DNA from: Candidatus Saccharimonadales bacterium
GTDB lineage: Bacteria > Patescibacteriota > Saccharimonadia > Saccharimonadales > DASZAF01
Assembly (NCBI GenBank): GCA_035480055.1
Contig: DATIIB010000001.1
Coordinates: 117,453-181,452 of the forward strand
Length of the DNA: 64,000 nucleotides
Direction of reading: 5' to 3'
Shown: one piece after another, positions 1 through 64,000 of the stretch
How the letters are laid out: each line of letters begins with the position of its first letter
Numbering within the stretch: position 1 is the stretch's first letter
Program-made: the position numbers and the translations under genes
The notes under the pieces: model-generated
Seen by the model: the letters and a program-made list of their open reading frames with translations, nothing else
Databases searched by the model: none
What the model was told of the DNA's origin: nothing

Positions 1-341
1 CCAGTGCGACAGGCAAAAAGAGAGTCAGCTTGGTTGCAATATCGTACGTGAATCCAATGCGCGTCACCAACCCCCAAGCCAACCCGCGGATTGGAAAGCT
101 GGACATCAAAATATTAACGCCGCCTAAGCGCTCAAATGGCACCCATGTATTCCAGGAGGTCAGCATTTCGCGCACGCTTTCGTCTGGCCGGAACTCCCAG
201 TCACCAAACTCCAGCGTGCTAAAAAAATTAAACCACTGCAGATGCGTCGCAATCGCGGCGATCACCAGCAACACCACGTAGTAATGCGGTGGCTGTCGTA
301 TCCACAGCCACACTCTTCGCCACCAGATAGGAAGTTGCTGC
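1..341 (-). CDS. partial CDS running off window start; Trp-rich probable membrane protein (3' part of gene outside window)
   Basis: Minus-strand frame is open with no stop from ~341 to position 1 (~113 codons). Translation includes ...PHYYVVLLVIAAIATHLQWFNFFSTLEFGDWEFRPDESVREMLTSWNTWVPFERLGGVNILMSSFPIRGLAWGLVTRIGFTYDIATKLTLFLPVAL. Only GTG/TTG start candidates near 341. Not in ORF track because there is no in-window stop. Confidence 0.3.
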
Positions 342-342
342 T

Positions 343-1041
343 TCAAGCTTGTTCCTCGCGCAAACGGATATAAATCCCCTTAAACTGCATGGGTAAAGGC
401 AGGATCGCAAACAGGAGAAAGAAGGCGATCAGCGCTGGAATCTGTCGAAAAACCACTGCCACCGTTGTGATGAGCCCGGTAAAGCCGCCATCCCATTTGA
501 GCAATCGTGTAATAAGCGGATTTGTGGCTCGTTCTTTGGCGCGGCGCAGAGTAGACAAAGCTGTGTGCTGAGTCTTTGCGTAATTGTCCATGTAGGCCGC
601 CAAAAACCACGCAGCTACCAGGGCAAGCAACAGGTAGAGGGCGATATCTGCGTCATTGCTAAAATGATAGCCAATTGCCAAAGCAAGCAAAATCAGAATA
701 TCGCTCACGCGGTCAAAGAACGGGTCCAAAAACGCGCCAAGTGCACTCTGTTTATTAGCCAAGTGAGCCAACTGTCCATCAGCGCAATCCAAAACCTTAC
801 CAATATGAAACGGCGCCAGTGCCCACAGCGACATTGCGCTGTCGCCTGGCACAAACATCAGCGCTGAGGCAATATTAAAAACCAGCGATCCGGTCGAAAT
901 CTGATTCGGACTGATCCCGAGTTTTGCGGCCACCACAGCAATACGCATCGAGATGCGGCGATAGATATAAATATTCAGGAAGCCTTCGTGACGGCAGGAC
1001 TGCCAGTACACTTCCTGCAGGCGGGCTTTAGTAAAATGCAT
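343..1041 (-). CDS. CDP-alcohol phosphatidyltransferase family protein
   Basis: Motif DCADGQLAH...G..LD...D matches D-G-x2-A-R-x8-G-x3-D-x3-D of CDP-OH phosphatidyltransferases. Multi-TM. Start taken at internal Met (MHFTKAR) whose ATG overlaps the stop of the upstream GT2 gene. Confidence 0.75.
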   Translation of the reverse strand: MHFTKARLQEVYWQSCRHEGFLNIYIYRRISMRIAVVAAKLGISPNQISTGSLVFNIASALMFVPGDSAMSLWALAPFHIGKVLDCADGQLAHLANKQSALGAFLDPFFDRVSDILILLALAIGYHFSNDADIALYLLLALVAAWFLAAYMDNYAKTQHTALSTLRRAKERATNPLITRLLKWDGGFTGLITTVAVVFRQIPALIAFFLLFAILPLPMQFKGIYIRLREEQA

Positions 1042-1877
1042 TATGCGACCTCTCGCTTCCGCTGCTGCCATAGATATCCCGCGGCGCCGCACCCAAATTC
1101 AGCCACTTTCATAAACAGCATTCCCACTCCTAAAAGTGGATTGCCAAGCAAAACTTGCGGCCGCGAAAAGTAGAGACCAAACCGACGCAACACAATATTG
1201 GTTGGTTGGCGTGACACTTCGGTGGGGACGGTTTGGGCCGTGTAGGCCGTAAACTTTCCGGCATAGTAAAACTTCTTGCGCAATGTCCGCATCAGTTTTA
1301 ATTGTTGTTCATTATGCAATATAAAAGTATCCACGCGTGCTAGTGTACCAATAGCTCCAACTCGCTGCGACAGATCCCAATCTTCGCCGCTGACCAGCGC
1401 CTCGTTGTAACCGCCAACTTCCTCAAAAGTTGCTTTGCGGAAAAACCGCGCAGCTTCAATCCAATCTATGCCCACATAAAAGGAACGCTCCAAACGTTTA
1501 CATTGCGCCCAAAATCCTTGACCAAAAGATTCCTCCGGAATGATAATCCCCTTTACCGTCGGGTCAGCTTCGGCCGTGGCCACGCAGTTGGCAATCACTT
1601 CGGGTTGCAGCTCCATGTCAGAATCAATAATTACCACGTACTCACCTCTCGCTTTCCGCACGCCGAAGTTGCGCTGCGTGGAGCGCTCGGGCGTTTTGAT
1701 AAAAAACTTAGAGGTGTATCGTTTGGCAATCTCGATAGTATCATCGGTGGAAGCATTATCAACCACAATCAATTCGCAGTGTGGATAGGTTTGCGCGGTA
1801 ATCGAAGCCAGACATGCATCAAGTGTGGCGTGATTGTTATACGTGGTGACGATAATCGAAACGAGTGGTGTGTTCAT
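1041..1877 (-). CDS. glycosyltransferase family 2
   Basis: N-terminus VSIIVTTYNNHATLDACLASITAQTYPHCELIVVDNASTDDT is a typical GT-A/GT2 signature. DSD motif present. ATGA overlap with upstream GT4. Confidence 0.8.
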   Translation of the reverse strand: MNTPLVSIIVTTYNNHATLDACLASITAQTYPHCELIVVDNASTDDTIEIAKRYTSKFFIKTPERSTQRNFGVRKARGEYVVIIDSDMELQPEVIANCVATAEADPTVKGIIIPEESFGQGFWAQCKRLERSFYVGIDWIEAARFFRKATFEEVGGYNEALVSGEDWDLSQRVGAIGTLARVDTFILHNEQQLKLMRTLRKKFYYAGKFTAYTAQTVPTEVSRQPTNIVLRRFGLYFSRPQVLLGNPLLGVGMLFMKVAEFGCGAAGYLWQQRKREVA

Positions 1878-2980
1878 GCCAGTTCTACCGCTTCCTTAAA
1901 GTCACTATAGCTGCGATCAAAGGTGATATCTTGGCTCCAACGCCATGCGGCTTCTCTCATGGTAGCATAAACGGTTTCGTCCTGGAGTACCGCCACAATC
2001 CCCTCAGCCAAAGCGCTCGGATTGCACGCAGTCACCACACCGGTTTCGCCATCACGCACACTATCGCGCAGTCCATCCACGTCATATACCGCCGCAGGAG
2101 TTCCCTGGCTGGCGGCCTCAGTAATGGTCAGTCCCCAACCTTCTTTGACTGCTGTTTGTAAGATAACATGACTTTTTTGCATTAGTTCGTCTCTTTCGTC
2201 GTCGGGAATAGCGCCCATGTATTCGATGTCATCGCTAAAACGACTTTTCATGATATAGCGCCAGACTTTTTTGCCGTACCGTCCAGCCAATTGCCCAGCA
2301 ATGCGCAATTGCAAATGAGGAATACGCTCTTTGGCAATCTCAAAAGCTTTTACTTGATGCAGCGTTCGCTTCATAGATCGTACGCAACCAAAACTAAGGA
2401 GAGTTGGCTTAGTATATTTTCGGACTTTATCCAAGTTATCGATCGGTTTAATTTTGATACCCTCTGAAATAAGCGCGATCTCTTCTTGATCAAATCCATA
2501 ACGTTGCAAATCGCGTCTGGTGCTCTCGGACACGGTAATGACTTTCCCGCGGCGCCTGCTTATGAGTCGCAAATACAATGGTTCAGCCAAAAAACCCATC
2601 AGATTTACCGGTGCGCTCATCTGGTAAAACCAAATACGCCGACAAAGTTGGTGAAAAAAGAGCAACGACGGCTCTTTGACATAAAACTTCGTAAAGAAGG
2701 GAACGGTGTTGACCTCTTCGATCACCAAATCGGCCCAGCCCTGCAAATTCTTTTTGTAATATTGGTACGCTCGAACATATACGGTGTACCAACTTCCCAC
2801 TCGGATGACTCTATACCCATCAACCGCTTCTTCAGCAGCACTGCCTGGAAAACCACCCACGAGCATGGTGACGTCGTGACCATCTGCCACCAAGCGTCGC
2901 ACCAACTCCTCGTTCACCACTTCGGCACCCCCGGCATGCGGATGCTGGCGATCTTTCCACGTAAATATAAGGACCTTCAT
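1874..2980 (-). CDS. glycosyltransferase family 4
   Basis: C-terminal EGWGLTITEAASQGTPAAVYDVDGLRDSVRDGETG (GT4 E-x7-E region). Start chosen at MKVLIFTW, preceded by an AGGAGGG RBS. The ORF track start at 3067 is likely too long. Confidence 0.8.
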   Translation of the reverse strand: MKVLIFTWKDRQHPHAGGAEVVNEELVRRLVADGHDVTMLVGGFPGSAAEEAVDGYRVIRVGSWYTVYVRAYQYYKKNLQGWADLVIEEVNTVPFFTKFYVKEPSLLFFHQLCRRIWFYQMSAPVNLMGFLAEPLYLRLISRRRGKVITVSESTRRDLQRYGFDQEEIALISEGIKIKPIDNLDKVRKYTKPTLLSFGCVRSMKRTLHQVKAFEIAKERIPHLQLRIAGQLAGRYGKKVWRYIMKSRFSDDIEYMGAIPDDERDELMQKSHVILQTAVKEGWGLTITEAASQGTPAAVYDVDGLRDSVRDGETGVVTACNPSALAEGIVAVLQDETVYATMREAAWRWSQDITFDRSYSDFKEAVELA

Positions 2981-3106
2981 TCCACCCTCCTTAAATTTTG
3001 TGACGCACTTAATACACGAACAACAACGCCCAATAATAGGGCCCTTAATAAACCGTTCTGGTGTCAACGGTTTAGCTATTGAACGTGTCTTATGTGTGAA
3101 ATGTGC

Positions 3107-4390
3107 TTATCGGTTGTCTGGACGAGCTGGCATTATTCGCGAAGCTGCTAACCAGATACCAAGAAGGCACATCATTACGATGCTACCAAGTAATAAGCTG
3201 TCAATTATGGCCTCAAGGCTACTGTGGTGTCCCGCCATTAAAGCATAAGTGACAACAGCCCCTATTATAGCAACTAATGCAATGCCGTAGCGACGAAGTG
3301 CAATGTAATAGGAGATAAATAGGTTAAGTACAGAGATAATAAAAACGGCTAAACTTAATTTTGGCAACAGTCCCACGTAGGCGTGATAGGCAGGTCCCAT
3401 TAGTGAACCAACGATGAACTTTGGAAAACACATAAAGACAATTTCGGCCGGCAGACCCACCAACGCCAACAAACCAAGCGACTTTAATAATAACTGCCGA
3501 TTTTCTGCCGGGCTTTGCTTGAGCTTGACTGAAGGCAAAAGCACCAAGGAGATCGAGGCTGTCAAAAAGAAGATGATCCGCGCCACGCTTGAAATACCCG
3601 CGTACAAACCAGCTGTCTGCGCATCAAAATAATGTTTAACCACTACAATGTCCAAACTGTATTGAATGGTAATAATGAGTGAACCCACCAACACCAAAGC
3701 ACCGTACCTTAATTCTGGAAGCAGGACCTTAAGGTTTGGCAGCATTATACGTCTAGTTCCTGGAGTGTGCCGCAATCCCAATCGCGCTGCATAGGCTGCC
3801 GCATAGATCGAGGCGATTATCTGCGAGATTGCAATTCCCGCAATCGCTCCTGCCGTTCCCCAACCAATAACCACCAGCAATACCGAAAGCACCAACTTTC
3901 CCCCAGCGCCTAAAAGATTCGCGAGCGATGCCAAACCGAACTTCTTTTTGCCACGCAAGAATGAACTGCGAAACATAAAGGGCACGCTGGTAACCACGCT
4001 GACCATCAAAATAATAAATGGCCAGGCCGACTCAAAATGGAAAAACCTTTTCAGCTGCTGGTTGAAGACCGCGACAACAATCGTCACCAGAATACCTACA
4101 AGCAGCGCCAGCTTTTCAAACTCAAAGACCACTTGATTGCGAGCGTCTTCGCTTTCGTAATTGGCCACCACGTTTACCGTCACCAGCCCCAGCACGGTTA
4201 AAAAAATACTCAGCTGCAAAAAAAGTGAAACCAATGCCTGTACTTCACCAAACGCAGCAGGGTTGAGCAACCGGCCCAGGATTGGATAATACACATAATT
4301 CAGCCCACCAACCGCTAAGGAGCCAAAAAAGAACACGGCATTGTGCCGAAGAAAAGTGCTCTTTTTAAGGTGTGTAATTATCTGTTGCAT
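3107..4390 (-). CDS. polysaccharide biosynthesis protein, MOP-superfamily flippase (Wzx-like)
   Basis: 427 aa, ~12 predicted TM helices. Typical Wzx/MurJ-like architecture. Sits in a glycan locus. Confidence 0.65.
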   Translation of the reverse strand: MQQIITHLKKSTFLRHNAVFFFGSLAVGGLNYVYYPILGRLLNPAAFGEVQALVSLFLQLSIFLTVLGLVTVNVVANYESEDARNQVVFEFEKLALLVGILVTIVVAVFNQQLKRFFHFESAWPFIILMVSVVTSVPFMFRSSFLRGKKKFGLASLANLLGAGGKLVLSVLLVVIGWGTAGAIAGIAISQIIASIYAAAYAARLGLRHTPGTRRIMLPNLKVLLPELRYGALVLVGSLIITIQYSLDIVVVKHYFDAQTAGLYAGISSVARIIFFLTASISLVLLPSVKLKQSPAENRQLLLKSLGLLALVGLPAEIVFMCFPKFIVGSLMGPAYHAYVGLLPKLSLAVFIISVLNLFISYYIALRRYGIALVAIIGAVVTYALMAGHHSSLEAIIDSLLLGSIVMMCLLGIWLAASRIMPARPDNR

Positions 4391-4448
4391 ATCAAAACTT
4401 CCACGTCATTCCAATGTATCATATTACGCCTTCTGGTATTATGAATGT

Positions 4449-5231
4449 ATGCGACCAATTTGGACTGGCTCAATCAGTTTTGGCTTGGTGAATGTTCCGG
4501 TACATTTGTTTAGCGGCACTAATCCGCGGCAAGGCCTGGACCTGGACATGCTGCACAAAGATGATCACTCGCCTATTCGTTATGCGCGCATTTGTCGCGA
4601 AGATGGTGAGGAAATTCCCTGGAATGATATCGTCAAAGGTTATGAATACCGCGAAGGCGACTACGTGGTCCTCACCAAGGCTGACTTTGAAAAAGCTGAT
4701 CCCAAAAAATCCAAAACCATCGATATCCAACAATTTGTCGACTCCAGCGAAGTAGATATCCGCTACTTTGAAAAACCTTACTACTTAGAACCTGACGAAG
4801 GCGCCGAAAAAGCCTACCGCTTGCTCCACGAAGCGCTGGAACGTTCTGGCAAATTGGCTCTGGCTCTGTTTGTGATTCATGAACGCGAGCATCTTGGCGT
4901 CATCAAGCCGGTTGGCAAAGCCTTGGTCCTTAACCAAATGCGTTGGCCAAGTGATTTGCGGGAAGGCGTCGACCTCAAACTTCCAAGCAACGAAATTGAT
5001 GAAAAAGAGGTGAAGGTGGCCTTGCAACTGATCGCCCAGCAAACCAAACCGTTTGCTCCAGAAGATTTTCAGGACACCTACACGGACAACTTGGAAGAAA
5101 TTATTGCCAAAAAAGCCAAGGGTAAAACCCCGACCGCAGTTCGCCGCAAACCAGCCGAAAAAACAAATGCCAAAGACTTGCTGCAAACGCTTAAAGCCAG
5201 TTTGGCCACCAACGAGAAGTCAAAAAAATAG
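4449..5231 (+). CDS. ku: Ku protein (non-homologous end joining)
   Basis: MRPIWTGSISFGLVNVPVHLFSGT... is the canonical bacterial Ku N-terminus. Start moved to internal ATG at 4449. Immediately followed by ligD. Confidence 0.85.
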   Translation: MRPIWTGSISFGLVNVPVHLFSGTNPRQGLDLDMLHKDDHSPIRYARICREDGEEIPWNDIVKGYEYREGDYVVLTKADFEKADPKKSKTIDIQQFVDSSEVDIRYFEKPYYLEPDEGAEKAYRLLHEALERSGKLALALFVIHEREHLGVIKPVGKALVLNQMRWPSDLREGVDLKLPSNEIDEKEVKVALQLIAQQTKPFAPEDFQDTYTDNLEEIIAKKAKGKTPTAVRRKPAEKTNAKDLLQTLKASLATNEKSKK

Positions 5232-5234
5232 CCC

Positions 5235-7697
5235 ATGGGTCTTGGCAAATATTTTGCAAAACGAAAGTTTGCCCACACCCCGGAACCCAAGGGTAAAGTC
5301 GCTGCGCCACATAAAAAGTTAGCCTTTGTGGTGCAGGAGCATCACGCCTCGCAGCTGCATTATGACTTTCGGCTAGAGCTCGACGGCGTGCTCAAAAGCT
5401 GGGCTGTGCCCAAAGGTCCGTCCATGAATCCGCACGAGCGCCATTTGGCTGTGCAGGTGGAAGATCATCCTTTTGCGTATCGTACATTTGAGGGCACAAT
5501 TCCTGAAGGTAACTACGGTGCTGGCGAAGTGATTATCTGGGACCAAGGCACCTACTGGCCGCGCGCCGAGACTACCAATCCAACGACGACCTTACGCCAG
5601 GAACTAGCCAACGGACACCTCACGTTTGTGCTGGATGGCCAAAAGTTACACGGTGAATTTGCGCTGATTAAACTTGATGGAGCCGACAAAGATGCCTGGC
5701 TATTGATCAAGAAAGGAGACGAATATGCAACAACCAAAGATATTACGACCAAGGATGAATCGGTGGTGAGCGGCAAAAAGGTCGACGAATTGGCGGAAAA
5801 ACCAACCCACCTCGAAGCCTTTCCCAAAAAAGCCCTGCCTCGCAAGATTACTCCCATGCTCACCACGCTGGTTGATGAGCCGTTTACCAAAGATGGCTGG
5901 CTGTTCGAAATGAAGTGGGATGGGTATCGCGCGATTGGCACAAAGCATAAAGACGAGGTGGAACTCTACTCACGTAATGGCCTGGACTTTAGCGAGAAGT
6001 TCGCCGCCATTGCCGAAGCGCTGCGCTCGCTCAAGCACGAAGTTGTGGTAGACGGCGAGATCGTGGTGACCGACGAGACTGGCCGGCCGCATTTTGAACG
6101 TCTTCAAAACTGGGGCAGGAAACAAGAGGGGACCTTGCAGTACTGCGTGTTCGATATTTTATGGTATGACGGACGGGATATCCGAGAAATGCCTTTGCAT
6201 GAGCGTAAAAAGCTACTGCGCTCGGTCATTCCCAAGAGTTCCCAAAAATTGATCTTCAGTGACGATGTGGTGCGCGAAGGCGAGTCGTTCTTTCGCTCGG
6301 TCGCGGCGCATCATTTGGAGGGTATGGTTGCCAAACGAGCTGATAGCACTTATCAAGCCGGTATTCGCGGTGGCGATTGGCTCAAGGTTAAGACTCACCT
6401 TCGTCAAGAAGTGGTGATTGGCGGCTTTACCGAAGGCCGTGGCACTCGGACGTACCTCGGCGCACTGTTGGTGGGCGTGTATCACAGAGGAAAATTCGAG
6501 TATGTAGGGCATGTGAATGCAGGTATGCCTGATGATGAACGACGGCTGCTGCGCGACAAACTTAACAAACTCGAACAGCCAGCTTCTTTATTTGAGCAAG
6601 AGCCAAAACCCAATGGCACTGTGCACTGGGTGAGGCCAAGGCTGGTCTGTGAAGTATCGTTTAGCGAATGGACGAGCGAAAACATGCTGCGCCAACCAGA
6701 GTTTGAAGGTTTGCGGCCAGATAAAAACGCGAGCGAGGTGCACCGTGAAAAACCTAAGAAACTAGATGCAAAACATCCCGAGGCCAGTCCGGCCGCAAAG
6801 AAGCCAGGCGCTACCGCCAAGCAACCTTTTGCGTTCACTCATCTGGACAAACTATTCTGGCCCGAACGCGGCTACACCAAAGGCGATCTTATTCATTACT
6901 ACGAATCCGTCAGCCACACCATTCTTCCCTACCTTCTTGATCGTCCGATTTCGATGCTACGGCAGCCCAGCGGCTATAAAGATCACGGCTTTTTCCAAAA
7001 AGATGTCAGCAGCCTGCACCTGCCGCCTTTTGTGCATACCAAAACCATCTTTTCCGAAAGCACCAATGAAAACGTCAAATACATTGTAATGAAAAACCTG
7101 GAAACCTTGCTGTACATTGTGCAATTGGGGTCGATCGAGATTAATCCCTGGAGCTCACGTGTGCCACACCTCAGCAAACCAGACTGGGCAGTGATCGACC
7201 TCGATCCCGAAGGAGTCACTTTTAAAGATGTTATTGCGATTGCCAAAACGGTGCATGAAGTCTGCGAAGAATGGCACATTCCCCATTACCCCAAAACGTC
7301 TGGCAAAACCGGTATCCACATTTTTATTCCCACCGGCGGCGCCTACACGTACGCTCAGGTTCGTGACTTTGCGCATTTGATTGTGCTTGAGGTCAACAAA
7401 CGCCAACCAAAACTTACCAGCCTTGAGCGTAATCCACGCGATCGCCATCACAAAATCTACCTCGACTACTTACAGAATGGCGAAGGTCAAACGCTGGCCA
7501 GCCCCTATTCCGTGCGCCCCACCAAAGACGCTTCGGTTTCAACTCCTCTGCATTGGGATGAAGTTACGATGCGCCTGACGCCGCAGCAATTCACGATCAA
7601 GAATACGCCTGCGCGGCTCCAGAAAGTTGGGGACTTGTGGAAGCCTATACTTGGCAAAGGGGTTGATATCCAAGAAATTCTCAAAACGTTGTCGTGA
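5235..7697 (+). CDS. ligD: ATP-dependent DNA ligase LigD, three-domain (3'-phosphoesterase - ligase - polymerase/primase)
   Basis: N-terminal HHASQLHYDFRLELDGVLKSWAVPKGPS (LigD PE domain). Central EMKWDGYRA (KxDG adenylation motif). C-terminal LigD Pol domain. 820 aa. Confidence 0.85.
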   Translation: MGLGKYFAKRKFAHTPEPKGKVAAPHKKLAFVVQEHHASQLHYDFRLELDGVLKSWAVPKGPSMNPHERHLAVQVEDHPFAYRTFEGTIPEGNYGAGEVIIWDQGTYWPRAETTNPTTTLRQELANGHLTFVLDGQKLHGEFALIKLDGADKDAWLLIKKGDEYATTKDITTKDESVVSGKKVDELAEKPTHLEAFPKKALPRKITPMLTTLVDEPFTKDGWLFEMKWDGYRAIGTKHKDEVELYSRNGLDFSEKFAAIAEALRSLKHEVVVDGEIVVTDETGRPHFERLQNWGRKQEGTLQYCVFDILWYDGRDIREMPLHERKKLLRSVIPKSSQKLIFSDDVVREGESFFRSVAAHHLEGMVAKRADSTYQAGIRGGDWLKVKTHLRQEVVIGGFTEGRGTRTYLGALLVGVYHRGKFEYVGHVNAGMPDDERRLLRDKLNKLEQPASLFEQEPKPNGTVHWVRPRLVCEVSFSEWTSENMLRQPEFEGLRPDKNASEVHREKPKKLDAKHPEASPAAKKPGATAKQPFAFTHLDKLFWPERGYTKGDLIHYYESVSHTILPYLLDRPISMLRQPSGYKDHGFFQKDVSSLHLPPFVHTKTIFSESTNENVKYIVMKNLETLLYIVQLGSIEINPWSSRVPHLSKPDWAVIDLDPEGVTFKDVIAIAKTVHEVCEEWHIPHYPKTSGKTGIHIFIPTGGAYTYAQVRDFAHLIVLEVNKRQPKLTSLERNPRDRHHKIYLDYLQNGEGQTLASPYSVRPTKDASVSTPLHWDEVTMRLTPQQFTIKNTPARLQKVGDLWKPILGKGVDIQEILKTLS

Positions 7698-7750
7698 TTA
7701 CCCACAGCGTGTATGCTTAGCATAAGCATAGAATTCGCTAAGGAGTACGC

Positions 7751-8398
7751 ATGAACACAGAAGCGCCAAAAGATAAGGACACTCAGCAAACGACCAAAAG
7801 TAAATGGGGCAAATGGCTCGGCATAGTCCTCATTGTGATATTGCTTGGTGCAGTTGGTCTACTGGGTTGGTGGCTCAAAAATTGCCGCGAAACCGACAAA
7901 ACCACCGACCGCCAAAAGCAGCAGCTGCAAAGCCAAGTCGATACGCTCAAAAAACAACTTGATGACGCCAAAAAAGCCGCTGTCGCAAGCAGCCCAAGCA
8001 CGACACCCACTACTCCAGCCCCTACTTGCAGCGCTGTCTCGCAATCACTCAAAGACAACATCAAAGACGCCATCAGCAGCAAAAACACGGCCGCGCTACA
8101 GGGCTATATGACAAGTTCGGTCAAACTGGTAATCGCCGCATCCGAAAAAGGAAGTACTGAATCAGCAGCCCAAGCGGTCACAGACCTCGACTACTTGAAC
8201 AATAACGCCACCGCGCCATGGGACTTTGCCTTAACTGCCGCCACCACCAACGCCTACAAGGCTGGTTTCTACGGGGCCTACTTTGCTGACGGAACCTTTG
8301 TGGGCAAAGCGAACAATGGCTACGTGGTGTCATTTGGCTTTACCTGTGGCAAAATCAGCACGGTCTTTATGGCCGCCAGTCCTGATTTGCTTACTTAG
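7751..8398 (+). CDS. hypothetical membrane-anchored protein
   Basis: AAGGAG RBS. N-terminal TM (LGIVLIVILLGAVGLLGWWL), coiled-coil, then S/T/P-rich linker. Confidence 0.5.
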   Translation: MNTEAPKDKDTQQTTKSKWGKWLGIVLIVILLGAVGLLGWWLKNCRETDKTTDRQKQQLQSQVDTLKKQLDDAKKAAVASSPSTTPTTPAPTCSAVSQSLKDNIKDAISSKNTAALQGYMTSSVKLVIAASEKGSTESAAQAVTDLDYLNNNATAPWDFALTAATTNAYKAGFYGAYFADGTFVGKANNGYVVSFGFTCGKISTVFMAASPDLLT

Positions 8399-9737
8399 AG
8401 GTACGATCGGGTAACTCAAAAATAACGGTCGTCCCCTTGCCCACCGCCGATTCAAGCCATAAGGTGCCACCATGCTGCTGGATCGTCTTCCGTGCAAGAT
8501 ACAATCCAAGTCCAGTGCCGTGCCGGCCGCTATCCACCGCATTGCTGGCCCGATAAAAGCCTGCAAACACCTTGGCTTGTTCGCTCTTTGGGATCCCAAT
8601 GCCCGCGTCGGTAATACTAAAGCGATGCTTGCCATTAACCAGATGGTACCCGACAACAACCGTCCCGCCATCTTCAGAATATTTAATCGCGTTTGAGATG
8701 AGATTATTCATCACCCGCTTTATCTTAACCGCATCACACGTCACCATAAGTTTATCAGGCCACTGCGCATCAAACCGCAATCCAATGCGGCGCTCCTTTG
8801 CCGGCAGCGCTTGCATGGCAAAGATTTCGCGAGTCAACTTGGTCATGTCAGTGGGGGTAGGAGTAAGGTCCTGGCCCTGCCTGCCTAGGCGCGTCAGATC
8901 CAGTACTTCATCGACACTTTCTTGCAGCCGCTGGGAACTTTCTTTGATGGCATCAGTGAGCGAACGCTGCGGGTCGGTTTGCGGAGTAAGCTGTAATGTT
9001 TCGGCCGCCCAACGGATGCCAGCCAGCGGCGAATTTAGCTCATGAGAAATAATCGAAACCAGCTCAGCCTTGAGCTCCACCACTTCTCGGTGGCGGCGAC
9101 GCATCGCGTCAAATGCAGCGACAATCGTTGCTGCAACTGCCGCAATGCCCATTGGTAAGGTTGCGGCGCCAATCGTTAAGGTCAGATATTGTTTGGCCGG
9201 AATATCAATACCGATGATCGCGACGAGCTTGTGTGTGCTCGGTTCAAAAACCGGCGAAAGCGCTGATAGCCAAATACCCCACCGATCGCGAATCGGTCCC
9301 TCTATCAAATCCTGACCATCGGTAAACATCGCCTTCACTGCATCGCTCGCCTCATCAAAGGTTTGCCCTGGCGGCGAATAATCGCTGCTGGTGGGTGGTT
9401 CAGAATCAGCATTAAAATAGACGCCTCCATTTCGGGCGCCCATGACGTATACAAATCGCGAATCGCGGTTGGCTTGATGTATGCTAATAAGTTTTTCTTT
9501 GAGTTTGGTGTAGTTTGGTTGTGAAAGATCTTTATCGGTCCCAGTCAATTGGCTGATCTGTTGAGGATCCACAGCCAAGGCTGCAGTTCGCGCGCGGTCG
9601 ATAAATAATTGGCGATAGAGTGAATTAGCGGTCAGTGCCGCAATCGCAGCCACAATCGCTCCGACTCCCAAAATCGCACACACCTTTATGCTTGTTGCAA
9701 GATACCCTGAATGTTGGTTTGAGCGCAGTTTACGCAT
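8391..9737 (-). CDS. sensor histidine kinase
   Basis: Two TM segments flank a periplasmic domain. H-box HELNSPLAGIRWAAETL. G-boxes GTGLGLYLARKTIQQHGGTLWLES. Confidence 0.85.
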   Translation of the reverse strand: MRKLRSNQHSGYLATSIKVCAILGVGAIVAAIAALTANSLYRQLFIDRARTAALAVDPQQISQLTGTDKDLSQPNYTKLKEKLISIHQANRDSRFVYVMGARNGGVYFNADSEPPTSSDYSPPGQTFDEASDAVKAMFTDGQDLIEGPIRDRWGIWLSALSPVFEPSTHKLVAIIGIDIPAKQYLTLTIGAATLPMGIAAVAATIVAAFDAMRRRHREVVELKAELVSIISHELNSPLAGIRWAAETLQLTPQTDPQRSLTDAIKESSQRLQESVDEVLDLTRLGRQGQDLTPTPTDMTKLTREIFAMQALPAKERRIGLRFDAQWPDKLMVTCDAVKIKRVMNNLISNAIKYSEDGGTVVVGYHLVNGKHRFSITDAGIGIPKSEQAKVFAGFYRASNAVDSGRHGTGLGLYLARKTIQQHGGTLWLESAVGKGTTVIFELPDRTSK

Positions 9738-9847
9738 TAATCCTCTTACGTTTATAGTACGGTATTCAAGGAGTAATATGCAAACAAATGTTCGCTGTAT
9801 TCATCTCAACATAAGCATTTACTCAGTTTAGCATTCTACTATTCCCA

Positions 9848-10126
9848 ATGGTAAACAAGGAGCACAATGTGAAGCATATAAGGCTACAGCATGACTACGC
9901 AATTGTTTTACAGCAAGTGAATGATACTGGCGAAGAAGACTTTGAGGCACTCGCTGAAAGTTTGCGATTCGGACCAGCCCAACTCGCACATATCATTCAG
10001 GAACTGCACCACAAAGGCTTGATCGTCAGTCGCAATTCGTCGTATGGATTATGGATTCGGCTGAGCGCCAAAGGCAAAAAATTCGTACGGACCCTCTGGC
10101 CAGAATCAGCCATGGCCGCGTACTAA
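9848..10126 (+). CDS. hypothetical small protein (possible winged-helix regulator)
   Basis: 92 aa. Followed by a strong intrinsic terminator. Confidence 0.4.
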   Translation: MVNKEHNVKHIRLQHDYAIVLQQVNDTGEEDFEALAESLRFGPAQLAHIIQELHHKGLIVSRNSSYGLWIRLSAKGKKFVRTLWPESAMAAY

Positions 10127-10143
10127 CGCATCAGGCAATCACC

Positions 10144-10177
10144 AAAGGAGGCTCCCACCCAGCCTCCTTTTTTATTT
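10144..10177 (+). terminator. rho-independent terminator (bidirectional; also closes convergent minus-strand gene)
   Basis: AAAGGAGGCT-CCCACCC-AGCCTCCTTT, a perfect 10-bp stem with 7-nt loop, followed by TTTTATTT. Confidence 0.55.
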
Positions 10178-11258
10178 AGGCTGTTGCTTCTTTTTTGCGA
10201 CGCAAGTATTCCACGAGCAGAATGCGACCACAGCCGGCAATCGGAATCGCCACGAGCGCACCAAAGAGGCCACCAAATTCTACGCCAATAATGGCCGAGG
10301 CAAACACGATAAGCGGCGATAAATTGGTAGCAGTGGCTTGAATCCGTGGACGAATAATATAATTCTCGACCTGTTGATACAGAACGTAATACGCGGCAAT
10401 TCCTGCTGCGGCAAATGGCGAGTGAGCCAACGCCACCAAAGTAATAATGACTGTGCCAATAATATGCCCAACCAACGGGATGAGCCCACAGATCAAAACC
10501 ACTCCCGCCAAGGCGATCGGATAATCAATATGCAGCGCAAGAAGCACCGGAAGGATTACCACAGCCGCAATCACCGCCAATACCACCTGCCCGTTCACAT
10601 ACCCTTTGACCACACTGTACATCTCACGGGTCAGCCGCTCGGTGCGTTCATGGTGGCGTTCGGGCAATAGCTCTTTGGCAAGCTTCAGCCAATACGGCCC
10701 TTCCAGCAACATCATAAAGGTCAGCACCAAGATGGTCAGCACCGCAACCACACTTCCTGCAGCCCGGCTCAGCACACCAAATGCGCGGCCACCTGCTTGG
10801 TCAAAATGGCCCGAGAGTTGGCTGGTAATATGTTGCGCCTCATCTTGCAATTTGTACTTACGAATGAGATCACCAACAGGGCCATTCTGCTTTTCAGTTT
10901 GCGCGATTAACTGCGGTGCGGAGCTGACAAAGTGGCTGGTCTGACGGACAAGTGGCGGCACCAGACTTACCATAAATCCACCAAGTGCCAGGGTTACAAT
11001 CACAAAAGCCACAATCGTGGCGATCTTGCGATTTCCACGCCGCTTACCAGGCAATTTATTGCTTAACCAATACACCGGCGCATTAAGAGAAAGGGTCAGG
11101 AAAAAGGCGGTCGCAATCAAAAGAAGCGCATGCCGTGTCCGATTGATAGCCAGTAGCGCACCAATAAAAACCAGACAAATCAACAATGCTCGTACAACAC
11201 TGTGGCCTTCGATCTCAATACGCAGTACATCGCGTTGTTTGTTCAGCGCAGCTTTCAC
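10176..11258 (-). CDS. AI-2E family transporter (PerM/YhhT-like)
   Basis: 360 aa. 7-8 TM helices with the characteristic AI-2E topology. GTG start in ORF track. Confidence 0.6.
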   Translation of the reverse strand: MKAALNKQRDVLRIEIEGHSVVRALLICLVFIGALLAINRTRHALLLIATAFFLTLSLNAPVYWLSNKLPGKRRGNRKIATIVAFVIVTLALGGFMVSLVPPLVRQTSHFVSSAPQLIAQTEKQNGPVGDLIRKYKLQDEAQHITSQLSGHFDQAGGRAFGVLSRAAGSVVAVLTILVLTFMMLLEGPYWLKLAKELLPERHHERTERLTREMYSVVKGYVNGQVVLAVIAAVVILPVLLALHIDYPIALAGVVLICGLIPLVGHIIGTVIITLVALAHSPFAAAGIAAYYVLYQQVENYIIRPRIQATATNLSPLIVFASAIIGVEFGGLFGALVAIPIAGCGRILLVEYLRRKKEATA

Positions 11259-11299
11259 TATGCCTCTATCATACCAGGCAATTCGATCTGCAGGACTAA

Positions 11300-11779
11300 T
11301 TAATTGACGTTGGCGTCTGGGGCTTGGGTACTGGCGCCGCCAAAACTAGGGTTGATGGTGATTTGGCTAGCTTCGGTGGAAGTGGTACCTGTCTTCTGAA
11401 TCATTACCGTATCACCAGTTTTGATATCACTCACCGCAGCGGTTGCGCCATTGTTCGTGACTTTGGTGTTGCTGGTGATCGAAAGAGTAGTCGCGCCGCC
11501 ACGCCGCGCATCGTTGACCGTAATGCTCGAGCTGCTCACTGCAGTGACTTGGCCAACAACTCGAAGGCTACTGCCCATACGTCCACCGCGTCTCATCATG
11601 CCGCCAGGCGTAATGGCGCTTTCGTCAAACTGTTGAGCTGCGATTGGTTTGCGATGTTGCTCAGCCTTTTCGAGTTGCATGCCGCCATAAAAACTGACGG
11701 CAACCGCAACCACTATCACCGCTGCGCCAACCAATTTAGTCTTCTGTGGCAGTTTTTTAAATAATGCGCGCGTCTCCAT
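11300..11779 (-). CDS. secreted hypothetical protein (DUF5666-like)
   Basis: N-terminal TM/signal. T/S-rich beta-rich C-terminus (TAVSSSSITVNDARRGGATTLSITSNTKVTNNGATAAVSDIKTGDTVMIQKTG). Confidence 0.5.
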   Translation of the reverse strand: METRALFKKLPQKTKLVGAAVIVVAVAVSFYGGMQLEKAEQHRKPIAAQQFDESAITPGGMMRRGGRMGSSLRVVGQVTAVSSSSITVNDARRGGATTLSITSNTKVTNNGATAAVSDIKTGDTVMIQKTGTTSTEASQITINPSFGGASTQAPDANVN

Positions 11780-11891
11780 TTGCTTTCTCCATAATGTCTG
11801 GCTTAATATGTCACGGCTTCCTGGGGAGAGGCTGAGGGTCGCGAGACTTTTCTTAGGTTAAGTTCAGCCCTGGACGGTATAGTGCGCATTT

Positions 11892-12785
11892 ATGGAAGCT
11901 CGCGAGACAACTGCAACCCCTCAATCACAGCACCGTTTTCGGCAAGCGATCATCGCCCTAACCGTCGCCAGCGTCCTGCTTGGGAGCGGCTTCTTTATCT
12001 ACCACAAAACGTTTCTTTCATCAGTGACGCTGGTGCCTCAAAAAGTCGTTGCGGCTGCCTCGTCCAAACCACCCAGCCCCAGCAGCGCCGCCATCGCTAC
12101 CCTGAACAGCCAGATTACCGGTCTCCTTGCCCAACACCCCGAGCTGGATATGTCTGTATCGGTTACCGACATCGCCAACCATCAATCGTATCACTATGGT
12201 GAATCCGCGCCTTTTGTGGCGGCCAGTACGGCCAAGCTTCTTACCGCCTCGTTGTATCTTCACCAAGTGGAGGCCGGACAAGTCGATCTCGATGACCTTG
12301 TAGGCAACGACACGGCTCGCAATCAATTGCAACAAATGATTGAGGTCAGCGACAATGGAGCTTGGGAAGCGCTCAATACCGTCCTTGGCCATCCAGCCTT
12401 AAAAGAGTTTGCCGCCGCTCATGGACTCACCAGTTACGACCCTGATGATAATACGCTGACCTCGAATGATGTGGCGCTGCTCCTGAGTCAACTCTACCAA
12501 AAGCAATTGCTCAACGCTGAGCACACCCAGTTTTTGCTTAATCTCATGCAGAACGCGAACAAAACAGATTACATCGTGGCGACAATTCCAAGCGGCGTCA
12601 CGGTGTACCATAAAGCCGGTTGGCTGGACGATCGCGTGCACGATGCCGCAATTATCGACAACCACACACATCCCTACGTGCTGGTGATCTTTACCAAAAC
12701 TGTTGATGGGAGCGCCTACGACGAGACTGCGGGCCAGGCATTATTCCACGGCATCACCAGCGCCACGCTGCACACGTTTAATTAA
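11892..12785 (+). CDS. class A beta-lactamase-related serine hydrolase
   Basis: SxxK active-site motif (FVAASTAKLL). N-terminal TM anchor. Confidence 0.65.
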   Translation: MEARETTATPQSQHRFRQAIIALTVASVLLGSGFFIYHKTFLSSVTLVPQKVVAAASSKPPSPSSAAIATLNSQITGLLAQHPELDMSVSVTDIANHQSYHYGESAPFVAASTAKLLTASLYLHQVEAGQVDLDDLVGNDTARNQLQQMIEVSDNGAWEALNTVLGHPALKEFAAAHGLTSYDPDDNTLTSNDVALLLSQLYQKQLLNAEHTQFLLNLMQNANKTDYIVATIPSGVTVYHKAGWLDDRVHDAAIIDNHTHPYVLVIFTKTVDGSAYDETAGQALFHGITSATLHTFN

Positions 12786-13426
12786 TCTTCGACCGTAATA
12801 CCAATATTCGCAGCCAATTGCGGAGCAATCATGACCAACTGCAACGAATCAATCTTGAGTCCTTTAAGATCCTGCCAACCACGAATGTCCAACAACTCGG
12901 CCTGTCTGGCATCAACATTCTTGACTTTGCATTGGCCAAATTCGGTCCTTTCCAGATGCGATGAGGTAAAGTTGACATCCACAAGCTCTGCTGCTTGAAA
13001 GTCGGTTTCGGTCAGGTTGCACTCAATAAACTGCACGCGTTCAAGTTTGGCAAACCGGAAGTTAGCCATGTCGAGTTTGCAACCCTCAAAGACCACATCC
13101 TTTAACAAGCTGCGGCTCAAATCTATTCCGCTCAACCGTCCCCCGACAAATCGCACTCGAATGAACGACCCGCCACTGCAGCGGGCGGCCGAAAAATCAG
13201 AAGTCTTCACGACAGTGTCGCTCAGGCTGAGCTTGTCGATTTTGGCTTCGGTGAACGAGACTCTCTCGAGCAAACTGTCATCAAAGGTGAGATTTTTGGC
13301 TTCATTGCCAGTAAAATCGGCTTCGGCAAGCAACACTTGGTCGAGCGTTGCGTCAGCTGTAAGCTGGTGCGCGGTAATTGGAGTAAGGTTTGATACATCC
13401 TTTGGCTGAGGTAGTGATTGTTTCAT
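12782..13426 (-). CDS. pentapeptide repeat protein
   Basis: Runs of A(D/N)LxX pentapeptides (ADFTGNEAKNLTFDDSLLERVSFTEAKIDKLSLSD...). Confidence 0.8.
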   Translation of the reverse strand: MKQSLPQPKDVSNLTPITAHQLTADATLDQVLLAEADFTGNEAKNLTFDDSLLERVSFTEAKIDKLSLSDTVVKTSDFSAARCSGGSFIRVRFVGGRLSGIDLSRSLLKDVVFEGCKLDMANFRFAKLERVQFIECNLTETDFQAAELVDVNFTSSHLERTEFGQCKVKNVDARQAELLDIRGWQDLKGLKIDSLQLVMIAPQLAANIGITVED

Positions 13427-13437
13427 AGATTCTTATT

Positions 13438-13848
13438 CTACAACCATTTAAATTTATCAGGGGTCGAATTTTCATCAAAGTCGGTGTAGTTATTGGTTAT
13501 CTCATCACCTGCTGCAATATCTCGATTAGCACGGAACAGCGGTTCTTCTGAAATCTCAGGCTCAAAAGATACACTTGTGTTGAAATCGGTTGGATCGTGG
13601 TTAGTGTAGCAGGCTGGATCATCGCCTGGCGGTAGTACCCACATCTTGGTAGTAGGTGAAAGATACGCGACACGTTGTACTGCGGTTTTGGTACTTTCGT
13701 TTAAGATATCAAACTCTTCTCTTGATATCTTTTTATCGTGGCCTTCGGTGTACTGCCAGACAATTGTTCCTTTGGGTATGGATTCTAAGGCAAAGACACC
13801 TTTGCCGTCGATGTTGGAGTTGCGTATTTCAACCTGAACTCTGTACAT
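13438..13848 (-). CDS. SET domain protein (putative protein-lysine methyltransferase)
   Basis: GKGVFALESIPKGTIVWQYTG (GxG AdoMet loop), TNHDPTDFNT (NHSCxPN-like), RDIAAGDEITNNY (post-SET ELxxDY-like). Start chosen at MYRVQVE. Confidence 0.65.
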   Translation of the reverse strand: MYRVQVEIRNSNIDGKGVFALESIPKGTIVWQYTEGHDKKISREEFDILNESTKTAVQRVAYLSPTTKMWVLPPGDDPACYTNHDPTDFNTSVSFEPEISEEPLFRANRDIAAGDEITNNYTDFDENSTPDKFKWL

Positions 13849-13907
13849 TGCACTATGATAACAAAATAAAAAGACTCCCGGGGAAGTCTTTTCAATCATA
13901 TACTTTA

Positions 13908-13982
13908 TGGCTCCGGGGAGAGGGTTCGAACCTCCGACCTAGTGGTTAACAGCCACCCGCTCTACCGCTGAGCTACCCCGGA
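13908..13982 (-). tRNA. tRNA-Asn (anticodon GTT)
   Basis: Reverse complement reads TCCGGGGTAGCTCAGCGGTAGAGCGGGTGGCTGTTAACCACTAGGTCGGAGGTTCGAACCCTCTCCCCGGAGCCA. 7-bp acceptor stem, D arm, anticodon loop CTGTTAA, T arm GGAGG/TTCGAAC/CCTCT, encoded CCA. Confidence 0.9.
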
Positions 13983-14037
13983 ATACGAGGGTAATTATAC
14001 TGTTTTAGCGCCGCGAGGTCAATCTGTTCGTCAATAA

Positions 14038-14514
14038 TTAGCAGCCTGCTTTTACTTCCACTATTTTGTTGTCTCTTTTCACGGTAAAGTGAATCCCTCC
14101 ACTATTAAAAGCTTGCTCGTCATTCAAAGATGTGGCTGAAAAGCTCTTGAAATCACCGCCTTTAAGCGGCAACGCAGTAACTCCACCGCTTTTATTCGCG
14201 GAAAAAAGGATACCCGACTGAAGTGAGCGGTTAACTGCGCCATCAGTGAATACGCCCATCACCTTTGCTTCATTAGGAGCAAGCGTCGTTTCAGCGGGAT
14301 CTTTCACGGTGACAATATTACATCTTACCGCCACCGCGCCAATTGCTTGTCCTGCCGCTTTAAGCTTTTCAAATTCAGGCGAGAAGTTCATGCCTGCTTC
14401 GGCAGTAGGGTTCTTATGGTGATGTGAAGACGGGGTACTCAACACAGCCGCGCCTGCCAAAGCCACTGCAGCGGTCGCCTCTTTATGTTTCCAAATAAAC
14501 TTACTAATTTCCAT
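14038..14514 (-). CDS. secreted hypothetical protein
   Basis: Signal peptide/TM (AAVALAGAAVLS). No recognisable catalytic motifs. Confidence 0.5.
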   Translation of the reverse strand: MEISKFIWKHKEATAAVALAGAAVLSTPSSHHHKNPTAEAGMNFSPEFEKLKAAGQAIGAVAVRCNIVTVKDPAETTLAPNEAKVMGVFTDGAVNRSLQSGILFSANKSGGVTALPLKGGDFKSFSATSLNDEQAFNSGGIHFTVKRDNKIVEVKAGC

Positions 14515-14551
14515 TAGTCAAACCATACCACTTTGTGGCGATAATGGCAAT

Positions 14552-15010
14552 TTAGTTTTGTTTAGATGTGGATTGTTGCAAAGCCAACAGACGCGATTTG
14601 GCAGCACTAGCGGCTTCGGCAAAACCCAAAATGTGCAAAGCGCCCACCAGCACATATAGTTCGTCTACCATTTTCTCTTCCAGCTGTTCGGCCTTCAGTT
14701 CGGCTGAGTGGAATTTGTGATTCACGATGTTCACTAACCATTTTTCTTCTGCTGCGCCAATCTTCGGCGCACCGACAAACTCAGGTGTTTTTTGCTTTAC
14801 TACTTCTAATGAGCGAGCGGAACGATTGCGTTTGTGCAAATGGCCTTTGGTGATCAAATTATTAACATGGATAGCGACGGTTGAAACCGACTTGTACCCA
14901 ATACCCCGCATAATTTCGCGGTAGCTCGGACCATAGCCGTGCTGAGAGATAAACTGCTCTATGAAGGTCAGTAACTCGCGCTGCTTTTTGCTGGGACGCG
15001 TCTCATTCAT
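14552..15010 (-). CDS. LexA-type winged-HTH DNA-binding protein lacking S24 peptidase domain
   Basis: N-terminus LTFIEQFISQHGYGPSYREIMRGIGYKSVSTVAIHVNNLITKGHL matches the LexA DNA-binding domain. C-terminal 70 aa are coiled-coil-like, with no Ser/Lys dyad. Confidence 0.55.
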   Translation of the reverse strand: MNETRPSKKQRELLTFIEQFISQHGYGPSYREIMRGIGYKSVSTVAIHVNNLITKGHLHKRNRSARSLEVVKQKTPEFVGAPKIGAAEEKWLVNIVNHKFHSAELKAEQLEEKMVDELYVLVGALHILGFAEAASAAKSRLLALQQSTSKQN

Positions 15011-15021
15011 GATTATGCTTA

Positions 15022-15486
15022 TTATACTCTAATGTGAACCGAATGAAACTGTGGACCTTTAAAAACCCAGAAGCGATATCCGGCATAATTCCAAAATGTC
15101 ATAAAAAAGGCGACCACGAATTTGCCCAAAAATGGCGAAATGCCGAGCCACTCTTGCAAGAATTTAAGAGCCATGTAGGTGATGCCGTAATTGATGGCCA
15201 GCCAGACACCATACTTAAAAGTACCGGTCACAAAATAATCGCGCTGAGCGTCACGCGCAAAAGCCCAATAGCGAAGCAGCAAAAAGTTGGTCACAAAACC
15301 GATCACATACGCAATAGCTGTCGCCAACGCGAGTTCGATCTTGCCCAAACGATAGCTTGCAAAAAACGCCAGATAATCAGCCCCGAACACGATAATGCCG
15401 CTGAGAAGGTATTGGAGAATGGCGCCTTCTTTGAGGTAAGTGATAATTCGCCACCAAGGTCGGTAGTGGGCAACGCGTGGACTCAT
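15022..15486 (-). CDS. GtrA family protein
   Basis: Four-TM small protein with GtrA-like motif FGADYLAFFASYRLGKIELALATAIAYVIGFVTNFLLLRYWAF. Confidence 0.75.
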   Translation of the reverse strand: MSPRVAHYRPWWRIITYLKEGAILQYLLSGIIVFGADYLAFFASYRLGKIELALATAIAYVIGFVTNFLLLRYWAFARDAQRDYFVTGTFKYGVWLAINYGITYMALKFLQEWLGISPFLGKFVVAFFMTFWNYAGYRFWVFKGPQFHSVHIRV

Positions 15487-15829
15487 AAGTTAATTGAAAC
15501 ACAAACTTATAAGGAGCGTCCACGATAAGAAGAAGATTTCTTACTGTGGGCGCTCCTGTAGCTGCGTGACTTTCTTTGTAATTGATTTTTAGGAAAATAT
15601 TTTATTCTTTGTCGGTGACGTCGGTAATGCGAACTGGCTCAAGAGCGAGTTGCACATTTACTTCCTGTAATCGTTCGCTAATACGGTTTTGGAATTTTGC
15701 GATTCGGTTTTCGATACTCATTTTTTTGTGTTACCCTTCTTTTTATGTTGCTTGCTTTTTGTGTTACATACTTATGTAATGACTTAACATTAGCATAAGT
15801 ATAGTTATTTGTCAACAATATGGTAATGC

Positions 15830-17131
15830 TTATTTTTCTACACGGTACAAAATGGCCGCAATACTCCACCAAATGATGGCTGTGGTTTCGTCGGCCCAGC
15901 CTTGCAGAAAGAAGTTAACTACTGCGAGTCCCACAAAAGCCGCCAACCAAGCGCCTGCCCATTTGTGCTGACGCTGTTGCCATAATCGCCAGGCAACCAT
16001 GCCATTTATCGCCAAAAAGAGCAACAGGCCAAAAATGCCTAGCTCCTCAGCAATCTGTAGATAATAGTTTTCGGGAATGTTGGGGGTAGGGCCATAAAAC
16101 GAAGCCGGACCAGCCGTACCTGGACCCTGGCCAAAAGGATGATGCCACATGTTTTTACCCGCACGACCAAGAGCGGCAAAATGTTCAACGGTTGAGCCGC
16201 GGTCATGATCGCCTGTCTTGTTGTGCAGAATTGTGTTTTGCAAAAAAACCGAATGGGGCAGCGCAACAGCCAGACCGATACCACCAACCATAAATACGGT
16301 TACCGTGCCGCCCACCAGTACCCGCCTAAGCCGCTGGCTTTTGATGCGCACAAAGATAAATACTGCACCAGCCACAAATGCACCCAGCCAGGCACTACGC
16401 GAATAAGTGAAAAATAGCACCACGCCGGTCAGTAGCAAGAGCCCGCTCATCAGCAGTCTGCGATCTTTACGCCACGCGGTTGCAAACACCACCCCAATGA
16501 TAATCAAATACTCAGCGAGCGGATTCGGTCCCCGCAGGGTAGACTGCAGCCGCACAATACTCTGATTGTTGTCCAAAGTAGTTGCCGGTGCTATGGTCGC
16601 ATTGCCGTACCCAAAGTGTTGCAAAAAATCTGTTGGCAAGAGCGTTGCCTGGAGCACTGCAAAAAGAAGTACTGCTAAGCCTCCCACGGCTACCGTCACC
16701 AACCCAAGATCAAGCAGCTTGCGACGAGGCACAAAAGTAAGAAGCACCCACGTCAGCAATACCATTCCCAAAAAACGCAGATTCATCAAAATGCCGGCCA
16801 GCGCCGGGGAGCGCTCGGGTCGGAACACCGCCCAGAGTACCAAGTGCAGCGCCGCGTAGGCAAAAATCAGCCACACAAGTTTGTCAGCCCAGTAAGCTTG
16901 CAGCTTGCGACTGCGGTACAGATAGATCAAGCTGACCACCAAATCAATCAACAGCAAAATCTCTTTCCAAGACTTCCACACTTCCAGCGGACCAATGCTT
17001 GCCCCGCCCCAGGTCGACAAAAAAGCATGGAACGGCATGAGCGCCAGAATCACCAGCCAACTACTGAGCAAAAACAATTCACTTGGCGAGCGCTTGGTGA
17101 ATATCCGAAATAGTGCGCGAAGATCAATCAT
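15830..17131 (-). CDS. O-antigen ligase/polymerase family protein (Wzy_C domain)
   Basis: ~11 TM helices. Conserved YSRSAWLGAFVAGAVF-type Wzy_C/O-antigen ligase motif with a periplasmic loop. Confidence 0.7.
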   Translation of the reverse strand: MIDLRALFRIFTKRSPSELFLLSSWLVILALMPFHAFLSTWGGASIGPLEVWKSWKEILLLIDLVVSLIYLYRSRKLQAYWADKLVWLIFAYAALHLVLWAVFRPERSPALAGILMNLRFLGMVLLTWVLLTFVPRRKLLDLGLVTVAVGGLAVLLFAVLQATLLPTDFLQHFGYGNATIAPATTLDNNQSIVRLQSTLRGPNPLAEYLIIIGVVFATAWRKDRRLLMSGLLLLTGVVLFFTYSRSAWLGAFVAGAVFIFVRIKSQRLRRVLVGGTVTVFMVGGIGLAVALPHSVFLQNTILHNKTGDHDRGSTVEHFAALGRAGKNMWHHPFGQGPGTAGPASFYGPTPNIPENYYLQIAEELGIFGLLLFLAINGMVAWRLWQQRQHKWAGAWLAAFVGLAVVNFFLQGWADETTAIIWWSIAAILYRVEK

Positions 17132-17197
17132 CTGGCCCTAGTATACCACCGGGAAAGCTAGAGATTTTACCTCTTTGGGCGTACAATAACAGACATC

Positions 17198-18637
17198 GTG
17201 AATGATCGTTGGTCACAACTCTACCGTATTCTTTTGCTCCTGGGTGACTTTACCGTCCTGCTGCTGGCGTTTACCGTCAGTTATATTGTGCGAGTCAAAC
17301 TCACGCACCGGCCACTTGCCGAAAATGTCTACGCCCGCGACTACCTCATTATCTTTTTGAGTATTCTGCCGTTTTGGCTGATGTTGTTTGCCTTTCTTGG
17401 GCTTTACAACAAGCAAGTCTACGAAAATCGTCCATCGCAGGTGGCCCGGCTGATTATTGGTTCAGCTGTGGGGATTATGTTTGTGATTAGCTATAGCTTC
17501 TTTGCCAGAGTGGCTATTTTTCCTGCCCGCATTGTGCCGCTGTATGCGTTTGGGTTTGCCTTGCTGCTGTTGCTTATTGAGCGTGAGGTAATGCGCTGGC
17601 TGCGATTTTGGGCCTACCGCCACAAGTGGGGGATTACTCGCGTCATGCTTATTGGCAATGCCGAAGCAACTCGCGAACTGGCCTCGCTGATGCGCGGGAG
17701 TATGCGAACAGGTTATAAGGTGGTGTCGATCGTCGGTCGCAAAAGCGCTATCCCCAAAGGAATGCACGGCATTCATCATTTCCGGACCATCCCAGTCGCG
17801 CTGGCAAAGCTCAAAGAACTTGATATCGACACCGTGGTGCAAACCGAATGGTATCAGGAGCACGAAATTAACACCCGCATTTTGGAAGCTGCCCAGCAAT
17901 TACACCTGGGGTACAAATTCATTCCAACCCAAAGCGAGTTTTACACCAACAGCAATACGGTCGAATTATTCCAAGGCCTCCCAACCGTCAGCGTCCATCC
18001 CACTCCGTTGGTAGGTTGGGGCCGAATTGTCAAACGCGCCTTTGACACCGGCACCAGCGTGCTCGCGCTAATTGTGCTCTCGCCGGTCTTTTTGCTAATC
18101 GCTTTGCTTATTAAACTTACCGACCCAAAGGGACCGATTATTTTTTATCAGGAACGAGTGACGCGGCATGGCCGACTCTTTCGCTTTTACAAATTCCGCT
18201 CCATGAAACATCAGTACAGTGGTATCTCAGCAATCACCGCCTTCACGCGCATGAAACGCCCTGACTTAGTTAAGGAATACGAGAAATATCGCAAAGTCGC
18301 CGATGACCCACGCATTACCACAGTGGGCAAATTCCTCCGGAAGTTTAGCCTGGATGAACTGCCGCAATTTTGGAACGTCGCGCGTGGTGATATTAGTTTG
18401 GTAGGGCCACGGGCTTTTCTGCCTGAGGAGCTTGATCTTTACCAAGCCAGTCCCTTGCTTTTAAGCGTGCGGACCGGCATCACTGGCTTATGGCAGGTAT
18501 CTGGCCGCAGTAACCTTACCTTTGAGCAGCGTTTGGAACTGGAGTTGTATTACGTGCAAAACTGGAGCTTTTGGAGTGACATACGAATTATCCTACGTAC
18601 CTTTAAGGTGGTGCTTTTTGGTAAAGGCGCAAAGTAA
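17198..18637 (+). CDS. polyprenyl glycosylphosphotransferase (WbaP/WcaJ-like initiating sugar transferase)
   Basis: C-terminal bacterial sugar transferase domain with DELPQFWNVARGDISLVGPRA. N-terminal multi-TM plus central domain as in WbaP. GTG start per ORF track. Confidence 0.85.
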   Translation: MNDRWSQLYRILLLLGDFTVLLLAFTVSYIVRVKLTHRPLAENVYARDYLIIFLSILPFWLMLFAFLGLYNKQVYENRPSQVARLIIGSAVGIMFVISYSFFARVAIFPARIVPLYAFGFALLLLLIEREVMRWLRFWAYRHKWGITRVMLIGNAEATRELASLMRGSMRTGYKVVSIVGRKSAIPKGMHGIHHFRTIPVALAKLKELDIDTVVQTEWYQEHEINTRILEAAQQLHLGYKFIPTQSEFYTNSNTVELFQGLPTVSVHPTPLVGWGRIVKRAFDTGTSVLALIVLSPVFLLIALLIKLTDPKGPIIFYQERVTRHGRLFRFYKFRSMKHQYSGISAITAFTRMKRPDLVKEYEKYRKVADDPRITTVGKFLRKFSLDELPQFWNVARGDISLVGPRAFLPEELDLYQASPLLLSVRTGITGLWQVSGRSNLTFEQRLELELYYVQNWSFWSDIRIILRTFKVVLFGKGAK

Positions 18638-19893
18638 TGACTGCTAAAAATAAGTCACGGAGCCTCACGTGGCTTCCATATCGAGCGACGTTTTGGTCAT
18701 TCTTGTGGATGGGCAAGGCCGCCAAAAAAACAGCAGCCTTAGCTCGGACGCCGCACCCCGCACCTCCCCCTAAGGCAGCATCTTCTGCTGCCCCACGTGT
18801 GGCAATTGTAGCCGACTGGTTGACCAATATGGGCGGCGCCGAAAGGGTAGTTTTGGCGCTCCACGAAGCCTATCCCGAGGCACCAATCTTCACGTCAGTG
18901 TTTGAGCCCAGCGCTATGCCACTCTTCAAAGACGCTGACGTCCGAACAACGTGGCTACAAAAATTCCCACGTTTTTTGCGTAAAAAGCATCAGCTCTTCC
19001 CGGTTTTTCGAGCATTGGTCTTTCCGCGGATTGATCTTAGTGCGTACGACATTATTATTTCTTCGGCCAGCGCTGAGGCCAAGGCCGTGACTGCGGCGCA
19101 TACCGCCACGCATATCTGTTACTTGCATACACCGATTCGCTACTACTGGAGCCACTACGACCAATACCGTCAGCGTCCGGGGTTTGGACCTTTGGATCCA
19201 GTCATTAGGTTGCTTATCCCCCCATTTGTGCGATGGATGCGTCCCCTCGATCTCAAGGCTGTGGGCGGCGTGGATTATTTTATTGCCAACAGTCACGAAG
19301 TCCAGAAGCGCATCACCCAGTATTACCACCGTCAGTCTACCGTTATTTACCCGCCGGTTGGCGTAAAGCGTCTCAAGCCTCACAAGCCGGTCAAAAAAGA
19401 AGACTACTACCTGGTTGTGGGCCGGCAGATTCCTTACAAACGGATGGATTTGGCAATTACCGCCTGTAATAAGCTTGGCAAACGATTGATTGTTATCGGC
19501 CGCGGAAGTGAACACGAGGCTTTGGTAAGGTTGGGTGGCCCCACGGTTGAATTTAAGACCAATGTCAACGACCACGACATCGTGGCGTATTTTCAACAGG
19601 CAAAAGCGCTCATCTGGCCTCAAGAAGAAGATTTTGGAGTGACCGCTGTGGAGGCAATGGCTGCCGGCACTCCGGTGATCGCTTATCAAAAAGGTGGCGC
19701 GAGCGACTATGTCAAAGATGGCGTGACCGGCCTTTTGTTCAAAGAACAGACCGAGGAGTCACTCATCCAGGCCATGCAACGATGTGAGAAGAAATCTTTT
19801 GACAGTCAGGCAATCAGCGCCTATGCTGAGCAATTTTCGGAAGCTGTATTTATCCAGAAAATCCACGATTTTGTAGCAACGCACCATCGTTAA
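18637..19893 (+). CDS. glycosyltransferase family 4
   Basis: EDFGVTAVEAMAAGTPVIAYQKGGASDYVKDGVTG. TAATG stop/start overlap with the upstream phosphotransferase gene. Confidence 0.8.
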   Translation: MTAKNKSRSLTWLPYRATFWSFLWMGKAAKKTAALARTPHPAPPPKAASSAAPRVAIVADWLTNMGGAERVVLALHEAYPEAPIFTSVFEPSAMPLFKDADVRTTWLQKFPRFLRKKHQLFPVFRALVFPRIDLSAYDIIISSASAEAKAVTAAHTATHICYLHTPIRYYWSHYDQYRQRPGFGPLDPVIRLLIPPFVRWMRPLDLKAVGGVDYFIANSHEVQKRITQYYHRQSTVIYPPVGVKRLKPHKPVKKEDYYLVVGRQIPYKRMDLAITACNKLGKRLIVIGRGSEHEALVRLGGPTVEFKTNVNDHDIVAYFQQAKALIWPQEEDFGVTAVEAMAAGTPVIAYQKGGASDYVKDGVTGLLFKEQTEESLIQAMQRCEKKSFDSQAISAYAEQFSEAVFIQKIHDFVATHHR

Positions 19894-28038: not shown

Positions 28039-29790
28039 ATGGAACAGGCATGGGGAACGCGGATAAAGACTGTAGTAGGAGACTACAAGCACCACGTTTT
28101 GGCGTGCACACTTATACTTGCATGGGTAATGCCGTATTTCACCAGCGGCACCCGAATGGAGCTGGGCGACTTTAGTTTTTTTAGCCAAGCATACGAAGCA
28201 ATTCGCATCAGCATCCTCCACTACCATCAGTTCCCATGGTGGAATCCCTGGGTGGCAGGCGGCGTTCCTTTGTACGCCAATCCTCAGATCGGTGTCTTCT
28301 CAATTCAGACCTTGCTTGTGTTCTTGTTCGGTGCAGTAGTTGGCCTAAAGATTTCGCTCGCGTTGTTTACCTTCTTTGGATACGGATCTATGTACCTACT
28401 GTTGCACCGCTACTTTAAAGTGCAAATTGTAGCCGCCACCTTGCTTAGCATACTATGGGTATTGGGCTCTTTCTTTGTTTCCCACCTACCAGCGCATGTG
28501 ACTTTTGCTTGGTATTTTGTGGCACCATTTTTTATATACCTGGCTTTAACTATCCGCACATGGCGTGGAGGTCTTGACCTTGGGCTAGCCATGGCCGTTA
28601 TGGCTTTAGCGCAGGTGCACAATCCCTTCTTCCATATCAGCACCATTTGCGGTGCTATTCTTGGCATACGCCTGCTTATGGGTTGGTCACCGCGTAAAGA
28701 GCTGCTGTATGGAATCCTGAGCGCTGGTGGCGTATTCATCACACTTGCAGGTCACCGCTTGATGCTTGCTGCGCATAATGTGAGTGACTTCCCACGAATT
28801 ATTCCTGATGAAGCCGCGCACCCCCTTGTTTCGGTGCTGGGTATTGTGTGGCCATTCTCGAATGCTCATACTTTTCGCGGCTTACTCACCCAGCCAAAAG
28901 CACCGTTTGGGTTTGCCGAAGTAACCGCGACTGAGGGCGTGTTTGCAGTATTCGCAGGACTGCTGTGCCTACTTTTCGTCGCATATAGTCTGCGCGGTAA
29001 ATGGCAAACACTTTTTAAAAAAGAATGGCGATTGCCTGCATGCGTGGCAGTTGTAGGGCTTGTCTTTCTAGCTATTGGATTTGGATCGGTGAATCATTTT
29101 GCCCCTTACGCGCTGATGAAGCACTTGCCAGTACTCAAAGATATGCGCGTCTCTTCCAGGTGGTTTCTCTTTTTTGATGGCGCGCTACTCACCTTTATCG
29201 GTGTAGTTGTGTCACGGATGCCCCAAAAATCGTTCGCCCGAATGGCTGTATTAACCTTCCTTTGTCTAGGAATCATAGAGTTATTTACATTAAACCTTGG
29301 CTATCAAAACAAACGAATGCCGCATAATCTACTCCGGGCACCTCAGTCCTCGTGGAACTACGCCTTCGACCAAACACACTTGATGGGCGCGAGCAAAGTT
29401 CTACCTGGTGGGCAGAAACTGCCAGACGACGGCCAGCTGGATGCCTTCTATCGTGAGTACGAAGCGACCACTTTTAATCTCGGTACACTTCAGGCCAATG
29501 ACGCTTTGGTGGATCTCAACACTAAGCCAACTCCACGTTGTGGCTACGAGAAGGGGTGTGAGCTTGTCCTATCAGGCAACGCCAAGCTGACCTTTTGGTC
29601 GCCAGATAAAATAGTCTTCACGCGTACTGGACCTGGCAAAATAAAGTTGAACATGAATGACTCTAACTATTTTGTGATTAACGGCCACCGCGATACACAC
29701 CTTTTGGTGGCTGAAGCATACCACGATTTTATCGTACCTGTGGGCGATAATGTACAAACTATCACCATTGCTGTTCAGCCTCGGCCGTAG
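28039..29790 (+). CDS. large polytopic membrane protein, possible GT-C fold glycosyltransferase (YfhO/ArnT-like)
   Basis: 583 aa, ~12 TM helices, then a ~150-aa extracytoplasmic C-terminal domain. Motif FPWWNPWVAGGVPLYANPQ in the first extracytoplasmic loop. Confidence 0.45.
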   Translation: MEQAWGTRIKTVVGDYKHHVLACTLILAWVMPYFTSGTRMELGDFSFFSQAYEAIRISILHYHQFPWWNPWVAGGVPLYANPQIGVFSIQTLLVFLFGAVVGLKISLALFTFFGYGSMYLLLHRYFKVQIVAATLLSILWVLGSFFVSHLPAHVTFAWYFVAPFFIYLALTIRTWRGGLDLGLAMAVMALAQVHNPFFHISTICGAILGIRLLMGWSPRKELLYGILSAGGVFITLAGHRLMLAAHNVSDFPRIIPDEAAHPLVSVLGIVWPFSNAHTFRGLLTQPKAPFGFAEVTATEGVFAVFAGLLCLLFVAYSLRGKWQTLFKKEWRLPACVAVVGLVFLAIGFGSVNHFAPYALMKHLPVLKDMRVSSRWFLFFDGALLTFIGVVVSRMPQKSFARMAVLTFLCLGIIELFTLNLGYQNKRMPHNLLRAPQSSWNYAFDQTHLMGASKVLPGGQKLPDDGQLDAFYREYEATTFNLGTLQANDALVDLNTKPTPRCGYEKGCELVLSGNAKLTFWSPDKIVFTRTGPGKIKLNMNDSNYFVINGHRDTHLLVAEAYHDFIVPVGDNVQTITIAVQPRP

Positions 29791-29799
29791 CGCCAACTG

Positions 29800-31164
29800 C
29801 TACTTAAGGATCTTCTTTTGGACAAAAGCATCAAACTGCTTATAGCTCTCGTCCCAACTGTGTTGATGGTACTGCGCCGCTATCTCCTTTTCTTTAGCAT
29901 GGAGGGTTTTATCGTCAAGATACTTCACGATAAGGTCGAGACATTCGCCAGCATCATACGGCGAGAAGTACTCGATGAGATCTCCTGCGATCTCAGGCAT
30001 CGAGCTCACATTAGTGGTTAGGCAAAGTTTGCCATAACCGAGCGCCTCGCCTACTGGCAATCCCCAACCTTCATACACTGCAGGGTAGATCACAAACCGG
30101 CAATGCTCATACAGCCACCGCGCTTCGGCATCATTGGCGTGCAAAAAGACAAACTTGTCACGAGTAACTGGATCAGTTTGAATTTGATAGATTGCATCGC
30201 CAACCAACCAACCCGCCCCACCAACAATCACGCAAGTAGGCAAGTCAATCCCACGTTGGGCAGCTAACCGATAGACAGTGTACAGCAAAGCAATATTTTT
30301 ACGATTGGTGAGCGTGGCCGGACCCCAAAAGATATACTCACCAGCTTTAATGCGCTCATCTGTAATAGTAGTCTCTTGACTCGAGATTGCGATCTGGTCA
30401 TCGCCGAGACGCATCAGTCCCACTGGAGGAATTGGGATAAACAGTTCCTTGCAAAAACGCTCAAAGTCGCGCTTGCTTGAAGCCGAGATCGACACAAGCC
30501 CATCGCTCAACTGAGCGGTCTCAAACATATTTTGCGTATACGAAAGAAACAGTCCTGGCGGTGGGAAAAGATGCGGCAAGTACGTTGGCACTAGATCATA
30601 CAGCACATTGACTAGCTTAAAGCCATGAATACGCTTCAGGCGACCGAGCGCGGGAAGTAACTCGGGATAGTCCCACGACGAGCCCAAGATGAGCACGACA
30701 TCACCTTTCGCAAAGGCGACCTGCGGCAAGGTGGCTGTTTGCGTCGCGGGTTGAGTGAGTATATGGTGTGCCTGTCGAGCCAACCCGACTCCACGGCGAT
30801 ATCCTTGTTTCATACGATGCTTTACAGTTATCGGCACCTTCTGTTTTATCGACTCAGGCATGCGCTTTAGCACCGCCTTGGGGAGTCGCTTCAACAATTG
30901 TTTTATGCTGCGTGGATCTCCTCCTGCCGCTACCTCATGCGTTTGCGCTACCTGAGTTGCTTCAATTTGGGCGCGAATAGGTGCAAAATCGGTTTCTAAA
31001 AAGCGCTTAGTAGGCGTATCAAAGACATAATAATTGACCTCTTCGCTGGAATCGGCGTAGCGCTTAGCAATGTTGAACGCGACGCGTTGCACGCCAGTCA
31101 GATGGCCTTTCCAGGTTTGCAGGTCGGTCAGATCAATCCATAAACGGTGAGCGTTAGCACTCAT
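29800..31164 (-). CDS. glycosyltransferase family 4
   Basis: VIYPAVYEGWGLPVGEALGYGKLCLTTNVSSMPEIAGD (EX7E). Start at MSANAHRLW with AGGAGG RBS. ATGA overlap with upstream GT4. Confidence 0.75.
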   Translation of the reverse strand: MSANAHRLWIDLTDLQTWKGHLTGVQRVAFNIAKRYADSSEEVNYYVFDTPTKRFLETDFAPIRAQIEATQVAQTHEVAAGGDPRSIKQLLKRLPKAVLKRMPESIKQKVPITVKHRMKQGYRRGVGLARQAHHILTQPATQTATLPQVAFAKGDVVLILGSSWDYPELLPALGRLKRIHGFKLVNVLYDLVPTYLPHLFPPPGLFLSYTQNMFETAQLSDGLVSISASSKRDFERFCKELFIPIPPVGLMRLGDDQIAISSQETTITDERIKAGEYIFWGPATLTNRKNIALLYTVYRLAAQRGIDLPTCVIVGGAGWLVGDAIYQIQTDPVTRDKFVFLHANDAEARWLYEHCRFVIYPAVYEGWGLPVGEALGYGKLCLTTNVSSMPEIAGDLIEYFSPYDAGECLDLIVKYLDDKTLHAKEKEIAAQYHQHSWDESYKQFDAFVQKKILK

Positions 31165-32381
31165 AATGCGCGTACCTCCTTTACTAAAGCTTCGAGGGAG
31201 TGCTGCCACAAAACTTGCTCGGCCATTTTGCGCTCAGCTGCGGTGCGAGCGACTGGCGGCGTGGTGAGAGCTTTATTAATCGCCTGGCGAAAGGCCGCTG
31301 GGGTATCGGCTATGTAAATGTTGGGAAGCTTCATTAGGTGCTCAAACGCTCGAAAAGCATGACTCGTGGCAACAATTGGCTTATCGGCCAAAATCGCCTC
31401 TGCGGTTTTGAGATTGGAGCCGCCGCCTTCGGTAATTGGCAGGATAATTACATCGCTAAGTGTCAGTAGGGCACCCAAGTCTTCGTCGCTCGGCCGACCA
31501 AGTGGCAAAACGCGCTGCCAAAAAGTGGCATGGGCAATGTGAGCGTCATGGCCATCAGCCGGTACTGCACCTTTAGCAAGATCAGATATCCCGCCTGCCA
31601 AGAGAATACGGCTCTCGGGGCCGATAAAACCCATCTGCAAACCAACCACATCCAAAAAACCCGTCCAGGCTGGCGGATGAGCGCTCGCTACAAACAGAAT
31701 CTTTTTGACGATTCCTTTGTCATTGAATTCAGCTAACCACCGCGCCTTAGCTTCGGCGGTTGTGATAATCGGTGCCATGCCGTTTGGCGCAAGCACTACT
31801 TTGTGCGCGCCCATCTTCTCGTAGGCCGTTACGTCGCTGGGCGTACAGGCAATTACCAGGTCGCTTGTCTTCGCTAACTCTTTTTCGATGGCATCAATTT
31901 CGCTGACCACTTTATCAATCTCAGCTTTGGGCACACCGGCATTGTGCAAAATTTCGCGTTTCATCGGCGCTTCAATATTATGCGTGCTACTGATGAGCTT
32001 ACCTTTATATCCAATCTCAGCTAACAATCGCCTAAGGCCAAAGTACGGAAAGCCTTGTTCGATCTCGATGATATCCGGCTTGAGCCGCGTAATCATAGTT
32101 ATAAAACGATTCTTAATCGCAGGGTCATCGTAAATCGCTTTGCCACTAACCACATCACCGGTGAATGGCGAAGCTTGAAGCTTAACGGTATATTCAGGCC
32201 CAAGAGGCACGTCTGTGCTATCGTAATCAGCATAAAAACCTTTAAAAAAGACTGCCGAAAACTGCACCTCATCAAAGATTTTGCGATAGGCGTTCACAAT
32301 GGCTTGCACTCGCTTCTGGCCACCATGCATCGGGTTGGCGATAGGGTAGGTGCCGACTAACAGAATCGTTTTATGTGCCAC
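31161..32381 (-). CDS. glycosyltransferase family 4
   Basis: GT-B two-Rossmann architecture. Part of a tightly coupled operon of GTs. Confidence 0.7.
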   Translation of the reverse strand: MAHKTILLVGTYPIANPMHGGQKRVQAIVNAYRKIFDEVQFSAVFFKGFYADYDSTDVPLGPEYTVKLQASPFTGDVVSGKAIYDDPAIKNRFITMITRLKPDIIEIEQGFPYFGLRRLLAEIGYKGKLISSTHNIEAPMKREILHNAGVPKAEIDKVVSEIDAIEKELAKTSDLVIACTPSDVTAYEKMGAHKVVLAPNGMAPIITTAEAKARWLAEFNDKGIVKKILFVASAHPPAWTGFLDVVGLQMGFIGPESRILLAGGISDLAKGAVPADGHDAHIAHATFWQRVLPLGRPSDEDLGALLTLSDVIILPITEGGGSNLKTAEAILADKPIVATSHAFRAFEHLMKLPNIYIADTPAAFRQAINKALTTPPVARTAAERKMAEQVLWQHSLEALVKEVRAL

Positions 32382-32382
32382 G

Positions 32383-34212
32383 TCATTTTCCTTCCTTAAT
32401 AAATTTCAGCAGCTCGGGGAATACCTCTGCTTGGCGCTTTAGAGCGTGCTCAGGCTCGGTGAGAAAATCACTGCTTGGCGTTTCAAACACAGGTAGAGTA
32501 ATTTTGTGAGCGGAGAGGGCGCGGCGTACTTTTTTGGCTATTGATTTTTGCGCAACTACTGCTTGCGCATTGCCAAGCAGGCTCGCGCCGTCAAAGAACG
32601 AACCTTTTTCAGCCGCCTGGTGCAGCCGAGCTTCTACCACTAATTGATCTTCGCTGATTAGCTTCTTTTTGGCCAGCTGCTGAACGGCTGGCCAAAAATC
32701 ACTCTGCGCAACATACAGAATTCCAGGAATGGTCAGCGCCCCCCGAAAAAGCTGCATATACTGCGGGTCGTTACTAACAAAATGCAGCACCTTGCTAAAC
32801 TCCTGCGTTTGCAGTCTATGGTACACTTCGCAGATATCATAACTCTGCGCAACCCATCGTACGTAATCAGGTGCGAGCTTTTGTGACGAATCGTCAACCT
32901 TGCCCGGATCAATAAAATACACTAGTTCAATGCCCGCTCGCAAGGCATAGCCATACAAACGCTGAGCAATCGCCGCCACCTCACGATCAACTCGCGGATC
33001 TGGGCAGAGTAAAGCCACTTTCTGGTGCGGGTGCCGAGGCCTTTCTGGTGGATGAGTAATCTGAGCAGTCAGTTCTGCCACCGAATGCGGCCAGTTGTAT
33101 TTGTCGGTAATCTCAGCGTAATGTGCTCGCTTACTTTCAAAGTCGACCCCCGCCAGGCCATGCCAAATAGCATCCGCAATTTCCTCTGGGTCATATGGGT
33201 CAAATACATAAAAAGCTTCCTTATAATGCGGCACTTCGCGGAACACCGGAATGTCCGCACAAAGGACTGGCTTTTGATACTCCACCCCCTCAAGTAATGG
33301 AATCCCTAGGCCCTCATACAGAGAAGGCATCAGCACTGCAGCGCAATTTTCAAACAGCACATGCATTTCTTCGCCGGTCAGGTTACCGCTGAATACCAGA
33401 TCTTCATGGGCCAGCGTCTGTAGCTCTTTACGGGCGTAGTCGTCAAAAACGGAGGTGATCACCAGCTTCACGTCTCGAGTTTGATGCCCCTCTTTAAACC
33501 GTTGAAAACCCTCTACTGCACGCAGGTTGTTCTTATGCGGCAGCGACGCATTTGGCATAATGATAAATAAAGTATCTTTAAGGTGCAGCCGTTCTAGCAC
33601 GCTGCTCACATCCTGCTTACCGGCCAGGGGCTTGATTGCACCATTAATATTCACGACCTTCTCAGCCGCTAACCCAAAATAGACCGCCACATCGTCAGCA
33701 GTGGTTTGCGAATCAGTCAGCACTACATCAGCTTCATATAACAAGCGAAAACGGCGGAAATACAGCGGTGGCGGAAAAAATTGCCCTAACGAATCCCAGA
33801 AGAGTAGCGGCGTAAGATCGTAAAACATAATCACTTTTGTACCTCGTGTGGGAAATACAGCCGCATAGAAAAAGAGGAACGGACACGGACTAAAGAAGGT
33901 GAGTTGATCATCTTCGGCATAGGTCTGATCGATAAACTCGTCGATTGCTTGACGAGCTTTCTTGTCTGGCTCGTCACCTTCTGGGTCAATTGGCAGGTCA
34001 AGCTGGACTAGCGTAGCGCCCGGCATTTCGACGCTAATTTGGGCCAGTCGTTCAGAGTCGATCGATAGGTTTCTATTCAGCACAATCGCTACTTGGCAGT
34101 CATTTTGCGTGGTGATAAAGGTAGTCAGCAAGCTACGCACATAGTTCCCCATCCCCCGATACCACGCGTTTGTCTGGAAAATCTGGCCATCGACAATTAG
34201 CACCTGGCTCAT
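32383..34212 (-). CDS. two-domain glycosyltransferase (WbdA/WbpX-like polymerising GT4)
   Basis: ~610 aa with central GT4 signature LMPSLYEGLGIPLLEGVEYQKPVLCADIPVFREV plus a second C-terminal GT-B-like module. Start at MSQVLIVDGQ with AGGAGG RBS. Confidence 0.7.
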   Translation of the reverse strand: MSQVLIVDGQIFQTNAWYRGMGNYVRSLLTTFITTQNDCQVAIVLNRNLSIDSERLAQISVEMPGATLVQLDLPIDPEGDEPDKKARQAIDEFIDQTYAEDDQLTFFSPCPFLFFYAAVFPTRGTKVIMFYDLTPLLFWDSLGQFFPPPLYFRRFRLLYEADVVLTDSQTTADDVAVYFGLAAEKVVNINGAIKPLAGKQDVSSVLERLHLKDTLFIIMPNASLPHKNNLRAVEGFQRFKEGHQTRDVKLVITSVFDDYARKELQTLAHEDLVFSGNLTGEEMHVLFENCAAVLMPSLYEGLGIPLLEGVEYQKPVLCADIPVFREVPHYKEAFYVFDPYDPEEIADAIWHGLAGVDFESKRAHYAEITDKYNWPHSVAELTAQITHPPERPRHPHQKVALLCPDPRVDREVAAIAQRLYGYALRAGIELVYFIDPGKVDDSSQKLAPDYVRWVAQSYDICEVYHRLQTQEFSKVLHFVSNDPQYMQLFRGALTIPGILYVAQSDFWPAVQQLAKKKLISEDQLVVEARLHQAAEKGSFFDGASLLGNAQAVVAQKSIAKKVRRALSAHKITLPVFETPSSDFLTEPEHALKRQAEVFPELLKFIKEGK

Positions 34213-35192
34213 TTTTGGCCTCCTTTTACTACTTGGCGAGCAAGCCGGACGATAATCTTGGTGCTTTTGCGAAGTATACGATAGCCGAACCATAACGTCT
34301 TCTTAACCACTTTTTTAGTGCGCGGCGCCCGATAAGGCACGATACTCACTGATTCTTGGTAGGAACGGATAAGCGTTTTTAGAGAAGCATCTGGTGCAAC
34401 CTGAGCAGCTGCAAAAACCGGTGCTGGAGTGTAACGACTGCGAGTCAGATACTCGATAATTTTTTCATTAGTGACCTTCCAAAAGTGCTTGAGCTCTTTG
34501 CGATAGGTGACAGTTCTTTTATGAGCCATCTGCAACAGATATTCGGTGTGGCGAAGTTGCAATGTTTTAAGCGCTACTTCTCTAGCCTGACTCCACTGCC
34601 GCTGAATGAATGTAAATGGCAGAATCGTCCCCGGCCCCAATAGTTGCTCAGGATATTTAAAGGCTTCCTTGCGTATGCTTGCTTCTTTAGCCAAATAGTA
34701 CTCATTCAGCCCGTCAAAAAAGACTTGGCTGTAATCGTGCTTCGCCAGCAATGGCCGCCAATCACGGGAATGAGGATCAGATTCAATGCAGATCAGCTCT
34801 GGGCGATACGCTTTCCAATCATTCCCTTGCAGCACTTCGTATCCCAACTCTTTAACAGCAATCTTTAAGAAGTGGATGTGCTTAATGCCTTGAGCCTTAA
34901 AAATCGTCGCTAACCTCTGGATCGATCTTTTATTGTCGTCCGTACCCGCCACGCCAATATTTAAATTGGTATCTTCGGGCCGATCAAAACAGAGTAGTTG
35001 GTACATTCGCTTGGTTGGCTCGATATTGAAGCCGCGCCAGCTTTTTTGATAAAATAATTTCGTTGCCGAACCTTGTACCGGATGATTCGCACCCACGTCC
35101 ACATATACCCCTTTAGCCACATCAGCAAAGAAGCCTTCTATAATAAGATCCTCGCGGTTTCGTGCGTAACTGATAATCTCGCTACTATTCAT
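34209..35192 (-). CDS. FkbM family methyltransferase
   Basis: YVDVGANHPVQGSATKLFYQKSWRGFNIEP (FkbM SAM-binding motif). Confidence 0.75.
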   Translation of the reverse strand: MNSSEIISYARNREDLIIEGFFADVAKGVYVDVGANHPVQGSATKLFYQKSWRGFNIEPTKRMYQLLCFDRPEDTNLNIGVAGTDDNKRSIQRLATIFKAQGIKHIHFLKIAVKELGYEVLQGNDWKAYRPELICIESDPHSRDWRPLLAKHDYSQVFFDGLNEYYLAKEASIRKEAFKYPEQLLGPGTILPFTFIQRQWSQAREVALKTLQLRHTEYLLQMAHKRTVTYRKELKHFWKVTNEKIIEYLTRSRYTPAPVFAAAQVAPDASLKTLIRSYQESVSIVPYRAPRTKKVVKKTLWFGYRILRKSTKIIVRLARQVVKGGQK

Positions 35193-36078
35193 TCATCTCT
35201 TCGCCCTCAGCATGGGAGGGGCTGACAGTCATTTTACGGATTAATAGCTTCGTTCGGCGTCCAAGACTCCGACGAAGCGACTTAGCGGTAAGTCGCAAGG
35301 ACTTTTTGACCGAAGGAACCTCTTCCAGCTTAGCACAGACTAACTGATAGCTGGCTTGAATTTCGGCATAAAGCGATTGTAATTTCTGATGCTCTTCTTT
35401 TAATGACTTATGGGAGCTGGTGTAGTAGCCATAGCTCAGTAGGAGCGCTGGATACTGCGACATATCAAGGTCCGTTTGCTCATCTGCGACCATGTAGTAG
35501 TTGAGGCCATCGAAATACACCTGATGATAATTTTGCTCCTCAAGAAAATTGCGACATTTTTCGGCCACCGTCCCTTCAAATACCACTACGCGTGGGCGGT
35601 ATTTTTTCCAATCATTCCCTTGTAATACCTGAGGCTCATGCCCTTCGACATCAATCTTCAGGAAGTCGATGTCTTTAACCTTTTGCTCGCTAAAAATATG
35701 GCGAAGAGTAGTGACCTTCACCTTGCGGTCATGATAGGGCAATTCCTCTTTGGTATGCTGCTTTTTAATTGTGGTAGCGAAGGTCGAGAGGCCATCATGT
35801 TGTGGATATTCGCGGAAGGCGAGTTCGCCGGGTTTGTTAGAGACTGCAGTGTGTAGGTTGGTATCCCGCGTACGCACCTTGTACTCATCGATTAAACTCT
35901 TGGTGGGCTCGATGTTAATCCCATGCCAGCCACGGTTATAGAAAAACTTAGTCACTGAGTGGAAAGTTTCATGGTTCGCCCCCACATCCACATAAAATCC
36001 CTTTTTCTTCTTATGGAGCAGAACGTACAGTACTAGATCTTCTAAATTTTGTGCATAGCTGACAAGCTCGTCATGCAT
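35185..36078 (-). CDS. FkbM family methyltransferase (paralog)
   Basis: FYVDVGANHETFHSVTKFFYNRGWHGINIEP. Confidence 0.75.
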   Translation of the reverse strand: MHDELVSYAQNLEDLVLYVLLHKKKKGFYVDVGANHETFHSVTKFFYNRGWHGINIEPTKSLIDEYKVRTRDTNLHTAVSNKPGELAFREYPQHDGLSTFATTIKKQHTKEELPYHDRKVKVTTLRHIFSEQKVKDIDFLKIDVEGHEPQVLQGNDWKKYRPRVVVFEGTVAEKCRNFLEEQNYHQVYFDGLNYYMVADEQTDLDMSQYPALLLSYGYYTSSHKSLKEEHQKLQSLYAEIQASYQLVCAKLEEVPSVKKSLRLTAKSLRRSLGRRTKLLIRKMTVSPSHAEGEEMNE

Positions 36079-36096
36079 AGACTTTTACCCTCTCTT

Positions 36097-37245
36097 CTAT
36101 TTGCGCTGTTGTGCTAAAAATTGCCCCAATTTCTCACCACTTGCTGTCCAGGAAAACTTGGCTACTTGTAGTATACCTTTTTTAATAAGCGCTGTCCTCT
36201 CTTTAGCTGAGAGCGAGCTTGCTTTCTGCATGGCATCGGCAATTGCGTCTACATCAAGCGGATCACAATAAATACCTGCGTCGCCAACTACCTCATGGAG
36301 TGCAGAAATATCGGCCGATACTACTACTGTTTCGGCAGCCATTGCCTCTAAGGGTGGCATACCAAAACCCTCATGGAGTGCAGGATGAACTAAGGCCAAT
36401 GCACCGCTCATCAAGGTACCGACTTCTTCGTCAGAAACATAGCTAGCTGGTTTGATTATAGTTGCGCCGGCCTTGCGTGCCTCTTCAATGGCCGCAAAAA
36501 TTGGCTCATTCAACCAGCCATTGCCACCAACGAGGACTAAGGCATAGTCTTTGGGGAGTTGCCGAAACGCAGCGATTAGCCGTTCCACATTTTTGCGTGG
36601 TTCAATATTGCTGACAAATAAGAAATATTGTTTGTCGATCTCATACTTCTTTTTCACCTGTGCGATTTCTTTTGAAGAATACGGCCTGTATATTTCTCGC
36701 TCAACCCCAATAGGAACAATCTTAATCTTGTCTGGTTGCACGTCAAAGTATTTCAAAAGTTCATGCCGGGAATTTTGTGAAGATGTCAGCACGTAATCTG
36801 TATTCGCAATAAAATAAGGGATGTTACGGCGTAGCATGCTCAGGTTGGATGGTTCGGTAAACTCCGGGTAAATTCGGAACGAGACATCGTACATATAGGT
36901 GAATGACTTGGAGCGTTTAGTGAGCGGCCAGTTGTTGTAGTTGCCAAAGAGATAAAAACCTGGACCGAGCAACAAGTCCATTGGTGGCAATAGATGATAG
37001 CGGCTCAAACGATTCATTACTCGGAGCTTTAAAGGAATCCCCTTGCGGCCGCAACTCGCGAGTCCTGGCCAACGATCCAGTAGGTGCAGCCGCTTACGTG
37101 GCCCCACGATCACGATCTCGAACTGCTCTTGAAACGCTTTATTCGTAGCCAGAGCCGCGACAATACCCGCTAATGCGTGCCCCACACCGCTCACACGGTC
37201 AGCTACCAAAGGAATACCCTCAACAAAAAGCTTGGTGCGAGCCAT
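36097..37245 (-). CDS. glycosyltransferase family 4
   Basis: HPALHEGFGMPPLEAMAAETVVVSADISALHEVVGDAG. Confidence 0.8.
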   Translation of the reverse strand: MARTKLFVEGIPLVADRVSGVGHALAGIVAALATNKAFQEQFEIVIVGPRKRLHLLDRWPGLASCGRKGIPLKLRVMNRLSRYHLLPPMDLLLGPGFYLFGNYNNWPLTKRSKSFTYMYDVSFRIYPEFTEPSNLSMLRRNIPYFIANTDYVLTSSQNSRHELLKYFDVQPDKIKIVPIGVEREIYRPYSSKEIAQVKKKYEIDKQYFLFVSNIEPRKNVERLIAAFRQLPKDYALVLVGGNGWLNEPIFAAIEEARKAGATIIKPASYVSDEEVGTLMSGALALVHPALHEGFGMPPLEAMAAETVVVSADISALHEVVGDAGIYCDPLDVDAIADAMQKASSLSAKERTALIKKGILQVAKFSWTASGEKLGQFLAQQRK

Positions 37246-38447
37246 CAGTCCTTGGTCTCTTTTTTGAGAGAGAGTTTAATGGGCGGATTAATTCGGTACG
37301 GTACTCGTTCCTCATTGATCACTTCAAATTGGGCTGCTTCTTCCCACCAATCGCAGATGGTCACGTTATCACGGTGAGTTACCGCAGGGTCTACATAATA
37401 AACGCCGTCGCTAAAGAGATTATGCATCTGCCACTCCACGGTCACCCTGTCACCTTTATGCAGCCAGCCTACATGCTGGCGCTTAATCTGGGAATTAGTG
37501 CCCATTAGCTGTTCGCCACTTTGACTGCGAATCACAAAACCGAAAATTGGGTCTTCGATATCCTCATGCACTTCGGCGATGGCGGTAATGGTTAAAGGTT
37601 GGTTGTTATCGGTCAGCAGGGGAGTACCAATGGCCACCTTCGTATAAACTGCCTTTTTGTTTCCCCATCGCTTTGCTTTCTTCTCTTGTACTTGACCTTT
37701 GGTTGGCTCATTAAAGAGCTGCGTGTATTGAGTAGCAATGGTATCCGGAGTGCCAATGTCTACAATACGCGACTTTTCAATCAACAAAGCGCGATCGCAA
37801 TATTCGCGCACTGCGTTCATATCGTGCGTCACAAAGATAACGGTCTTTTTGTTCTTTTTGAGGAGCCGAAAGTATTCAAAGCATTTACGCTGGAATGAAG
37901 CATCGCCTACTGCCAATACTTCATCCACCAGCAAGATGTCGCCATCGGCCATGATAGCCACCGAGAAGGCCAAACGCACCTGCATACCAGAAGAATAATT
38001 CTTGAGCTTCTGGTCCATAAAGCGATGAAGTTCAGCAAAGTTAACGATCTGCTCGTACTGTGCATCGATTTCTTTTTTAGAGAACCCGAGTAATGCGCCG
38101 TTAAGGTATACATTCTCGCGACCAGTCAGCTCGCCGTTAAAACCTACCCCAAGTTCAATAAAGGGGACGAGCTTACCGCGTACTCCGATTTGCCCCTTAG
38201 TAGGCTGATAGATACCGGCCAACATCTTAAGCAGCGTACTTTTACCGCTTCCGTTACGGCCAACGATGCCAAAGAATTCACCTTCCTGGACTTCAAAATC
38301 TATATCGCTTAAAGCGTGTTGGACTTCAGACCCTTTGGCCTTTGGCTGGAATATCCCAGTCACCGCTTGTTTAATGGAGTCTCTCTTTTCGTGCGGCAAA
38401 ATAAAATCTTTGTATACGCCATCGACGACAACTGCTGGTTCTGCCAT
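37245..38447 (-). CDS. wzt: O-polysaccharide ABC transporter ATP-binding protein with C-terminal carbohydrate-binding domain (Wzt-like)
   Basis: Walker A GRNGSGKST, signature LSGGMQVRLAF, Walker B ILLVDE. Extra ~150-aa C-terminal domain as in Wzt. Confidence 0.85.
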   Translation of the reverse strand: MAEPAVVVDGVYKDFILPHEKRDSIKQAVTGIFQPKAKGSEVQHALSDIDFEVQEGEFFGIVGRNGSGKSTLLKMLAGIYQPTKGQIGVRGKLVPFIELGVGFNGELTGRENVYLNGALLGFSKKEIDAQYEQIVNFAELHRFMDQKLKNYSSGMQVRLAFSVAIMADGDILLVDEVLAVGDASFQRKCFEYFRLLKKNKKTVIFVTHDMNAVREYCDRALLIEKSRIVDIGTPDTIATQYTQLFNEPTKGQVQEKKAKRWGNKKAVYTKVAIGTPLLTDNNQPLTITAIAEVHEDIEDPIFGFVIRSQSGEQLMGTNSQIKRQHVGWLHKGDRVTVEWQMHNLFSDGVYYVDPAVTHRDNVTICDWWEEAAQFEVINEERVPYRINPPIKLSLKKETKD

Positions 38448-39248
38448 TTAAATCTCCTCCGCAAAATAACGTGAACGTTTTCGGAAATACCATGCAGCGA
38501 TAATTGTGCACAGCACCACAATACTCAGTGGAATTATTCGCACCCAAGCGTGACCATAAATGCTGGCAATGGTAGGGGTGTCGTGTGACAACACCAAATA
38601 CCGCATATCCTGGGCCATCTGAGCCACCGGATTGAGCATTAGCACCTTCAGCACTTTATGAGGGAGCAATGTCACTGGATAGATAATCGGCGTTGCATAG
38701 AAGGCAGCCTGCATTATCACTTCCCAAATATAGTTAATATCGCGAAGTCTCACAAATGCCGCGCTCAAGAAGAACGCCAGTGCCAAAGCAAACATAAACA
38801 GCTCAAAAATAAGTAGTGGCGCCAACAAGCCAGTCTTAAGCATTGGCGTATGGCTCATCAGCATAAAGATGATGACCACCACCACGTTAATTGCGAGGTT
38901 AATGAGCGCCGAAAGCGACCCTGCCAACACAATGACGTATTTAGGAAAGTTGAGTTTACGAAGTAAATCGCCTTTACCGACGATCGCTCCTACGCCACCG
39001 TTAGTTACTTCGGCAAAGTAGTTCCAGACTACAATACCGAGCAATAGATAGATGGCATAGTGCGGAATACCCTTGCCAAAAAACTGTCCAAAAATAAGAT
39101 AGAGGATTAAGAAGATAGCCAGTGGCCGTAGCAATGACCACAGATACCCCAAAAACGATCCCTGGTAGCGAAGTTTGAAATCGGTAATAACGAGTTCTCG
39201 CAATAGAACAAGCGAATAATGGTAGCGGGTGTGGAATTTCTGGAACAT
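38448..39248 (-). CDS. wzm: ABC-2 type polysaccharide export permease (Wzm-like)
   Basis: 266 aa, six TM helices. Immediately upstream of wzt with a 1-nt gap. Confidence 0.8.
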   Translation of the reverse strand: MFQKFHTRYHYSLVLLRELVITDFKLRYQGSFLGYLWSLLRPLAIFLILYLIFGQFFGKGIPHYAIYLLLGIVVWNYFAEVTNGGVGAIVGKGDLLRKLNFPKYVIVLAGSLSALINLAINVVVVIIFMLMSHTPMLKTGLLAPLLIFELFMFALALAFFLSAAFVRLRDINYIWEVIMQAAFYATPIIYPVTLLPHKVLKVLMLNPVAQMAQDMRYLVLSHDTPTIASIYGHAWVRIIPLSIVVLCTIIAAWYFRKRSRYFAEEI

Positions 39249-39330
39249 AAAGCTTTAATTATTATATGGTTCGGAGAGAGTTTGAGCAACCATCGTTCTA
39301 CTCGCAGGTGTCGTGTATAATTGAGCCACA

Positions 39331-39906
39331 ATGACACAACTCCCTCCGCCCAAGCACGTCAGCAAGTGGAAAACGCTCGCCTCAGAGATGGCACTGGATG
39401 AAAAATGGTTCCCTGTTCGCAAGGATCGGATTGAACTGCCCCGAGGTAAAGTAATCGACGATTATTTTGTTTGGGAATCCCCGCGTATCGCCATGGTGGT
39501 GCCAGTGACTCCTGAGGGAAAGTTTGTACTTGTTCGCCAATATCGTCATGCACTTGGTGAAATCTTTTGCCAGTTTCCCGCTGGTGCATTAGATAAAGGC
39601 GAGCTAGCCGAAGCGGCAGCTATACGCGAATTACAGGAAGAAACTGGGTATCGCTGCCAAAAGTTAGTATTCCTTGGCTCACTTTCGCCTTACGCTACTA
39701 AGATGACGGGCGTCGTGGATGTCTATCTTGCCCAAAACGCAACCTTTGACCATCCGCCAGAGTACGACGAGCAAGAGGAAAGCGAGACAATTCTTTTAAC
39801 CCCGGAGGAGTTGGTGGCGCTTCCAGACACTCAAGAAGTTTTTGCGTCGGATCTCCTGGCTTGTATTTTTCTTGCCTTCCGGCACCTCGACTTGCCGTTG
39901 ACCTAA
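39331..39906 (+). CDS. Nudix hydrolase (possible GDP-mannose mannosyl hydrolase)
   Basis: Nudix box GALDKGELAEAAAIRELQEETGY. Adjacent to gmd, as gmm/wcaH is in other GDP-sugar loci. Confidence 0.7.
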   Translation: MTQLPPPKHVSKWKTLASEMALDEKWFPVRKDRIELPRGKVIDDYFVWESPRIAMVVPVTPEGKFVLVRQYRHALGEIFCQFPAGALDKGELAEAAAIRELQEETGYRCQKLVFLGSLSPYATKMTGVVDVYLAQNATFDHPPEYDEQEESETILLTPEELVALPDTQEVFASDLLACIFLAFRHLDLPLT

Positions 39907-39907
39907 T

Positions 39908-39937
39908 ACAAATGGCCGCGAGAAAGCGGCCATTTGT
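39908..39937. terminator. bidirectional intrinsic terminator between convergent nudix and gmd genes
   Basis: ACAAATGGCCGC-GAGAAA-GCGGCCATTTGT, a perfect 12-bp stem, with T/A-rich flanks. Confidence 0.5.
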
Positions 39938-39952
39938 ATATTGAAGAAACGT

Positions 39953-40963
39953 TTACTTAAAACGCTTCAAATCTTCATCGACCATCATCTTGATGAGGTC
40001 TTCAAAGCTGGTTCGTGGTTCCCAACCCAAGTCTTGCTTGGCTTTGGAGTAGTCACCCTTGAGTTCTTTAATTTCGGTTGGGCGCATAAATTTCTTGTCT
40101 TCGACAGCGTAATCTTCGTAATTAAGACCGACATGCTCGAAAGCGATTTGTAGCGCTTCCTTAATTGAGTGTGCAGAATTAGTACCAATTACGTAATCCT
40201 TTGGAGTATCTTGCTGAAGCATCAACCACATCGCTTCCACGTATTCTTTAGCGTAGCCCCAGTCGCGCATCATACTCATATCGCCCATATGCAGCTTACC
40301 GTCCTCGCCAATGAGGGGGTCACCAGCCTCATTTAGTGGCATATTTGTTGGTTGGTTCTTGATGCAGGCAACTCCGGCAGTAATTTTGCGAGTCACAAAG
40401 TGTAGCGAGCGGCGCGGACTTTCGTGGTTAAAGAGAATGCCGCCACAGACAAACATGCCATAGCTTTCTCGATAACAATTAATCATCATGTGTGCATAGG
40501 CTTTAGCGATGCCATAAGGGTTGTTGGCGAAAAGTGGCGTCTCTTCGGTTGCCGACTCGTCGTCACCACCAATGCCACCGAGAATTTCGCGACTAGTTGC
40601 CTGGTAAACCCGGGCGTGAGGTGCGAACTTCAGTACTGCTTCAAACACGCGAACAGGGCCAAGCGCGGTCACTTCACCAGTATAAAGAGCGTGTGTCCAG
40701 CTATCCGCGGGCACTGACTGAGCCGCAATGTTATAGACTTCGTCTGGCTGCGCTTCTTTGATAACTCGCTCAATGCTCCCGGCATCGGTCAGGTCAGCAG
40801 CTTCAATACGAATTTTGCCATATAAATGTTCGATATTTGGATGCTGGTAGTGCGTACTACGACGAATTGTCCCAGTTACTTCGTAACCCTTTTCGAGCAA
40901 TAAGTCAGCGAGGTAAGAACCGTCTTGTGATGTCACACCAATGATTACAGCCTTTTTTGCCAT
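39953..40963 (-). CDS. gmd: GDP-mannose 4,6-dehydratase
   Basis: MAKKAVIIGVTSQDGSYLADLLLEKGYEVTGTIRRSTHYQ is near-canonical Gmd. Start at ATG 40963. Confidence 0.9.
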   Translation of the reverse strand: MAKKAVIIGVTSQDGSYLADLLLEKGYEVTGTIRRSTHYQHPNIEHLYGKIRIEAADLTDAGSIERVIKEAQPDEVYNIAAQSVPADSWTHALYTGEVTALGPVRVFEAVLKFAPHARVYQATSREILGGIGGDDESATEETPLFANNPYGIAKAYAHMMINCYRESYGMFVCGGILFNHESPRRSLHFVTRKITAGVACIKNQPTNMPLNEAGDPLIGEDGKLHMGDMSMMRDWGYAKEYVEAMWLMLQQDTPKDYVIGTNSAHSIKEALQIAFEHVGLNYEDYAVEDKKFMRPTEIKELKGDYSKAKQDLGWEPRTSFEDLIKMMVDEDLKRFK

Positions 40964-41056
40964 GTAATTAAAGTCCCTTCTGGTTAGCAAATAGTACCCC
41001 CATTTATATCATCTATCGAGAGGGAAGGAAACTGGCAGTGATGGTACAATACAGCT

Positions 41057-42004
41057 ATGCAGACAAAAAATATCTTAGTGACAGGTGTTAATGGTTTTGT
41101 GGGCCATCATCTTGCCAAAGAACTCACAAACCACAAGATCGGCGTGATCGGCGTGGGGTCTCAACCGCAACCCGCTGCCGCTCTCCAGCCATTCCTCTTA
41201 GACTACGTACAATGCGACCTCACTGACGAAGCCGCGGTCGACAAGCTTCCGCTCAGCAAAGCAACAGCAATCATTCATTTAGCCGCAATGGCCTCTAAGG
41301 CACTTTCTTTTACCAAGCCCAAGGAAAGTATAAATTCTAATAGCAATATGGTCATTAACCTTTTCGAAGCTGCGTTGCGACAGGATGCACACCCGCGTTT
41401 TGTGCAAGTAAGTAGCGGCGCTATCTACCGTTCAGACCAGCCAATGCCACTGACCGAAGCAAGCGAATTAGGCGCTGACTCTCCTTATGCAATCGGCAAG
41501 ATTTTGTGCGAACAGCTGTGTGAATATTATGGCAAGCGTGGGTTTGAATACGTTATTCTACGACCTTTCAATCACACCGGGCCTGGCCAAGGTCTAGGGT
41601 ACCTTATTCCTGATTTAACCAGCAACGCCCTCAAGGCAGGTAAGGGCGGAGAATTGCTTACAGGCAATTTGTCTTCCAAGCGCGACTACAGCGATGTTCG
41701 TGATGTCGTCCGCGCCTACACCATGATAGCAACTGCAGAGAAAATTCCTCATTCCATCTATAACGTCTGCTCGGGGGAGAGTCATTCGGGGGAAGATATC
41801 TTGCGATTAATTACCGAGGCTTTATACGACAACGAGACCGCGCTTACCTCCAAGGTAGACGAATCTAAGCTTCGCCCTTTCGAACCCTCGGATATCGTCG
41901 GAGATCATTCTCTCCTTTCGGAAGACTTTGGTTGGCAGCCCCAAATCTCTCTCGAGCAGACCATCACTGACTATGCGGCCTGGTTTGAGAAAGAAGCGCA
42001 CTAG
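41057..42004 (+). CDS. NAD-dependent epimerase/dehydratase; GDP-4-keto-6-deoxy-D-mannose reductase (Rmd-like) or GDP-fucose synthase
   Basis: N-terminal ILVTGVNGFVGHHLAKEL Rossmann. SDR catalytic YxxxK (YAIGK). 315 aa, size and N-terminus closer to Rmd than Fcl. Confidence 0.6.
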   Translation: MQTKNILVTGVNGFVGHHLAKELTNHKIGVIGVGSQPQPAAALQPFLLDYVQCDLTDEAAVDKLPLSKATAIIHLAAMASKALSFTKPKESINSNSNMVINLFEAALRQDAHPRFVQVSSGAIYRSDQPMPLTEASELGADSPYAIGKILCEQLCEYYGKRGFEYVILRPFNHTGPGQGLGYLIPDLTSNALKAGKGGELLTGNLSSKRDYSDVRDVVRAYTMIATAEKIPHSIYNVCSGESHSGEDILRLITEALYDNETALTSKVDESKLRPFEPSDIVGDHSLLSEDFGWQPQISLEQTITDYAAWFEKEAH

Positions 42005-43110
42005 TGAGAATCGTAATTGATGCCCGTAACATCAATACTTCGACTGGCCGATATGCTGAGCGATTGATTCATTACCTCGAGGAACTTGATACTACCAATG
42101 AATATATTGTGTTGGTGCTGCAAAAAGACATTAACTTCTACAAGCCGCAGAACCCGAACTTTAGCGTCAGGGGAGTGAAGTATCCGTGGTTTAGCCTCAG
42201 CGAACAGCTGGGAATGGCTCGCTACCTCTACTCGCTCAAGGCTGACTTGGTGCATTTTACAATGATGCATCACCCTATTTTCTATTTTCGTCCGTACGTG
42301 ACCACCTTTCACGACCTTACACTCTTAAAGACCTACAACAGCGACAAAAACTATGTCGTATACAAAGTGAAGCAGTTTATTGGCCGCTTTGTGTATCAGG
42401 CTATGGCGCATTGGTCGACTCACCTGATTACGCCGACCAAGTTTGGCCGCAATGAGTTAGTGGCATTTAGCCATATCGACCCGAGTAAAGTGACGGTCAC
42501 CTACGAAGGGGGAGAGACGACCGCCCAAAAGGCGAGGTCATATCGTGAGTTACGCGACAAAAACTATCTCCTGTATGTAGGCCAACAAAGTGATTACAAA
42601 AATATCCGGCGCTTAATGCAGGCGCATCAGCAGCTTCGACGCACGCATTCAGATTTATTGCTCGTGCTCGTGGGACGACTCAGCGGCAAAAATGGCAAGC
42701 CGCTCCAAACTAATCGTCAATGGGCTAAAGAGCAGGGCTTTAAAGGGATTATCTACACCGATTTTGTGCCTGACGATCAACTAGTCTGGCTGTTCCAACA
42801 CTGCAGCGTGTACGTGTTCCCCTCGCTTATGGAAGGCTTTGGCTTACCTGGGCTCGAGGCCATGGGCTACGGAGCGCCAGTCGCCAGCAGTAACGCAACC
42901 TGTCTGCCAGAGATATATAAAGATGCAGCACTTTATTTTGACCCCTGTAATGTCGACAAGATGACCTCTGTTATTGGGCAAATCCTGGATAGTAAAAAGC
43001 TGCAAGAAGAGTTGAGAGTCAAAGGCGCCAAAGTAAATGCTCAGTACTCGTGGAAACGAATGGCCGCACAAACGCTAAAAGTTTATAAAACTATTTTTAA
43101 ACAAAAATAG
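42004..43110 (+). CDS. glycosyltransferase family 4
   Basis: FPSLMEGFGLPGLEAMGYGAPVASSNATCLPEIYKDAALYF. Confidence 0.8.
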   Translation: MRIVIDARNINTSTGRYAERLIHYLEELDTTNEYIVLVLQKDINFYKPQNPNFSVRGVKYPWFSLSEQLGMARYLYSLKADLVHFTMMHHPIFYFRPYVTTFHDLTLLKTYNSDKNYVVYKVKQFIGRFVYQAMAHWSTHLITPTKFGRNELVAFSHIDPSKVTVTYEGGETTAQKARSYRELRDKNYLLYVGQQSDYKNIRRLMQAHQQLRRTHSDLLLVLVGRLSGKNGKPLQTNRQWAKEQGFKGIIYTDFVPDDQLVWLFQHCSVYVFPSLMEGFGLPGLEAMGYGAPVASSNATCLPEIYKDAALYFDPCNVDKMTSVIGQILDSKKLQEELRVKGAKVNAQYSWKRMAAQTLKVYKTIFKQK

Positions 43111-43178
43111 AACTTAATTGGTGGGGAAGTGCTGTTTGCTTTTTTAGAAGTTTATAGTTTTATATAGTTTTTTGAGCT

Positions 43179-43691
43179 TTACAATGCGTCGTCGGAAAGC
43201 GCTTCAGCTGATTCAGGGGCCTCGCTCCCCTCCTCTTTCAAGGAGAGTACGATGTGTCGATCGCGACCTTCACCGACAGATTCGGTCTTGAGGTCGCCAT
43301 ATTCTGAAACGGTGCGGTGCACCACGCGGCGATCCGCAGGGCTCATTGGCCGCAGCTCCATTGGCTGCTTGGACTTGAGCACTTCTTCGCACCACTGAGC
43401 CACCTGTTCAGCCAAACGGTCAGCCCGGTGCCGTTTATAGTCTGCAATATCTACATTGACACGATTCAGCTCTGCTTCCTGGTTCTTTAAGCCCATGCTG
43501 ACCAAGAACTGTAGCGACCGCAGAGTGTCACCACGCTGGCCAATTAAAAAGCCGTTTAAGTGAGTTGAGGGCACGCGCAGCTCGACTACATCTTCTTCGC
43601 ACGTGGCTGCAACATCGGTATTTAAGCCAAAAAATGAGAGTAAATCTTCAAGATATTTCTTGGCGTAGGCAATTGAGGCATCGCGGTCCAT
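43179..43691 (-). CDS. jag: Jag/KhpB RNA-binding protein (Jag_N-KH-R3H)
   Basis: Position immediately downstream of yidC. KH-like GFLIGQRGDTLRSLQFLV and R3H-like C-terminus. Confidence 0.75.
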   Translation of the reverse strand: MDRDASIAYAKKYLEDLLSFFGLNTDVAATCEEDVVELRVPSTHLNGFLIGQRGDTLRSLQFLVSMGLKNQEAELNRVNVDIADYKRHRADRLAEQVAQWCEEVLKSKQPMELRPMSPADRRVVHRTVSEYGDLKTESVGEGRDRHIVLSLKEEGSEAPESAEALSDDAL

Positions 43692-43693
43692 GG

Positions 43694-44725
43694 CTACTTC
43701 CCTTTCTTCTTAGATACTTTCTTTTTGGCAACAGGTTTGCGAGAAGTAGTTTCGACGACAGTTGCTTCTTGAGCCTTCTTGAGGCGCTCAGCGTTTGCCG
43801 CAGATGGTTTTTTGTTGGTCATGGTTTCCATTTCATCAACGTCTTGGCCAAGAATAAAGGTTTGTTGTCCCCATCCCACTAAGGTTGAGGTCAGAAGATA
43901 TAAGGTCAACGCGCCCTGAATACTAATTGCAAACATAAAGGTTAGTAGTGGAAAAATCTTCACCATGCCGCCGCTCATGGCCGCGCTTACTTCGCTCTGA
44001 TCTGCTTGCTTGCCGGTACCCGCGTCTTTAAAGAGCTGGCGCAAGGTTTTCTTTTCCTTGGGCTGCGGCATAAGCTGCTTGGACTGGAAATACTGGAAAA
44101 TCGCTGCCAACACCGCCATGATCATCACCGGTACATAGACTTTATTATTAGTAATCGCCATGTGCGTCAGATCAATCGAGCCGAAGAGCTTTTCGTTGAA
44201 CTTATCAATGTTTGCCGTCACATCCTTCATGTAGCCAAAATTCTGGATAAACTTAAAGGAATGAGTGACGACGTTGTGCTTATCGTGCGTAATCAGGCGA
44301 ACTACTTGATAGAGCGCTAACAAGATTGGTAATTGCAATGCCAGCACCCAGATTGAGCCTAAAGGATTCACGCCTTTTTCGCGGTAAAGCTCCATCATCA
44401 GTTTACTTTCGAGCTGCTTGTTGCCTTTGGCTTTCTCTTTGACCTTCTTGAGTTCTGGCTGGATTTTGCGCATCACTTTGGTCTGATGGAGCTGCTTGCG
44501 AACCAGCGGCCACATGGCCATACGCACGATGATCGTAAAGATAATCAGCGCGACCCCAAAGTCATGCCCAGGCACGATTGCATAGATCGCCGTTAAGAGG
44601 TTAAAAATAACGGCCACGATCCCGTGGTATGCGGCCAAGATTGCGCCGCCGATCAGCGGAAAGATAAACTTCCCTCCAACCACTAAAATTAATGTGAGCA
44701 AAATAAAGATGATTACTGATGGCAT
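43694..44725 (-). CDS. yidC: membrane protein insertase YidC
   Basis: Conserved rnpA-yidC-jag synteny. Multi-TM 343-aa protein with Lys-rich C-terminal tail (short monoderm-type YidC). Confidence 0.85.
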   Translation of the reverse strand: MPSVIIFILLTLILVVGGKFIFPLIGGAILAAYHGIVAVIFNLLTAIYAIVPGHDFGVALIIFTIIVRMAMWPLVRKQLHQTKVMRKIQPELKKVKEKAKGNKQLESKLMMELYREKGVNPLGSIWVLALQLPILLALYQVVRLITHDKHNVVTHSFKFIQNFGYMKDVTANIDKFNEKLFGSIDLTHMAITNNKVYVPVMIMAVLAAIFQYFQSKQLMPQPKEKKTLRQLFKDAGTGKQADQSEVSAAMSGGMVKIFPLLTFMFAISIQGALTLYLLTSTLVGWGQQTFILGQDVDEMETMTNKKPSAANAERLKKAQEATVVETTSRKPVAKKKVSKKKGK

Positions 44726-44792
44726 ATTAGATGTATTTTAGCAATAAAACTGGTCAGTTGGCAATGAGAAGACGGTAAGCAATCAACGACGC

Positions 44793-45146
44793 TCAAATAT
44801 CGGCCAGAATTCCTGCGTCCTTTAGCAGGCCGACCACCAAAGCTTCCAGCTCAGCATGCTCCAATGTTGCAACTGAATCATCGTACACAAAGAAAGCCAT
44901 ATCGTATCCAGATTGCAGTTCAGTCCAGTGCACGCGGACGATTTCATAAATGCGCCGCCGAATGCGGTTACGAACTGGCGACGATTTACTCACCTTCCGC
45001 CCCACCACGACCGCACAGCGCGACGTTGGTCGTCGTGAGTTCAAAATATATTTGAGACTGAGCATCTTGCGGCGCGTGACATTCCCCTGACGAAACAGGA
45101 ACGAAAGGCTACGATGACCATGAAAACGATAGGCAGCGGAAAGCAT
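44793..45146 (-). CDS. rnpA: ribonuclease P protein component
   Basis: 117 aa basic protein (RNR motif region VRNRIRRRIYEIVR) directly downstream of rpmH. Confidence 0.8.
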   Translation of the reverse strand: MLSAAYRFHGHRSLSFLFRQGNVTRRKMLSLKYILNSRRPTSRCAVVVGRKVSKSSPVRNRIRRRIYEIVRVHWTELQSGYDMAFFVYDDSVATLEHAELEALVVGLLKDAGILADI

Positions 45147-45157
45147 CTTACTCCTTA

Positions 45158-45189
45158 GTATAAAACAAACTCCGCTGATAAGAGCGGAG
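45158..45189 (-). terminator. intrinsic terminator/attenuator between rpmH and rnpA
   Basis: On the minus strand CTCCGCT-CTTATC-AGCGGAG (7-bp stem) followed by TTTGTTTTAT. Confidence 0.5.
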
Positions 45190-45212
45190 GTTTGTAGGGC
45201 GCATGGCGCGCT

Positions 45213-45350
45213 TTAGCGGCTGAGCATCTTGCGGCCCTTAAGGCGACGAGCCTTAAGAACCAAGCGGCCAGCGCGGCTCGACATGCGAGCACGGAAGCCG
45301 TGCACTCGGGCTTTGTGGCGTTTTTTAGGTTGAAATGTTCGCTTTGGCAT
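45213..45350 (-). CDS. rpmH: 50S ribosomal protein L34
   Basis: Hand translation gives [45 protein letters not shown] (45 aa), the canonical L34 sequence. Not in ORF track (<60 aa). RBS AAGGAAA. Confidence 0.9.
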
Positions 45351-45359
45351 TCTATTTCC

Positions 45360-45610
45360 TTATTCACAATTATAGCAACCGGACTGTTATGTAGACCTAT
45401 CGCTTTCTTTGTGTCATATTGTAGCAATTTTTCCACAATATACAAGAGGTTATCCACAGCTTTACAGAGGTGAGTTTTTGCTGTGTATAACTTCTCTTCT
45501 CCATGCCCAGTAGCTGTGAGGCAAAATACCGAACAAAAGATGGTTGTGGAAAACTTACTTACTCCAGTATCATTAAGGGTAGTAACTAAGTGTGTGAGGG
45601 TAGTAACGAG
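45360..45610. promoter_or_regulatory. DnaA-box cluster upstream of dnaA (candidate oriC part 1 / dnaA and rpmH promoter region)
   Basis: Perfect TTATCCACA at ~45450-45458, TTTTCCACA at ~45429-45437, TGTGGAAAA (reverse complement) at ~45546-45554, TGTGTATAA at ~45482-45490. Extended -10 (TGcTATAAT) for rpmH at ~45369-45377 on the minus strand. Confidence 0.55.
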
Positions 45611-45613
45611 CGA

Positions 45614-46972
45614 ATGAGTAGTGCGCTTTGGCAAACCGTATTAGGTGAGATTGAGTTGTCGGTTTCTCGAGCAACCTTTGTGACCTGGTTTAAGAATACC
45701 GAGTTAATTGAAGAAGCTGACGGTCATGTGGTCATTGGCGTGCCCAATATTTTTGCCAAACAGCAGCTGGAGGTAAAATTTAATACCCAGATTACAGAAA
45801 TCTTGCAAAAGAATGGCTTAATGGTCAGCTCAATTACTTACCGCATTAAATCACTTAACAAAAAGAAGGCGCCGGCCAAACGCGAGATGACCGCGCCCCT
45901 TGCCACCTCTGCGCCTACTGCTTCGCACCGGGCCAGCGGCCCTTCAGCATCATCGGCCACGACTGGGCTCAATCCAAAGTACACCTTTGATACATTTATC
46001 GTGGGCTCTAGTAACGAGCTCGCCTATGCGGCCTGCCAAGCAGTCGCAGCCAATCCTGGGACCAAATACAATCCTCTCTTTTTATATGGTGGCGTGGGAC
46101 TGGGCAAAACGCACCTTATTCAGGCCGTTGGCACTGGCATCGCCCAGAACGATCCCGACGCGCGCATTGCATACATTTCTTCTGAAACATTTGTGAATGA
46201 GTTTCTGGAAGCGATTCGTTTTAAAAAGAAGGGCTTTGCTGACCGCTACCGCCAAGTTGACGTGCTCATCATTGATGACATGCAGTTTATTGCGGGCAAA
46301 GAAAAGACCCAAGAAGAATTCTTCCACACTTTTAATGCGCTACATCAAGCCAACAAACAGATTATTATTAGCTCTGATAAACCGCCGAAGAGCATTCCCA
46401 CTCTCGAGGAACGGCTCCGCTCTCGATTTGAATGGGGCATGACCATTGACATTCAAATGCCGGATTTTGAAACCCGCTCGGCGATCTTGCAATCCAAAGC
46501 GCAGTCGCATGGGGTGACGCTCGATCGCGAAACCGTTGAGTTTTTGGCAACCAATGTGCAGACCAACATTCGAGAGCTTGAAGGCGCCCTTAATCAACTG
46601 CTGGCCTACTGTGAAATGCGAGGACTGACCCCAGATGTGCAGATTGCCCAAGGTCTGATTGGCAATAATCGCCAACGGCCGCAGCATCTTACTCCTAAAC
46701 AGGTGGTCGAGAAGACCGCTCGTCACTTCCAGATTCCAATGGGCGACATGATTGGTCCAAAGCGCGATAAACATATTGTGGTACCCAGGCAGGTGGCTAT
46801 GTACCTGCTGCGCAGCGAGCTCCACCTGAGCTTTCCAAAGATTGCTGGCGAGTTGGGTCGCAAGGACCACACAACGGCCATCCACTCAATCGACAAGGTG
46901 GAGAGAACGATCGCTCTGGATATTTCAATGCGCCAGATTGTGGCTGAGATTCGAGAGAAGTTGTATGTATAG
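45614..46972 (+). CDS. dnaA: chromosomal replication initiator DnaA
   Basis: AAA+ Walker A GGVGLGKTHL, Walker B LIIDDMQF, C-terminal DnaA-box binding helix-turn-helix. Start at MSSALWQ (ATG 45614). Confidence 0.95.
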   Translation: MSSALWQTVLGEIELSVSRATFVTWFKNTELIEEADGHVVIGVPNIFAKQQLEVKFNTQITEILQKNGLMVSSITYRIKSLNKKKAPAKREMTAPLATSAPTASHRASGPSASSATTGLNPKYTFDTFIVGSSNELAYAACQAVAANPGTKYNPLFLYGGVGLGKTHLIQAVGTGIAQNDPDARIAYISSETFVNEFLEAIRFKKKGFADRYRQVDVLIIDDMQFIAGKEKTQEEFFHTFNALHQANKQIIISSDKPPKSIPTLEERLRSRFEWGMTIDIQMPDFETRSAILQSKAQSHGVTLDRETVEFLATNVQTNIRELEGALNQLLAYCEMRGLTPDVQIAQGLIGNNRQRPQHLTPKQVVEKTARHFQIPMGDMIGPKRDKHIVVPRQVAMYLLRSELHLSFPKIAGELGRKDHTTAIHSIDKVERTIALDISMRQIVAEIREKLYV

Positions 46973-47594
46973 TCTTCACTCTGTGTTCTCCGCTCCCAGC
47001 CCACCTCCTACTCCCAAGACAGAGATCCACTCCCTTTGGGAGTGTTCACACAGTCTCTGGAGTAGGAGGATGGGCAGTGGCTGTCCTCCACTCAGTAGAG
47101 CGATGAGTTGGTTATTGGGAAACGGCAGAGCAATTAATAAAGTCCACTCTTTGAGTGGACAGCTAAAGCCACAGACTCTCGAAGCAGCGAACGAACGGGT
47201 GACACCTGACGGGGCAGCCCTAAAATTGCTTTGTGTACCCACAAAGAATTTTAGGGGCGGATCAGGTGGCAGGACCCGTGGAGACTGGAATGGAAGTGGA
47301 GCGTACAAATCCACCTCGCCTCCTTGTGCAAAACCTGTGCGTAACCCTGTGACAAAAAATGTGTACAAAGGTGCCACTTATTCACAGTCTCGTGTGTTTC
47401 AGGACATAGCCCAAAAGTTGTCCCCCATTCTATCCCCCACTGCCCCTACATTGCACACGATTTGTACCCGGCCTTTCCACAGCCTCAAAGCCAAAATCAC
47501 CTCTGGCAAACCGTATTTATCCTCACTATCCACATACCCTACTATCACTACTACTATTTATATAAATAATAAGTAATACAGAAAGGAATTCACC
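46973..47594. promoter_or_regulatory. dnaA-dnaN intergenic region: candidate oriC part 2 (DnaA boxes plus AT-rich unwinding element)
   Basis: 622-bp non-coding spacer. DnaA-box-like 9-mers TTATCCTCA (47517), CTATCCACA (47526), CTTTCCACA (47473), TTATTCACA (~47388). AT-rich tract ACTATCACTACTACTATTTATATAAATAATAAGTAATA at 47541-47580 just before dnaN. Confidence 0.55.
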
Positions 47595-48689
47595 ATGCGT
47601 TTGCAAGTCACACAGGAAAACCTCACTAAGGCACTCAACGTTGTAGGGCGAGTTGCTTCAGGCAAAACCCCACTGCCGATTTTGAATAATATCTTACTAA
47701 GAACCGACAACAACCGATTGCTTTTGGCAGCCACAAATCTTGAGATTGCTGTCACCGAATACGTCGGTGGTAAGATCGAAGAAGATGGCTCGATCACTGT
47801 CCCCGCTCGATTAATGAGCGAGTTTGTGAGTAATCTTCCTAAAGGTAATGTCCTTCTTTCAACCGAAGGCAACAAACTTCATGTGGAAACTGAACACTAC
47901 AAGTCGACAATCAATGGCATGGCGGCTGATGAGTTTCCAAGTTTGCCTACTGTGACCGGTGAACAAAAATTTGTGTTGCCGGCAGCGCTGATGAAGCGCG
48001 CGATTCAACAAACGGTTTTGGTAACCTCTGGTGACGATACTCGCCCAGTACTAACCGGTATTTATGCGCATTCTCATGAAGGCAAACTTTATTTTGCTGG
48101 CACTGATGGTTATCGCTTGGCTGAGCGAATTATTGGCGATACACCCGAGGAGCTGCAGGCGATCATCCCCGCTGATACTCTGCAAGAGGTGCTACGGGTG
48201 CTGAGTGATGATGTTGATGAACTGGAGTTCCAGTTTGATGAAGCGCAGGTGCGCATTGGGCTGGGTGAAATTGAAATCGTGAGTCGTTTGATTGACGGCA
48301 CCTTCCCCGACTATCGCCAACTGGTTCCGGCGCACAGCGATATCTCGGCCACCCTTGATAAAGACGAGTTCGCGCGAATTACCAAGATCGCCAGCCTGTT
48401 TGCCAAAGAAAGTGGCGGCAGCGTGACGGTTAATGTGGATGAAATGGGCAACAAAGTGAGCATTAACTCGGTGGCTTCACAGGTGGGCGAAAACAGTTCG
48501 GAGGTGAGTGCGACTGTGAGCGGCGGCGGCCAAGTGACTCTTAATTCGCGTTACCTACTCGAAGCCTTGGGGTGTATTGATGAAAAACAAGTTACCTTTG
48601 CGTTTAGCGGTAAACTTTCTCCCTGCATCTTGACCGCTGCCAGTGGGAATGCGGACTATAAACACATCGTGATGCCGCTCAAGAGTTAA
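47595..48689 (+). CDS. dnaN: DNA polymerase III beta sliding clamp
   Basis: MRLQVTQENLTKALNVVGRVA... is a canonical DnaN start. 364 aa. Synteny dnaA-dnaN-recF. Confidence 0.95.
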   Translation: MRLQVTQENLTKALNVVGRVASGKTPLPILNNILLRTDNNRLLLAATNLEIAVTEYVGGKIEEDGSITVPARLMSEFVSNLPKGNVLLSTEGNKLHVETEHYKSTINGMAADEFPSLPTVTGEQKFVLPAALMKRAIQQTVLVTSGDDTRPVLTGIYAHSHEGKLYFAGTDGYRLAERIIGDTPEELQAIIPADTLQEVLRVLSDDVDELEFQFDEAQVRIGLGEIEIVSRLIDGTFPDYRQLVPAHSDISATLDKDEFARITKIASLFAKESGGSVTVNVDEMGNKVSINSVASQVGENSSEVSATVSGGGQVTLNSRYLLEALGCIDEKQVTFAFSGKLSPCILTAASGNADYKHIVMPLKS

Positions 48690-48699
48690 AATAGCTGCA

Positions 48700-49770
48700 A
48701 TGGCTATTCATTCGATTCGTCTTCAGCATTTTCGCTCGTATACAGACGCTACTTTTGCGCTTGATCCAGGAGTTAACATTGTGGTTGGCCCGAATGGGCG
48801 GGGTAAAACGAATCTGCTTGAAGCTTTATACGTCCTTTGTCGTGGCAAATCATTTCGGGTTGCCGACAGTGAATTACTCCAACACGGTACTGACTGGTTT
48901 CGCGTGGATGGCCAAGTGGATGGCCAGCCACGCATCCTGACGCTTAAGAAAGTGGACGCTAAGTTCGAAAAGCGACTCCAGGTCGCAGGCGCAACTAAAA
49001 CGCGTCTCAGCGCTCGTGAGCAGCTGAGAGTGGTACTCTTTGAGCCGCGCGACATGCAGCTGCTGACTGGATCACCCGAACGTCGCCGTGAATACCTCGA
49101 CGCTATTTTGGAGCAACTTGAAGTTGGCTATGCGCGAACGCTTAGCCACTACCGTCGAGCACTCACCCAGCGCAATGCCCTGCTTAAGCAAGCTCACGGC
49201 GTGCCGGCTGATCATATGTTTGTTTGGAATGTCCGACTCAGCGAACTTGGCGCGCAGGTCGTCATGCGCCGCCGCGAAATCATTGCTGAGCTCGATGCTC
49301 AAGCTACCACCACCTATAACCACATTAGCGGCACCAAGGCGTCGGTCCGGATTCGCTATGAAGATCAACACCCTGATGCCGCCCCCGAACAATTGGCTTC
49401 GGTGCTGCTGCATGGGTTGGAGAAAAAATACGCCCAAGACAGCCAACGTGGCTACACGAGTATTGGTCCGCATCGTGATGACCTGGTGATTACGCTTAAC
49501 GAGGCGCCGGCCAGCACTTCTGCTTCGCGTGGGGAGACGCGGAGCTTGGTGGTGATGCTCAAGCTGCTTGAGGCGCGTTTGCTGGACGCGCATTACGAAG
49601 ATCGGCCGCTGATGCTGCTTGATGATGTCTTTGGCGAGCTGGACGCCTCACGCCGCCAAGCACTTGCCCACTATTTGGTGAATTACCAAACGGTGATCAC
49701 AACGACTGATGCCGACATGATCACCGAAGGTCTTGCTCACCCTGGCCACGTGATTACTATTGAGCGTTGA
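48700..49770 (+). CDS. recF: DNA replication and repair protein RecF
   Basis: Walker A GPNGRGKTNLLEA at N-terminus. SMC-like signature. 356 aa. Confidence 0.9.
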   Translation: MAIHSIRLQHFRSYTDATFALDPGVNIVVGPNGRGKTNLLEALYVLCRGKSFRVADSELLQHGTDWFRVDGQVDGQPRILTLKKVDAKFEKRLQVAGATKTRLSAREQLRVVLFEPRDMQLLTGSPERRREYLDAILEQLEVGYARTLSHYRRALTQRNALLKQAHGVPADHMFVWNVRLSELGAQVVMRRREIIAELDAQATTTYNHISGTKASVRIRYEDQHPDAAPEQLASVLLHGLEKKYAQDSQRGYTSIGPHRDDLVITLNEAPASTSASRGETRSLVVMLKLLEARLLDAHYEDRPLMLLDDVFGELDASRRQALAHYLVNYQTVITTTDADMITEGLAHPGHVITIER

Positions 49771-50416
49771 GATCTGAGATGACGTCGCGAGGAATCTCGG
49801 GATGTTGCGTGGCACTGAGGACGATCTCGGGTGGTGTGGTAGCTACCTTCCATTCGCCATTGTCCTTGTGCAGAATGACGCGCAGGGTGTCGCTTGAGGC
49901 GGCATCTGAGCCAATGTAGTCGAGTTTGGTGCCATACCACTCCCCTGTTTTGTAGAACCAGCCGTCTTCGATGGTATAGAGGCTGCTGATTTGCGGGAAG
50001 GCTTTGGTGAGTGCGGCAACAATTGCTGTTTTTTCGGTTGACACAAGCGACTGCAATTTGGCGTCGGTGTAGGGTGGATCAACATCCACAGTTACAGATT
50101 TGTTATCCACGCCAAAGGATACGCGGTTTGACGCATAGTCCTTGGTTGCTTTGGAAATTGCCAAGTAGCTTCCTTTGGCGAGTTTTAACGTACTTCCATT
50201 TTGCGTAATGGTTGCCGTAGGTTTGACGTTTTGGTCAAGGCCATGCTCGGTATCCACGTCGCCGGCGGGAAAGACGTCGACAGTAACACCATTATGTATA
50301 TTGAAGGTGACGGTTTGTTGCGACACCTGTTTCATTTTAAAAGTCAGTAACATGGCGACAATTATCACAACGACGCCAAGGCCGATTAAGATAATAAGTC
50401 TGCGATCTATCTTCAT
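49757..50416 (-). CDS. membrane-anchored hypothetical protein (last gene of T4SS-like operon)
   Basis: N-terminal TM (LIILIGLGVVVIIVAMLL), beta-rich ectodomain. 14-nt convergent overlap with recF. Confidence 0.45.
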   Translation of the reverse strand: MKIDRRLIILIGLGVVVIIVAMLLTFKMKQVSQQTVTFNIHNGVTVDVFPAGDVDTEHGLDQNVKPTATITQNGSTLKLAKGSYLAISKATKDYASNRVSFGVDNKSVTVDVDPPYTDAKLQSLVSTEKTAIVAALTKAFPQISSLYTIEDGWFYKTGEWYGTKLDYIGSDAASSDTLRVILHKDNGEWKVATTPPEIVLSATQHPEIPRDVISDLNAQ

Positions 50417-50417
50417 C

Positions 50418-51068
50418 TTAGTGCGCCTCGCTTGCTAATGGGTTTTTAAAGTCCAGGAATTGGATATACATGTCGGATGGGTCGTAGCCCCAGAGTTTAA
50501 TCTGATCCACTGCGCCTTTGCGAATATCGGGACGCACGGCGTTCACCTGAATGGCTATACCATTTTTGGAATCGGTGGAAGTGGCGTAGTTGATTTCAAA
50601 ATCTGCTGGCGTCAGCTCGTCTGTGCCATCGAATGGGAACGGTAATTGGCTGACGATTGGGTTTTTGTCTTGAAAGGCTTGCCCTTCGGCTTCGGCTCTC
50701 GCGCCACCAATGGCTTCACGCTGGGTTTGAAGCTTTTGATCGCGACTGACGGCATCCTTGACCGCTTGCGATTGCGGTGTAGGTAAGAGGTAGACGCTGG
50801 CTTTGTTATCGCCAACGGTGATGGTGGAGCTGTCGTCGGAGTACCCGTCGGCGCTAGCCTTAAAGGTGTGTTTCCCTTTACTCACATATACCGAACCGCT
50901 GTGGCTTGTTTTGCCATCGATAGTTACTTTGGCACTGCTCGGTGAGACCTGGATAGCTACTTCCGTCCTGCCAGCTCGCTGCGTGAGTAACGAGATGCCG
51001 TACACCGCAAAGACCGCGAGGATGATGCCTGCACCGATGATCACTTGTTTGATTCTACTATTCTGCAT
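50418..51068 (-). CDS. membrane-anchored hypothetical protein (PEGA-like beta domain)
   Basis: N-terminal TM. VYVSKGKHTFKASADGYSDDSSTITVGDNKASVYLLP resembles a PEGA/Ig-like beta-sandwich. Confidence 0.45.
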   Translation of the reverse strand: MQNSRIKQVIIGAGIILAVFAVYGISLLTQRAGRTEVAIQVSPSSAKVTIDGKTSHSGSVYVSKGKHTFKASADGYSDDSSTITVGDNKASVYLLPTPQSQAVKDAVSRDQKLQTQREAIGGARAEAEGQAFQDKNPIVSQLPFPFDGTDELTPADFEINYATSTDSKNGIAIQVNAVRPDIRKGAVDQIKLWGYDPSDMYIQFLDFKNPLASEAH

Positions 51069-51082
51069 ATGATCCTCTCTCC

Positions 51083-53803
51083 TTATTTACCTGTCGGGTG
51101 ATACCAATGGAAGCTGCCAAGGGGGTTTTCCACGCCGGCCATTGGGGTTCTCCAGGAGGCGCCGCTGGTACTGTATGAGGATGAGGCGACTTTGGTCTGG
51201 AAGTTTGGCTGCGTGCCAACCCACATGTAGGTGTGACTGAGGCTATCTTCGATGGCAATGTCACCTGGTTTTAGTTCTGCAGTGCTGGCGATGTGGCCAT
51301 CGTGATGTTTACCCAGTAGCATGTATTTGTCTGGATGACTCCTGAGATACGGTTCTTGGCCACCCCTGACATTGCCGTTATTGCCATATTTGGGATCAGC
51401 ACCGCTATCTTGCATCACTCGGGTGACGAAGCCTCCACAGTCCACACCGGCGGTTGGGGTGGCGGTTGTTCCACCGCCTACGTATTTACCAGCTTTTACG
51501 GCAGCCCTGACTGCGGCGAGATAGGCGGGCTTGTACTCCGCTGTGGAGTGGTTTCCATACGGTGGGTTGTGGTGTGTGGGCCATGCGTAATCAAGTGCTT
51601 TGCCAACTGCACCGGTTCCATTACCGCCTGCGCAGTCGGCCGTGGTTGCAGCGCCGGTGTTGCCATTATTGGCAGCCGTGGCTTGCGAGGCCGAAACCGG
51701 CAAAGCTTTTTCGATACCATTGGCGATACCCTTGGCGTACTTGGCCTCGTTAAAGGTGCCACCTCTGGCGCCAACTTCGTTGTAGACCCAAGGAACGTTA
51801 CTAAAGAGCTGGACGATCGACATGTTACCTACAGAAGGTAATCCGCGGCTTGTAGGAAACTGCAGGAAGTGCCGGACCGCGGGGCGACCCTCTGCTTTGG
51901 TACGCTCGTCCTTTATTGCTTTGGCGTATCCTTCGCTTTTGTTCACGAGCTGTTGTGCGAGCGGATTCTGGTCAAAGTATTTGGTGTGACTGCCGGTGGT
52001 TCGGTGCGTACGATCAGTGCCGCCTATAGTATCGGCCTTCATGGTCTGAGGAATGACCCACGCTTGACTGCTCCAAGTTTGACTGTCGTCATAGTGCATG
52101 CTCACTGCTAAGTCGGCGTGAGCATTATTAGCAACTTGGGCTCGTTCGATCAAACCAACATTCTGGCTTTCGCTGGCGGCGGTGGGGTTCTCGCCACCCT
52201 TGGTCATAATGACGTGATAGCCAGCCTGTTTGAGCTGCTTAAAGACATCCATAGCGGTGAGCCACATGGCATGTTCCTCACCCGGAGCACCACCGGAATC
52301 TTGGGCCGAAATGCCATCCACGGTTTCTACTTTTGGATTGCTGGTGGTGACATGGCCTGGGTCCAGAACGATGGTAATACCGTTGCTGCCTGCACAGCTA
52401 CAGCTGCCGATATCGCCCTGGCCGGCGGTACTACTCGTTCCAGTTGCGGCAGAGACCGGTGCGCCACCCATCTTGGGGTTGTGTAGTACTTGCACGGCGT
52501 TATCCATGCGAGCGCCTACCAATGCGCCTCCTGATCGTTCGAAGGTCGCTTCCCATTCCTTGGCAACATATCGGGCTTGTTCTTCGGGAGTGCCTGAAGG
52601 TAGTTTGGTGATTGTAGGCAGCGTCTTCCACACAACTTGCGGTCCTTTGGTAATTTCCCACCACAGATAATCCCACTGTCCTTCGAGGGTGTTGTATTTG
52701 GTCCCTTCCCGTTTTTTAAGCGCACTGAGGCGACCGCCGAGCCACTGGGCAATACCATAGGCGCCACTTCCCTGTCCGTTGAATTCGGTAGGATTGAATT
52801 TGGCATTTTCGGAGTGCATGCTGCCGATAATACCTGAGGCAATGATTTTGGCATTGGCTTCGCTTTGCCCCATGGCTATTAATTGTTTGACAAAGAAGTT
52901 GAAGGTTCGGATTTCGTTGTCGCCTCCAGGTATTGAGGTCAGATCGCCCAGGCTTCCACCGCCGGTTTGGTCGGTTGGCGGACAACAAGCGCTGTTATCC
53001 GGTGTGGTGTCGGTGCTGCCATCGAGCTTGGTAAGTGGTGTGCTATCCGGAACTGGAGTGTAGGTAACGATGTCGAGGTTCGACTTAAAGTCCAGCAGCT
53101 TGGCAGTTTCCCACCAGAGGTCAATGCCGCGCTTTACGGTAATTTGCGTGCCAGGATGCGCTGGGTCATCACCGGTCACGTCGGCACCGCCGCCGCCGAT
53201 GTCGCGCTTTTCAGCAATGACGGTCTTGCCTTTGTAGGAAATCGAAAGTTTGGCATGTGGTGGCAAGCCACCCAGTGATTTCCCCATGTCCAGCTCGGCA
53301 AACGAAGCGTACTTGGCGGCGTCAGCTGGTGCAGGATGACCATTAAGGGAGGTTCCGAGTGATTTGCCGTCGGTTCCCAGACCGTTGTCGTCGACACCGG
53401 TATGTTGGTCTTTGTTGCTCGATACCCATGCGCCATTCACAAAGCTTCCGCCGTAGTCGCTGGCGCCAGTAGCCGTGCCGGTGGTAGTAGTTGTTGCACT
53501 GCCGGTTGCAGGAGTGGTAGTGCCACCAAGCGTGTCGGCCGTACCGTCGCCGCCACAGCCTTCAGCGAAGAATGCGCCATCGTTCCGGCGAAGATCGTCC
53601 TGGCTTGGTGGCGCGGTGGGTGTGGTGGCGCTTTGAGCAAACACCACTGCCCCAGCCTGCGTAAAGCTGAAGACCATCACTAGCATCACGAGGGATGCTC
53701 GGGAAAGAATCCCTCCCCATTTCTGTAACCGACTCGTGATGCGTTCCATTGTGCGTTCCCCTTCCCTATTCAACTTTTTTTGTTGCCGTATTGCGTGTCT
53801 CAT
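51083..53803 (-). CDS. secreted tri-domain peptidoglycan hydrolase (lysozyme-like muramidase / N-acetylmuramoyl-L-alanine amidase_3 / NlpC-P60), VirB1/CwlT-like
   Basis: Signal/TM, Thr-rich linker. Lysozyme-like MHSENAKFNP...SGAYGIAQWLGGR (catalytic Glu, GxxQW). Amidase_3 region IVLDPGHV...LAVSMHYDD...FNEAKYAKGIANGI. C-terminal NlpC/P60 with DCGGFVTRVM (Cys) and SHTYMWVG (His). Confidence 0.7.
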   Translation of the reverse strand: MRHAIRQQKKLNREGERTMERITSRLQKWGGILSRASLVMLVMVFSFTQAGAVVFAQSATTPTAPPSQDDLRRNDGAFFAEGCGGDGTADTLGGTTTPATGSATTTTTGTATGASDYGGSFVNGAWVSSNKDQHTGVDDNGLGTDGKSLGTSLNGHPAPADAAKYASFAELDMGKSLGGLPPHAKLSISYKGKTVIAEKRDIGGGGADVTGDDPAHPGTQITVKRGIDLWWETAKLLDFKSNLDIVTYTPVPDSTPLTKLDGSTDTTPDNSACCPPTDQTGGGSLGDLTSIPGGDNEIRTFNFFVKQLIAMGQSEANAKIIASGIIGSMHSENAKFNPTEFNGQGSGAYGIAQWLGGRLSALKKREGTKYNTLEGQWDYLWWEITKGPQVVWKTLPTITKLPSGTPEEQARYVAKEWEATFERSGGALVGARMDNAVQVLHNPKMGGAPVSAATGTSSTAGQGDIGSCSCAGSNGITIVLDPGHVTTSNPKVETVDGISAQDSGGAPGEEHAMWLTAMDVFKQLKQAGYHVIMTKGGENPTAASESQNVGLIERAQVANNAHADLAVSMHYDDSQTWSSQAWVIPQTMKADTIGGTDRTHRTTGSHTKYFDQNPLAQQLVNKSEGYAKAIKDERTKAEGRPAVRHFLQFPTSRGLPSVGNMSIVQLFSNVPWVYNEVGARGGTFNEAKYAKGIANGIEKALPVSASQATAANNGNTGAATTADCAGGNGTGAVGKALDYAWPTHHNPPYGNHSTAEYKPAYLAAVRAAVKAGKYVGGGTTATPTAGVDCGGFVTRVMQDSGADPKYGNNGNVRGGQEPYLRSHPDKYMLLGKHHDGHIASTAELKPGDIAIEDSLSHTYMWVGTQPNFQTKVASSSYSTSGASWRTPMAGVENPLGSFHWYHPTGK

Positions 53804-53820
53804 ATACCCTCTCTCATAAC

Positions 53821-56415
53821 CTATTGCCCCGTCACCGGATCAAGCAGGTCTTGACCATCGAACATTAAGCCTCCCACTGGCGCTGTTTCGTTATCAATCA
53901 GACAGGCAACTTTATCCTTTTGGTGCTCACCAATGGCATCAAGGTTGTTGTCGTCGTTGGGACGGTTATCGGTGACAGCATCGTTATTGTGATTCCATGG
54001 GTCGTCTGTTAAGCAGGGGTCATCAAGAGGAATACCCGCGCTTGGTACGCCAAAGCGATCTTCAGGTAGCTGGTAATCCAGGTAGCTGGCATGTGCAGGC
54101 GAGAGCGCAAGCATGGCATTAGAGAATAGCTTGAAGGGATTAAGTGCGGCAATCAGCGATTGAGGTGAATCGATACCGGTAAATGGCGAGTTTAAGGCAA
54201 ATTGGGTCGCGAGCGATTGACTGTCATCTGATGAGAAAATCCTCTCTTTGAATGATTCCTCGCTGCGCGCCACTTGGTCGTTCTCGGCAGCGTCAGCGGC
54301 AATGGCTTTCGCTTCGGCTTTGCTGAGTTGACGCCCCCCTAGGGCATCAATGGCAAATTTATAGTTAGAGTAATCGTTCCCGATAAAGGCCGCATTCCAT
54401 AAAGGCCCGCCCACTGCCTCCAGTGCATTCCTAAAGAGAGGGTCAAATAAGATCTCGGAAGCCTTAATCAGGAAGGGCGTCACCACCCCTATGAGCTTTT
54501 TGCCCAAGAAGTTGACAAAGTTTTTAACTCCAGGGATCTGAAACAGCGTATTGTCGATAATCCAGCCAAGCAGTTGGTCACTGGGGTGAATTAACCAATC
54601 GTAAATAATTTGGGTAAAGAGGCCGCCGCCCAAAATTCCATCTGCCCATAGTATCCACTGATTACATTCTGGACAGGCGTCTAGGAGCTCTTTGATCGGA
54701 GGGTTTTTATCGAGTCGTTCGTTGTTGCAGGCTGCTGCACCTTTGGGAATTTGCTTGCCATCGTTGCAGGTATACGATCCTTGCTGTCCGGCTGGCGCAA
54801 ACGAGGCTGCACCAAAGGTCCGCTTGAATATTTCGCTCTTTTGAAAGCCAGAGAATTGATCCGAAATCGCCCGCGCTGCCGACGTGTCATAGTTTTTACC
54901 CACTGCCGTCGCTTCGCTGTCGGAGGAGTTAAGGATGCCCATTGCCGGAATGGCCTGTGCGACCACGAGCTCTTTGTGCATAATTTTCAGCGATTTATTA
55001 TTGGGGTCAAGCGTAATCTTTAGCAGCTCATGAAACAGCATCGAGAGCCTGGCAGCCAGGATCGCCTGACCAATAATCGGAAGATCAGAAGTTGCCAGTT
55101 GAGTGGAAAGTTTTTCCAGTGCTGTTTTAAATAGACCTTCGCTAAGGTGTTGCGCCAAAATCTTGGCGCCGGCTGCCACCAATTTATCCACCGATTCTCC
55201 CGAGACTCTCTCTAATGCTTTCTTCCATAAGGACCGCCCCTCCTCAGCTTCGTGGAGGACGTCGCCTTGCTTGGCGCAGTTGATCCGTTGCATCATGCAG
55301 TCCATTAAGAAACGGGAGCCCAGGTCGCCAAATGCCGGCTCGATCAGCCTGGTTTTGATAATTGCTTTCATCGCGTCCTTCAGTGCTAACGCCTTCGCCA
55401 CCGGCGAGAGTTTTTTGACCGGTCCAAACTCGGCTATCTTACAAAAGAACACACATAACGATACGCCGAATGTTTTTCTCATAAAGTTGGCAAAACGTCT
55501 ATCTTGGCCAAAGTCAATAAACCCAACCCGCTTAAACCGTTCAAGCAGATCTTTGGAGAGATCTTTCGGGAGCCCCTTTGAGAGGTCGGCCACTTCGAAC
55601 ACCCCCTTGCTGGTGGTGAAGATCAGTTTTCCCCCTTTCTCCTCAACGTTAACGCCGGTTTTGAGAAGCATTTCGGCAAACTTGCCGTCTTTGTTCCAGG
55701 CTTCCATCATCTTGCCGACTTTACTGTCAGGAAATTTTTTGCCAAGCGAGCGCTTTTTGATACAGTCAATATTTTTTAAACTGCCGCAAGCAACGATATC
55801 TTCGGCCAATGAATGCGCAAGATAGGAGTCGATATAGCGTCGCATGCGTCGATCCATGATAGCTTTATTGAGCTTTTGGGCAAGATGGCGCATCGGCTTT
55901 GAAGTGAATTTGGCTTGGAACGATGGAAATTGTTGAATCCCCAAGATGCTCCCAATAATCAGTGTGACCGCGGCGATCAAACCGCCCGCGGTTTTGCGGC
56001 GGTCGCCCAAAAAGCCTTTTAATTTATTCTTGCCACCAAACTTATTGCCCTTGCCCTTTGGCGTTGGTTTGTACAAGCTATTGCCACCGCCATCGGCATG
56101 GTCCACGCTCTCTTCGTCACCGGGAGGGATCGGCGGCGGGAGCTTTTCGGATTTGTAAAGGCTTCTGGCACCACCTTCGTCCTGAGGTTCAACGTCTTTG
56201 TAGTCTGCATCGGTGAAGTCGTCATGGGCGGTGTCTCCGCCAGCTTGCGCGGAATTTTTAGCGTCCTTGAGTACGTCATCGATGTTATCGATCGTGTCTT
56301 GAGCATTCGCGCTGACCTGATTCGGTTCGCTGGATGACGGATCGAGCGGCTGGTCTTCTTCTGGAAGGTTACTTCTGCCAGAGCGATTACGCTGTTGATA
56401 GATCTGTTGGGCCAT
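53821..56415 (-). CDS. large hypothetical T4SS-associated protein (acidic disordered N-terminus, single TM, ~650-aa ectodomain)
   Basis: 864 aa. N-terminal ~160 aa are D/E/G/K-rich. TM GGLIAAVTLIIGSILGI. Cys-containing C-terminal domain. No recognisable catalytic motifs. Confidence 0.5.
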   Translation of the reverse strand: MAQQIYQQRNRSGRSNLPEEDQPLDPSSSEPNQVSANAQDTIDNIDDVLKDAKNSAQAGGDTAHDDFTDADYKDVEPQDEGGARSLYKSEKLPPPIPPGDEESVDHADGGGNSLYKPTPKGKGNKFGGKNKLKGFLGDRRKTAGGLIAAVTLIIGSILGIQQFPSFQAKFTSKPMRHLAQKLNKAIMDRRMRRYIDSYLAHSLAEDIVACGSLKNIDCIKKRSLGKKFPDSKVGKMMEAWNKDGKFAEMLLKTGVNVEEKGGKLIFTTSKGVFEVADLSKGLPKDLSKDLLERFKRVGFIDFGQDRRFANFMRKTFGVSLCVFFCKIAEFGPVKKLSPVAKALALKDAMKAIIKTRLIEPAFGDLGSRFLMDCMMQRINCAKQGDVLHEAEEGRSLWKKALERVSGESVDKLVAAGAKILAQHLSEGLFKTALEKLSTQLATSDLPIIGQAILAARLSMLFHELLKITLDPNNKSLKIMHKELVVAQAIPAMGILNSSDSEATAVGKNYDTSAARAISDQFSGFQKSEIFKRTFGAASFAPAGQQGSYTCNDGKQIPKGAAACNNERLDKNPPIKELLDACPECNQWILWADGILGGGLFTQIIYDWLIHPSDQLLGWIIDNTLFQIPGVKNFVNFLGKKLIGVVTPFLIKASEILFDPLFRNALEAVGGPLWNAAFIGNDYSNYKFAIDALGGRQLSKAEAKAIAADAAENDQVARSEESFKERIFSSDDSQSLATQFALNSPFTGIDSPQSLIAALNPFKLFSNAMLALSPAHASYLDYQLPEDRFGVPSAGIPLDDPCLTDDPWNHNNDAVTDNRPNDDNNLDAIGEHQKDKVACLIDNETAPVGGLMFDGQDLLDPVTGQ

Positions 56416-56418
56416 TAC

Positions 56419-58362
56419 CTATGCTCCTAATGGAGGCTGGGGTGGACCCACCTCTCCGCCTAGAGTACTCGTAAGGTCTGGCGTGGGTTCAGGTCCGACC
56501 GCTCCGCCTTGAGTGGCTTGAGCGAGTTGTTCGATCTGTTTAATTTGCGCAGGGTTGGTGGTGATGAGTGATGTTTCGGTGGGACTGGCAATCACCTGCA
56601 CATGCACGTGGTTTTGTCCCGCAAACAGTAATCCCTGGCCAACTGGGAACTGAGTGAGGCGTTTTTGCTCTTCGCCAGTAAGGCGGAACACTTGCGCAAG
56701 GATGTCCACGGCCGAAGTTGATTGCTTCAGCAGCACCTGCATTGAAGCGTTGGCGACAATTGCGCGGCCCATGCGCGAACTCATAAAGTCTTCCACGTCT
56801 TGGCTGATCGTGGTCAGACCCAAGTAGTACTTACGGGCGCGTTTTGCCAGGCTAAACATAAAGTTAGCCGAATCTTCGTATTTCATCAGCTGCCATGCCT
56901 CGTCAACGATCAGCATGCGCTTGGTTTGGTCTGATTTGGTCTTGTTCCAGATGTAATTTAAGATGATGTACATGGCGACTGGGCGCAGCTCGTCCTCGAG
57001 GTCACGAATGTTAAAGACCACCATTTTGTTACTAATCTCTACGTTGGACTGCTGACTAAAGATGCCAGCAAATGTTCCCGTGGTGTACTTGCGCAATCGC
57101 TGTGCCAGCTGTGGTCCAGTACCTGCCATGTGCAGCAAGGTGTCGTACAGATCGGCAATCGTTGGCGGCGTGGTGGTGTGGGTTAACGGATCGTTGGTAA
57201 TGCCAGCTTTGGCATACGTGTCGATTAACGCCTGGTCCAGATCGGCTTCTTCCACTGGATTCAGCACTGGCCCGGCTGCGTATCCGGCAGCTACCGCACT
57301 TGCCCCACCCATCATCAGGCGTAACAGTCCATGGAGCGTAATTAAGTTGGAGCGAAGGGCGTTGTCTGCCTCTTCACTATCCAGAACCTGCGGCAGGTCA
57401 AACGGGTTGATACGCGTGGGCGAATTGAGTGAGAGCCGAATGTACGTACCACCAACCGCTTCGCAGAGGCGCTGATATTCGTTTTCTGGGTCGATGATGA
57501 TTACCTCGGTGCCCATCATCATACTGCGTAACGCTTCCAGTTTGACGGTAAACGACTTACCCGCACCAGATTTGGCAAAGACCACCATATTGGCGTTCTC
57601 AAGTGTAAAGCGATCAAAAATCACTAACCCGTTGTTGTGCATGTTGATGCCGTACAAAATGCCATTATCTTGCGTCAGGTCGGCCGAGGTGAATGGGAAG
57701 CTGGTGCTCATGGCGCCAGTGTTCATGTTGCGGCGAATTTGCAACTGGTCAAAGGCCTGCGGAATGGTTGAGTTAAAGCCCTGCTCCATTTGAACGGTCG
57801 CTGGTTTGGAATAGACCAGTTGCTGGCCGAGCACGGTTTCAACCTTGTGTTGGATAAAGTCGAGTTCTTCGAGTGCGGTGGCATACAGCGTGAAATACAA
57901 GCCAAAACGGAAGAAGCGCTCCTCACCCACCTGCAGTTTGTCGCGCAATTCCTCGGCGTCCATAATGGCGGCCTGGGTTCCTGGATCTCGAACCTTACCT
58001 TTTTCGGCATTGATCTGCAGGTCGGCTTCCAACTGACTCACCTTCTTGCGGAGGTTATCGAGCACCACGCGGCTTTCGACTGGGTAGATAAACATCGAGA
58101 TGTCGATTTCTTCGTCCATGTTGATGACCGAGCTTAACCAGCCGGTAAAGATCTGGCGGGGGTAGCCATAGACGTAGAATGTCCGGGCGTAATAGGTGCC
58201 AAGGCGGAAGTAGCCAGATTCGTACTCGAGTGAACTTGGGGCGATAAAGTCCCGAAGTTCACTAATCCCCTTCAGGAACGCTTGACTGACCTCGGCTTGC
58301 TCGCGCATGCGTTGGCGTTGGGCGATTTCCATTGGATTTGATTTTTTACTAAAAAGTCCCAT
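56419..58362 (-). CDS. virB4: type IV secretion VirB4/TrbE/ConE-family ATPase
   Basis: Walker A FAKSGAGKSFTV, Walker B RMLIVDEAWQLM (DEAW motif characteristic of VirB4/TraC). N-terminal CagE/TrbE/VirB-type domain. 647 aa. Confidence 0.85.
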   Translation of the reverse strand: MGLFSKKSNPMEIAQRQRMREQAEVSQAFLKGISELRDFIAPSSLEYESGYFRLGTYYARTFYVYGYPRQIFTGWLSSVINMDEEIDISMFIYPVESRVVLDNLRKKVSQLEADLQINAEKGKVRDPGTQAAIMDAEELRDKLQVGEERFFRFGLYFTLYATALEELDFIQHKVETVLGQQLVYSKPATVQMEQGFNSTIPQAFDQLQIRRNMNTGAMSTSFPFTSADLTQDNGILYGINMHNNGLVIFDRFTLENANMVVFAKSGAGKSFTVKLEALRSMMMGTEVIIIDPENEYQRLCEAVGGTYIRLSLNSPTRINPFDLPQVLDSEEADNALRSNLITLHGLLRLMMGGASAVAAGYAAGPVLNPVEEADLDQALIDTYAKAGITNDPLTHTTTPPTIADLYDTLLHMAGTGPQLAQRLRKYTTGTFAGIFSQQSNVEISNKMVVFNIRDLEDELRPVAMYIILNYIWNKTKSDQTKRMLIVDEAWQLMKYEDSANFMFSLAKRARKYYLGLTTISQDVEDFMSSRMGRAIVANASMQVLLKQSTSAVDILAQVFRLTGEEQKRLTQFPVGQGLLFAGQNHVHVQVIASPTETSLITTNPAQIKQIEQLAQATQGGAVGPEPTPDLTSTLGGEVGPPQPPLGA

Positions 58363-59393
58363 TATGATGCTCCTCCAGCCAGGTTGGGTTGCGGCGCTTG
58401 TCCATCACCCTTACTGACCACGATGCTGGCCATGTCTTCAAACGATCCAAGTGGCTGACGAGTGGCGGTGTCAGGGTTATAGACATCGTAATAGAGTTCG
58501 ATCAGCTCTTTGGTGTCCAGCGGTGCGGCTTGTACACCAAGCTGCAGCAAGCCGTTCATCACGCTTTGGACGCGGTTTTGAAGTTCGGTCTTGGCTTTAA
58601 CCAGCGTGTTCTCGTCAATCACCAGCCGCTGTTTTTTGCCGCCCAGGCCACCAAACAAGGTTTTGGTATCGCCAAGTACTTGTTTGGTATTTGCAACCGG
58701 GAAAAACGGAATCACAATGTAAAACTGCTTGTTCATAATGTTGGTTTGCTCCACGAGCTGCTCGATGTAGTAAATGTAGTCCTCCATCAGCATAGCCAGG
58801 AGCATGTTGTCTTGCTCGGAGCGAATCTTGTTGAGTTTCTCGAGATATGGCCGCATGTCGACCTTGCGTGAACGAATCACGATCTGGATGTCGAAGTACA
58901 GCGAGTTAAGAAAGTTCTGATAGCTAAACTCCACTGCCTCGCGCTCGGCTGCGCTCATGAGGTCAAAGTTGATCGAGCGAGCCATGACCACCGCCCGGAA
59001 GCTGCCGTCATTCATAATCACAATACCGTCACGAACCTCAGCAATCTCTAATGTATTTTGAGTACTGTTGGGGTTAGTTTTTACCGGTGGACCATTTGGA
59101 CGTGGACCTGGACCTTGCGCGGTTGCTGGCATGGCGCTGGGAGCATTTGGCAGCGGCTGTGGAGCGGGCGGTAATTGTTGATTTTGGTATGCAGGTTGTT
59201 GCGGCGCTGCAGCAGCTTGAGGCGGCTGTTGCGGAGGCTGAGGTGGTAATCCAGCCATTGGGTTTGGTAGGCCTTGAGGAGTTTGTTGCTGTTCCTGCAT
59301 GGTCCGAGTATACGGTACAGGAGCAGGAACTTGTCCTGGCTGCAAGTTCTGCTGTGGTTGATACCCTTGTTGTTGGTTAGTATCGGGATACAT
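58362..59393 (-). CDS. T4SS-associated protein with Pro/Gln-rich disordered N-terminus
   Basis: First ~115 aa are >50% P/Q/A. C-terminal ~200-aa globular domain (IVIMNDGSFRAVVMARSINFDL...). ATGA overlap with virB4. Confidence 0.5.
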   Translation of the reverse strand: MYPDTNQQQGYQPQQNLQPGQVPAPVPYTRTMQEQQQTPQGLPNPMAGLPPQPPQQPPQAAAAPQQPAYQNQQLPPAPQPLPNAPSAMPATAQGPGPRPNGPPVKTNPNSTQNTLEIAEVRDGIVIMNDGSFRAVVMARSINFDLMSAAEREAVEFSYQNFLNSLYFDIQIVIRSRKVDMRPYLEKLNKIRSEQDNMLLAMLMEDYIYYIEQLVEQTNIMNKQFYIVIPFFPVANTKQVLGDTKTLFGGLGGKKQRLVIDENTLVKAKTELQNRVQSVMNGLLQLGVQAAPLDTKELIELYYDVYNPDTATRQPLGSFEDMASIVVSKGDGQAPQPNLAGGAS

Positions 59394-59431
59394 GTAAAGT
59401 AGTCGCTCCCACCCCTCTTATCCAACGATGC

Positions 59432-60319
59432 CTAGTGGAGTGATATCACTACCTCTTCCGAAGGAAGGGTGTGGGCTTCCCGCGCAATAGCACTCACCGT
59501 CAAGTCGTTGTTGTTCGCTAACCGTATTATATCAGGTGAGACTTGGTTGGGTACAGCCGTATCTGCAGGGGCAGACGTTGTAGTTTGGTCATCATTGTCG
59601 CCTAATGGACTAATTACCTTTTGTCGCATGTCGCTTGGATATGGGTTAAAGTGCATGCCTGACGTCCCTACTCCAACGCCTGGGGCGTGCCGCAATTGTT
59701 CACTGGCCGTAGCTTGCATGCGGTGCATTCTTTCGATTGCTTCCAGACGGGCATCGCTCGCTTGTTGCTCAATCAATACCTCAAATTTCTGCGAAACCTT
59801 GGCCTGCTCGTCCATAATGTCGGTATTGATGGCGTTTTCTAACTCGCTGCGCGGTGACGCAACCTTTACCAAGCGGTCACTCGGAGTGGTTACCAAGCCT
59901 TTGGCAGCCCAGCCTCGACTGTCCATCAGGTTGGCCAGATTGCTCAGACGACTTTTAACTTCAGGCTGAGTAATATCGCGAACGCGCTTTATCTCGAGCT
60001 TTTTGGGCGCGGTAATCACTATGCGTTGGTCAAAGCCATCTTGGTCCCAAATGCGGCGGTGCGGCTTGATATAAAAACGGATCAGTGCCGCCAAGTAGAC
60101 TTCAACCGGTTGATCTTTACGGTGCACAAATCCTAGTACTCCAAAGATCACCAAGAATGGCAACATGATCGTGGCGAGTGGAATGGCGATGCGTGAGAGC
60201 ACAAAGGCCATGTAAGCAGCACCAAAGAAGAGTAAGACAAAGATGAGCTGCTTGAGCGAGAATGGCCCAAGGAGCTTGTCTTCGGCTTCGACATCTTGAG
60301 GAACTTTGTAGGTTGCCAT
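59432..60319 (-). CDS. T4SS-associated membrane protein (VirB3/ConD-like TM hairpin plus soluble C-terminal domain)
   Basis: Two adjacent TM helices near the N-terminus (LIFVLLFFGAAYMAFVL; IPLATIMLPFLVIFGVLGFV), then a ~200-aa hydrophilic domain. Confidence 0.5.
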   Translation of the reverse strand: MATYKVPQDVEAEDKLLGPFSLKQLIFVLLFFGAAYMAFVLSRIAIPLATIMLPFLVIFGVLGFVHRKDQPVEVYLAALIRFYIKPHRRIWDQDGFDQRIVITAPKKLEIKRVRDITQPEVKSRLSNLANLMDSRGWAAKGLVTTPSDRLVKVASPRSELENAINTDIMDEQAKVSQKFEVLIEQQASDARLEAIERMHRMQATASEQLRHAPGVGVGTSGMHFNPYPSDMRQKVISPLGDNDDQTTTSAPADTAVPNQVSPDIIRLANNNDLTVSAIAREAHTLPSEEVVISLH

Positions 60320-60327
60320 GCGTACTC

Positions 60328-63219
60328 CTAGGCGGCCCGTGGGACGTGACCGGTTGCAACGTTCTGATGAGCAGCTTCGGCGCGCTTGTTGACAGTATTG
60401 ATAATCGCCTGAGCCTTAACCTGATCACCTCCAAGCTGGGCTGTAAGATTGTCCAATTTTAGGAAGCCATCTAATGCATCGGCACGACCGCCCGCCAAGT
60501 GTCCCTTGGCCTTCGCTTCGACTACGAGGTCAAGCAAACGCTGCGTGCCTGCATCCTCGAAGCCTTTAACTGTCTCGGTGTGCTGCGTGCCTTGAGCATC
60601 GGAATAGGTGATTTGTTGATCTACCAATTGACGTGGAGCCGTGCCTACTACGTTACCATTTGCATCTTTCACCTGTCGTTCCTTAAGCTGGTCAGCAATA
60701 CGTGCCAGTGTCGGCTTCATGTCACTGTTGCTAACTTTAGCCAGGTCGTCCAGCTTCGCAATCTCACCACCGCTGTGACTGTACTGTCCATTGCCACGCG
60801 CTTGAAGCCCCCAAGCCATGGCTGTACCGCCTGCCTGAGCCGATGCGACAGGATCTCCAGTTTGCTCGAGCGTTTTGCGGTAGTAACCTTTTTCCATAGA
60901 ACCATCCGCATTGATGCCACCTGCGAAATCTTGCATGAGCATGCCGTGGCCTGCTGCAAGATTACCAATCGCTTCAAGCGAACTCGCGTTAGTGGGATTA
61001 AAGCCCTGTGATTGCAACGCGCTCGCTGTTGCTTGAACCTCGCCAGGACTGTAGGAAATTCCTGCCGCGGCGAGCTTCTGCTCGGCATCTTGTACATTCA
61101 TACCTGCCGAAGCGAGTGCTTGTAGATGCTGTGCATTGTACTTACCTAAGCGCTTAGTCTCATCCTCAACCTGGTAACTTCGGGCTGCAGCCATTGCACC
61201 GGCTTTGTCAGCGCTCCCGACAGCTGTGCTCCAAGAGTCGCTTGCTTGTCCAAGAGCTGCGCCCGCTCCTTGATCACCTCTAACTCTACCTCGAGCGAGT
61301 CGTCCCGCGGCCACTCCTGCGCCTTTAGCTGCACTAGCAGCACCACCAGCGCGGGTGCCAAGTCGGTTGATCTTACGCTTTGTCCGGTTATAGCGAGCAC
61401 CAACGCCTGTACCTTCTTGCATCATACTCAGAGAGTTCCCGATGCGGCGTCTATTAGCCTCATTCTTCTTGAGCTGGTGTTGCAAAGAAGGTGCGGTCAT
61501 CTTGCGGCGTTCGCCCATGGCGTTCGAGATTTTGTCGCCAACACCACCACTCAGTTTGCCATGCATTGCTCCGGCTAACGCGTTTGGAATTCGGCCAGTA
61601 AAGCGGATAATCTGGATAATCATAAAGTACGGTGCAAAGAAGCAGATGATCGCAATAAAGAAGTTAAACAGTTGCGACACACCGTTGTTATCGGCAAAAA
61701 GATGAATACTCGGGATAGCCGCAAAGCTTCCTAGCGCCTGTCCACCGTGAGCGCCAATTCCCGAAAAGAATGTGTGCAGATGTTCCATGATATGTATTGT
61801 ACCAGCCTTGCCGCTGACCGTACCAGTAACGATTGCCAGCAACGCACCAATGGCAATGACAGCCTGAAAGATTGGATAAAATAGAATCATCGAAGTCAGC
61901 AGTTCGCGCCATTTATCAAAGTATTTGGTGGTTCCCGGCAACACCCAAAGTGCAATCGCAATTGGCGCAAACACCGCACACAGAATCAGAATCCCCTGTC
62001 GCAAGATGATAAAGGCCAGCCCCACCAGCAGCGCAACGAGCAATGAGATAAATATTGGCGCCAAAAGGTACACGATGTATAACCCAATCTGCGGAATCTT
62101 AAACAAAACCCACACCGCTGGGATAATACTTCCCAGAATACCCGCCTTTAGCACCGCACTCGTGGCGTTATCGGGCACCACAATCTTGGCCGCTTGCGAA
62201 TCTTTAAACGGAAACAGCACAATGTCATGCACTCCCCCGCCAACGATGTTCCCAATCTCAATTGCAAATGTCACGATATACCAAGAGAGATTTATCAGAA
62301 TGAAAGCGATCACAATTCGCGGCAAAAGTTTTTTAACCGTGTAGGCGTCCATCAGGTTTGAGCCGGAAATAGATTGGCCAATAATCATAGCCAGGAAAGC
62401 CAGCACAAGCAGGATATCGGCAATTCGTGAAACAAACACCCATGACCCGTGCACCTTGTTGTAGGTGTCAGAGTCAAGCCCGCCAATGCCCGCATCGCCA
62501 CTCGCTGCTGGTGCAAACAAGCTGAAGTCTAACCGGGCTAACGCAAATCCGTAAATTCCGTTAATCGCCTCGTTAAAGACATTGAGCGCTGGGCAAAATA
62601 CCCAGCCCAAAAAGCCTGAGTTATCTTCGCATACTTCTTCGTCAGTGTTTGAGGCGGTATCGTTACCCGGACTCGTTGGATTAGTCGCCGCGTCGACAGC
62701 TTTTCCGGCGATGCCGTTAAACTTAGGATCCACATTCCCCTGCAAGCACGAAGGAGTGAGCATGCCATTTGGCAATCCGAGCGAGCCAATCGTTGGCCCC
62801 TTAGAGCCACCGACGTACTGGAGGCGATAATATTGGACAACATTGGTGGTAAAGTCGGCCTTCACGAAGTCTAAAGGACAACTAAATCCGTTTACCTGTT
62901 GAGTCTTGTCCCCTAGAAAGTAGGGAGAGCCGCTTAGGTTTACATTGCTCACTCCCGTAAAGAGTGTGCTTCCATCCAGGCCTGTCCCGGTTGCGGTAAG
63001 AGAGGTAAGGTCGTTTGCTGGGTGGGTATAGGTGGCGTTATCGTAAGGAGTTGCGGCATGGCTTGGGAGTGCCGAGGTCAAGCTTGTTGCCACAGCCAAA
63101 ATCATTGCAAGAAAATATACGGGGCGAAGACGAGCCACCCTTTTTATCTTCTTACCCACAGCAACAATACTCATTTGTCCTCCATTATAGTCGAGTTGCC
63201 AGCTGTGTGCCAAGGGCAT
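60328..63219 (-). CDS. VirB6/TrbL/ConG-like polytopic T4SS channel protein with large N-terminal ectodomain and ~400-aa C-terminal hydrophilic extension
   Basis: 963 aa. Signal/TM, ~230-aa extracytoplasmic domain, 6-7 TM core (residues ~250-560) typical of VirB6, then a Gly/Ala-rich hydrophilic tail. Confidence 0.65.
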   Translation of the reverse strand: MPLAHSWQLDYNGGQMSIVAVGKKIKRVARLRPVYFLAMILAVATSLTSALPSHAATPYDNATYTHPANDLTSLTATGTGLDGSTLFTGVSNVNLSGSPYFLGDKTQQVNGFSCPLDFVKADFTTNVVQYYRLQYVGGSKGPTIGSLGLPNGMLTPSCLQGNVDPKFNGIAGKAVDAATNPTSPGNDTASNTDEEVCEDNSGFLGWVFCPALNVFNEAINGIYGFALARLDFSLFAPAASGDAGIGGLDSDTYNKVHGSWVFVSRIADILLVLAFLAMIIGQSISGSNLMDAYTVKKLLPRIVIAFILINLSWYIVTFAIEIGNIVGGGVHDIVLFPFKDSQAAKIVVPDNATSAVLKAGILGSIIPAVWVLFKIPQIGLYIVYLLAPIFISLLVALLVGLAFIILRQGILILCAVFAPIAIALWVLPGTTKYFDKWRELLTSMILFYPIFQAVIAIGALLAIVTGTVSGKAGTIHIMEHLHTFFSGIGAHGGQALGSFAAIPSIHLFADNNGVSQLFNFFIAIICFFAPYFMIIQIIRFTGRIPNALAGAMHGKLSGGVGDKISNAMGERRKMTAPSLQHQLKKNEANRRRIGNSLSMMQEGTGVGARYNRTKRKINRLGTRAGGAASAAKGAGVAAGRLARGRVRGDQGAGAALGQASDSWSTAVGSADKAGAMAAARSYQVEDETKRLGKYNAQHLQALASAGMNVQDAEQKLAAAGISYSPGEVQATASALQSQGFNPTNASSLEAIGNLAAGHGMLMQDFAGGINADGSMEKGYYRKTLEQTGDPVASAQAGGTAMAWGLQARGNGQYSHSGGEIAKLDDLAKVSNSDMKPTLARIADQLKERQVKDANGNVVGTAPRQLVDQQITYSDAQGTQHTETVKGFEDAGTQRLLDLVVEAKAKGHLAGGRADALDGFLKLDNLTAQLGGDQVKAQAIINTVNKRAEAAHQNVATGHVPRAA

Positions 63220-63246
63220 TATGGCCCAGTCTTGACTATGTGTAGT

Positions 63247-64000
63247 TTATTTCACAATGCCCATTGTTAAGGCAAGCAGGGCCCCAATTGCGACCACTGC
63301 CTGAAAGACGGGATAAAACAGAATCATCGAGGTTAATAGCTCTCGCCACTGATGAAAATACTTTTCTGTGCCCGGAAGGATCCATAATACAATGGCGACC
63401 GGCGCAAACACCGCACACAGAATCAGAATCCCCTGTCGCAAGATGATAAAGGCCATGCCAACGACCAGTGCAGTTGCCACTGTCACAAAGATGGGAAAGA
63501 GCAGATACAGAATGTACGTACCGATTTGCGGAATTTTAAACAGCAGCCACACCGCCGGCAGTAATGACCCCAGAATCCCGGCACCAACTATGTTTGAGGT
63601 GATATTATTTGGCGCCACAAACTTGGCTGCCTGACTGCCGCTAAACGGCGCCAGAATAATGTCGTGGGCTCCCCCGCCAACGATATTCCCAATCTCAATT
63701 GCAAACGTCACTAAATACCAAGAGATGTTGATCAAGACAAAGGCGATGACGATTCGCGGCAGCATTCGCTTCACGGTATAGGCGCTAAAGAGGTTGGACT
63801 GGGAGAGCGACTGCCCGATGACCATGCCAATGAATAACACGGCCAAGAGTACATCGGCGAGCCTCGACACAAACACCCACGACCCATGCACTTTGTCGTA
63901 CGAGGCTTGATCGAGTCCGCTAATCCCGGCGTCACCGCTCGCAGCTGGCGCAAACAGACTAAAGTCCATTCGGGCGAGCACGAATCCGTAGATCCCATTA
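63247..64000 (-). CDS. second VirB6-like paralog (5' part outside window); lacks the C-terminal extension
   Basis: TM core ~80% identical to the 60328-63219 product. Frame stays open upstream of the annotated GTG to the window edge (NGIYGFVLARM matches INGIYGFALARL of the paralog). Identical DNA blocks, e.g. 61961-62022 vs 63397-63458. Confidence 0.65.
   Translation of the reverse strand, partial: NGIYGFVLARMDFSLFAPAASGDAGISGLDQASYDKVHGSWVFVSRLADVLLAVLFIGMVIGQSLSQSNLFSAYTVKRMLPRIVIAFVLINISWYLVTFAIEIGNIVGGGAHDIILAPFSGSQAAKFVAPNNITSNIVGAGILGSLLPAVWLLFKIPQIGTYILYLLFPIFVTVATALVVGMAFIILRQGILILCAVFAPVAIVLWILPGTEKYFHQWRELLTSMILFYPVFQAVVAIGALLALTMGIVK

Follow-up and report, generated by a model that had tools for sequence, protein, structure and literature searches.

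The window analysed here, by which the whole stretch of 64,000 nucleotides is meant, derives from Candidatus Saccharimonadales bacterium (GTDB lineage Bacteria; Patescibacteriota; Saccharimonadia; Saccharimonadales; DASZAF01) and corresponds to positions 117,453 to 181,452 of contig DATIIB010000001.1 in assembly GCA_035480055.1. It harbors a single tRNA gene, tRNA-Asn(GTT), which is followed on the same strand by the gene of a small SET-domain protein (Table 1). Only 59 nt separate the 3' end of the tRNA from the ATG of this gene, which had thus rightly been placed immediately downstream of tRNA-Asn in a preliminary description of the locus. The 136-aa product exactly matches HSX27953.1 (NCBI, Saccharimonadales), and its assignment as a SET-domain protein is already public in the NCBI annotation of that entry.

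Table 1. Features of the tRNA-Asn/SET locus, in window coordinates
Feature	Position	Strand	Details and basis
Pentapeptide-repeat protein gene, Qnr/MfpA-like	12782..13426	-	214 aa; Pfam Pentapeptide_4 81 bits; NCBIfam Qnr-family similarity below cut-off
SET-domain protein gene	13438..13848	-	136 aa + TAG stop; ORF list, Pfam, family alignment
Motif IV, G-D-E116-I-T118-N-N-Y121	13486..13509	-	ELxF/YDY equivalent, catalytic Tyr; aligns to MLL4 GEELTYDY
Motif III, T82-N83-H84-D-P-T-D-F-N90	13579..13605	-	NHxxxPN equivalent without Cys; aligns to MLL4 YINHS
Motif I, G15-K-G17	13798..13806	-	GxG SAM-binding loop; aligns to MLL4 GLG
Extended -10 element TGTTATCAT	13855..13863	-	Directly after the U-run; ends 6 nt before the SET ATG
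Intrinsic-terminator-like hairpin and U-run	13867..13894	-	Between tRNA and SET; terminator scan
tRNA-Asn (GTT)	13908..13982	-	CCA end encoded; ARAGORN; Rfam RF00005 68.5 bits
tRNA promoter, sigma-70-like (TTGACC, 17 nt, TATAAT)	13994..14022	-	11/12 consensus matches; consensus match only

On the other side of the SET gene, a gene for a pentapeptide-repeat protein begins 11 nt past the SET stop codon, which is itself overlapped by the -10-like sequence TAGAAT. This gene may be co-transcribed with SET; the pairing is unique to the window, as a pentapeptide-repeat homologue was found next to SET in no relative examined. The remaining annotated neighbors comprise a class-A beta-lactamase-like protein, a DUF5666 protein, an AI-2E transporter, a hypothetical protein, a LexA-DBD protein as well as GtrA and Wzy_C proteins. 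Among the annotated neighbors, which span 5 to 22 kb of the window, neither an integrase nor another recombinase is encoded, consistent with the earlier remark that no integrase lies nearby. At a distance of 37 kb from the SET gene, at about 51-63 kb, the same window contains a monoderm-type type IV secretion system (T4SS) cluster with a VirB4-like ATPase, PrgI and a lysozyme/amidase.

The short interval between tRNA and SET is occupied by features which apparently separate the expression of the two genes. The hairpin within it has a folding energy of -12.3 kcal/mol (z -3.5), a stability reached by none of 200 shuffled sequences, and equivalent hairpins of different sequence are present in five related loci (L056, L055, L017, L063 and L062). 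It also bears on the choice of the start codon. A reading of 153 aa (13438-13899, with ATG at 13899) was rejected, as it overlaps the tRNA terminator and homologues begin at the 136-aa form: all 29 aligned homologues carry M/V-Y at this position (ATG 13848, MYRVQ...), and the extra 17 codons overlap with the hairpin, so that ATG 13848 is regarded as the real start.

Sequence inspection revealed no Shine-Dalgarno sequence ahead of this ATG, while the extended -10 element lies only a few nucleotides upstream of it. The layout recurs throughout the family. A TAnnnT hexamer is located 5-9 nt 5' of the SET start in 41 of 66 family loci, compared to 9.5 expected from shuffles, and 25 of these 41 also feature the TGn extension. 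Within the window itself, the same layout of -10 element and start codon occurs at no fewer than 13 of the 56 genes, among them both genes that flank SET. SET is hence predicted to have a promoter of its own and a leaderless transcript. Co-transcription of tRNA and SET, considered as the cause of their adjacency in this clade, was dismissed on the grounds that a terminator and an extended -10 element lie between them and that this architecture is conserved in relatives. In loci of the Parcubacteria type, co-transcription is possible, since the gap between tRNA and SET amounts to just 1-23 nt there.

The identity of the protein is well founded. It scores 44.9 bits (E 1.7e-11) with the Pfam SET profile PF00856, for which the gathering score is 22.4, thereby covering positions 1-104 of the 105 profile positions, which settles the HMM check suggested for this gene in the affirmative. 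The three signatures named at the outset, GKG, TNHDPTDFN and GDEITNNY, are all present in the reverse-strand reading frame. A search of the PDB by sequence alone yielded marginal matches only (E>=0.01), in which the motifs still align to MLL4, and a fold search was needed for this reason. The AlphaFold2 model, which was built on the family alignment, reached a mean pLDDT of 90.7 and a pTM of 0.83. Compared by Foldseek with the PDB, it retrieved 311 chains at E<=1e-3, and the best 50 listed are all SET enzymes. The top matches, namely Set7 of Schizosaccharomyces pombe (5h6z), the SET domain of MLL3, vSET of the virus PBCV-1 (3kma) and MLL1, were found with a probability of 1.0 and TM values of 0.55-0.74.

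Within the family, the active-site residues are invariant or nearly so. G17, Y62, N83, H84 and N90 are found in 88 of 88 homologue clusters and G15 in 87 of them, while none of the 85 homologues that extend into the motif IV region deviates at E116, T118 or Y121. The Asn-His pair and the tyrosine, the loss of which would have spoken against the assignment, are thus retained throughout. The comparison of the SET gene with that of L056, the closest relative with usable DNA (84% identity), gave a dN/dS of 0.037 with dS saturated. All four SET motifs and the SET fold are present and under strong purifying selection. Taken together, the HMM and fold matches, the invariant active-site residues and the low dN/dS indicate that the protein is almost certainly catalytically active.

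The protein departs from the canonical domain in a few elements. The Cys and Pro of the NHSCxPN motif are not conserved in the family, the protein contains one Cys, which is itself non-conserved, and the zinc-binding post-SET module is absent; in its place, the C-terminus features a segment specific to this family, F124-D125...W135. The missing Cys and zinc cluster could be taken to denote a SET-like (beta-clip) module that binds without catalysis, or else a gene in decay. This reading is highly improbable in view of the conservation of SAM-binding and catalytic positions across 88 clusters, the dN/dS of the intact ORF and its conserved length, and active minimal SET enzymes such as vSET likewise do without a zinc post-SET module (PMC10117894).

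The bare SET core is in fact shared with enzymes of solved structure. PBCV-1 vSET and S. pombe Set7 are of similar size (119-147 aa), lack pre-SET and zinc post-SET regions just as the protein described here, and have the GxG loop, the NH pair and the catalytic Tyr in common with it. In structure, it is these two that match the model best (Foldseek E 7e-7 to 4e-6, TM 0.59-0.74), although sequence identity does not exceed 24% and the F124-D125...W135 segment is found only in the family of the bacterial protein. Both enzymes methylate eukaryotic histone H3 (at K27 and K37), whereas a histone substrate is not expected in this bacterium.

With respect to its distribution, the family is both rare and patchy. 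All homologues at 45-84% identity have a length of roughly 135-140 aa. Phyletic distribution, another check that had been proposed, was assessed by scanning one genome per species (185,579 species) with a peptide pattern by which 78 of 88 known members are recovered, and about two dozen core-family loci, mostly of Patescibacteria, were retrieved. These carry the labels Saccharibacteria, Parcubacteria/Paceibacterota, Lloydbacteria, Moranibacteria and Shapirobacteria, in addition to two metagenome-assembled genomes (MAGs) that bear the label Bdellovibrionales. Taylorbacteria, Kaiserbacteria and a small number of further MAGs harbor a sister clade that is more divergent (E 1e-27 to 1e-30 against the family profile), and Pseudolabrys a distant SET clade. 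The family is hence largely confined to Patescibacteria, scattered among them and devoid of a conserved gene partner: across the core-family loci, no conserved neighbor, fusion or regulator hints at a substrate. Toxin- or defence-type genes (TIR, Fic, CdiA_C, Zeta toxin, SNase) sometimes lie near SET in relatives, though they are not conserved. A neighbor-joining tree of the SET proteins, computed without support values, mixes taxa. A phage origin was discarded, given that neither IMG/VR relatives nor a PHROG match were found, and membership in a defence system was likewise set aside for want of a PADLOC match.

The rarity of the core family does not extend to small bacterial SET proteins in general. 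An exhaustive profile search of 1.84 billion representatives yielded 13 clusters (at 50% identity) with E<=1e-30, 728 with E<=1e-10 and 2766 with E<=1e-3, most of which are stand-alone proteins of 120-140 aa. In addition, reviews report SET genes in more than 500 bacterial genomes (PMC10117894, PMC3980110). Such proteins are thus not rare in metagenomes, and the preliminary description overstated the case in calling bacterial SET proteins uncommon, while the core family of HSX27953.1 is indeed rare.

The position next to a tRNA gene had been read as typical of horizontally acquired cargo. At the level of the family this finds support. The core family was compared at 60 non-identical loci for which 200 nt or more of upstream sequence were available. 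In 11 of them, a same-strand tRNA ends 1-163 nt before the SET start, compared to 10 of 447 among all other genes of the same loci, which served as control (odds ratio 9.8, Fisher p 3.6e-6, statistics that ignore kinship). The adjoining tRNAs are Asn (three loci), Gln-TTG (three), Gln-CTG, Glu, Ser, Trp and Met, and these seven identities imply several independent events. The tendency of SET toward tRNA flanks across the family is thus a real but modest comparative signal.

In two relatives, the boundaries of the acquired segment can be recognized. In locus L020, SET comes after tRNA-Gln and is itself followed by an exact repeat of 13 nt from the tRNA end; the insert measures 546 bp, contains SET as its sole gene, and its repeat score was attained by none of 200 shuffles. 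In locus L012, tRNA-Pro precedes a LigT-like gene, an S51-like gene, a hypothetical gene and SET, after which a copy of the tRNA end with 19 of 20 matching positions follows. The repeats indicate that SET arrived as cargo in both loci. No integrase was found in the repeat-bounded segments of relatives. In several metagenome loci, short direct repeats tightly flank SET; these were considered as target-site duplications and rejected, because those of L078 turned out to be a 42-nt promoter element that precedes consecutive genes, and the flanking repeats were consequently not counted toward mobility.

A different picture emerges for the clade to which the window belongs. The pairing of tRNA-Asn and SET is common to the window and the loci L056, L018, L055, L061, L063 and L106, and constitutes the only synteny shared by the window and its closest relatives. 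Since the pair has been kept despite a saturated dS and the loss of any other synteny, it appears to be long-standing in this clade. In L055 and L061, 4.7-5.2 kb of variable genes, including those for TIR, CdiA_C, a LexA-like protein, an rve transposase or integrase and APH, intervene between tRNA-Asn and SET. In L063, a stretch of 4.4 kb with unrelated genes comes after tRNA-Asn and leads up to a 15-nt repeat of the tRNA end, which lies 96 nt upstream of SET. Beyond this repeat come a terminator hairpin, a -10 element and SET, i.e. the arrangement of the window with an island inserted ahead of it, which leaves SET just outside the repeat-bounded island. Judging from this gene order, tRNA-Asn is a hot spot for later islands in this clade. 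Older cargo that is pushed outward by newer insertions would, on the other hand, resemble a resident gene.

Whether SET in this genome represents recent, integrase-mediated island cargo at the 3' end of tRNA-Asn has to be weighed against this background. As in tRNA-associated islands, a gene directly adjoins the 3' end of a tRNA in the window, SET is enclosed by tRNA-end repeats in L020 (where it is the only gene) and in L012 (together with three further genes), and variable cargo is found in L055, L061 and L063. The enrichment next to tRNAs of seven types points in the same direction, and so may the GC content of the gene, which at 43.3% is the lowest of the 56 window genes (49.6 +/- 2.7; z -2.3 for a gene of only 411 nt). 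Conversely, the 3' end of tRNA-Asn was not found a second time in the 64-kb window, whether searched for as 32 or 20 nt with as many as 3 mismatches allowed, as 12-mers or in local alignments compared to shuffles, and no integrase is present among the annotated neighbors. In classical islands, moreover, it is usually the integrase gene and not a cargo gene that abuts the tRNA. Together with the old pairing, seen in six relatives, and the position of SET outside the island of L063, this renders a recent arrival in this genome distinctly doubtful. Acquisition as cargo, in short, finds support across the family, by virtue of the tRNA enrichment, the repeats of L020 and L012, the lowest GC content and the taxon-mixing tree, with SET of L063 lying outside its island, while the window itself shows neither an integrase among the annotated neighbors nor an att-like repeat.

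With regard to function, the protein is probably a stand-alone, minimal SET-type, SAM-dependent protein lysine methyltransferase that resides in the cytoplasm and serves one or a few abundant basic proteins of the bacterium. By analogy to Go1-SET and cpnSET, this acidic enzyme (pI 4.6) would act in the cytoplasm of its own cell, and the target might be one or a few abundant basic proteins, for instance a nucleoid-associated, ribosomal or translation protein. In eukaryotes, ribosomal proteins and elongation factors are among the substrates of SET enzymes as well. The two prokaryotic models, Go1-SET of Methanosarcina mazei and cpnSET of Chlamydia pneumoniae, are SET enzymes that modify endogenous chromatin proteins, i.e. 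the DNA-packaging proteins MC1-alpha and Hc1 of their own cells, respectively (PMC3980110, PMC10117894); their likeness to the protein described here is a functional analogy only and not sequence-based. This reading of the protein as a resident modifier agrees with its bare architecture. Within its 136 aa, no signal peptide or hydrophobic N-terminus was detected (maximum Kyte-Doolittle score 0.72), the first SET strand is already located within residues 2-10 (starting at residue 2 or 6), and no other Pfam domain, NLS region, ankyrin repeats or N-terminal extension are present. Of the substrate families of these two enzymes, neither MC1 nor Hc1 is known from Patescibacteria.

In the same scheme, SET would form its own transcription unit, with the terminator ending the tRNA-Asn transcript and the extended -10 element initiating that of SET at or near the AUG. 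Its place 3' of the tRNA would reflect the family-wide tendency toward tRNA 3' flanks, which are insertion sites of foreign segments, and would owe nothing to co-transcription or to a functional link with tRNA-Asn; in some relatives, islands would later have been inserted between tRNA-Asn and SET.

The preliminary description had pointed to a different role, namely that of an effector which methylates host histones, or else an enzyme for nucleoid proteins. Known nucleomodulins of the former kind are NUE (Chlamydia), RomA/LegAS4 (Legionella), BtSET (Burkholderia) and BaSET (Bacillus). These share the SET catalytic domain with the protein described here, the fold of which resembles eukaryotic histone methyltransferases, and a weak match to the SET part of LegAS4/AnkI was indeed obtained (E 1.7e-4 in NCBIfam, E 0.26 in the PDB sequence search). 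The score for the AnkI/LegAS4 family NF043024, however, amounts to 20.5 bits against a cut-off of 550. The known nucleomodulins are larger proteins from pathogens of eukaryotes and come with ankyrin repeats or with signals for secretion or nuclear targeting, none of which is true of this bare SET core. The organism and nearly all homologues are MAGs of Patescibacteria, and a viral or eukaryote-associated context was not found (IMG/VR). Cultivated Saccharimonadales live on other bacteria and not in eukaryotic cells. The known partners of Patescibacteria are likewise bacteria (PMC7427843). Methylation of eukaryotic histones hence has hardly any likelihood, and the proposal found no support in the search for secretion signals that had been recommended along with it.

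The main rival to a cytoplasmic methyltransferase is instead an effector between bacteria, i.e. a protein that is exported, for example via a T4SS, into a host bacterium and methylates host proteins there. The monoderm-type T4SS cluster of the same window would offer a conceivable route, and a T4SS of such type has been described for Patescibacteria (bioRxiv 10.1101/2025.01.22.634366). Furthermore, the gene is accessory, patchy, low in GC and mixes taxa, and TIR, Fic, CdiA_C, Zeta-toxin and SNase genes lie beside it in relatives. Its rarity, its GC content and these toxin- or defence-type neighbors would suit a gene for conflict or an effector no less than one for a housekeeping modifier. Against export stand the restriction of the protein to the SET core without secretion signal or delivery domain, the absence of linkage between SET and a T4SS in any locus examined, the lack of a PADLOC or PHROG family match and the fact that the toxin-like neighbors are not conserved. 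This alternative is regarded as unlikely, if less so than the others weighed here. A bolder version, in which SET is a small mobile cassette of Patescibacteria, recurrently captured at tRNA 3' ends and encoding a methyltransferase directed against or acting on the host bacterium, possibly after delivery by the T4SS, must be called very unlikely. The latter draws on the seven tRNA types as well as the 546-bp single-gene insert of L020, which has no integrase of its own.

In eukaryotes, histone lysines are methylated mainly by SET-domain enzymes, and to our knowledge the roles of such enzymes are almost unstudied in bacteria that never meet eukaryotic cells. In the literature searched, no paper on Saccharibacteria, Patescibacteria or the candidate phyla radiation was found to deal with SET domains. 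The protein is an uncharacterized member of a well-known kind of enzyme and otherwise ordinary, and its practical value is modest, consisting of one small, soluble and easily expressed protein for a substrate screen. In comparative terms, the family hints at tRNA 3' flanks as sites of gene exchange in these genomes. If delivery of a mobile methyltransferase into host bacteria were true, it would constitute the first protein-lysine-methylating effector between bacteria. A minimal SET enzyme that is conserved and in all likelihood active in ultra-small, host-dependent Patescibacteria raises the questions of which bacterial protein it methylates at lysine and why a streamlined genome keeps the gene.

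Relatives of the SET gene were surveyed for upstream tRNA genes in the family loci from other genomes and metagenomes (L001-L141), together with the window pair at 13848-13982. SET-family genes show an excess of this arrangement: a tRNA gene lies directly upstream on the same strand in 11 of 60 SET-family loci, compared with 10 of 447 for the other genes (p 3.6e-6 by Fisher's test, a value that ignores kinship among loci), and the tRNAs in this position represent seven different identities. In two loci of a distant clade, L124 and L129, tRNA-Gln is likewise located 6 nt upstream of the SET gene.

In three relatives, the 3' end of a tRNA gene recurs beyond the gene itself. A 546-bp insert at tRNA-Gln that contains SET alone is accompanied by a 13-nt exact repeat of the tRNA 3' end (L020:4888-5518), while SET resides within a 3.5-kb segment at tRNA-Pro, where the tRNA 3' end is repeated with 19/20 nt (L012:2384-5941). 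Moreover, a 4.4-kb island at tRNA-Asn features a 15-nt repeat of the tRNA 3' end and stops 96 nt short of SET (L063:422-4904). As judged from sequence, these repeats resemble att sites; an integrase is absent from the repeat-bounded segments of all three loci.

Two further loci, L014 and L016, derive from MAGs labelled 'uncultured Bdellovibrionales'. L016 has four syntenic genes in common with the Moraniibacteria locus L010, and both carry the tRNA-Gln-SET junction; L014, which has no neighbours in common with L016, clusters with it in the SET tree. Misbinning or misclassification probably accounts for the label. In a more distant Parcubacteria clade, SET paralogues occur as a tandem pair (L024-L028, L026/L115/L116 and L120), with flanking genes for a ~200-aa multi-pass membrane protein, conserved but without Pfam match, and for a ~550-aa membrane histidine-kinase-like protein comprising HATPase_c. 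Among the SET clades examined, a conserved neighbourhood was seen only in this one.

Other genes of the window are listed below. The pentapeptide-repeat and beta-lactamase-family genes are convergent and overlap by 4 nt. No S24 peptidase domain was found in the LexA-domain protein, which would constitute a LexA-like repressor incapable of self-cleavage; a full LexA including S24 is encoded in the island adjoining SET in L055. LigD is a non-homologous end-joining enzyme, here carried by a reduced genome, and several large proteins of the type IV secretion cluster matched no Pfam family.

Gene clusters and other genes in the window
Feature	Position	Strand	Remarks
LigD, 820 aa	5235-7697	+	complete three-domain: phosphoesterase, ATP-dependent ligase, primase-polymerase
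Class-A beta-lactamase-family protein	11892-12785	+	hydrophobic segment at N-terminus
Qnr/MfpA-like pentapeptide-repeat protein	12782-13426	-	
LexA DNA-binding-domain protein, 152 aa	14552-15010	-	Pfam 55.8 bits
Type IV secretion gene cluster	51083-63219	-	monoderm-type
Lysozyme + amidase cell-wall hydrolase, 906 aa	51083-53803	-	type IV secretion cluster
VirB4/TraG-like ATPase	56419-58362	-	type IV secretion cluster
PrgI-family protein	59432-60319	-	type IV secretion cluster

Upstream of SET, the window harbours a compact terminator-promoter junction (13855-13894), in which the U-run of the terminator hairpin continues directly into the TGn of SET's extended -10 element. Equivalent junctions are present in L056, L055, L017, L063 and L062; the architecture is kept across relatives, though hairpin sequences vary. 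In L078 (699-2441), copies of a 42-nt element (CCCCAAAAACAAAAyCTCCATCCCTAAAGCGTATAAT...) directly precede three successive small genes, beginning with SET, and a partial copy precedes a fourth. L066, L070, L071 and L077 have related promoters, and the element looks like a promoter module shared by small genes that are arrayed together but transcribed independently.

At least 13 of the 56 window genes possess a -10-like TAnnnT 5-9 nt before the start codon without a Shine-Dalgarno sequence (for example, the starts at 11258, 11892, 13426, 13848, 14514, 17131, 28039, 39331 and 41057), while Shine-Dalgarno-like sequences are present at operon-internal genes. This distribution suggests that leaderless mRNAs, as predicted from sequence, are widespread in this Saccharimonadales genome for genes in first position.

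Follow-up and report, generated by a model that had tools for sequence, protein, structure and literature searches.

An ABC-transporter-dependent glycan locus of Saccharibacteria with a candidate chain-terminating methyltransferase

Introduction

Saccharibacteria are tiny, parasitic bacteria with a Gram-positive-type envelope that lacks LPS. A contig of Candidatus Saccharimonadales nevertheless carries a locus (28039-43110 of the 64 kb stretch analyzed here, the window) with the same gene logic as the E. coli O8/O9a and P. aeruginosa common polysaccharide antigen (CPA) loci. What would such a locus make in this host? A first-pass annotation had read it as following O-polysaccharide logic and as making a capped homopolymer. 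Taken as a whole, that interpretation is partly supported by our analysis. We think that the locus is probably a Saccharibacterial (candidate phyla radiation) ABC-transporter-dependent, terminator-capped glycan assembly line, which would produce a non-LPS envelope polymer.

Results

The interval encodes five GT4-type transferases, two FkbM-family proteins, Wzm, Wzt with a Wzt_C domain, Gmd, an Rmd-type reductase and a Nudix hydrolase; ManC is located outside it, at 22245. All genes named in the first-pass annotation are present where it placed them, with significant family matches. Their clustering is far beyond chance, and the gene order is common to most of 80 related loci (sister loci): jag / GT4d, gmd, rmd, wzm, wzt, GT4c, methyltransferase, 609-aa transferase, GT4b and GT4a. 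Synteny extends over about 60 Saccharibacteria genomes, in which the usual neighbors are jag-yidC-rnpA-dnaA.

This setting bears on whether the locus could be a diderm's LPS O-antigen locus of the classical CPA/O9a type. The shared gene logic would fit, as would the Wzy_C (WaaL-family) gene that the window contains and that some sister loci include. However, the contig belongs to Saccharimonadales, and nearly all of the 80 related loci are from Saccharibacteria or Patescibacteria. Wzt, in identical form, and the 609-aa transferase are also recorded from a Candidatus Saccharimonadales MAG. The few labelled Proteobacteria, Verrucomicrobia or similar carry Saccharibacterial synteny, which suggests mis-binning. 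The rnpA-yidC-jag-dnaA order in the window, with a short YidC of 343 aa, is a monoderm/CPR arrangement, and no lipid A, core or Lpt genes were found within the 64 kb. An LPS O-antigen locus is thus highly improbable. Given a host from a group without LPS, the product is very probably not an LPS O-antigen, nor the O-polysaccharide or CPA of the earlier reading.

The sugar supply appears to start from GDP-mannose. ManC, a mannose-1-phosphate guanylyltransferase (22245-23291, minus strand), contains NTP_transferase and ManC_GMP_beta-helix domains, and is matched by the N-terminal part of TIGR01479 with 271 bits. Sister genomes, too, have ManC downstream of the locus. Gmd (39953-40963, minus strand) matches PF16363 over its full length (329 bits) and TIGR01472 with 326 bits, the cut-off being 415; it shares 78% identity with its counterpart in one sister locus, L054, but only about 40% with most others. 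The SDR-family reductase (41057-42004, plus strand) has as its top PDB matches the Rmd enzymes of A. thermoaerophilus (2PK3, E 5e-36) and P. aeruginosa (6X3B, E 3e-31). The Y-x3-K motif is seen in the alignment. No Fcl was found in the PDB search at E ≤ 1e-10, and the NCBIfam Fcl model scores 54 bits against a cut-off of 500; Fcl was rejected as an assignment. By sequence, the enzyme groups with Rmd, a GDP-4-keto-6-deoxy-D-mannose 4-reductase, and the predicted C4 stereochemistry of its product follows from this grouping. The GDP-6-deoxyhexose branch proposed earlier is thereby supported, as a route from GDP-mannose.

The SDR subfamily of Rmd also includes GDP-6-deoxy-D-talose synthetases, and the reductase shows only moderate identity to the Rmd enzymes of solved structure. 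The enzyme might then yield GDP-6-deoxy-D-talose or another C4 epimer in place of GDP-D-rhamnose, and the polymer would be a 6-deoxytalan or mixed. We consider this quite unlikely: both top matches are Rmd enzymes defined by biochemistry, and the polymer exported by the closest Wzt homologue is rich in D-rhamnose.

The Nudix hydrolase (39331-39906, plus strand; NUDIX E 5e-18) is of the NDP-sugar/ADP-ribose pyrophosphatase type. NDPSase_N is annotated on an identical protein, and the top PDB match is Bd-NDPSase (5C7Q), whose best substrate is GDP-mannose. The protein had been described as Gmm-like; it is a Nudix enzyme, but it has no match to Gmm/NudD and resembles NudF and NDP-sugar pyrophosphatases. 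Found in only 8 of the 80 sister loci, it may trim the GDP-sugar pool.

The five annotated GT4 transferases are borne out by Pfam families, one of them weakly. The 609-aa transferase (32383-34212, minus strand) consists of a complete GT4 GT-B module (residues ~1-390), followed by a Rossmann-like domain (~393-609). Its AF2 model has a pLDDT of 92. Foldseek matches to MshA, BshA, PimA and the mycobacterial methylmannose polysaccharide (MMP) mannosyltransferase span only about 400 columns. The motif E300-x7-E308 is invariant. The C-terminal domain is modeled with a pLDDT of 94 and gives only weak GT-B matches. A 792-aa homologue is colinear with the protein through its own residues 1-577 and then runs on into a second donor lobe. 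The C-terminal domain is the N-lobe of a lost second GT-B module, making 1.5 modules in all. Unlike WbdA, to which it had been likened as a two-domain enzyme, the protein therefore has one complete module and only the N-lobe of another. It is a candidate chain-extending enzyme.

The other transferases vary in their conservation. GT4a (454 aa; 29800-31164, minus strand; Glycos_transf_1 E 3e-12), the last gene of an eight-gene operon, has the canonical E-x7-E motif EGWGLPVGE and is kept in 53 of the 80 sister loci. GT4b (406 aa; 31161-32381, minus strand), a divergent GT-B protein with weak matches to Glyco_trans_1_4 and Glyco_transf_4, lacks this motif; the equivalent stretch is TEGGGSNLKTAE. 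It is found in 23 of 80. GT4c (382 aa; 36097-37245, minus strand; Glycos_transf_1 E 2e-27; EGFGMPPLE) is found in 71 of 80, a count that may include cross-hits among GT4 genes. GT4d (368 aa; 42004-43110, plus strand; Glycos_transf_1 E 1.5e-27; EGFGLPGLE) is found in 64 of 80 and always adjoins jag. Its positional counterpart in Southlakia, SEML1_0900, is essential. GT4d is a candidate primer or adaptor transferase. With five transferases, both GDP-mannose and GDP-D-rhamnose available and a mixed rhamnose/mannose polymer in the Aquifex analogue described below, the homopolymer of the first-pass annotation is not established.

Two FkbM genes are adjacent, as annotated, but only one of the pair is intact. 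The 297-aa SAM-dependent methyltransferase (35185-36078, minus strand) matches PF05050 with E 5e-25 and TIGR01444 with 78 bits (cut-off 37.7). It preserves both motif I and the KIDVEGHE motif, and its C-terminal tail is short, helical and basic. The degenerate 327-aa paralogue (34209-35192, minus strand) matches PF05050 only in part (E 8e-11) and falls below the TIGR01444 cut-off. It keeps SAM motif I, whereas the K-[IV]-D-[VI]-E-G-x-E motif is gone, as is a segment of 34 aa. The two proteins are 36% identical, with an internal gap of 33 aa. Among about 55 orthologues, this loss is found only in the window and in locus L004. The C-terminal tail of the 327-aa protein (residues ~190-327) is helical, basic and conserved; sister loci have homologues of it as stand-alone ORFs, situated upstream of the transferase. 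These proteins form a decay series, from an intact long FkbM through a degenerate methyltransferase domain with the tail (window and L004) to a tail-only ORF. The 327-aa protein is a candidate non-catalytic scaffold or tether.

The position of these genes suggests a role for the intact enzyme. In sister loci, the slot directly upstream of the 609-aa transferase is occupied by one or two FkbM genes, by a divergent FkbM with a coiled coil, or by a WbdD-like methyltransferase with a kinase. In L055, the slot protein matches E. coli O9a WbdD over both domains (E 2e-30). The methyltransferases of the window thus hold a terminator position, in line with the methyl cap at the chain end that had been proposed. 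The 297-aa FkbM is a candidate chain-terminating O-methyltransferase.

The transporter provides a second line of evidence. Wzm (38448-39248, minus strand; ABC2_membrane E 1e-14), an ABC-2 permease, is the first gene of the operon. It resembles galactan Wzm and KpsM models and is present in 61 of the 80 sister loci. Wzt (37245-38447, minus strand) combines an ABC ATPase (ABC_tran) with the annotated C-terminal carbohydrate-binding domain (CBD; Wzt_C, E 1.2e-23; residues ~250-400). Its top PDB match is the full-length Aquifex Wzt (8DKU, E 3e-72), spanning both NBD and CBD. In Aquifex, the polymer is composed of D-Rha and D-Man and is capped with 3-O-Me-Rha/Man, and Wzt binds this cap through N313, W362 and A348. 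Two independent alignments place N318, A355 and W367/W368 of the window Wzt at the positions of N313, A348 and W362. The pocket is near-invariant in 60 orthologues (N318 in 59, W367/368 in 47-50, A355 in 43). Like Aquifex Wzt, the window protein thus keeps the Asn, the Ala and the methyl-stacking Trp of the cap pocket; the cap contacts T346, H350 and H355 are not kept. The isolated CBD gives a weak match to that of Aquifex (E 1e-3, 24% identity) and no match to that of O9a. The pocket Asn and Trp are equally kept in 20 loci in which tblastn found no FkbM, several of which have other methyltransferases or a WbdD-like gene. An ABC-transporter-dependent logic with a carbohydrate-binding Wzt is supported. 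On sequence grounds, the idea of capping gains support from the Aquifex-type residues in Wzt and the WbdD-like enzymes that fill the FkbM slot elsewhere.

The methyltransferase may instead act on internal residues, giving a poly-O-methylated rhamnan or mannan with no terminal cap, whose length and export are set otherwise. FkbM enzymes are generic O-methyltransferases, and we know of no member of the family that terminates glycan chains. Among the many GT4s that the 609-aa transferase resembles is the MMP mannosyltransferase. The two methyltransferases of the P. aeruginosa CPA locus, when overexpressed, behave unlike WbdD. Set against these points are the WbdD-type terminators in the same slot, the methyl-stacking Trp and Asn in the Wzt CBD, and the contrast between the five transferases that make the polymer and the one intact methyltransferase available to modify it. 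Internal methylation is therefore unlikely, and terminal capping is the reading that we prefer.

Additional genes may serve to decorate and attach the chain. The first ORF of the interval (28039-29790, plus strand), left undescribed in the first-pass annotation, encodes a 583-aa polytopic membrane protein with no Pfam match of its own. Hydropathy indicates at least eight hydrophobic segments and, after these, a soluble domain at the C-terminus. D44 is invariant in its family of about 90 members, a few of which match YfhO, DUF6311, DUF6044 or PTPS_related; one member carries a GtrA fusion. Searching the PDB by profile found nothing. Homologues co-occur with GT2 and GtrA in L005, L007, L018, L027, L037 and L062. 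The window contains a GT2 polyprenyl-phosphate sugar synthase (23491-24483, plus strand; Glycos_transf_2 E 2e-33; best NCBIfam matches PgfS and ArnC) and a GtrA-family flippase (24447-24887, minus strand; GtrA E 1e-19), which would be parts one and two of a side-chain system. Weak remote matches make the 583-aa protein a candidate for the third, a GT-C-type extracytoplasmic glycosyltransferase.

A Wzy_C (O-antigen-ligase family) membrane protein (15830-17131, minus strand; Wzy_C E 8e-16) is a candidate ligase, and a WbaP-type polyprenyl-phosphate hexose-1-P transferase (17198-18637, plus strand; Bac_transf E 7e-63; TIGR03025 371 bits, above cut-off) is a candidate initiating enzyme. Both may equally belong to a separate Wzx/Wzy-type set in the window. 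Neither a WecA/TagO-type initiator nor an LCP ligase was found within the 64 kb.

There is a monoderm precedent for such a combination. S-layer glycan pathways comprise a WbaP-type initiator, Wzm/Wzt, a methyl cap and a Wzy_C transferase. Modeled on those of Geobacillus and Aneurinibacillus, the polymer could be the glycan carried by a glycoprotein of the cell surface, either S-layer-like or an adhesin, and would then be initiated by the WbaP-type enzyme at 17198 and transferred to protein by Wzy_C at 15830. The window has all slg-type parts, namely a WbaP-like PGT, Wzy_C, Wzm/Wzt, transferases and a methyltransferase. Homologues of Wzy_C lie inside the ABC locus, where a Wzy polymerase would not be needed, in L003, L004, L008, L038 and L083, and the best Rmd match is from A. 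thermoaerophilus, which bears a D-rhamnose S-layer glycan. However, these five are the only such cases in the loci examined, and no S-layer or acceptor protein was identified. The window Wzy_C and PGT adjoin a Wzx flippase and extra transferases, and so may simply constitute a separate Wzx/Wzy pathway, as SEML1_0079-0083 of Southlakia have been read. We regard a glycoprotein as a possible but doubtful destination. It concerns the final acceptor only and is compatible with the capped assembly line.

Discussion

Our analysis suggests how the assembly line might work. We infer the identity of the sugars, the position and chemistry of the cap, and the anchor of the polymer. ManC, Gmd and the Rmd-type reductase belong to families that would supply GDP-D-mannose and GDP-D-rhamnose, the latter depending on the predicted C4 stereochemistry. 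By homology, the five GT-B transferases would assemble the polymer at the cytoplasmic face, using a polyprenyl carrier, with the 609-aa enzyme as the family-defining member. The intact FkbM would O-methylate the non-reducing end. More speculatively, the decayed FkbM may contribute nothing but its conserved tail, which might serve to tether or space the complex. The C-terminal domain of Wzt, through Asn318, Ala355 and Trp367/368, would recognize the cap, and the finished chain would leave through Wzm/Wzt. Outside the membrane, GT2, GtrA and the 583-aa GT-C-like protein may add side-chain sugars from a polyprenyl-phosphate donor. The acceptor could be peptidoglycan, protein or lipid, with the Wzy_C protein as a candidate ligase.

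The locus is kept near the replication origin across Saccharibacteria and is without prior description. In cultured Southlakia, its positional equivalent (Wzm, Wzt with Wzt_C, transferases and GtrA adjoining jag) is essential in Tn-seq.

Organization of the glycan locus

The first-pass annotation described positions 28039-43110 as an ABC-transporter-dependent locus for a capped polymer resembling D-rhamnan or mannan. Its observation is confirmed and its interpretation is partly supported. Every gene that it named is present in the ORF listing and in the Pfam and NCBIfam scans. Eight genes on the minus strand form an operon in which neighbors abut or overlap. These are wzm (39248-38448, ABC2_membrane), wzt (38447-37245, ABC_tran), a GT4 (37245-36097), an FkbM of 297 aa (36078-35185), a second FkbM of 327 aa (35192-34209), a GT4 of 609 aa (34212-32383), a divergent GT-B (32381-31161) and another GT4 (31164-29800). 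Upstream of the operon are a divergent Nudix gene (39331-39906) and gmd on the minus strand (40963-39953). An SDR reductase (41057-42004) and the jag-proximal GT4 (42004-43110) form a divergent pair. ManC is located at 22245-23291. The interval opens with a polytopic membrane protein of 583 aa (28039-29790), which the annotation left undescribed. Rfam and tRNA scans of the locus found nothing.

The sugar-nucleotide branch

The reductase at 41057-42004 is Rmd-type as judged by its relatives. Its best solved relatives are 2PK3 (E 5e-36, 128 bits) and 6X3B (E 3e-31, 113 bits), the two biochemically defined Rmd enzymes, and the SDR Y-x3-K motif is present. Fcl, the alternative that would direct the branch to GDP-L-fucose, is rejected. 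No Fcl or GDP-fucose synthase is found among the 43 PDB matches at E <= 1e-10, and the NCBIfam Fcl model gives 54 bits where its cut-off is 500 bits. Clustering with Fcl, which the annotation had named as evidence against its reading, does not occur. The predicted product is GDP-D-rhamnose or GDP-6-deoxy-D-talose.

The Nudix protein had been called Gmm-like, an assignment that did not hold. Its best matches in NCBIfam and PDB are NudE, NudF, ADP-ribose pyrophosphatases and Bd-NDPSase, the last being the best of all, and Gmm appears in neither list. Gmm/NudD is ruled out, and the protein groups with NudF and with ADP-ribose and NDP-sugar pyrophosphatases. Bd-NDPSase prefers GDP-mannose in vitro. 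It is plausible that the Nudix protein trims the GDP-sugar pool.

The window Gmd (39953-40963) is 78% identical to Gmd of L054, one of the related loci described below, and only 37-43% identical to those of most other sister loci. In contrast, Wzm and Wzt are 50-69% identical throughout. This split points to either two lineages of Gmd or a sugar cassette that was replaced laterally. L003, L004 and L005, the closest loci by the 609-aa transferase, have no gmd or rmd within their flanks. In a paper on Patescibacteria phages, gmd and rmd are reported as auxiliary genes, and LPS is assumed.

Conservation of the locus and its host

The envelope of Saccharibacteria is of the Gram-positive type and lacks LPS, so that the locus would not make an O-antigen in the strict sense. 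An LPS O-antigen ligated by WaaL to lipid A-core, as implied by the models chosen in the annotation, does not suit a Saccharimonadales genome, and no lipid A, Lpt or other LPS genes are found within the 64-kb window.

The locus is bordered by jag, yidC, rnpA, dnaA and dnaN. Alignment of the 609-aa transferase with its homologues was used to fetch 80 related loci, nearly all from MAGs of Saccharibacteria or Patescibacteria. A tblastn search with the window proteins detected Wzt in 65 of the 80, the jag-proximal GT4 in 64, Wzm in 61, Gmd and Rmd in 47 each and FkbM in about 45. Only 8 of the 80 have the Nudix gene. The gene order that recurs among the loci is yidC-jag, then GT4, gmd, [nudix], rmd, wzm, wzt, GT4, methyltransferase, 609-aa GT, [GT-B] and GT4, followed by [583-aa protein], the lectin-like protein and, farther on, ManC (brackets mark genes that are not always present). 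Two more contigs, reached through FkbM homologues, have the same order. Wzt and the 609-aa transferase are identical, residue for residue, to proteins on a 491-kb contig of the Candidatus Saccharimonadales MAG GCA_964479845.1.

Seven of the related loci (L009, L017, L050, L056, L057, L066 and L083) come from MAGs labeled Cytophagaceae, cyanobacterium, Actinomycetota, Pseudomonadales, Gammaproteobacteria or Verrucomicrobiae. Their synteny is typical of Saccharibacteria and their Wzm and Wzt are 50-60% identical. The odd labels are likely due to binning contamination; gene transfer is less likely. Several relatives contain a succinyl-CoA-synthetase-like pair (ATP-grasp beta subunit and alpha subunit) inside the glycan locus, at 2952-4864 in L023, 2853-4761 in L062 and 2393-4316 in L067. 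The pair is also found in Southlakia (SEML1_0896 and SEML1_0897) and is absent from the window locus. It may be a sign of acyl or succinyl modification of the polymer.

A gene block in the cultured Southlakia epibionticum ML1, SEML1_0889-0900, adjoins jag as the window locus does (Wang et al., 2023; PMC10633639). Its Tn-seq tables score most of these genes as essential. The mostly essential set includes the GT4 SEML1_0900, GtrA, GT2s, Wzm (0894) and Wzt with Wzt_C (0893), and a YfhO-like GT-C (0889) and lectin-like proteins are adjacent. The paper leaves the Wzm/Wzt glycan and its transporter undiscussed. Compared to the window, the Southlakia locus has GT2-type polymerizing enzymes, and no gmd, rmd or FkbM is among the gene-table rows covered. 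On those rows, the Southlakia block is thus a positional equivalent with other chemistry.

The transporter and proposed cap recognition

The annotation had proposed Wzm together with a Wzt carrying an extra C-terminal domain of the carbohydrate-binding type, and the sequence comparisons bear this out. Wzt_C (PF14524) matches Wzt residues 258-379 (E 1.2e-23). The best PDB match is the full-length Aquifex aeolicus Wzt, covering both the ATPase and the C-terminal domain (E 3e-72). The C-terminal domain alone aligns weakly to the Aquifex carbohydrate-binding domain (CBD), with E 1e-3 and about 24% identity. The annotation had also suggested a comparison with the CBD of E. coli O9a Wzt; this structure (2R5O) is undetectable by sequence with the window CBD alone.

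The Aquifex WzmWzt transporter (PDB 8DKU, 7K2T, 6O14) exports a D-Rha/D-Man polymer capped with 3-O-methyl-Rha/Man, and its use of GDP-Man and GDP-D-Rha donors follows the logic predicted for the window. In its cap-binding site, Asn313 contacts the ring oxygen of the cap. A small pocket consists of Leu300, Thr346, Ala348 and Trp362, which stacks on the methyl group, and the cap is further held by His350 and a ‘trap loop’. Two independent alignments place Asn313 at N318, Ala348 at A355 and Trp362 at W367/W368 of the window Wzt. The contacts Thr346, His350 and His355 are replaced. Among 60 Saccharibacterial Wzt orthologues, N318 is present in 59, W368 in 50, W367 in 47 and A355 in 43. The hinge-helix Tyr241, which aligns one position before the O-antigen-contacting Tyr233 of Aquifex, is present in 58 of the 60. 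The conservation of N318, A355 and W367/368 makes the CBD a candidate cap binder. The pocket residues are equally conserved in loci with and without detectable FkbM. Aquifex is a diderm that ligates its polymer to lipid A-core, unlike the Saccharibacterial host of the window locus.

The FkbM pair and the proposed terminator slot

The annotation spoke of paired FkbM methyltransferases. The two genes are indeed paralogous (36% identity) and the 297-aa protein is intact; the 327-aa copy is decayed. The 297-aa FkbM scores 88.9 bits with PF05050 and 78.3 bits with TIGR01444, against a cut-off of 37.7 bits. In an alignment of about 55 FkbM ORFs from sister loci, it keeps motif I (YVDVGAN), K[IV]D[VI]EGxE and a segment of 34-41 residues. 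The 327-aa FkbM scores 23.4 bits with TIGR01444, which is under the cut-off, and its Pfam match is partial. In this protein and its orthologue in L004, the second motif is lost (it reads KIAVKELG) and the whole 34-aa segment is gone. The 327-aa protein is homologous to FkbM and probably not catalytic. Solved relatives of either FkbM are not detectable by sequence. A search of 5.8 billion proteins returned 2575 relatives; the best 120 of the 2575 are named only with the generic ‘FkbM family methyltransferase’.

The window contains no WbdD. In sister loci where tblastn found no FkbM, other candidate terminators are located at or near the slot directly upstream of the 609-aa transferase. L036 and L075 have a divergent FkbM with a C-terminal coiled coil. 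L003, L019 and L024 have a class I methyltransferase with an N-terminal coiled coil. In L037, L047 and L055, the slot holds a protein of 461-495 aa in which a kinase-like domain follows a methyltransferase domain. In L055, both domains of this protein match E. coli O9a WbdD (4UW0, 4AZS; E 2e-30). The window has an intact FkbM where L037, L047 and L055 carry WbdD homologues. This is the strongest comparative result. Since the slot holds the archetypal WbdD terminator in some lineages and FkbM in others, a terminator role for FkbM is the most economical reading, and the 297-aa protein becomes a candidate chain terminator.

The 327-aa FkbM retains a tail of about 140 residues. L003, L008, L024 and L025 encode this tail by itself, as an ORF of about 150 aa immediately upstream of the transferase gene. 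The L003 ORF and the L004 tail share 34% identity (E 5e-22), and the ORF matches the window tail as well. These proteins can be read as a decay series, from a long FkbM to a dead methyltransferase domain with a tail and then to the tail alone. Such a series would indicate that the tail has a function of its own. More speculatively, the tail may tether or space the complex, as the C-terminal region of WbdD would suggest by analogy.

The 609-aa transferase

The AlphaFold model of the 609-aa transferase has a high confidence score (pLDDT 92). A GT-B fold spans residues 1-390 and can be superposed over about 400 columns on GT4 enzymes such as MshA, BshA and PimA. The protein has one Glycos_transf_1 domain and one E-x7-E motif, and E300-x7-E308 is invariant in it and its homologues. 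Residues 393-609, the C-terminal ~215 aa, form a separate Rossmann-like lobe. Modeled alone, this C-domain has pLDDT 94 and gives weak matches, the most probable of which are GT-B enzymes.

Distant homologues of the enzyme are multi-module GT4 proteins. On a 1.05-Mb contig, a homologue of 792 aa takes the equivalent place in the locus. Its sequence runs colinear with residues 3-575 of the window protein (E 2e-70), after which comes a second donor-binding lobe (Glyco_trans_1_2, residues 613-755, E 5e-11). This arrangement indicates that the 609-aa enzyme is a truncated derivative of a two-module, WbdA-like protein. By this comparison it combines one predicted working module with the N-lobe of a second and lacks the second donor lobe. 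Profile-profile hhalign of the C-domain against the enzyme’s own two GT-B lobes gave no signal, and BLASTP against the distant multi-module matches P0036 and P0045 gave nothing. The question of a second module is settled only by the colinear homologue. The annotation’s ‘two-domain’ polymerizing enzyme is correct in shape. It is not correct in function, as only 1.5 GT-B modules are present, instead of two complete WbdA-type modules.

A probable side-chain system and neighboring genes

Two parts of a predicted three-component extracytoplasmic glycosylation system are located near the locus. The first is a PgfS/ArnC-like GT2 (23491-24483) and the second is GtrA (24447-24887), a clear match. The 583-aa membrane protein has no Pfam or NCBIfam match, even at E 5, and a profile search of the PDB with it gave only noise. 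It is likely the third, GT-C part. Members of its family show weak matches to YfhO, DUF6311, DUF6044 and PTPS_related, which link them weakly to the GT-C clan, and one member is fused to GtrA. The family has an invariant Asp in the first loop, and homologues co-occur with GT2 and GtrA.

Between these genes, on the plus strand, lies a secreted lectin-like protein of 619 aa (26173-28032). The N-terminal domain matches no known family. Repeated ‘WHFENLDGD’ blades at the C-terminus, encoded by a 165-bp tandem repeat (27275-27707), faintly resemble a fungal fucose-specific lectin. No PDB relative of the protein was found. Homologues of its N-terminal part adjoin the glycan locus in most sister loci. 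The lectin-like SEML1_0890 and 0891 occupy the same position in Southlakia and are essential.

A search for an LCP ligase within the 64-kb window found none. In five relatives, full-length homologues of a ligase-family protein (Wzy_C, 15830-17131) lie within the ABC locus; in the window, a WbaP-type initiator adjoins the Wzy_C gene. These two genes recall S-layer glycan pathways of Firmicutes. They may instead belong to a separate set of the Wzx/Wzy type. This second set, at 1041-4390 and 15022-19893, is split by ~11 kb of unrelated genes. It consists of a GT2 (1041-1877), a GT4 (1874-3067), a Wzx flippase (3107-4390), a second GtrA (15022-15486), Wzy_C, a WbaP-type transferase (17198-18637) and a GT4 (18637-19893).

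A CHAP-domain peptidoglycan hydrolase of 557 aa (ScrM/PcsB-like, 19890-21563, minus strand) lies between the two glycan sets. Farther upstream, a class A beta-lactamase-like protein (11892-12785) is followed by a pentapeptide-repeat protein (12782-13426). On the minus strand at 13438-15010, tRNA-Asn (13908-13982) lies between genes for a SET-domain protein (13438-13899) and a LexA-type DNA-binding protein (14552-15010). Ku (4341-5231) and a three-domain LigD (5235-7697) on the plus strand (4341-7697) make up a full pair for non-homologous end joining, in a genome that is very small. Past dnaN and recF, the minus-strand region 51083-63981 encodes a 906-aa protein with phage-tail lysozyme and amidase domains. 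It is followed by type IV secretion-like genes, including a VirB4/TraG-type ATPase (56419-58362), PrgI (59432-60319) and TrbL/VirB6 (63247-63981). Large proteins of 864 and 963 aa in this region have no family match. Southlakia also has an essential T4SS near dnaA.

Discussion

ABC-dependent, cap-terminated glycan assembly is a mechanism class that is already known. The E. coli O8/O9a pathway for polymannan (WbdA, WbdB, WbdC, WbdD, Wzm and Wzt) shares with the window enzymes of the GT4 mannosyltransferase type. There, the terminator caps the non-reducing end and the Wzt CBD reads the cap; the equivalent roles in the window are predicted. The differences are that the candidate terminator in the window is FkbM and not WbdD, that the polymerase has 1.5 GT-B modules compared to two, and that a lipid A-core acceptor like that of E. 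coli is probably absent from the window system.

The CPA system of P. aeruginosa (gmd, rmd, wbpX/Y/Z, wzm, wzt and PA5455-PA5459) shares the Gmd and Rmd branch, and its Rmd (6X3B) is the second-best match of the window reductase. Like the window, it has GT4 enzymes, which are rhamnosyltransferases, and a Wzt with a C-domain. Two methyltransferases in the CPA locus are jointly needed for polymer production, and they do not behave like WbdD on overexpression. They may offer a partial parallel to the FkbM pair. However, both are class I enzymes similar to WbdD(O8), apparently functional and partly redundant, whereas the window pair is of the FkbM type with one copy decayed. CPA is linked to LPS, unlike the polymer predicted for the window.

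The slg pathways of Geobacillus stearothermophilus NRS 2004/3a and Aneurinibacillus thermoaerophilus are ABC-transporter-dependent and operate in monoderm hosts. They have a terminal O-methyl cap, a WbaP-type initiator and a Wzy_C transferase, and the A. thermoaerophilus Rmd is the best match of the window reductase. The window also carries a PGT and Wzy_C, and Wzy_C is inside some sister loci, but in the window they may form a separate Wzx/Wzy pathway. In the slg pathways one domain of the multi-module WsaE serves as the methyltransferase, and Geobacillus uses L-rhamnose; in the window the candidate is a separate FkbM protein.

What is new is the host group, the phylum-wide and origin-proximal conservation, the FkbM-type candidate terminator with its decayed partner and the 1.5-module transferase. 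No description of a Saccharibacterial Wzm/Wzt glycan, or of the group’s own envelope glycans, was found in the searchable literature.

A joint reading can be offered tentatively, as one that we consider rather improbable in its entirety. Saccharibacteria would carry an origin-adjacent, conserved and probably essential envelope polymer exported by an ABC transporter, which may replace teichoic acids. Its terminator would be interchangeable by lineage, being FkbM, a coiled-coil class I methyltransferase or a methyltransferase-kinase of the WbdD type. In the window, the ancestral long FkbM would be a pseudoenzyme kept only for its tail. The tail would bind to the remnant lobe of the second module in the 609-aa transferase, and together they would tether or measure the chain, comparable to the coiled-coil ruler of WbdD.

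Saccharibacteria are obligate epibionts whose surface mediates attachment to host Actinobacteria. If the reading as a methyl-capped surface polymer is wrong, the locus would be an ordinary polysaccharide cluster. If it is right, a known mechanism would account for a block of essential Southlakia genes that is so far unexplained. The related loci would then also form a natural series in which terminators and polymerase modules are swapped and decay, from a WbdD-like protein to FkbM, a decayed FkbM and a tail-only gene. This type of locus is a concrete, testable candidate for a major surface polymer of Saccharibacteria, predicted to be a methyl-capped chain of D-rhamnose/mannose.

Follow-up and report, generated by a model that had tools for sequence, protein, structure and literature searches.

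[quoted passage not shown] Every gene of SEML1_0004-0019 except SEML1_0012 was scored essential at both outgrowth time points of a Tn-seq experiment (Wang 2023, Cell; PMC10633639). More widely, the T4SS of Patescibacteria have been surveyed and assigned MPF-FATA ancestry, with a repertoire of TrsD, PrgI, VirB6 and VirB2 and with relaxases rare (Quinonero-Coronel 2025, PMC12102498). These systems lie near dnaA and dnaN, for which the authors discuss a possible regulation by gene dosage (PMC12102498).

The window that we analysed is a 64-kb stretch identical to a contig of a Candidatus Saccharimonadales MAG (GCA_964479845.1; 100% identity, no mismatches over the 17,582 nt compared). As an initial annotation had proposed, nine consecutive minus-strand genes occupy 49757-64000, converging on recF-dnaN-dnaA; the features are as follows.

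45360..49770, plus strand: replication-origin flank, with dnaA (~45614-46972), dnaN (47595-48689) and recF (48700-49770)
49757..50416, minus strand: 219-aa N-terminally membrane-anchored protein, the operon's final gene, at the SEML1_0004 position
50418..51068, minus strand: 216-aa membrane-anchored PEGA-domain protein, at the SEML1_0005 position
51083..53803, minus strand: 906-aa multi-domain cell-wall hydrolase, secreted or anchored, from its Pfam domains
53821..56415, minus strand: 864-aa bitopic membrane protein of the SEML1_0007 family, from topology and predicted fold
56419..58362, minus strand: 647-aa VirB4-family ATPase, from NF045971, P-loop_TraG and Walker motifs
58362..59393, minus strand: 343-aa TrsD-like protein, from NF041427 and the N-terminal part of NF045971
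59432..60319, minus strand: 295-aa PrgI-family protein (VirB3 equivalent), from PF12666
60328..63219, minus strand: extended VirB6-like polytopic protein of 963 aa (more likely 948 aa), from topology and position
63247..64000 and beyond, minus strand: second, shorter VirB6-like paralog, 3' part in the window, from TrbL (E 0.0027) and paralogy

The junctions between these genes measure -1, 1, 3, 8, 14, 17, 27 and 38 nt, a wider range than the overlaps or gaps below 5 nt first described. The identity of recF, dnaN and dnaA is confirmed by the precomputed Pfam families of the source contig. Clusters of DnaA boxes are found at 45360-45553 and 47378-47534; near-consensus boxes number 30 in the whole window, where 12.6 would be expected, and cumulative GC skew is lowest at 46-48 kb. 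The 3' ends of recF and of the gene for the 219-aa protein overlap convergently, by 14 nt. At the other end, the ninth gene and the pilin genes extend past base 64000. The next 9.4 kb of the source contig carry the rest of the second VirB6-like gene, five T4SS_pilin genes, Hsp20, a ComF-like gene, a 215-aa gene, NUDIX genes, two genes that match no family and two tRNA genes; the tRNA genes are located 5.3-6.3 kb after base 64000, on the far side of Hsp20 and the ComF-like gene.

Gene for gene, the locus is collinear with SEML1_0004-0013, which answers the suggestion in the initial annotation that it be compared with Saccharibacteria T4SS loci. In both genomes the cluster directly follows dnaA-dnaN-recF on the opposite strand and runs, in the same order, through a small anchored protein, a PEGA protein, a lysozyme-type hydrolase, a large bitopic protein, VirB4, a TrsD-like protein, PrgI and two VirB6-like proteins to divergent VirB2-like pilins and Hsp20, and neither cluster includes a relaxase or coupling protein. 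The differences are in detail. The second VirB6 paralog has 451 residues here and 1088 in S. epibionticum; nothing between the two VirB6 genes here corresponds to the non-essential, NTF2-like SEML1_0012; there are five pilins rather than six; SEML1_0007 ends in a DD-peptidase domain that the 864-aa protein lacks; and the hydrolase carries Amidase_3 and a probable NlpC/P60 domain where that of S. epibionticum has a second lysozyme-like domain and a cysteine proteinase. We are close to certain that the locus is a chromosomal T4SS of the Saccharimonadales (Saccharibacteria) and the ortholog of SEML1_0004-0019. Given this collinearity and the work of Wang (2023) and Quinonero-Coronel (2025), the system is already known: it has been shown by Tn-seq to be essential in S. 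epibionticum and has been surveyed across its clade. The locus is no new kind of system but a further ortholog, from a public MAG. Nor does it differ categorically from the T4SS of the Patescibacteria clade (PMC12102498; McLean et al. 2020, PMC7427843), of which this is one more genome: the MPF-FATA-related VirB4 is common to both, as are TrsD, PrgI/VirB3, VirB6-like proteins, arrays of VirB2-like pilins near virB4, a position close to dnaA and dnaN and the absence of a relaxase.

The motor of the system is a split VirB4. The 647-aa protein passes the cut-off of the curated CD1110 family (NCBIfam NF045971; 366.9 bits against 325), matches P-loop_TraG in Pfam (E 3.6e-31) and contains both the Walker A GAGKS and the Walker B DEAW motif in its translation. 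The VirB4 assignment first made from those two motifs is thereby upheld, and on the very point by which it was proposed to judge it, the match to VirB4 models. The match covers profile positions 179-732 of 752, however, and the canonical N-terminal domain is absent. It is found instead in the preceding gene, whose 343-aa product matches NF041427 TrsD (E 1.3e-6), aligns through residues 112-228 with positions 2-119 of NF045971, and has a precomputed PF26593 TraC-like assignment on the source contig. This protein, at first described simply as PQ-rich, is so only in its N-terminal extension; the remainder is a TrsD-like homolog of the VirB4 N-terminal domain, from which it follows that VirB4 is split. 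The long 343-aa reading frame is the better gene model, since the VirB4-N match begins upstream of the public 217-aa start. A TAATG overlap joins the two genes, which are translationally coupled, and the TrsD-like gene adjoins virB4 in all 80 related loci.

The 295-aa protein, proposed as a VirB3-like hairpin protein, is confirmed as such by PF12666 PrgI (E 3e-15, residues 5-90), with an N-terminal transmembrane (TM) hairpin (hydrophobic residues 16-67) and a hydrophilic C-terminal region; its gene precedes virB4 in all 68 loci with sufficient flank. For the large VirB6-like protein (60328-63219), the 948-aa start at 63174 has a better Shine-Dalgarno sequence (GGAGG) than the 963-aa start, and a promoter-like site lies at 63213-63184. 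The topology of the protein begins with a signal peptide and an external domain of ~200 residues, continues with some 6-7 TM segments and ends in a hydrophilic domain of ~420 residues. It has no Pfam match of its own, and its family profile finds no match among PDB sequences; TrbL is matched below threshold in 4 of 32 family members and with E 0.0027 by the partial second open reading frame (63247-64000). The profile does match a 753-aa unannotated Embleya plasmid protein encoded upstream of PrgI/VirB4 (E 6e-8), and the orthologs SEML1_0011 and SEML1_0013 have been called VirB6-like by fold (PMC10633639). The assignment of two VirB6-like polytopic proteins thus stands on topology, position, sub-threshold TrbL matches and the published fold matches of the orthologs, and no significant sequence match exists at the locus itself. 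The second paralog is complete on the source contig, with 451 residues (8573-9928 in the contig segment; start at ~64602 in window numbering), and its 55% identity to the 963-aa paralog over 455 residues marks it, on sequence evidence, as a recent duplicate of the latter. A VirB8-like (NTF2-fold) component was matched by no protein of the locus in Pfam, NCBIfam and further searches.

Pilin genes are absent from the 64-kb window, and five divergent PF18895 VirB2-like pilin genes lie 0.6-2.9 kb beyond base 64000 on the identical source contig. Similar divergent arrays accompany 53 of 80 related loci. The five pilins differ in sequence from one another, and arrays of 5-7 genes are common in relatives. 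Such an array would suit an organelle for adhesion only, in which the VirB4 machinery builds a host-binding VirB2-type pilus and translocates nothing; fast-evolving surface parts would fit the matching of host receptors, and a diversity of pilins has been suggested to help in adapting to different hosts' strains (PMC12102498). We consider this reading improbable, as type IV pili already serve attachment in Saccharibacteria (PMC10633639; PMC11623550), and wall-degrading enzymes and an extended VirB6 channel-type protein would be superfluous for adhesion alone.

Does the locus belong to a mobile element? An integrative and conjugative element (ICE), degenerate or domesticated beside recF and still moving DNA by means of a relaxase that escapes recognition or a coupling protein encoded far away, would accord with the nearest VirB4s outside the Patescibacteria, which are found on Gram-positive replicons. 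In PLSDB these belong to the 898-kb replicon of Pontibacillus sp. ALD_SL1 and a plasmid of Embleya sp. NBC_00896, and are 37-39% identical. An ancient transfer from monoderms has been inferred, and VirD4 homologs are distant from virB4 in many Patescibacteria (PMC12102498); the two tRNA genes past the window end could also be cited. Genes for a coupling protein and a relaxase come straight after virB4 on the Embleya plasmid, which makes that locus conjugative in type and sets it apart from the one described here. In the Pontibacillus locus a TrsD-like gene is present (E 3.6e-27), and virB4 is directly followed by the gene for a large protein with a peptidase domain. Both loci have pilin-like genes that are matched by Saccharibacterial pilins (E 1e-7 to 1e-12), both, unlike ours, lie away from replication origins, and the profiles of the 864-aa, hydrolase and PEGA families find nothing in either.

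A search for mobility genes over the window and 9.4 kb beyond its end, on a contig of 491 kb, argues strongly against such an element. No relaxase, VirD4/TcpA coupling protein, integrase or transposase is present among window ORFs of at least 200 aa or the called genes of the 9.4-kb flank, and the 30 other window ORFs of at least 200 aa include no mobility gene. The absence of relaxase, integrase, att site and VirD4 first noted for the window is therefore borne out and extends through the flank. Because recF and the terminal gene overlap by 14 nt, an att site could not fit at that border; direct repeats shared by the two cluster borders are at most 10 nt long, where shuffled sequences reach 14, so that no flanking repeat exceeds chance. 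The GC content of the locus (0.50-0.55) resembles that of the rest of the window (0.45-0.52), and the tRNAs lie beyond the ComF-like gene and Hsp20, the latter of which comes after the pilins in S. epibionticum as well. Of 60 related species with sufficient flank, 58 have recF in convergent orientation 4.6-8.5 kb beyond virB4, implying that the locus is fixed and vertically inherited; on the upstream side the order VirB6, PrgI, TrsD, VirB4 is as conserved, with VirB6 in its place in 53 of 57 loci. VirB4 itself, 75-81% identical across 80 related genomes, is better conserved than DnaA among the same genomes. A current ICE is largely refuted by the lack of mobility genes in the window and flank, the recF overlap and the fixed placement, and we regard any form of this explanation as very improbable. 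The initial view of a chromosomally fixed machine was thus correct; its description as inserted beside the origin was misleading, because the placement beside recF-dnaN-dnaA is ancestral to the order Saccharimonadales.

With the conjugative MPF-FATA systems (pGO1/pSK41 Trs, pIP501 Tra, pCF10 Prg and the CD1110 type of CTn2) the locus shares a VirB4 that passes the CD1110 cut-off, a PrgI-family VirB3, a multi-domain wall hydrolase in place of VirB1 and the monoderm lack of VirB7, VirB9 and VirB10. A separate TrsD-like protein before VirB4 is a feature of the pGO1 subclass (PMC12102498). In contrast to these systems it has no relaxase, coupling protein or oriT context in the stretch searched and is chromosomally fixed, and it has VirB2-like pilins; a VirB8-like protein is undetected in the locus. 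The gene order presumably parallels TraC-TraD-TraE-TraF-TraG-TraH of pIP501 and pGO1. We know of no Con system that has VirB2-like pilins; these, the split VirB4 and the lack of a detected VirB8-like or coupling protein speak against the earlier label of a minimal Gram-positive Con apparatus.

The only VirD4-like signal in the locus is a 12.5-bit P-loop match of VirB4 itself, and the absence of both coupling protein and relaxase from the window and the 9.4 kb beyond would also suit a T4SS and pilus working inward, after the manner of archaeal Ced or Helicobacter ComB. The reduced-genome epibiont would then import from its host macromolecules or nutrients (nucleic acids, lipids, peptides) that it is unable to synthesise itself. 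Saccharibacteria are without de novo synthesis of nucleotides, amino acids and fatty acids (PMC10633639), the uptake of host molecules has been speculated upon (PMC12857230), and beyond the pilins and Hsp20 there is a ComF-like gene. VirB4 also matches the models of the DNA-import ATPases CedB (E 7e-14) and CedD (E 8e-7), weakly and far under both cut-offs; these scores reflect generic P-loop similarity, the conjugative CD1110 family being the best match. In S. epibionticum, moreover, deletion of comEC ends competence and leaves viability unaffected, so that the essential role is not ComEC-linked DNA uptake (PMC12857230). We judge an import machine unlikely, though less so than an adhesive organelle.

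Downstream of virB4 the genes face the cell wall. The 906-aa protein, first described as a three-domain hydrolase, carries significant Phage_lysozyme2 (E 1.6e-16) and Amidase_3 (E 1.4e-10) domains (Pfam). NlpC/P60 reaches only E 0.048, yet the catalytic-type motifs DCGGFV and SHTYMW are present and two homologs match this family at about 3-7e-4; the third domain is thus probably NlpC/P60. A hydrophobic segment spans residues 29-57, and residues 60-300 have no assigned domain. The protein is a functional analog of VirB1, and its positional counterparts in relatives have reshuffled hydrolase domains.

Its neighbour, the 864-aa protein, had been called intrinsically disordered, a description that fits only its first ~130 residues, which are of low complexity and cytoplasmic. 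A single TM segment (~141-164) and a predicted all-α folded ectodomain of ~700 residues with conserved cysteines follow. The copy here lacks a C-terminal enzyme domain. In the C-terminal 400 residues of 60 species-level homologs, Pfam identifies VanY in 14, GDSL esterase in 5, M23 in 3, CHAP and Exo_endo_phos in 2 each, and alginate lyase, tyrosine phosphatase, GDPD, M14 and M74 in 1 each. What is new here is that members of this family appear, from their domain matches, to bear interchangeable C-terminal envelope-degrading domains; with the per-gene anatomy downstream of virB4, this polymorphism goes slightly beyond PMC12102498 and PMC7427843. A tentative reading, possible rather than probable, is that the 864-aa/SEML1_0007 family is a T4SS-coupled polymorphic envelope-attacking protein, in which a conserved bitopic helical stalk presents swappable C-terminal enzymes. 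This stalk has no solved structural relative.

The two small proteins that complete the module are anchored by N-terminal TM segments (residues 4-30 and 1-32). The 216-aa protein matches PF08308 PEGA just above the cut-off (21.8 bits against 20.8) and has homologs in 28 of 61 related loci; SEML1_0005 is likewise annotated as a PEGA-domain protein and was scored essential (PMC10633639). The 219-aa protein matches no Pfam or NCBIfam family and has homologs in 21 of 61 loci by local HMM iteration. It is probably a distant paralog of its neighbour, to judge from profile alignment (hhalign 87.5%, E 3.6e-6); its single-sequence AF2 model (pLDDT 49.8) is too poor to use. Four proteins of the cluster had been described as without recognisable domains, which remains so for the 219-aa and 864-aa proteins, the 343-aa (TrsD-like) and 216-aa (PEGA) proteins having proved otherwise.

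Conservation falls from 78% for VirB4 through 59% for TrsD, 35% for PrgI and 27% for VirB6 to ~24% for the 864-aa protein, that is, from the cytoplasmic motor to the surface parts, as fits a host-facing machine. In the mechanism that we propose, VirB3 and VirB6 would be the docking site for VirB4/TrsD at the epibiont membrane, and the docked motor would extract the VirB2-like pilins and polymerise them as a short pilus or conduit. Where the two cells touch, the epibiont's own wall and, probably, that of the host would be opened by the hydrolase together with the 864-aa family protein. The assembled machine would then serve contact-dependent exchange with the actinobacterial host, most likely the export of proteins or effectors and, less likely, the uptake of host molecules; conjugative DNA transfer would not be performed by the locus. 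Identity and mechanism taken together, this is the best explanation overall and a likely one; for export or a conduit as the mechanism in itself we rate the chances as even.

The locus adds a cleaner gene anatomy: VirB4 is shown to be split, start codons are corrected, and the 864-aa protein is given a topology and a predicted fold. It also identifies the module downstream of virB4 as a hotspot of enzyme-domain shuffling across species, and shows that the closest relatives outside the Patescibacteria likewise have pilin-like genes. The swappable enzymes of the 864-aa family may be matched to host wall chemistry. If so, this family and its shuffled hydrolase neighbour would be a determinant of host range, and the enzyme-less copy described here would be a bare stalk dependent on the neighbouring four-region hydrolase. 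By analogy with S. epibionticum, another species, the locus may be essential here too. The system is the first T4SS for which essentiality to its own bacterium has been reported, and the exploitation of hosts by ultrasmall epibionts probably rests on it.

Nine successive minus-strand ORFs were recovered from position 49757 to the end of the window, as the initial annotation had described, encoding proteins of 219, 216, 906, 864, 647, 343, 295, 963 and more than 244 residues. They are tightly packed, with measured gaps of -1 to 38 nt, although not uniformly overlapping or less than 5 nt apart as had been stated. The cluster abuts the core replication genes, in the following arrangement:

45360-45553, DnaA-box cluster
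about 45614-46972, plus strand, dnaA, running toward the T4SS-like cluster
47378-47534, DnaA-box cluster
47595-48689, plus strand, dnaN, running toward the T4SS-like cluster
48700-49770, plus strand, recF, running toward the T4SS-like cluster and overlapping its last gene by 14 nt
49757 to window end, minus strand, the nine T4SS-like genes

The window contains 30 near-consensus DnaA boxes, compared with 12.6 expected, and the minimum of the cumulative GC skew falls at 46-48 kb. Together with the box clusters and the dnaA-dnaN-recF order, this places the T4SS cluster beside oriC, as first proposed. The cluster is transcribed toward the origin, head-on to the outgoing replication fork. Promoter and terminator scans gave nothing above shuffled expectation, one promoter-like site scoring 11/12 being noted among otherwise shuffled-level results. 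The public annotation places a 203-aa gene in the 620-nt dnaA-dnaN spacer (window 46976-47377; 20787-21398 in L081, from the window's own contig); it has no family match, three DnaA boxes lie beside it at 47378-47534, and the call, which overlies the origin, is probably spurious.

The 647-aa protein is a VirB4-family ATPase, as claimed. It scores 366.9 bits against NCBIfam NF045971 (the CD1110 family), for which the curated cut-off is 325, matches P-loop_TraG at 3.6e-31 and carries both the GAGKS and DEAW motifs. Its match to NF045971 covers only profile positions 179-732, however, while positions 2-119, the N-terminal domain, are matched in the preceding 343-aa protein, implying that VirB4 is split into two proteins. 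This 343-aa protein, previously set down as an uncharacterised PQ-rich protein, also matches the TrsD family and PF26593 (TraC-like). A TAATG overlap, with a GGAGG site upstream, couples its translation to that of virB4. A frameshift artefact was considered and rejected, given that relatives such as locus L028 and Southlakia epibionticum show both the overlap and the two-gene layout. The two-gene TrsD/VirB4 layout is present in all 80 relatives compared, and in S. epibionticum, and the split is thus ancestral. Public gene calls differ here: the TrsD-like gene (window 58362-59393; L081 9348-10001) is begun at an internal ATG, giving 217 aa, and a 92-aa ORF (L081 8983-9261) is called antisense to the PQ-rich region. 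Since the HMM match reaches back beyond the 217-aa start, the 343-aa ORF with its PQ-rich extension is the better model; more likely it is real and the 92-aa call spurious. The 295-aa protein matches PrgI at 3e-15, bearing out its description as VirB3-like.

The two polytopic proteins described as VirB6-like, the 963-aa protein and the ninth ORF, which is cut off by the window end, are paralogs, each with a signal peptide, an external domain and 5-7 TM segments. Their TrbL matches are sub-threshold, and a family profile searched against PDB sequences gave chance matches only (influenza HA2 at E about 0.02). The same profile does match the protein in the VirB6 position of an actinobacterial plasmid, from Embleya. 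The VirB6 assignment is made on topology, position, sub-threshold TrbL similarity, the plasmid match and the published folds of orthologs, and is unproven by sequence alone. The pair (window 60328-64000; L082, also from the window's own contig, 8573-9928) is a lineage-specific tandem duplication, its members being 55% identical to each other and only about 27% to the VirB6 proteins found in other species. Of the two, the upstream copy ends after about five TM segments and has no C-terminal hydrophilic domain.

The window VirB4 was located on CAYZNG010000001.1, a 491-kb contig of the Candidatus Saccharimonadales MAG GCA_964479845.1, whose locus is identical to the window across 17,582 nt, and which allowed the cluster to be followed for 9.4 kb past base 64000. 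First comes the second VirB6 paralog, which is 451 aa long in full; the strand then switches for five T4SS_pilin (PF18895) genes; these are followed by genes for Hsp20, a ComF-like protein and a 215-aa protein, and then by two NUDIX-type genes, a further two that match no family, and two tRNA genes. No relaxase, coupling protein or integrase is encoded in these 9.4 kb or among the 30 other window ORFs of at least 200 aa, and no direct repeat between the cluster borders exceeds 10 nt, whereas shuffled sequences reach 14. Over the window and these 9.4 kb, an integrative conjugative element was considered and rejected. Thus neither of the two outcomes that the initial annotation had named as refuting, a failed VirB4 match or ICE features just outside the window, was obtained. 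The absence of relaxase, integrase and VirD4, noted earlier for the window, extends 9.4 kb beyond it, and with the recF placement seen in 58 of 60 relatives the locus is best read, as before, as a chromosomally fixed machine.

Among the products of the 30 other ORFs are enzymes of surface-polysaccharide synthesis, Ku, LigD, a histidine kinase and a beta-lactamase-like protein. Ku (296 aa) and a full-length LigD (820 aa; phosphoesterase, ligase and primase-polymerase) are adjacent at 4341-7697, a predicted complete NHEJ pair in a reduced-genome Saccharibacterium. The polysaccharide genes (343-4390 and 15830-43110) specify a Wzx-like flippase, a Wzy-type polymerase, an initiating sugar transferase, at least nine glycosyltransferases, a Wzm/Wzt ABC exporter, GDP-mannose dehydratase, an epimerase and an FkbM methyltransferase. 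A secreted 557-aa protein with an N-terminal CHAP domain (19890-21563) and a secreted 619-aa protein with a weak fucose-lectin-like match (26173-28032) could possibly act on the host envelope from outside the T4SS locus. A class-A beta-lactamase-like protein (Beta-lactamase2, 4e-34; 11892-13426) is convergent with a pentapeptide-repeat protein.

VirB4 relatives were found in more than 570 genome loci, of which the best 80, 74-81% identical and nearly all labelled Saccharibacteria or Saccharimonadales, were used for comparison. TrsD lies next to virB4 in all 80. Where enough flank was available, PrgI lies upstream in 68 of 68 loci and a VirB6-like gene in 53 of 57, and recF is convergent, 4.6-8.5 kb after virB4, in the 58 of 60 already mentioned. 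A divergent array of pilin-like genes, typically 5-7, lies upstream of VirB6 in 53 of the 80. Median identity to the window is highest for the cytoplasmic motor and drops toward the parts at the surface: VirB4 78%, a figure biased upward because the loci were chosen by VirB4 similarity, TrsD 59%, PrgI 35%, VirB6 27% and the 864-aa protein about 24%. The replication proteins give 64% for DnaA, 50% for DnaN and 46% for RecF; VirB4 is more conserved than any of these in the same genomes, subject to that same selection by VirB4.

The region was first reported by McLean et al. 2020 (PMC7427843). In S. epibionticum dnaA, dnaN and recF (SEML1_0001-0003) are followed by minus-strand genes 0004-0013, encoding a small protein (0004), a PEGA protein (0005), a protein with lysozymes and a cysteine proteinase (0006), a 1113-aa protein that ends in a DD-peptidase domain (0007), VirB4 (0008), then 0009, PrgI (0010), a VirB6-like protein (0011), an NTF2-like protein (0012) and VirB6 (0013), and then on the plus strand by pilins 0014-0019 and Hsp20 (0020); all of 0004-0019 were scored essential in co-culture at both outgrowth time points, except the non-essential 0012 (Wang et al. 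2023, PMC10633639). The window locus is collinear with this order, differing in that no NTF2-like gene separates its two VirB6-like genes. Quinonero-Coronel et al. 2025 (PMC12102498) described a Patescibacteria T4SS clade of MPF-FATA ancestry, with abundant TrsD, PrgI, VirB6 and VirB2 arrays, almost no relaxases, and proximity to dnaA and dnaN; in a 2025 FEMS review it already figures as an established newcomer to the superfamily. The T4SS locus is thus confirmed and its interpretation supported, but the finding, though correct, is already known; nothing is new at the system level. The operon, of ~15 kb (45360-64000 region), runs head-on to replication, in the same orientation as in S. epibionticum, where its orthologs are essential. 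Essential genes are usually biased the other way. The published gene-dosage idea gives no explanation for this head-on orientation.

Of the three domains claimed for the 906-aa hydrolase, Phage_lysozyme2 and Amidase_3 are significant and NlpC/P60 is sub-threshold, although catalytic-type motifs and better matches in homologs support it. The small anchored proteins were said to have no recognisable domains; this holds for the 219-aa protein, which has no family match, but a PEGA domain narrowly passes the threshold in the 216-aa protein. The two are probably distant paralogs, as judged by hhalign on uncontaminated alignments (87.5%, E 3.6e-6); a higher value of 99.4% was discounted because the 219 alignment included sequences common to both HMM match lists. 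A single-sequence AF2 model of the 219-aa protein (pLDDT 49.8) is too poor to show a VirB8/NTF2 fold or its absence.

For the 864-aa protein (53821-56415), no sequence match exists in Pfam, NCBIfam or the PDB. A homology search (full length, as a 15-homolog alignment and as 26 trimmed ectodomains), scoring the 8000 candidates that shared most words, returned only the query, whereas exhaustive HMMER searching gave 214 representative homologs of 800-1586 aa. By local HMM iteration the family lies directly after virB4 in 60 of 61 loci (for example L028 11943-15092, L039 11886-15113, L061 11998-17118, L073 11903-15727 and L004 11930-15601). Every member begins with 40-195 aa of low complexity, followed by one TM segment and a large ectodomain, in which there are conserved cysteines. 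AlphaFold2, with 78 homologs as the alignment, gave a usable model (pLDDT 76.2, pTM 0.78) in which the ectodomain is nearly all helical, so that the earlier label of "IDR protein" fits only the first ~130 residues.

The window copy has no C-terminal enzyme domain. Among the last 400 residues of 60 species-level homologs, however, we find VanY (14), GDSL esterase (5), M23 (3), CHAP (2) and Exo_endo_phos (2), with alginate lyase, tyrosine phosphatase, GDPD, M14 and M74 once each. The neighbouring ORFs of at least 350 aa that lie between these homologs' genes and recF are just as mixed, carrying Phage_lysozyme2 (34), M23 (9), GDSL (9), Amidase_3 (7), SLT_2 (7), C39-like (5), CHAP (5), Amidase_2 (4), SLT (4), glucosaminidase (2) and GH3 (1) domains. 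In the module downstream of virB4 a constant scaffold is thus combined with envelope-degrading activities that are shuffled.

In PLSDB, the closest VirB4 proteins share 37-39% identity with that of the window. On a Pontibacillus 898-kb replicon (NZ_CP062975.1; locus L083, 7477-17030) two pilin-like genes, one annotated as Mbov_0395 family, are followed by genes for a 779-aa protein, a small protein, a TrsD-like protein, VirB4 and, at the end, a 1050-aa M23 peptidase protein, with no relaxase or coupling protein nearby; the separate TrsD-like gene is shared with the window locus. The Embleya plasmid (NZ_CP108778.1; locus L084, 7532-18375) encodes, in this order, pilin-like, VirB6-position, PrgI, VirB4, coupling, relaxase and NlpC/P60 proteins. 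Among monoderm T4SSs, then, VirB2-like pilins also occur outside Patescibacteria. In the conjugative Embleya system the coupling protein and relaxase occupy the exact place of the Saccharibacteria 864-aa protein and hydrolase, and family profiles for the 864-aa, hydrolase, 216-aa and 219-aa proteins find no match in either T4SS locus.

How might such a machine work? Its components, its fixed placement and the absence of conjugation genes from the locus are observed directly; that it would be essential for epibiotic growth is borrowed from its relative S. epibionticum. VirB4/TrsD, docked to PrgI and VirB6, would power the assembly of VirB2-like pilins into a pilus or conduit, while the hydrolases and the 864-aa family protein would breach the walls at the contact site, allowing contact-dependent exchange with the host. 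Protein export is the most likely function of this exchange. Import of host molecules through the T4SS is the main rival. A comEC deletion is viable in S. epibionticum (PMC12857230), making ComEC-linked DNA uptake unlikely as the essential role.

The main interest of this finding lies in what began as a side observation, the domain polymorphism downstream of virB4; a search of the literature, not exhaustive, did not find the C-terminal domain-shuffling pattern stated. The shuffled activities appear to be aimed at peptidoglycan and perhaps also at teichoic acid, lipid and exopolysaccharide, a range which suggests that the host envelope, and not just the epibiont's own wall, is among the targets of this module.
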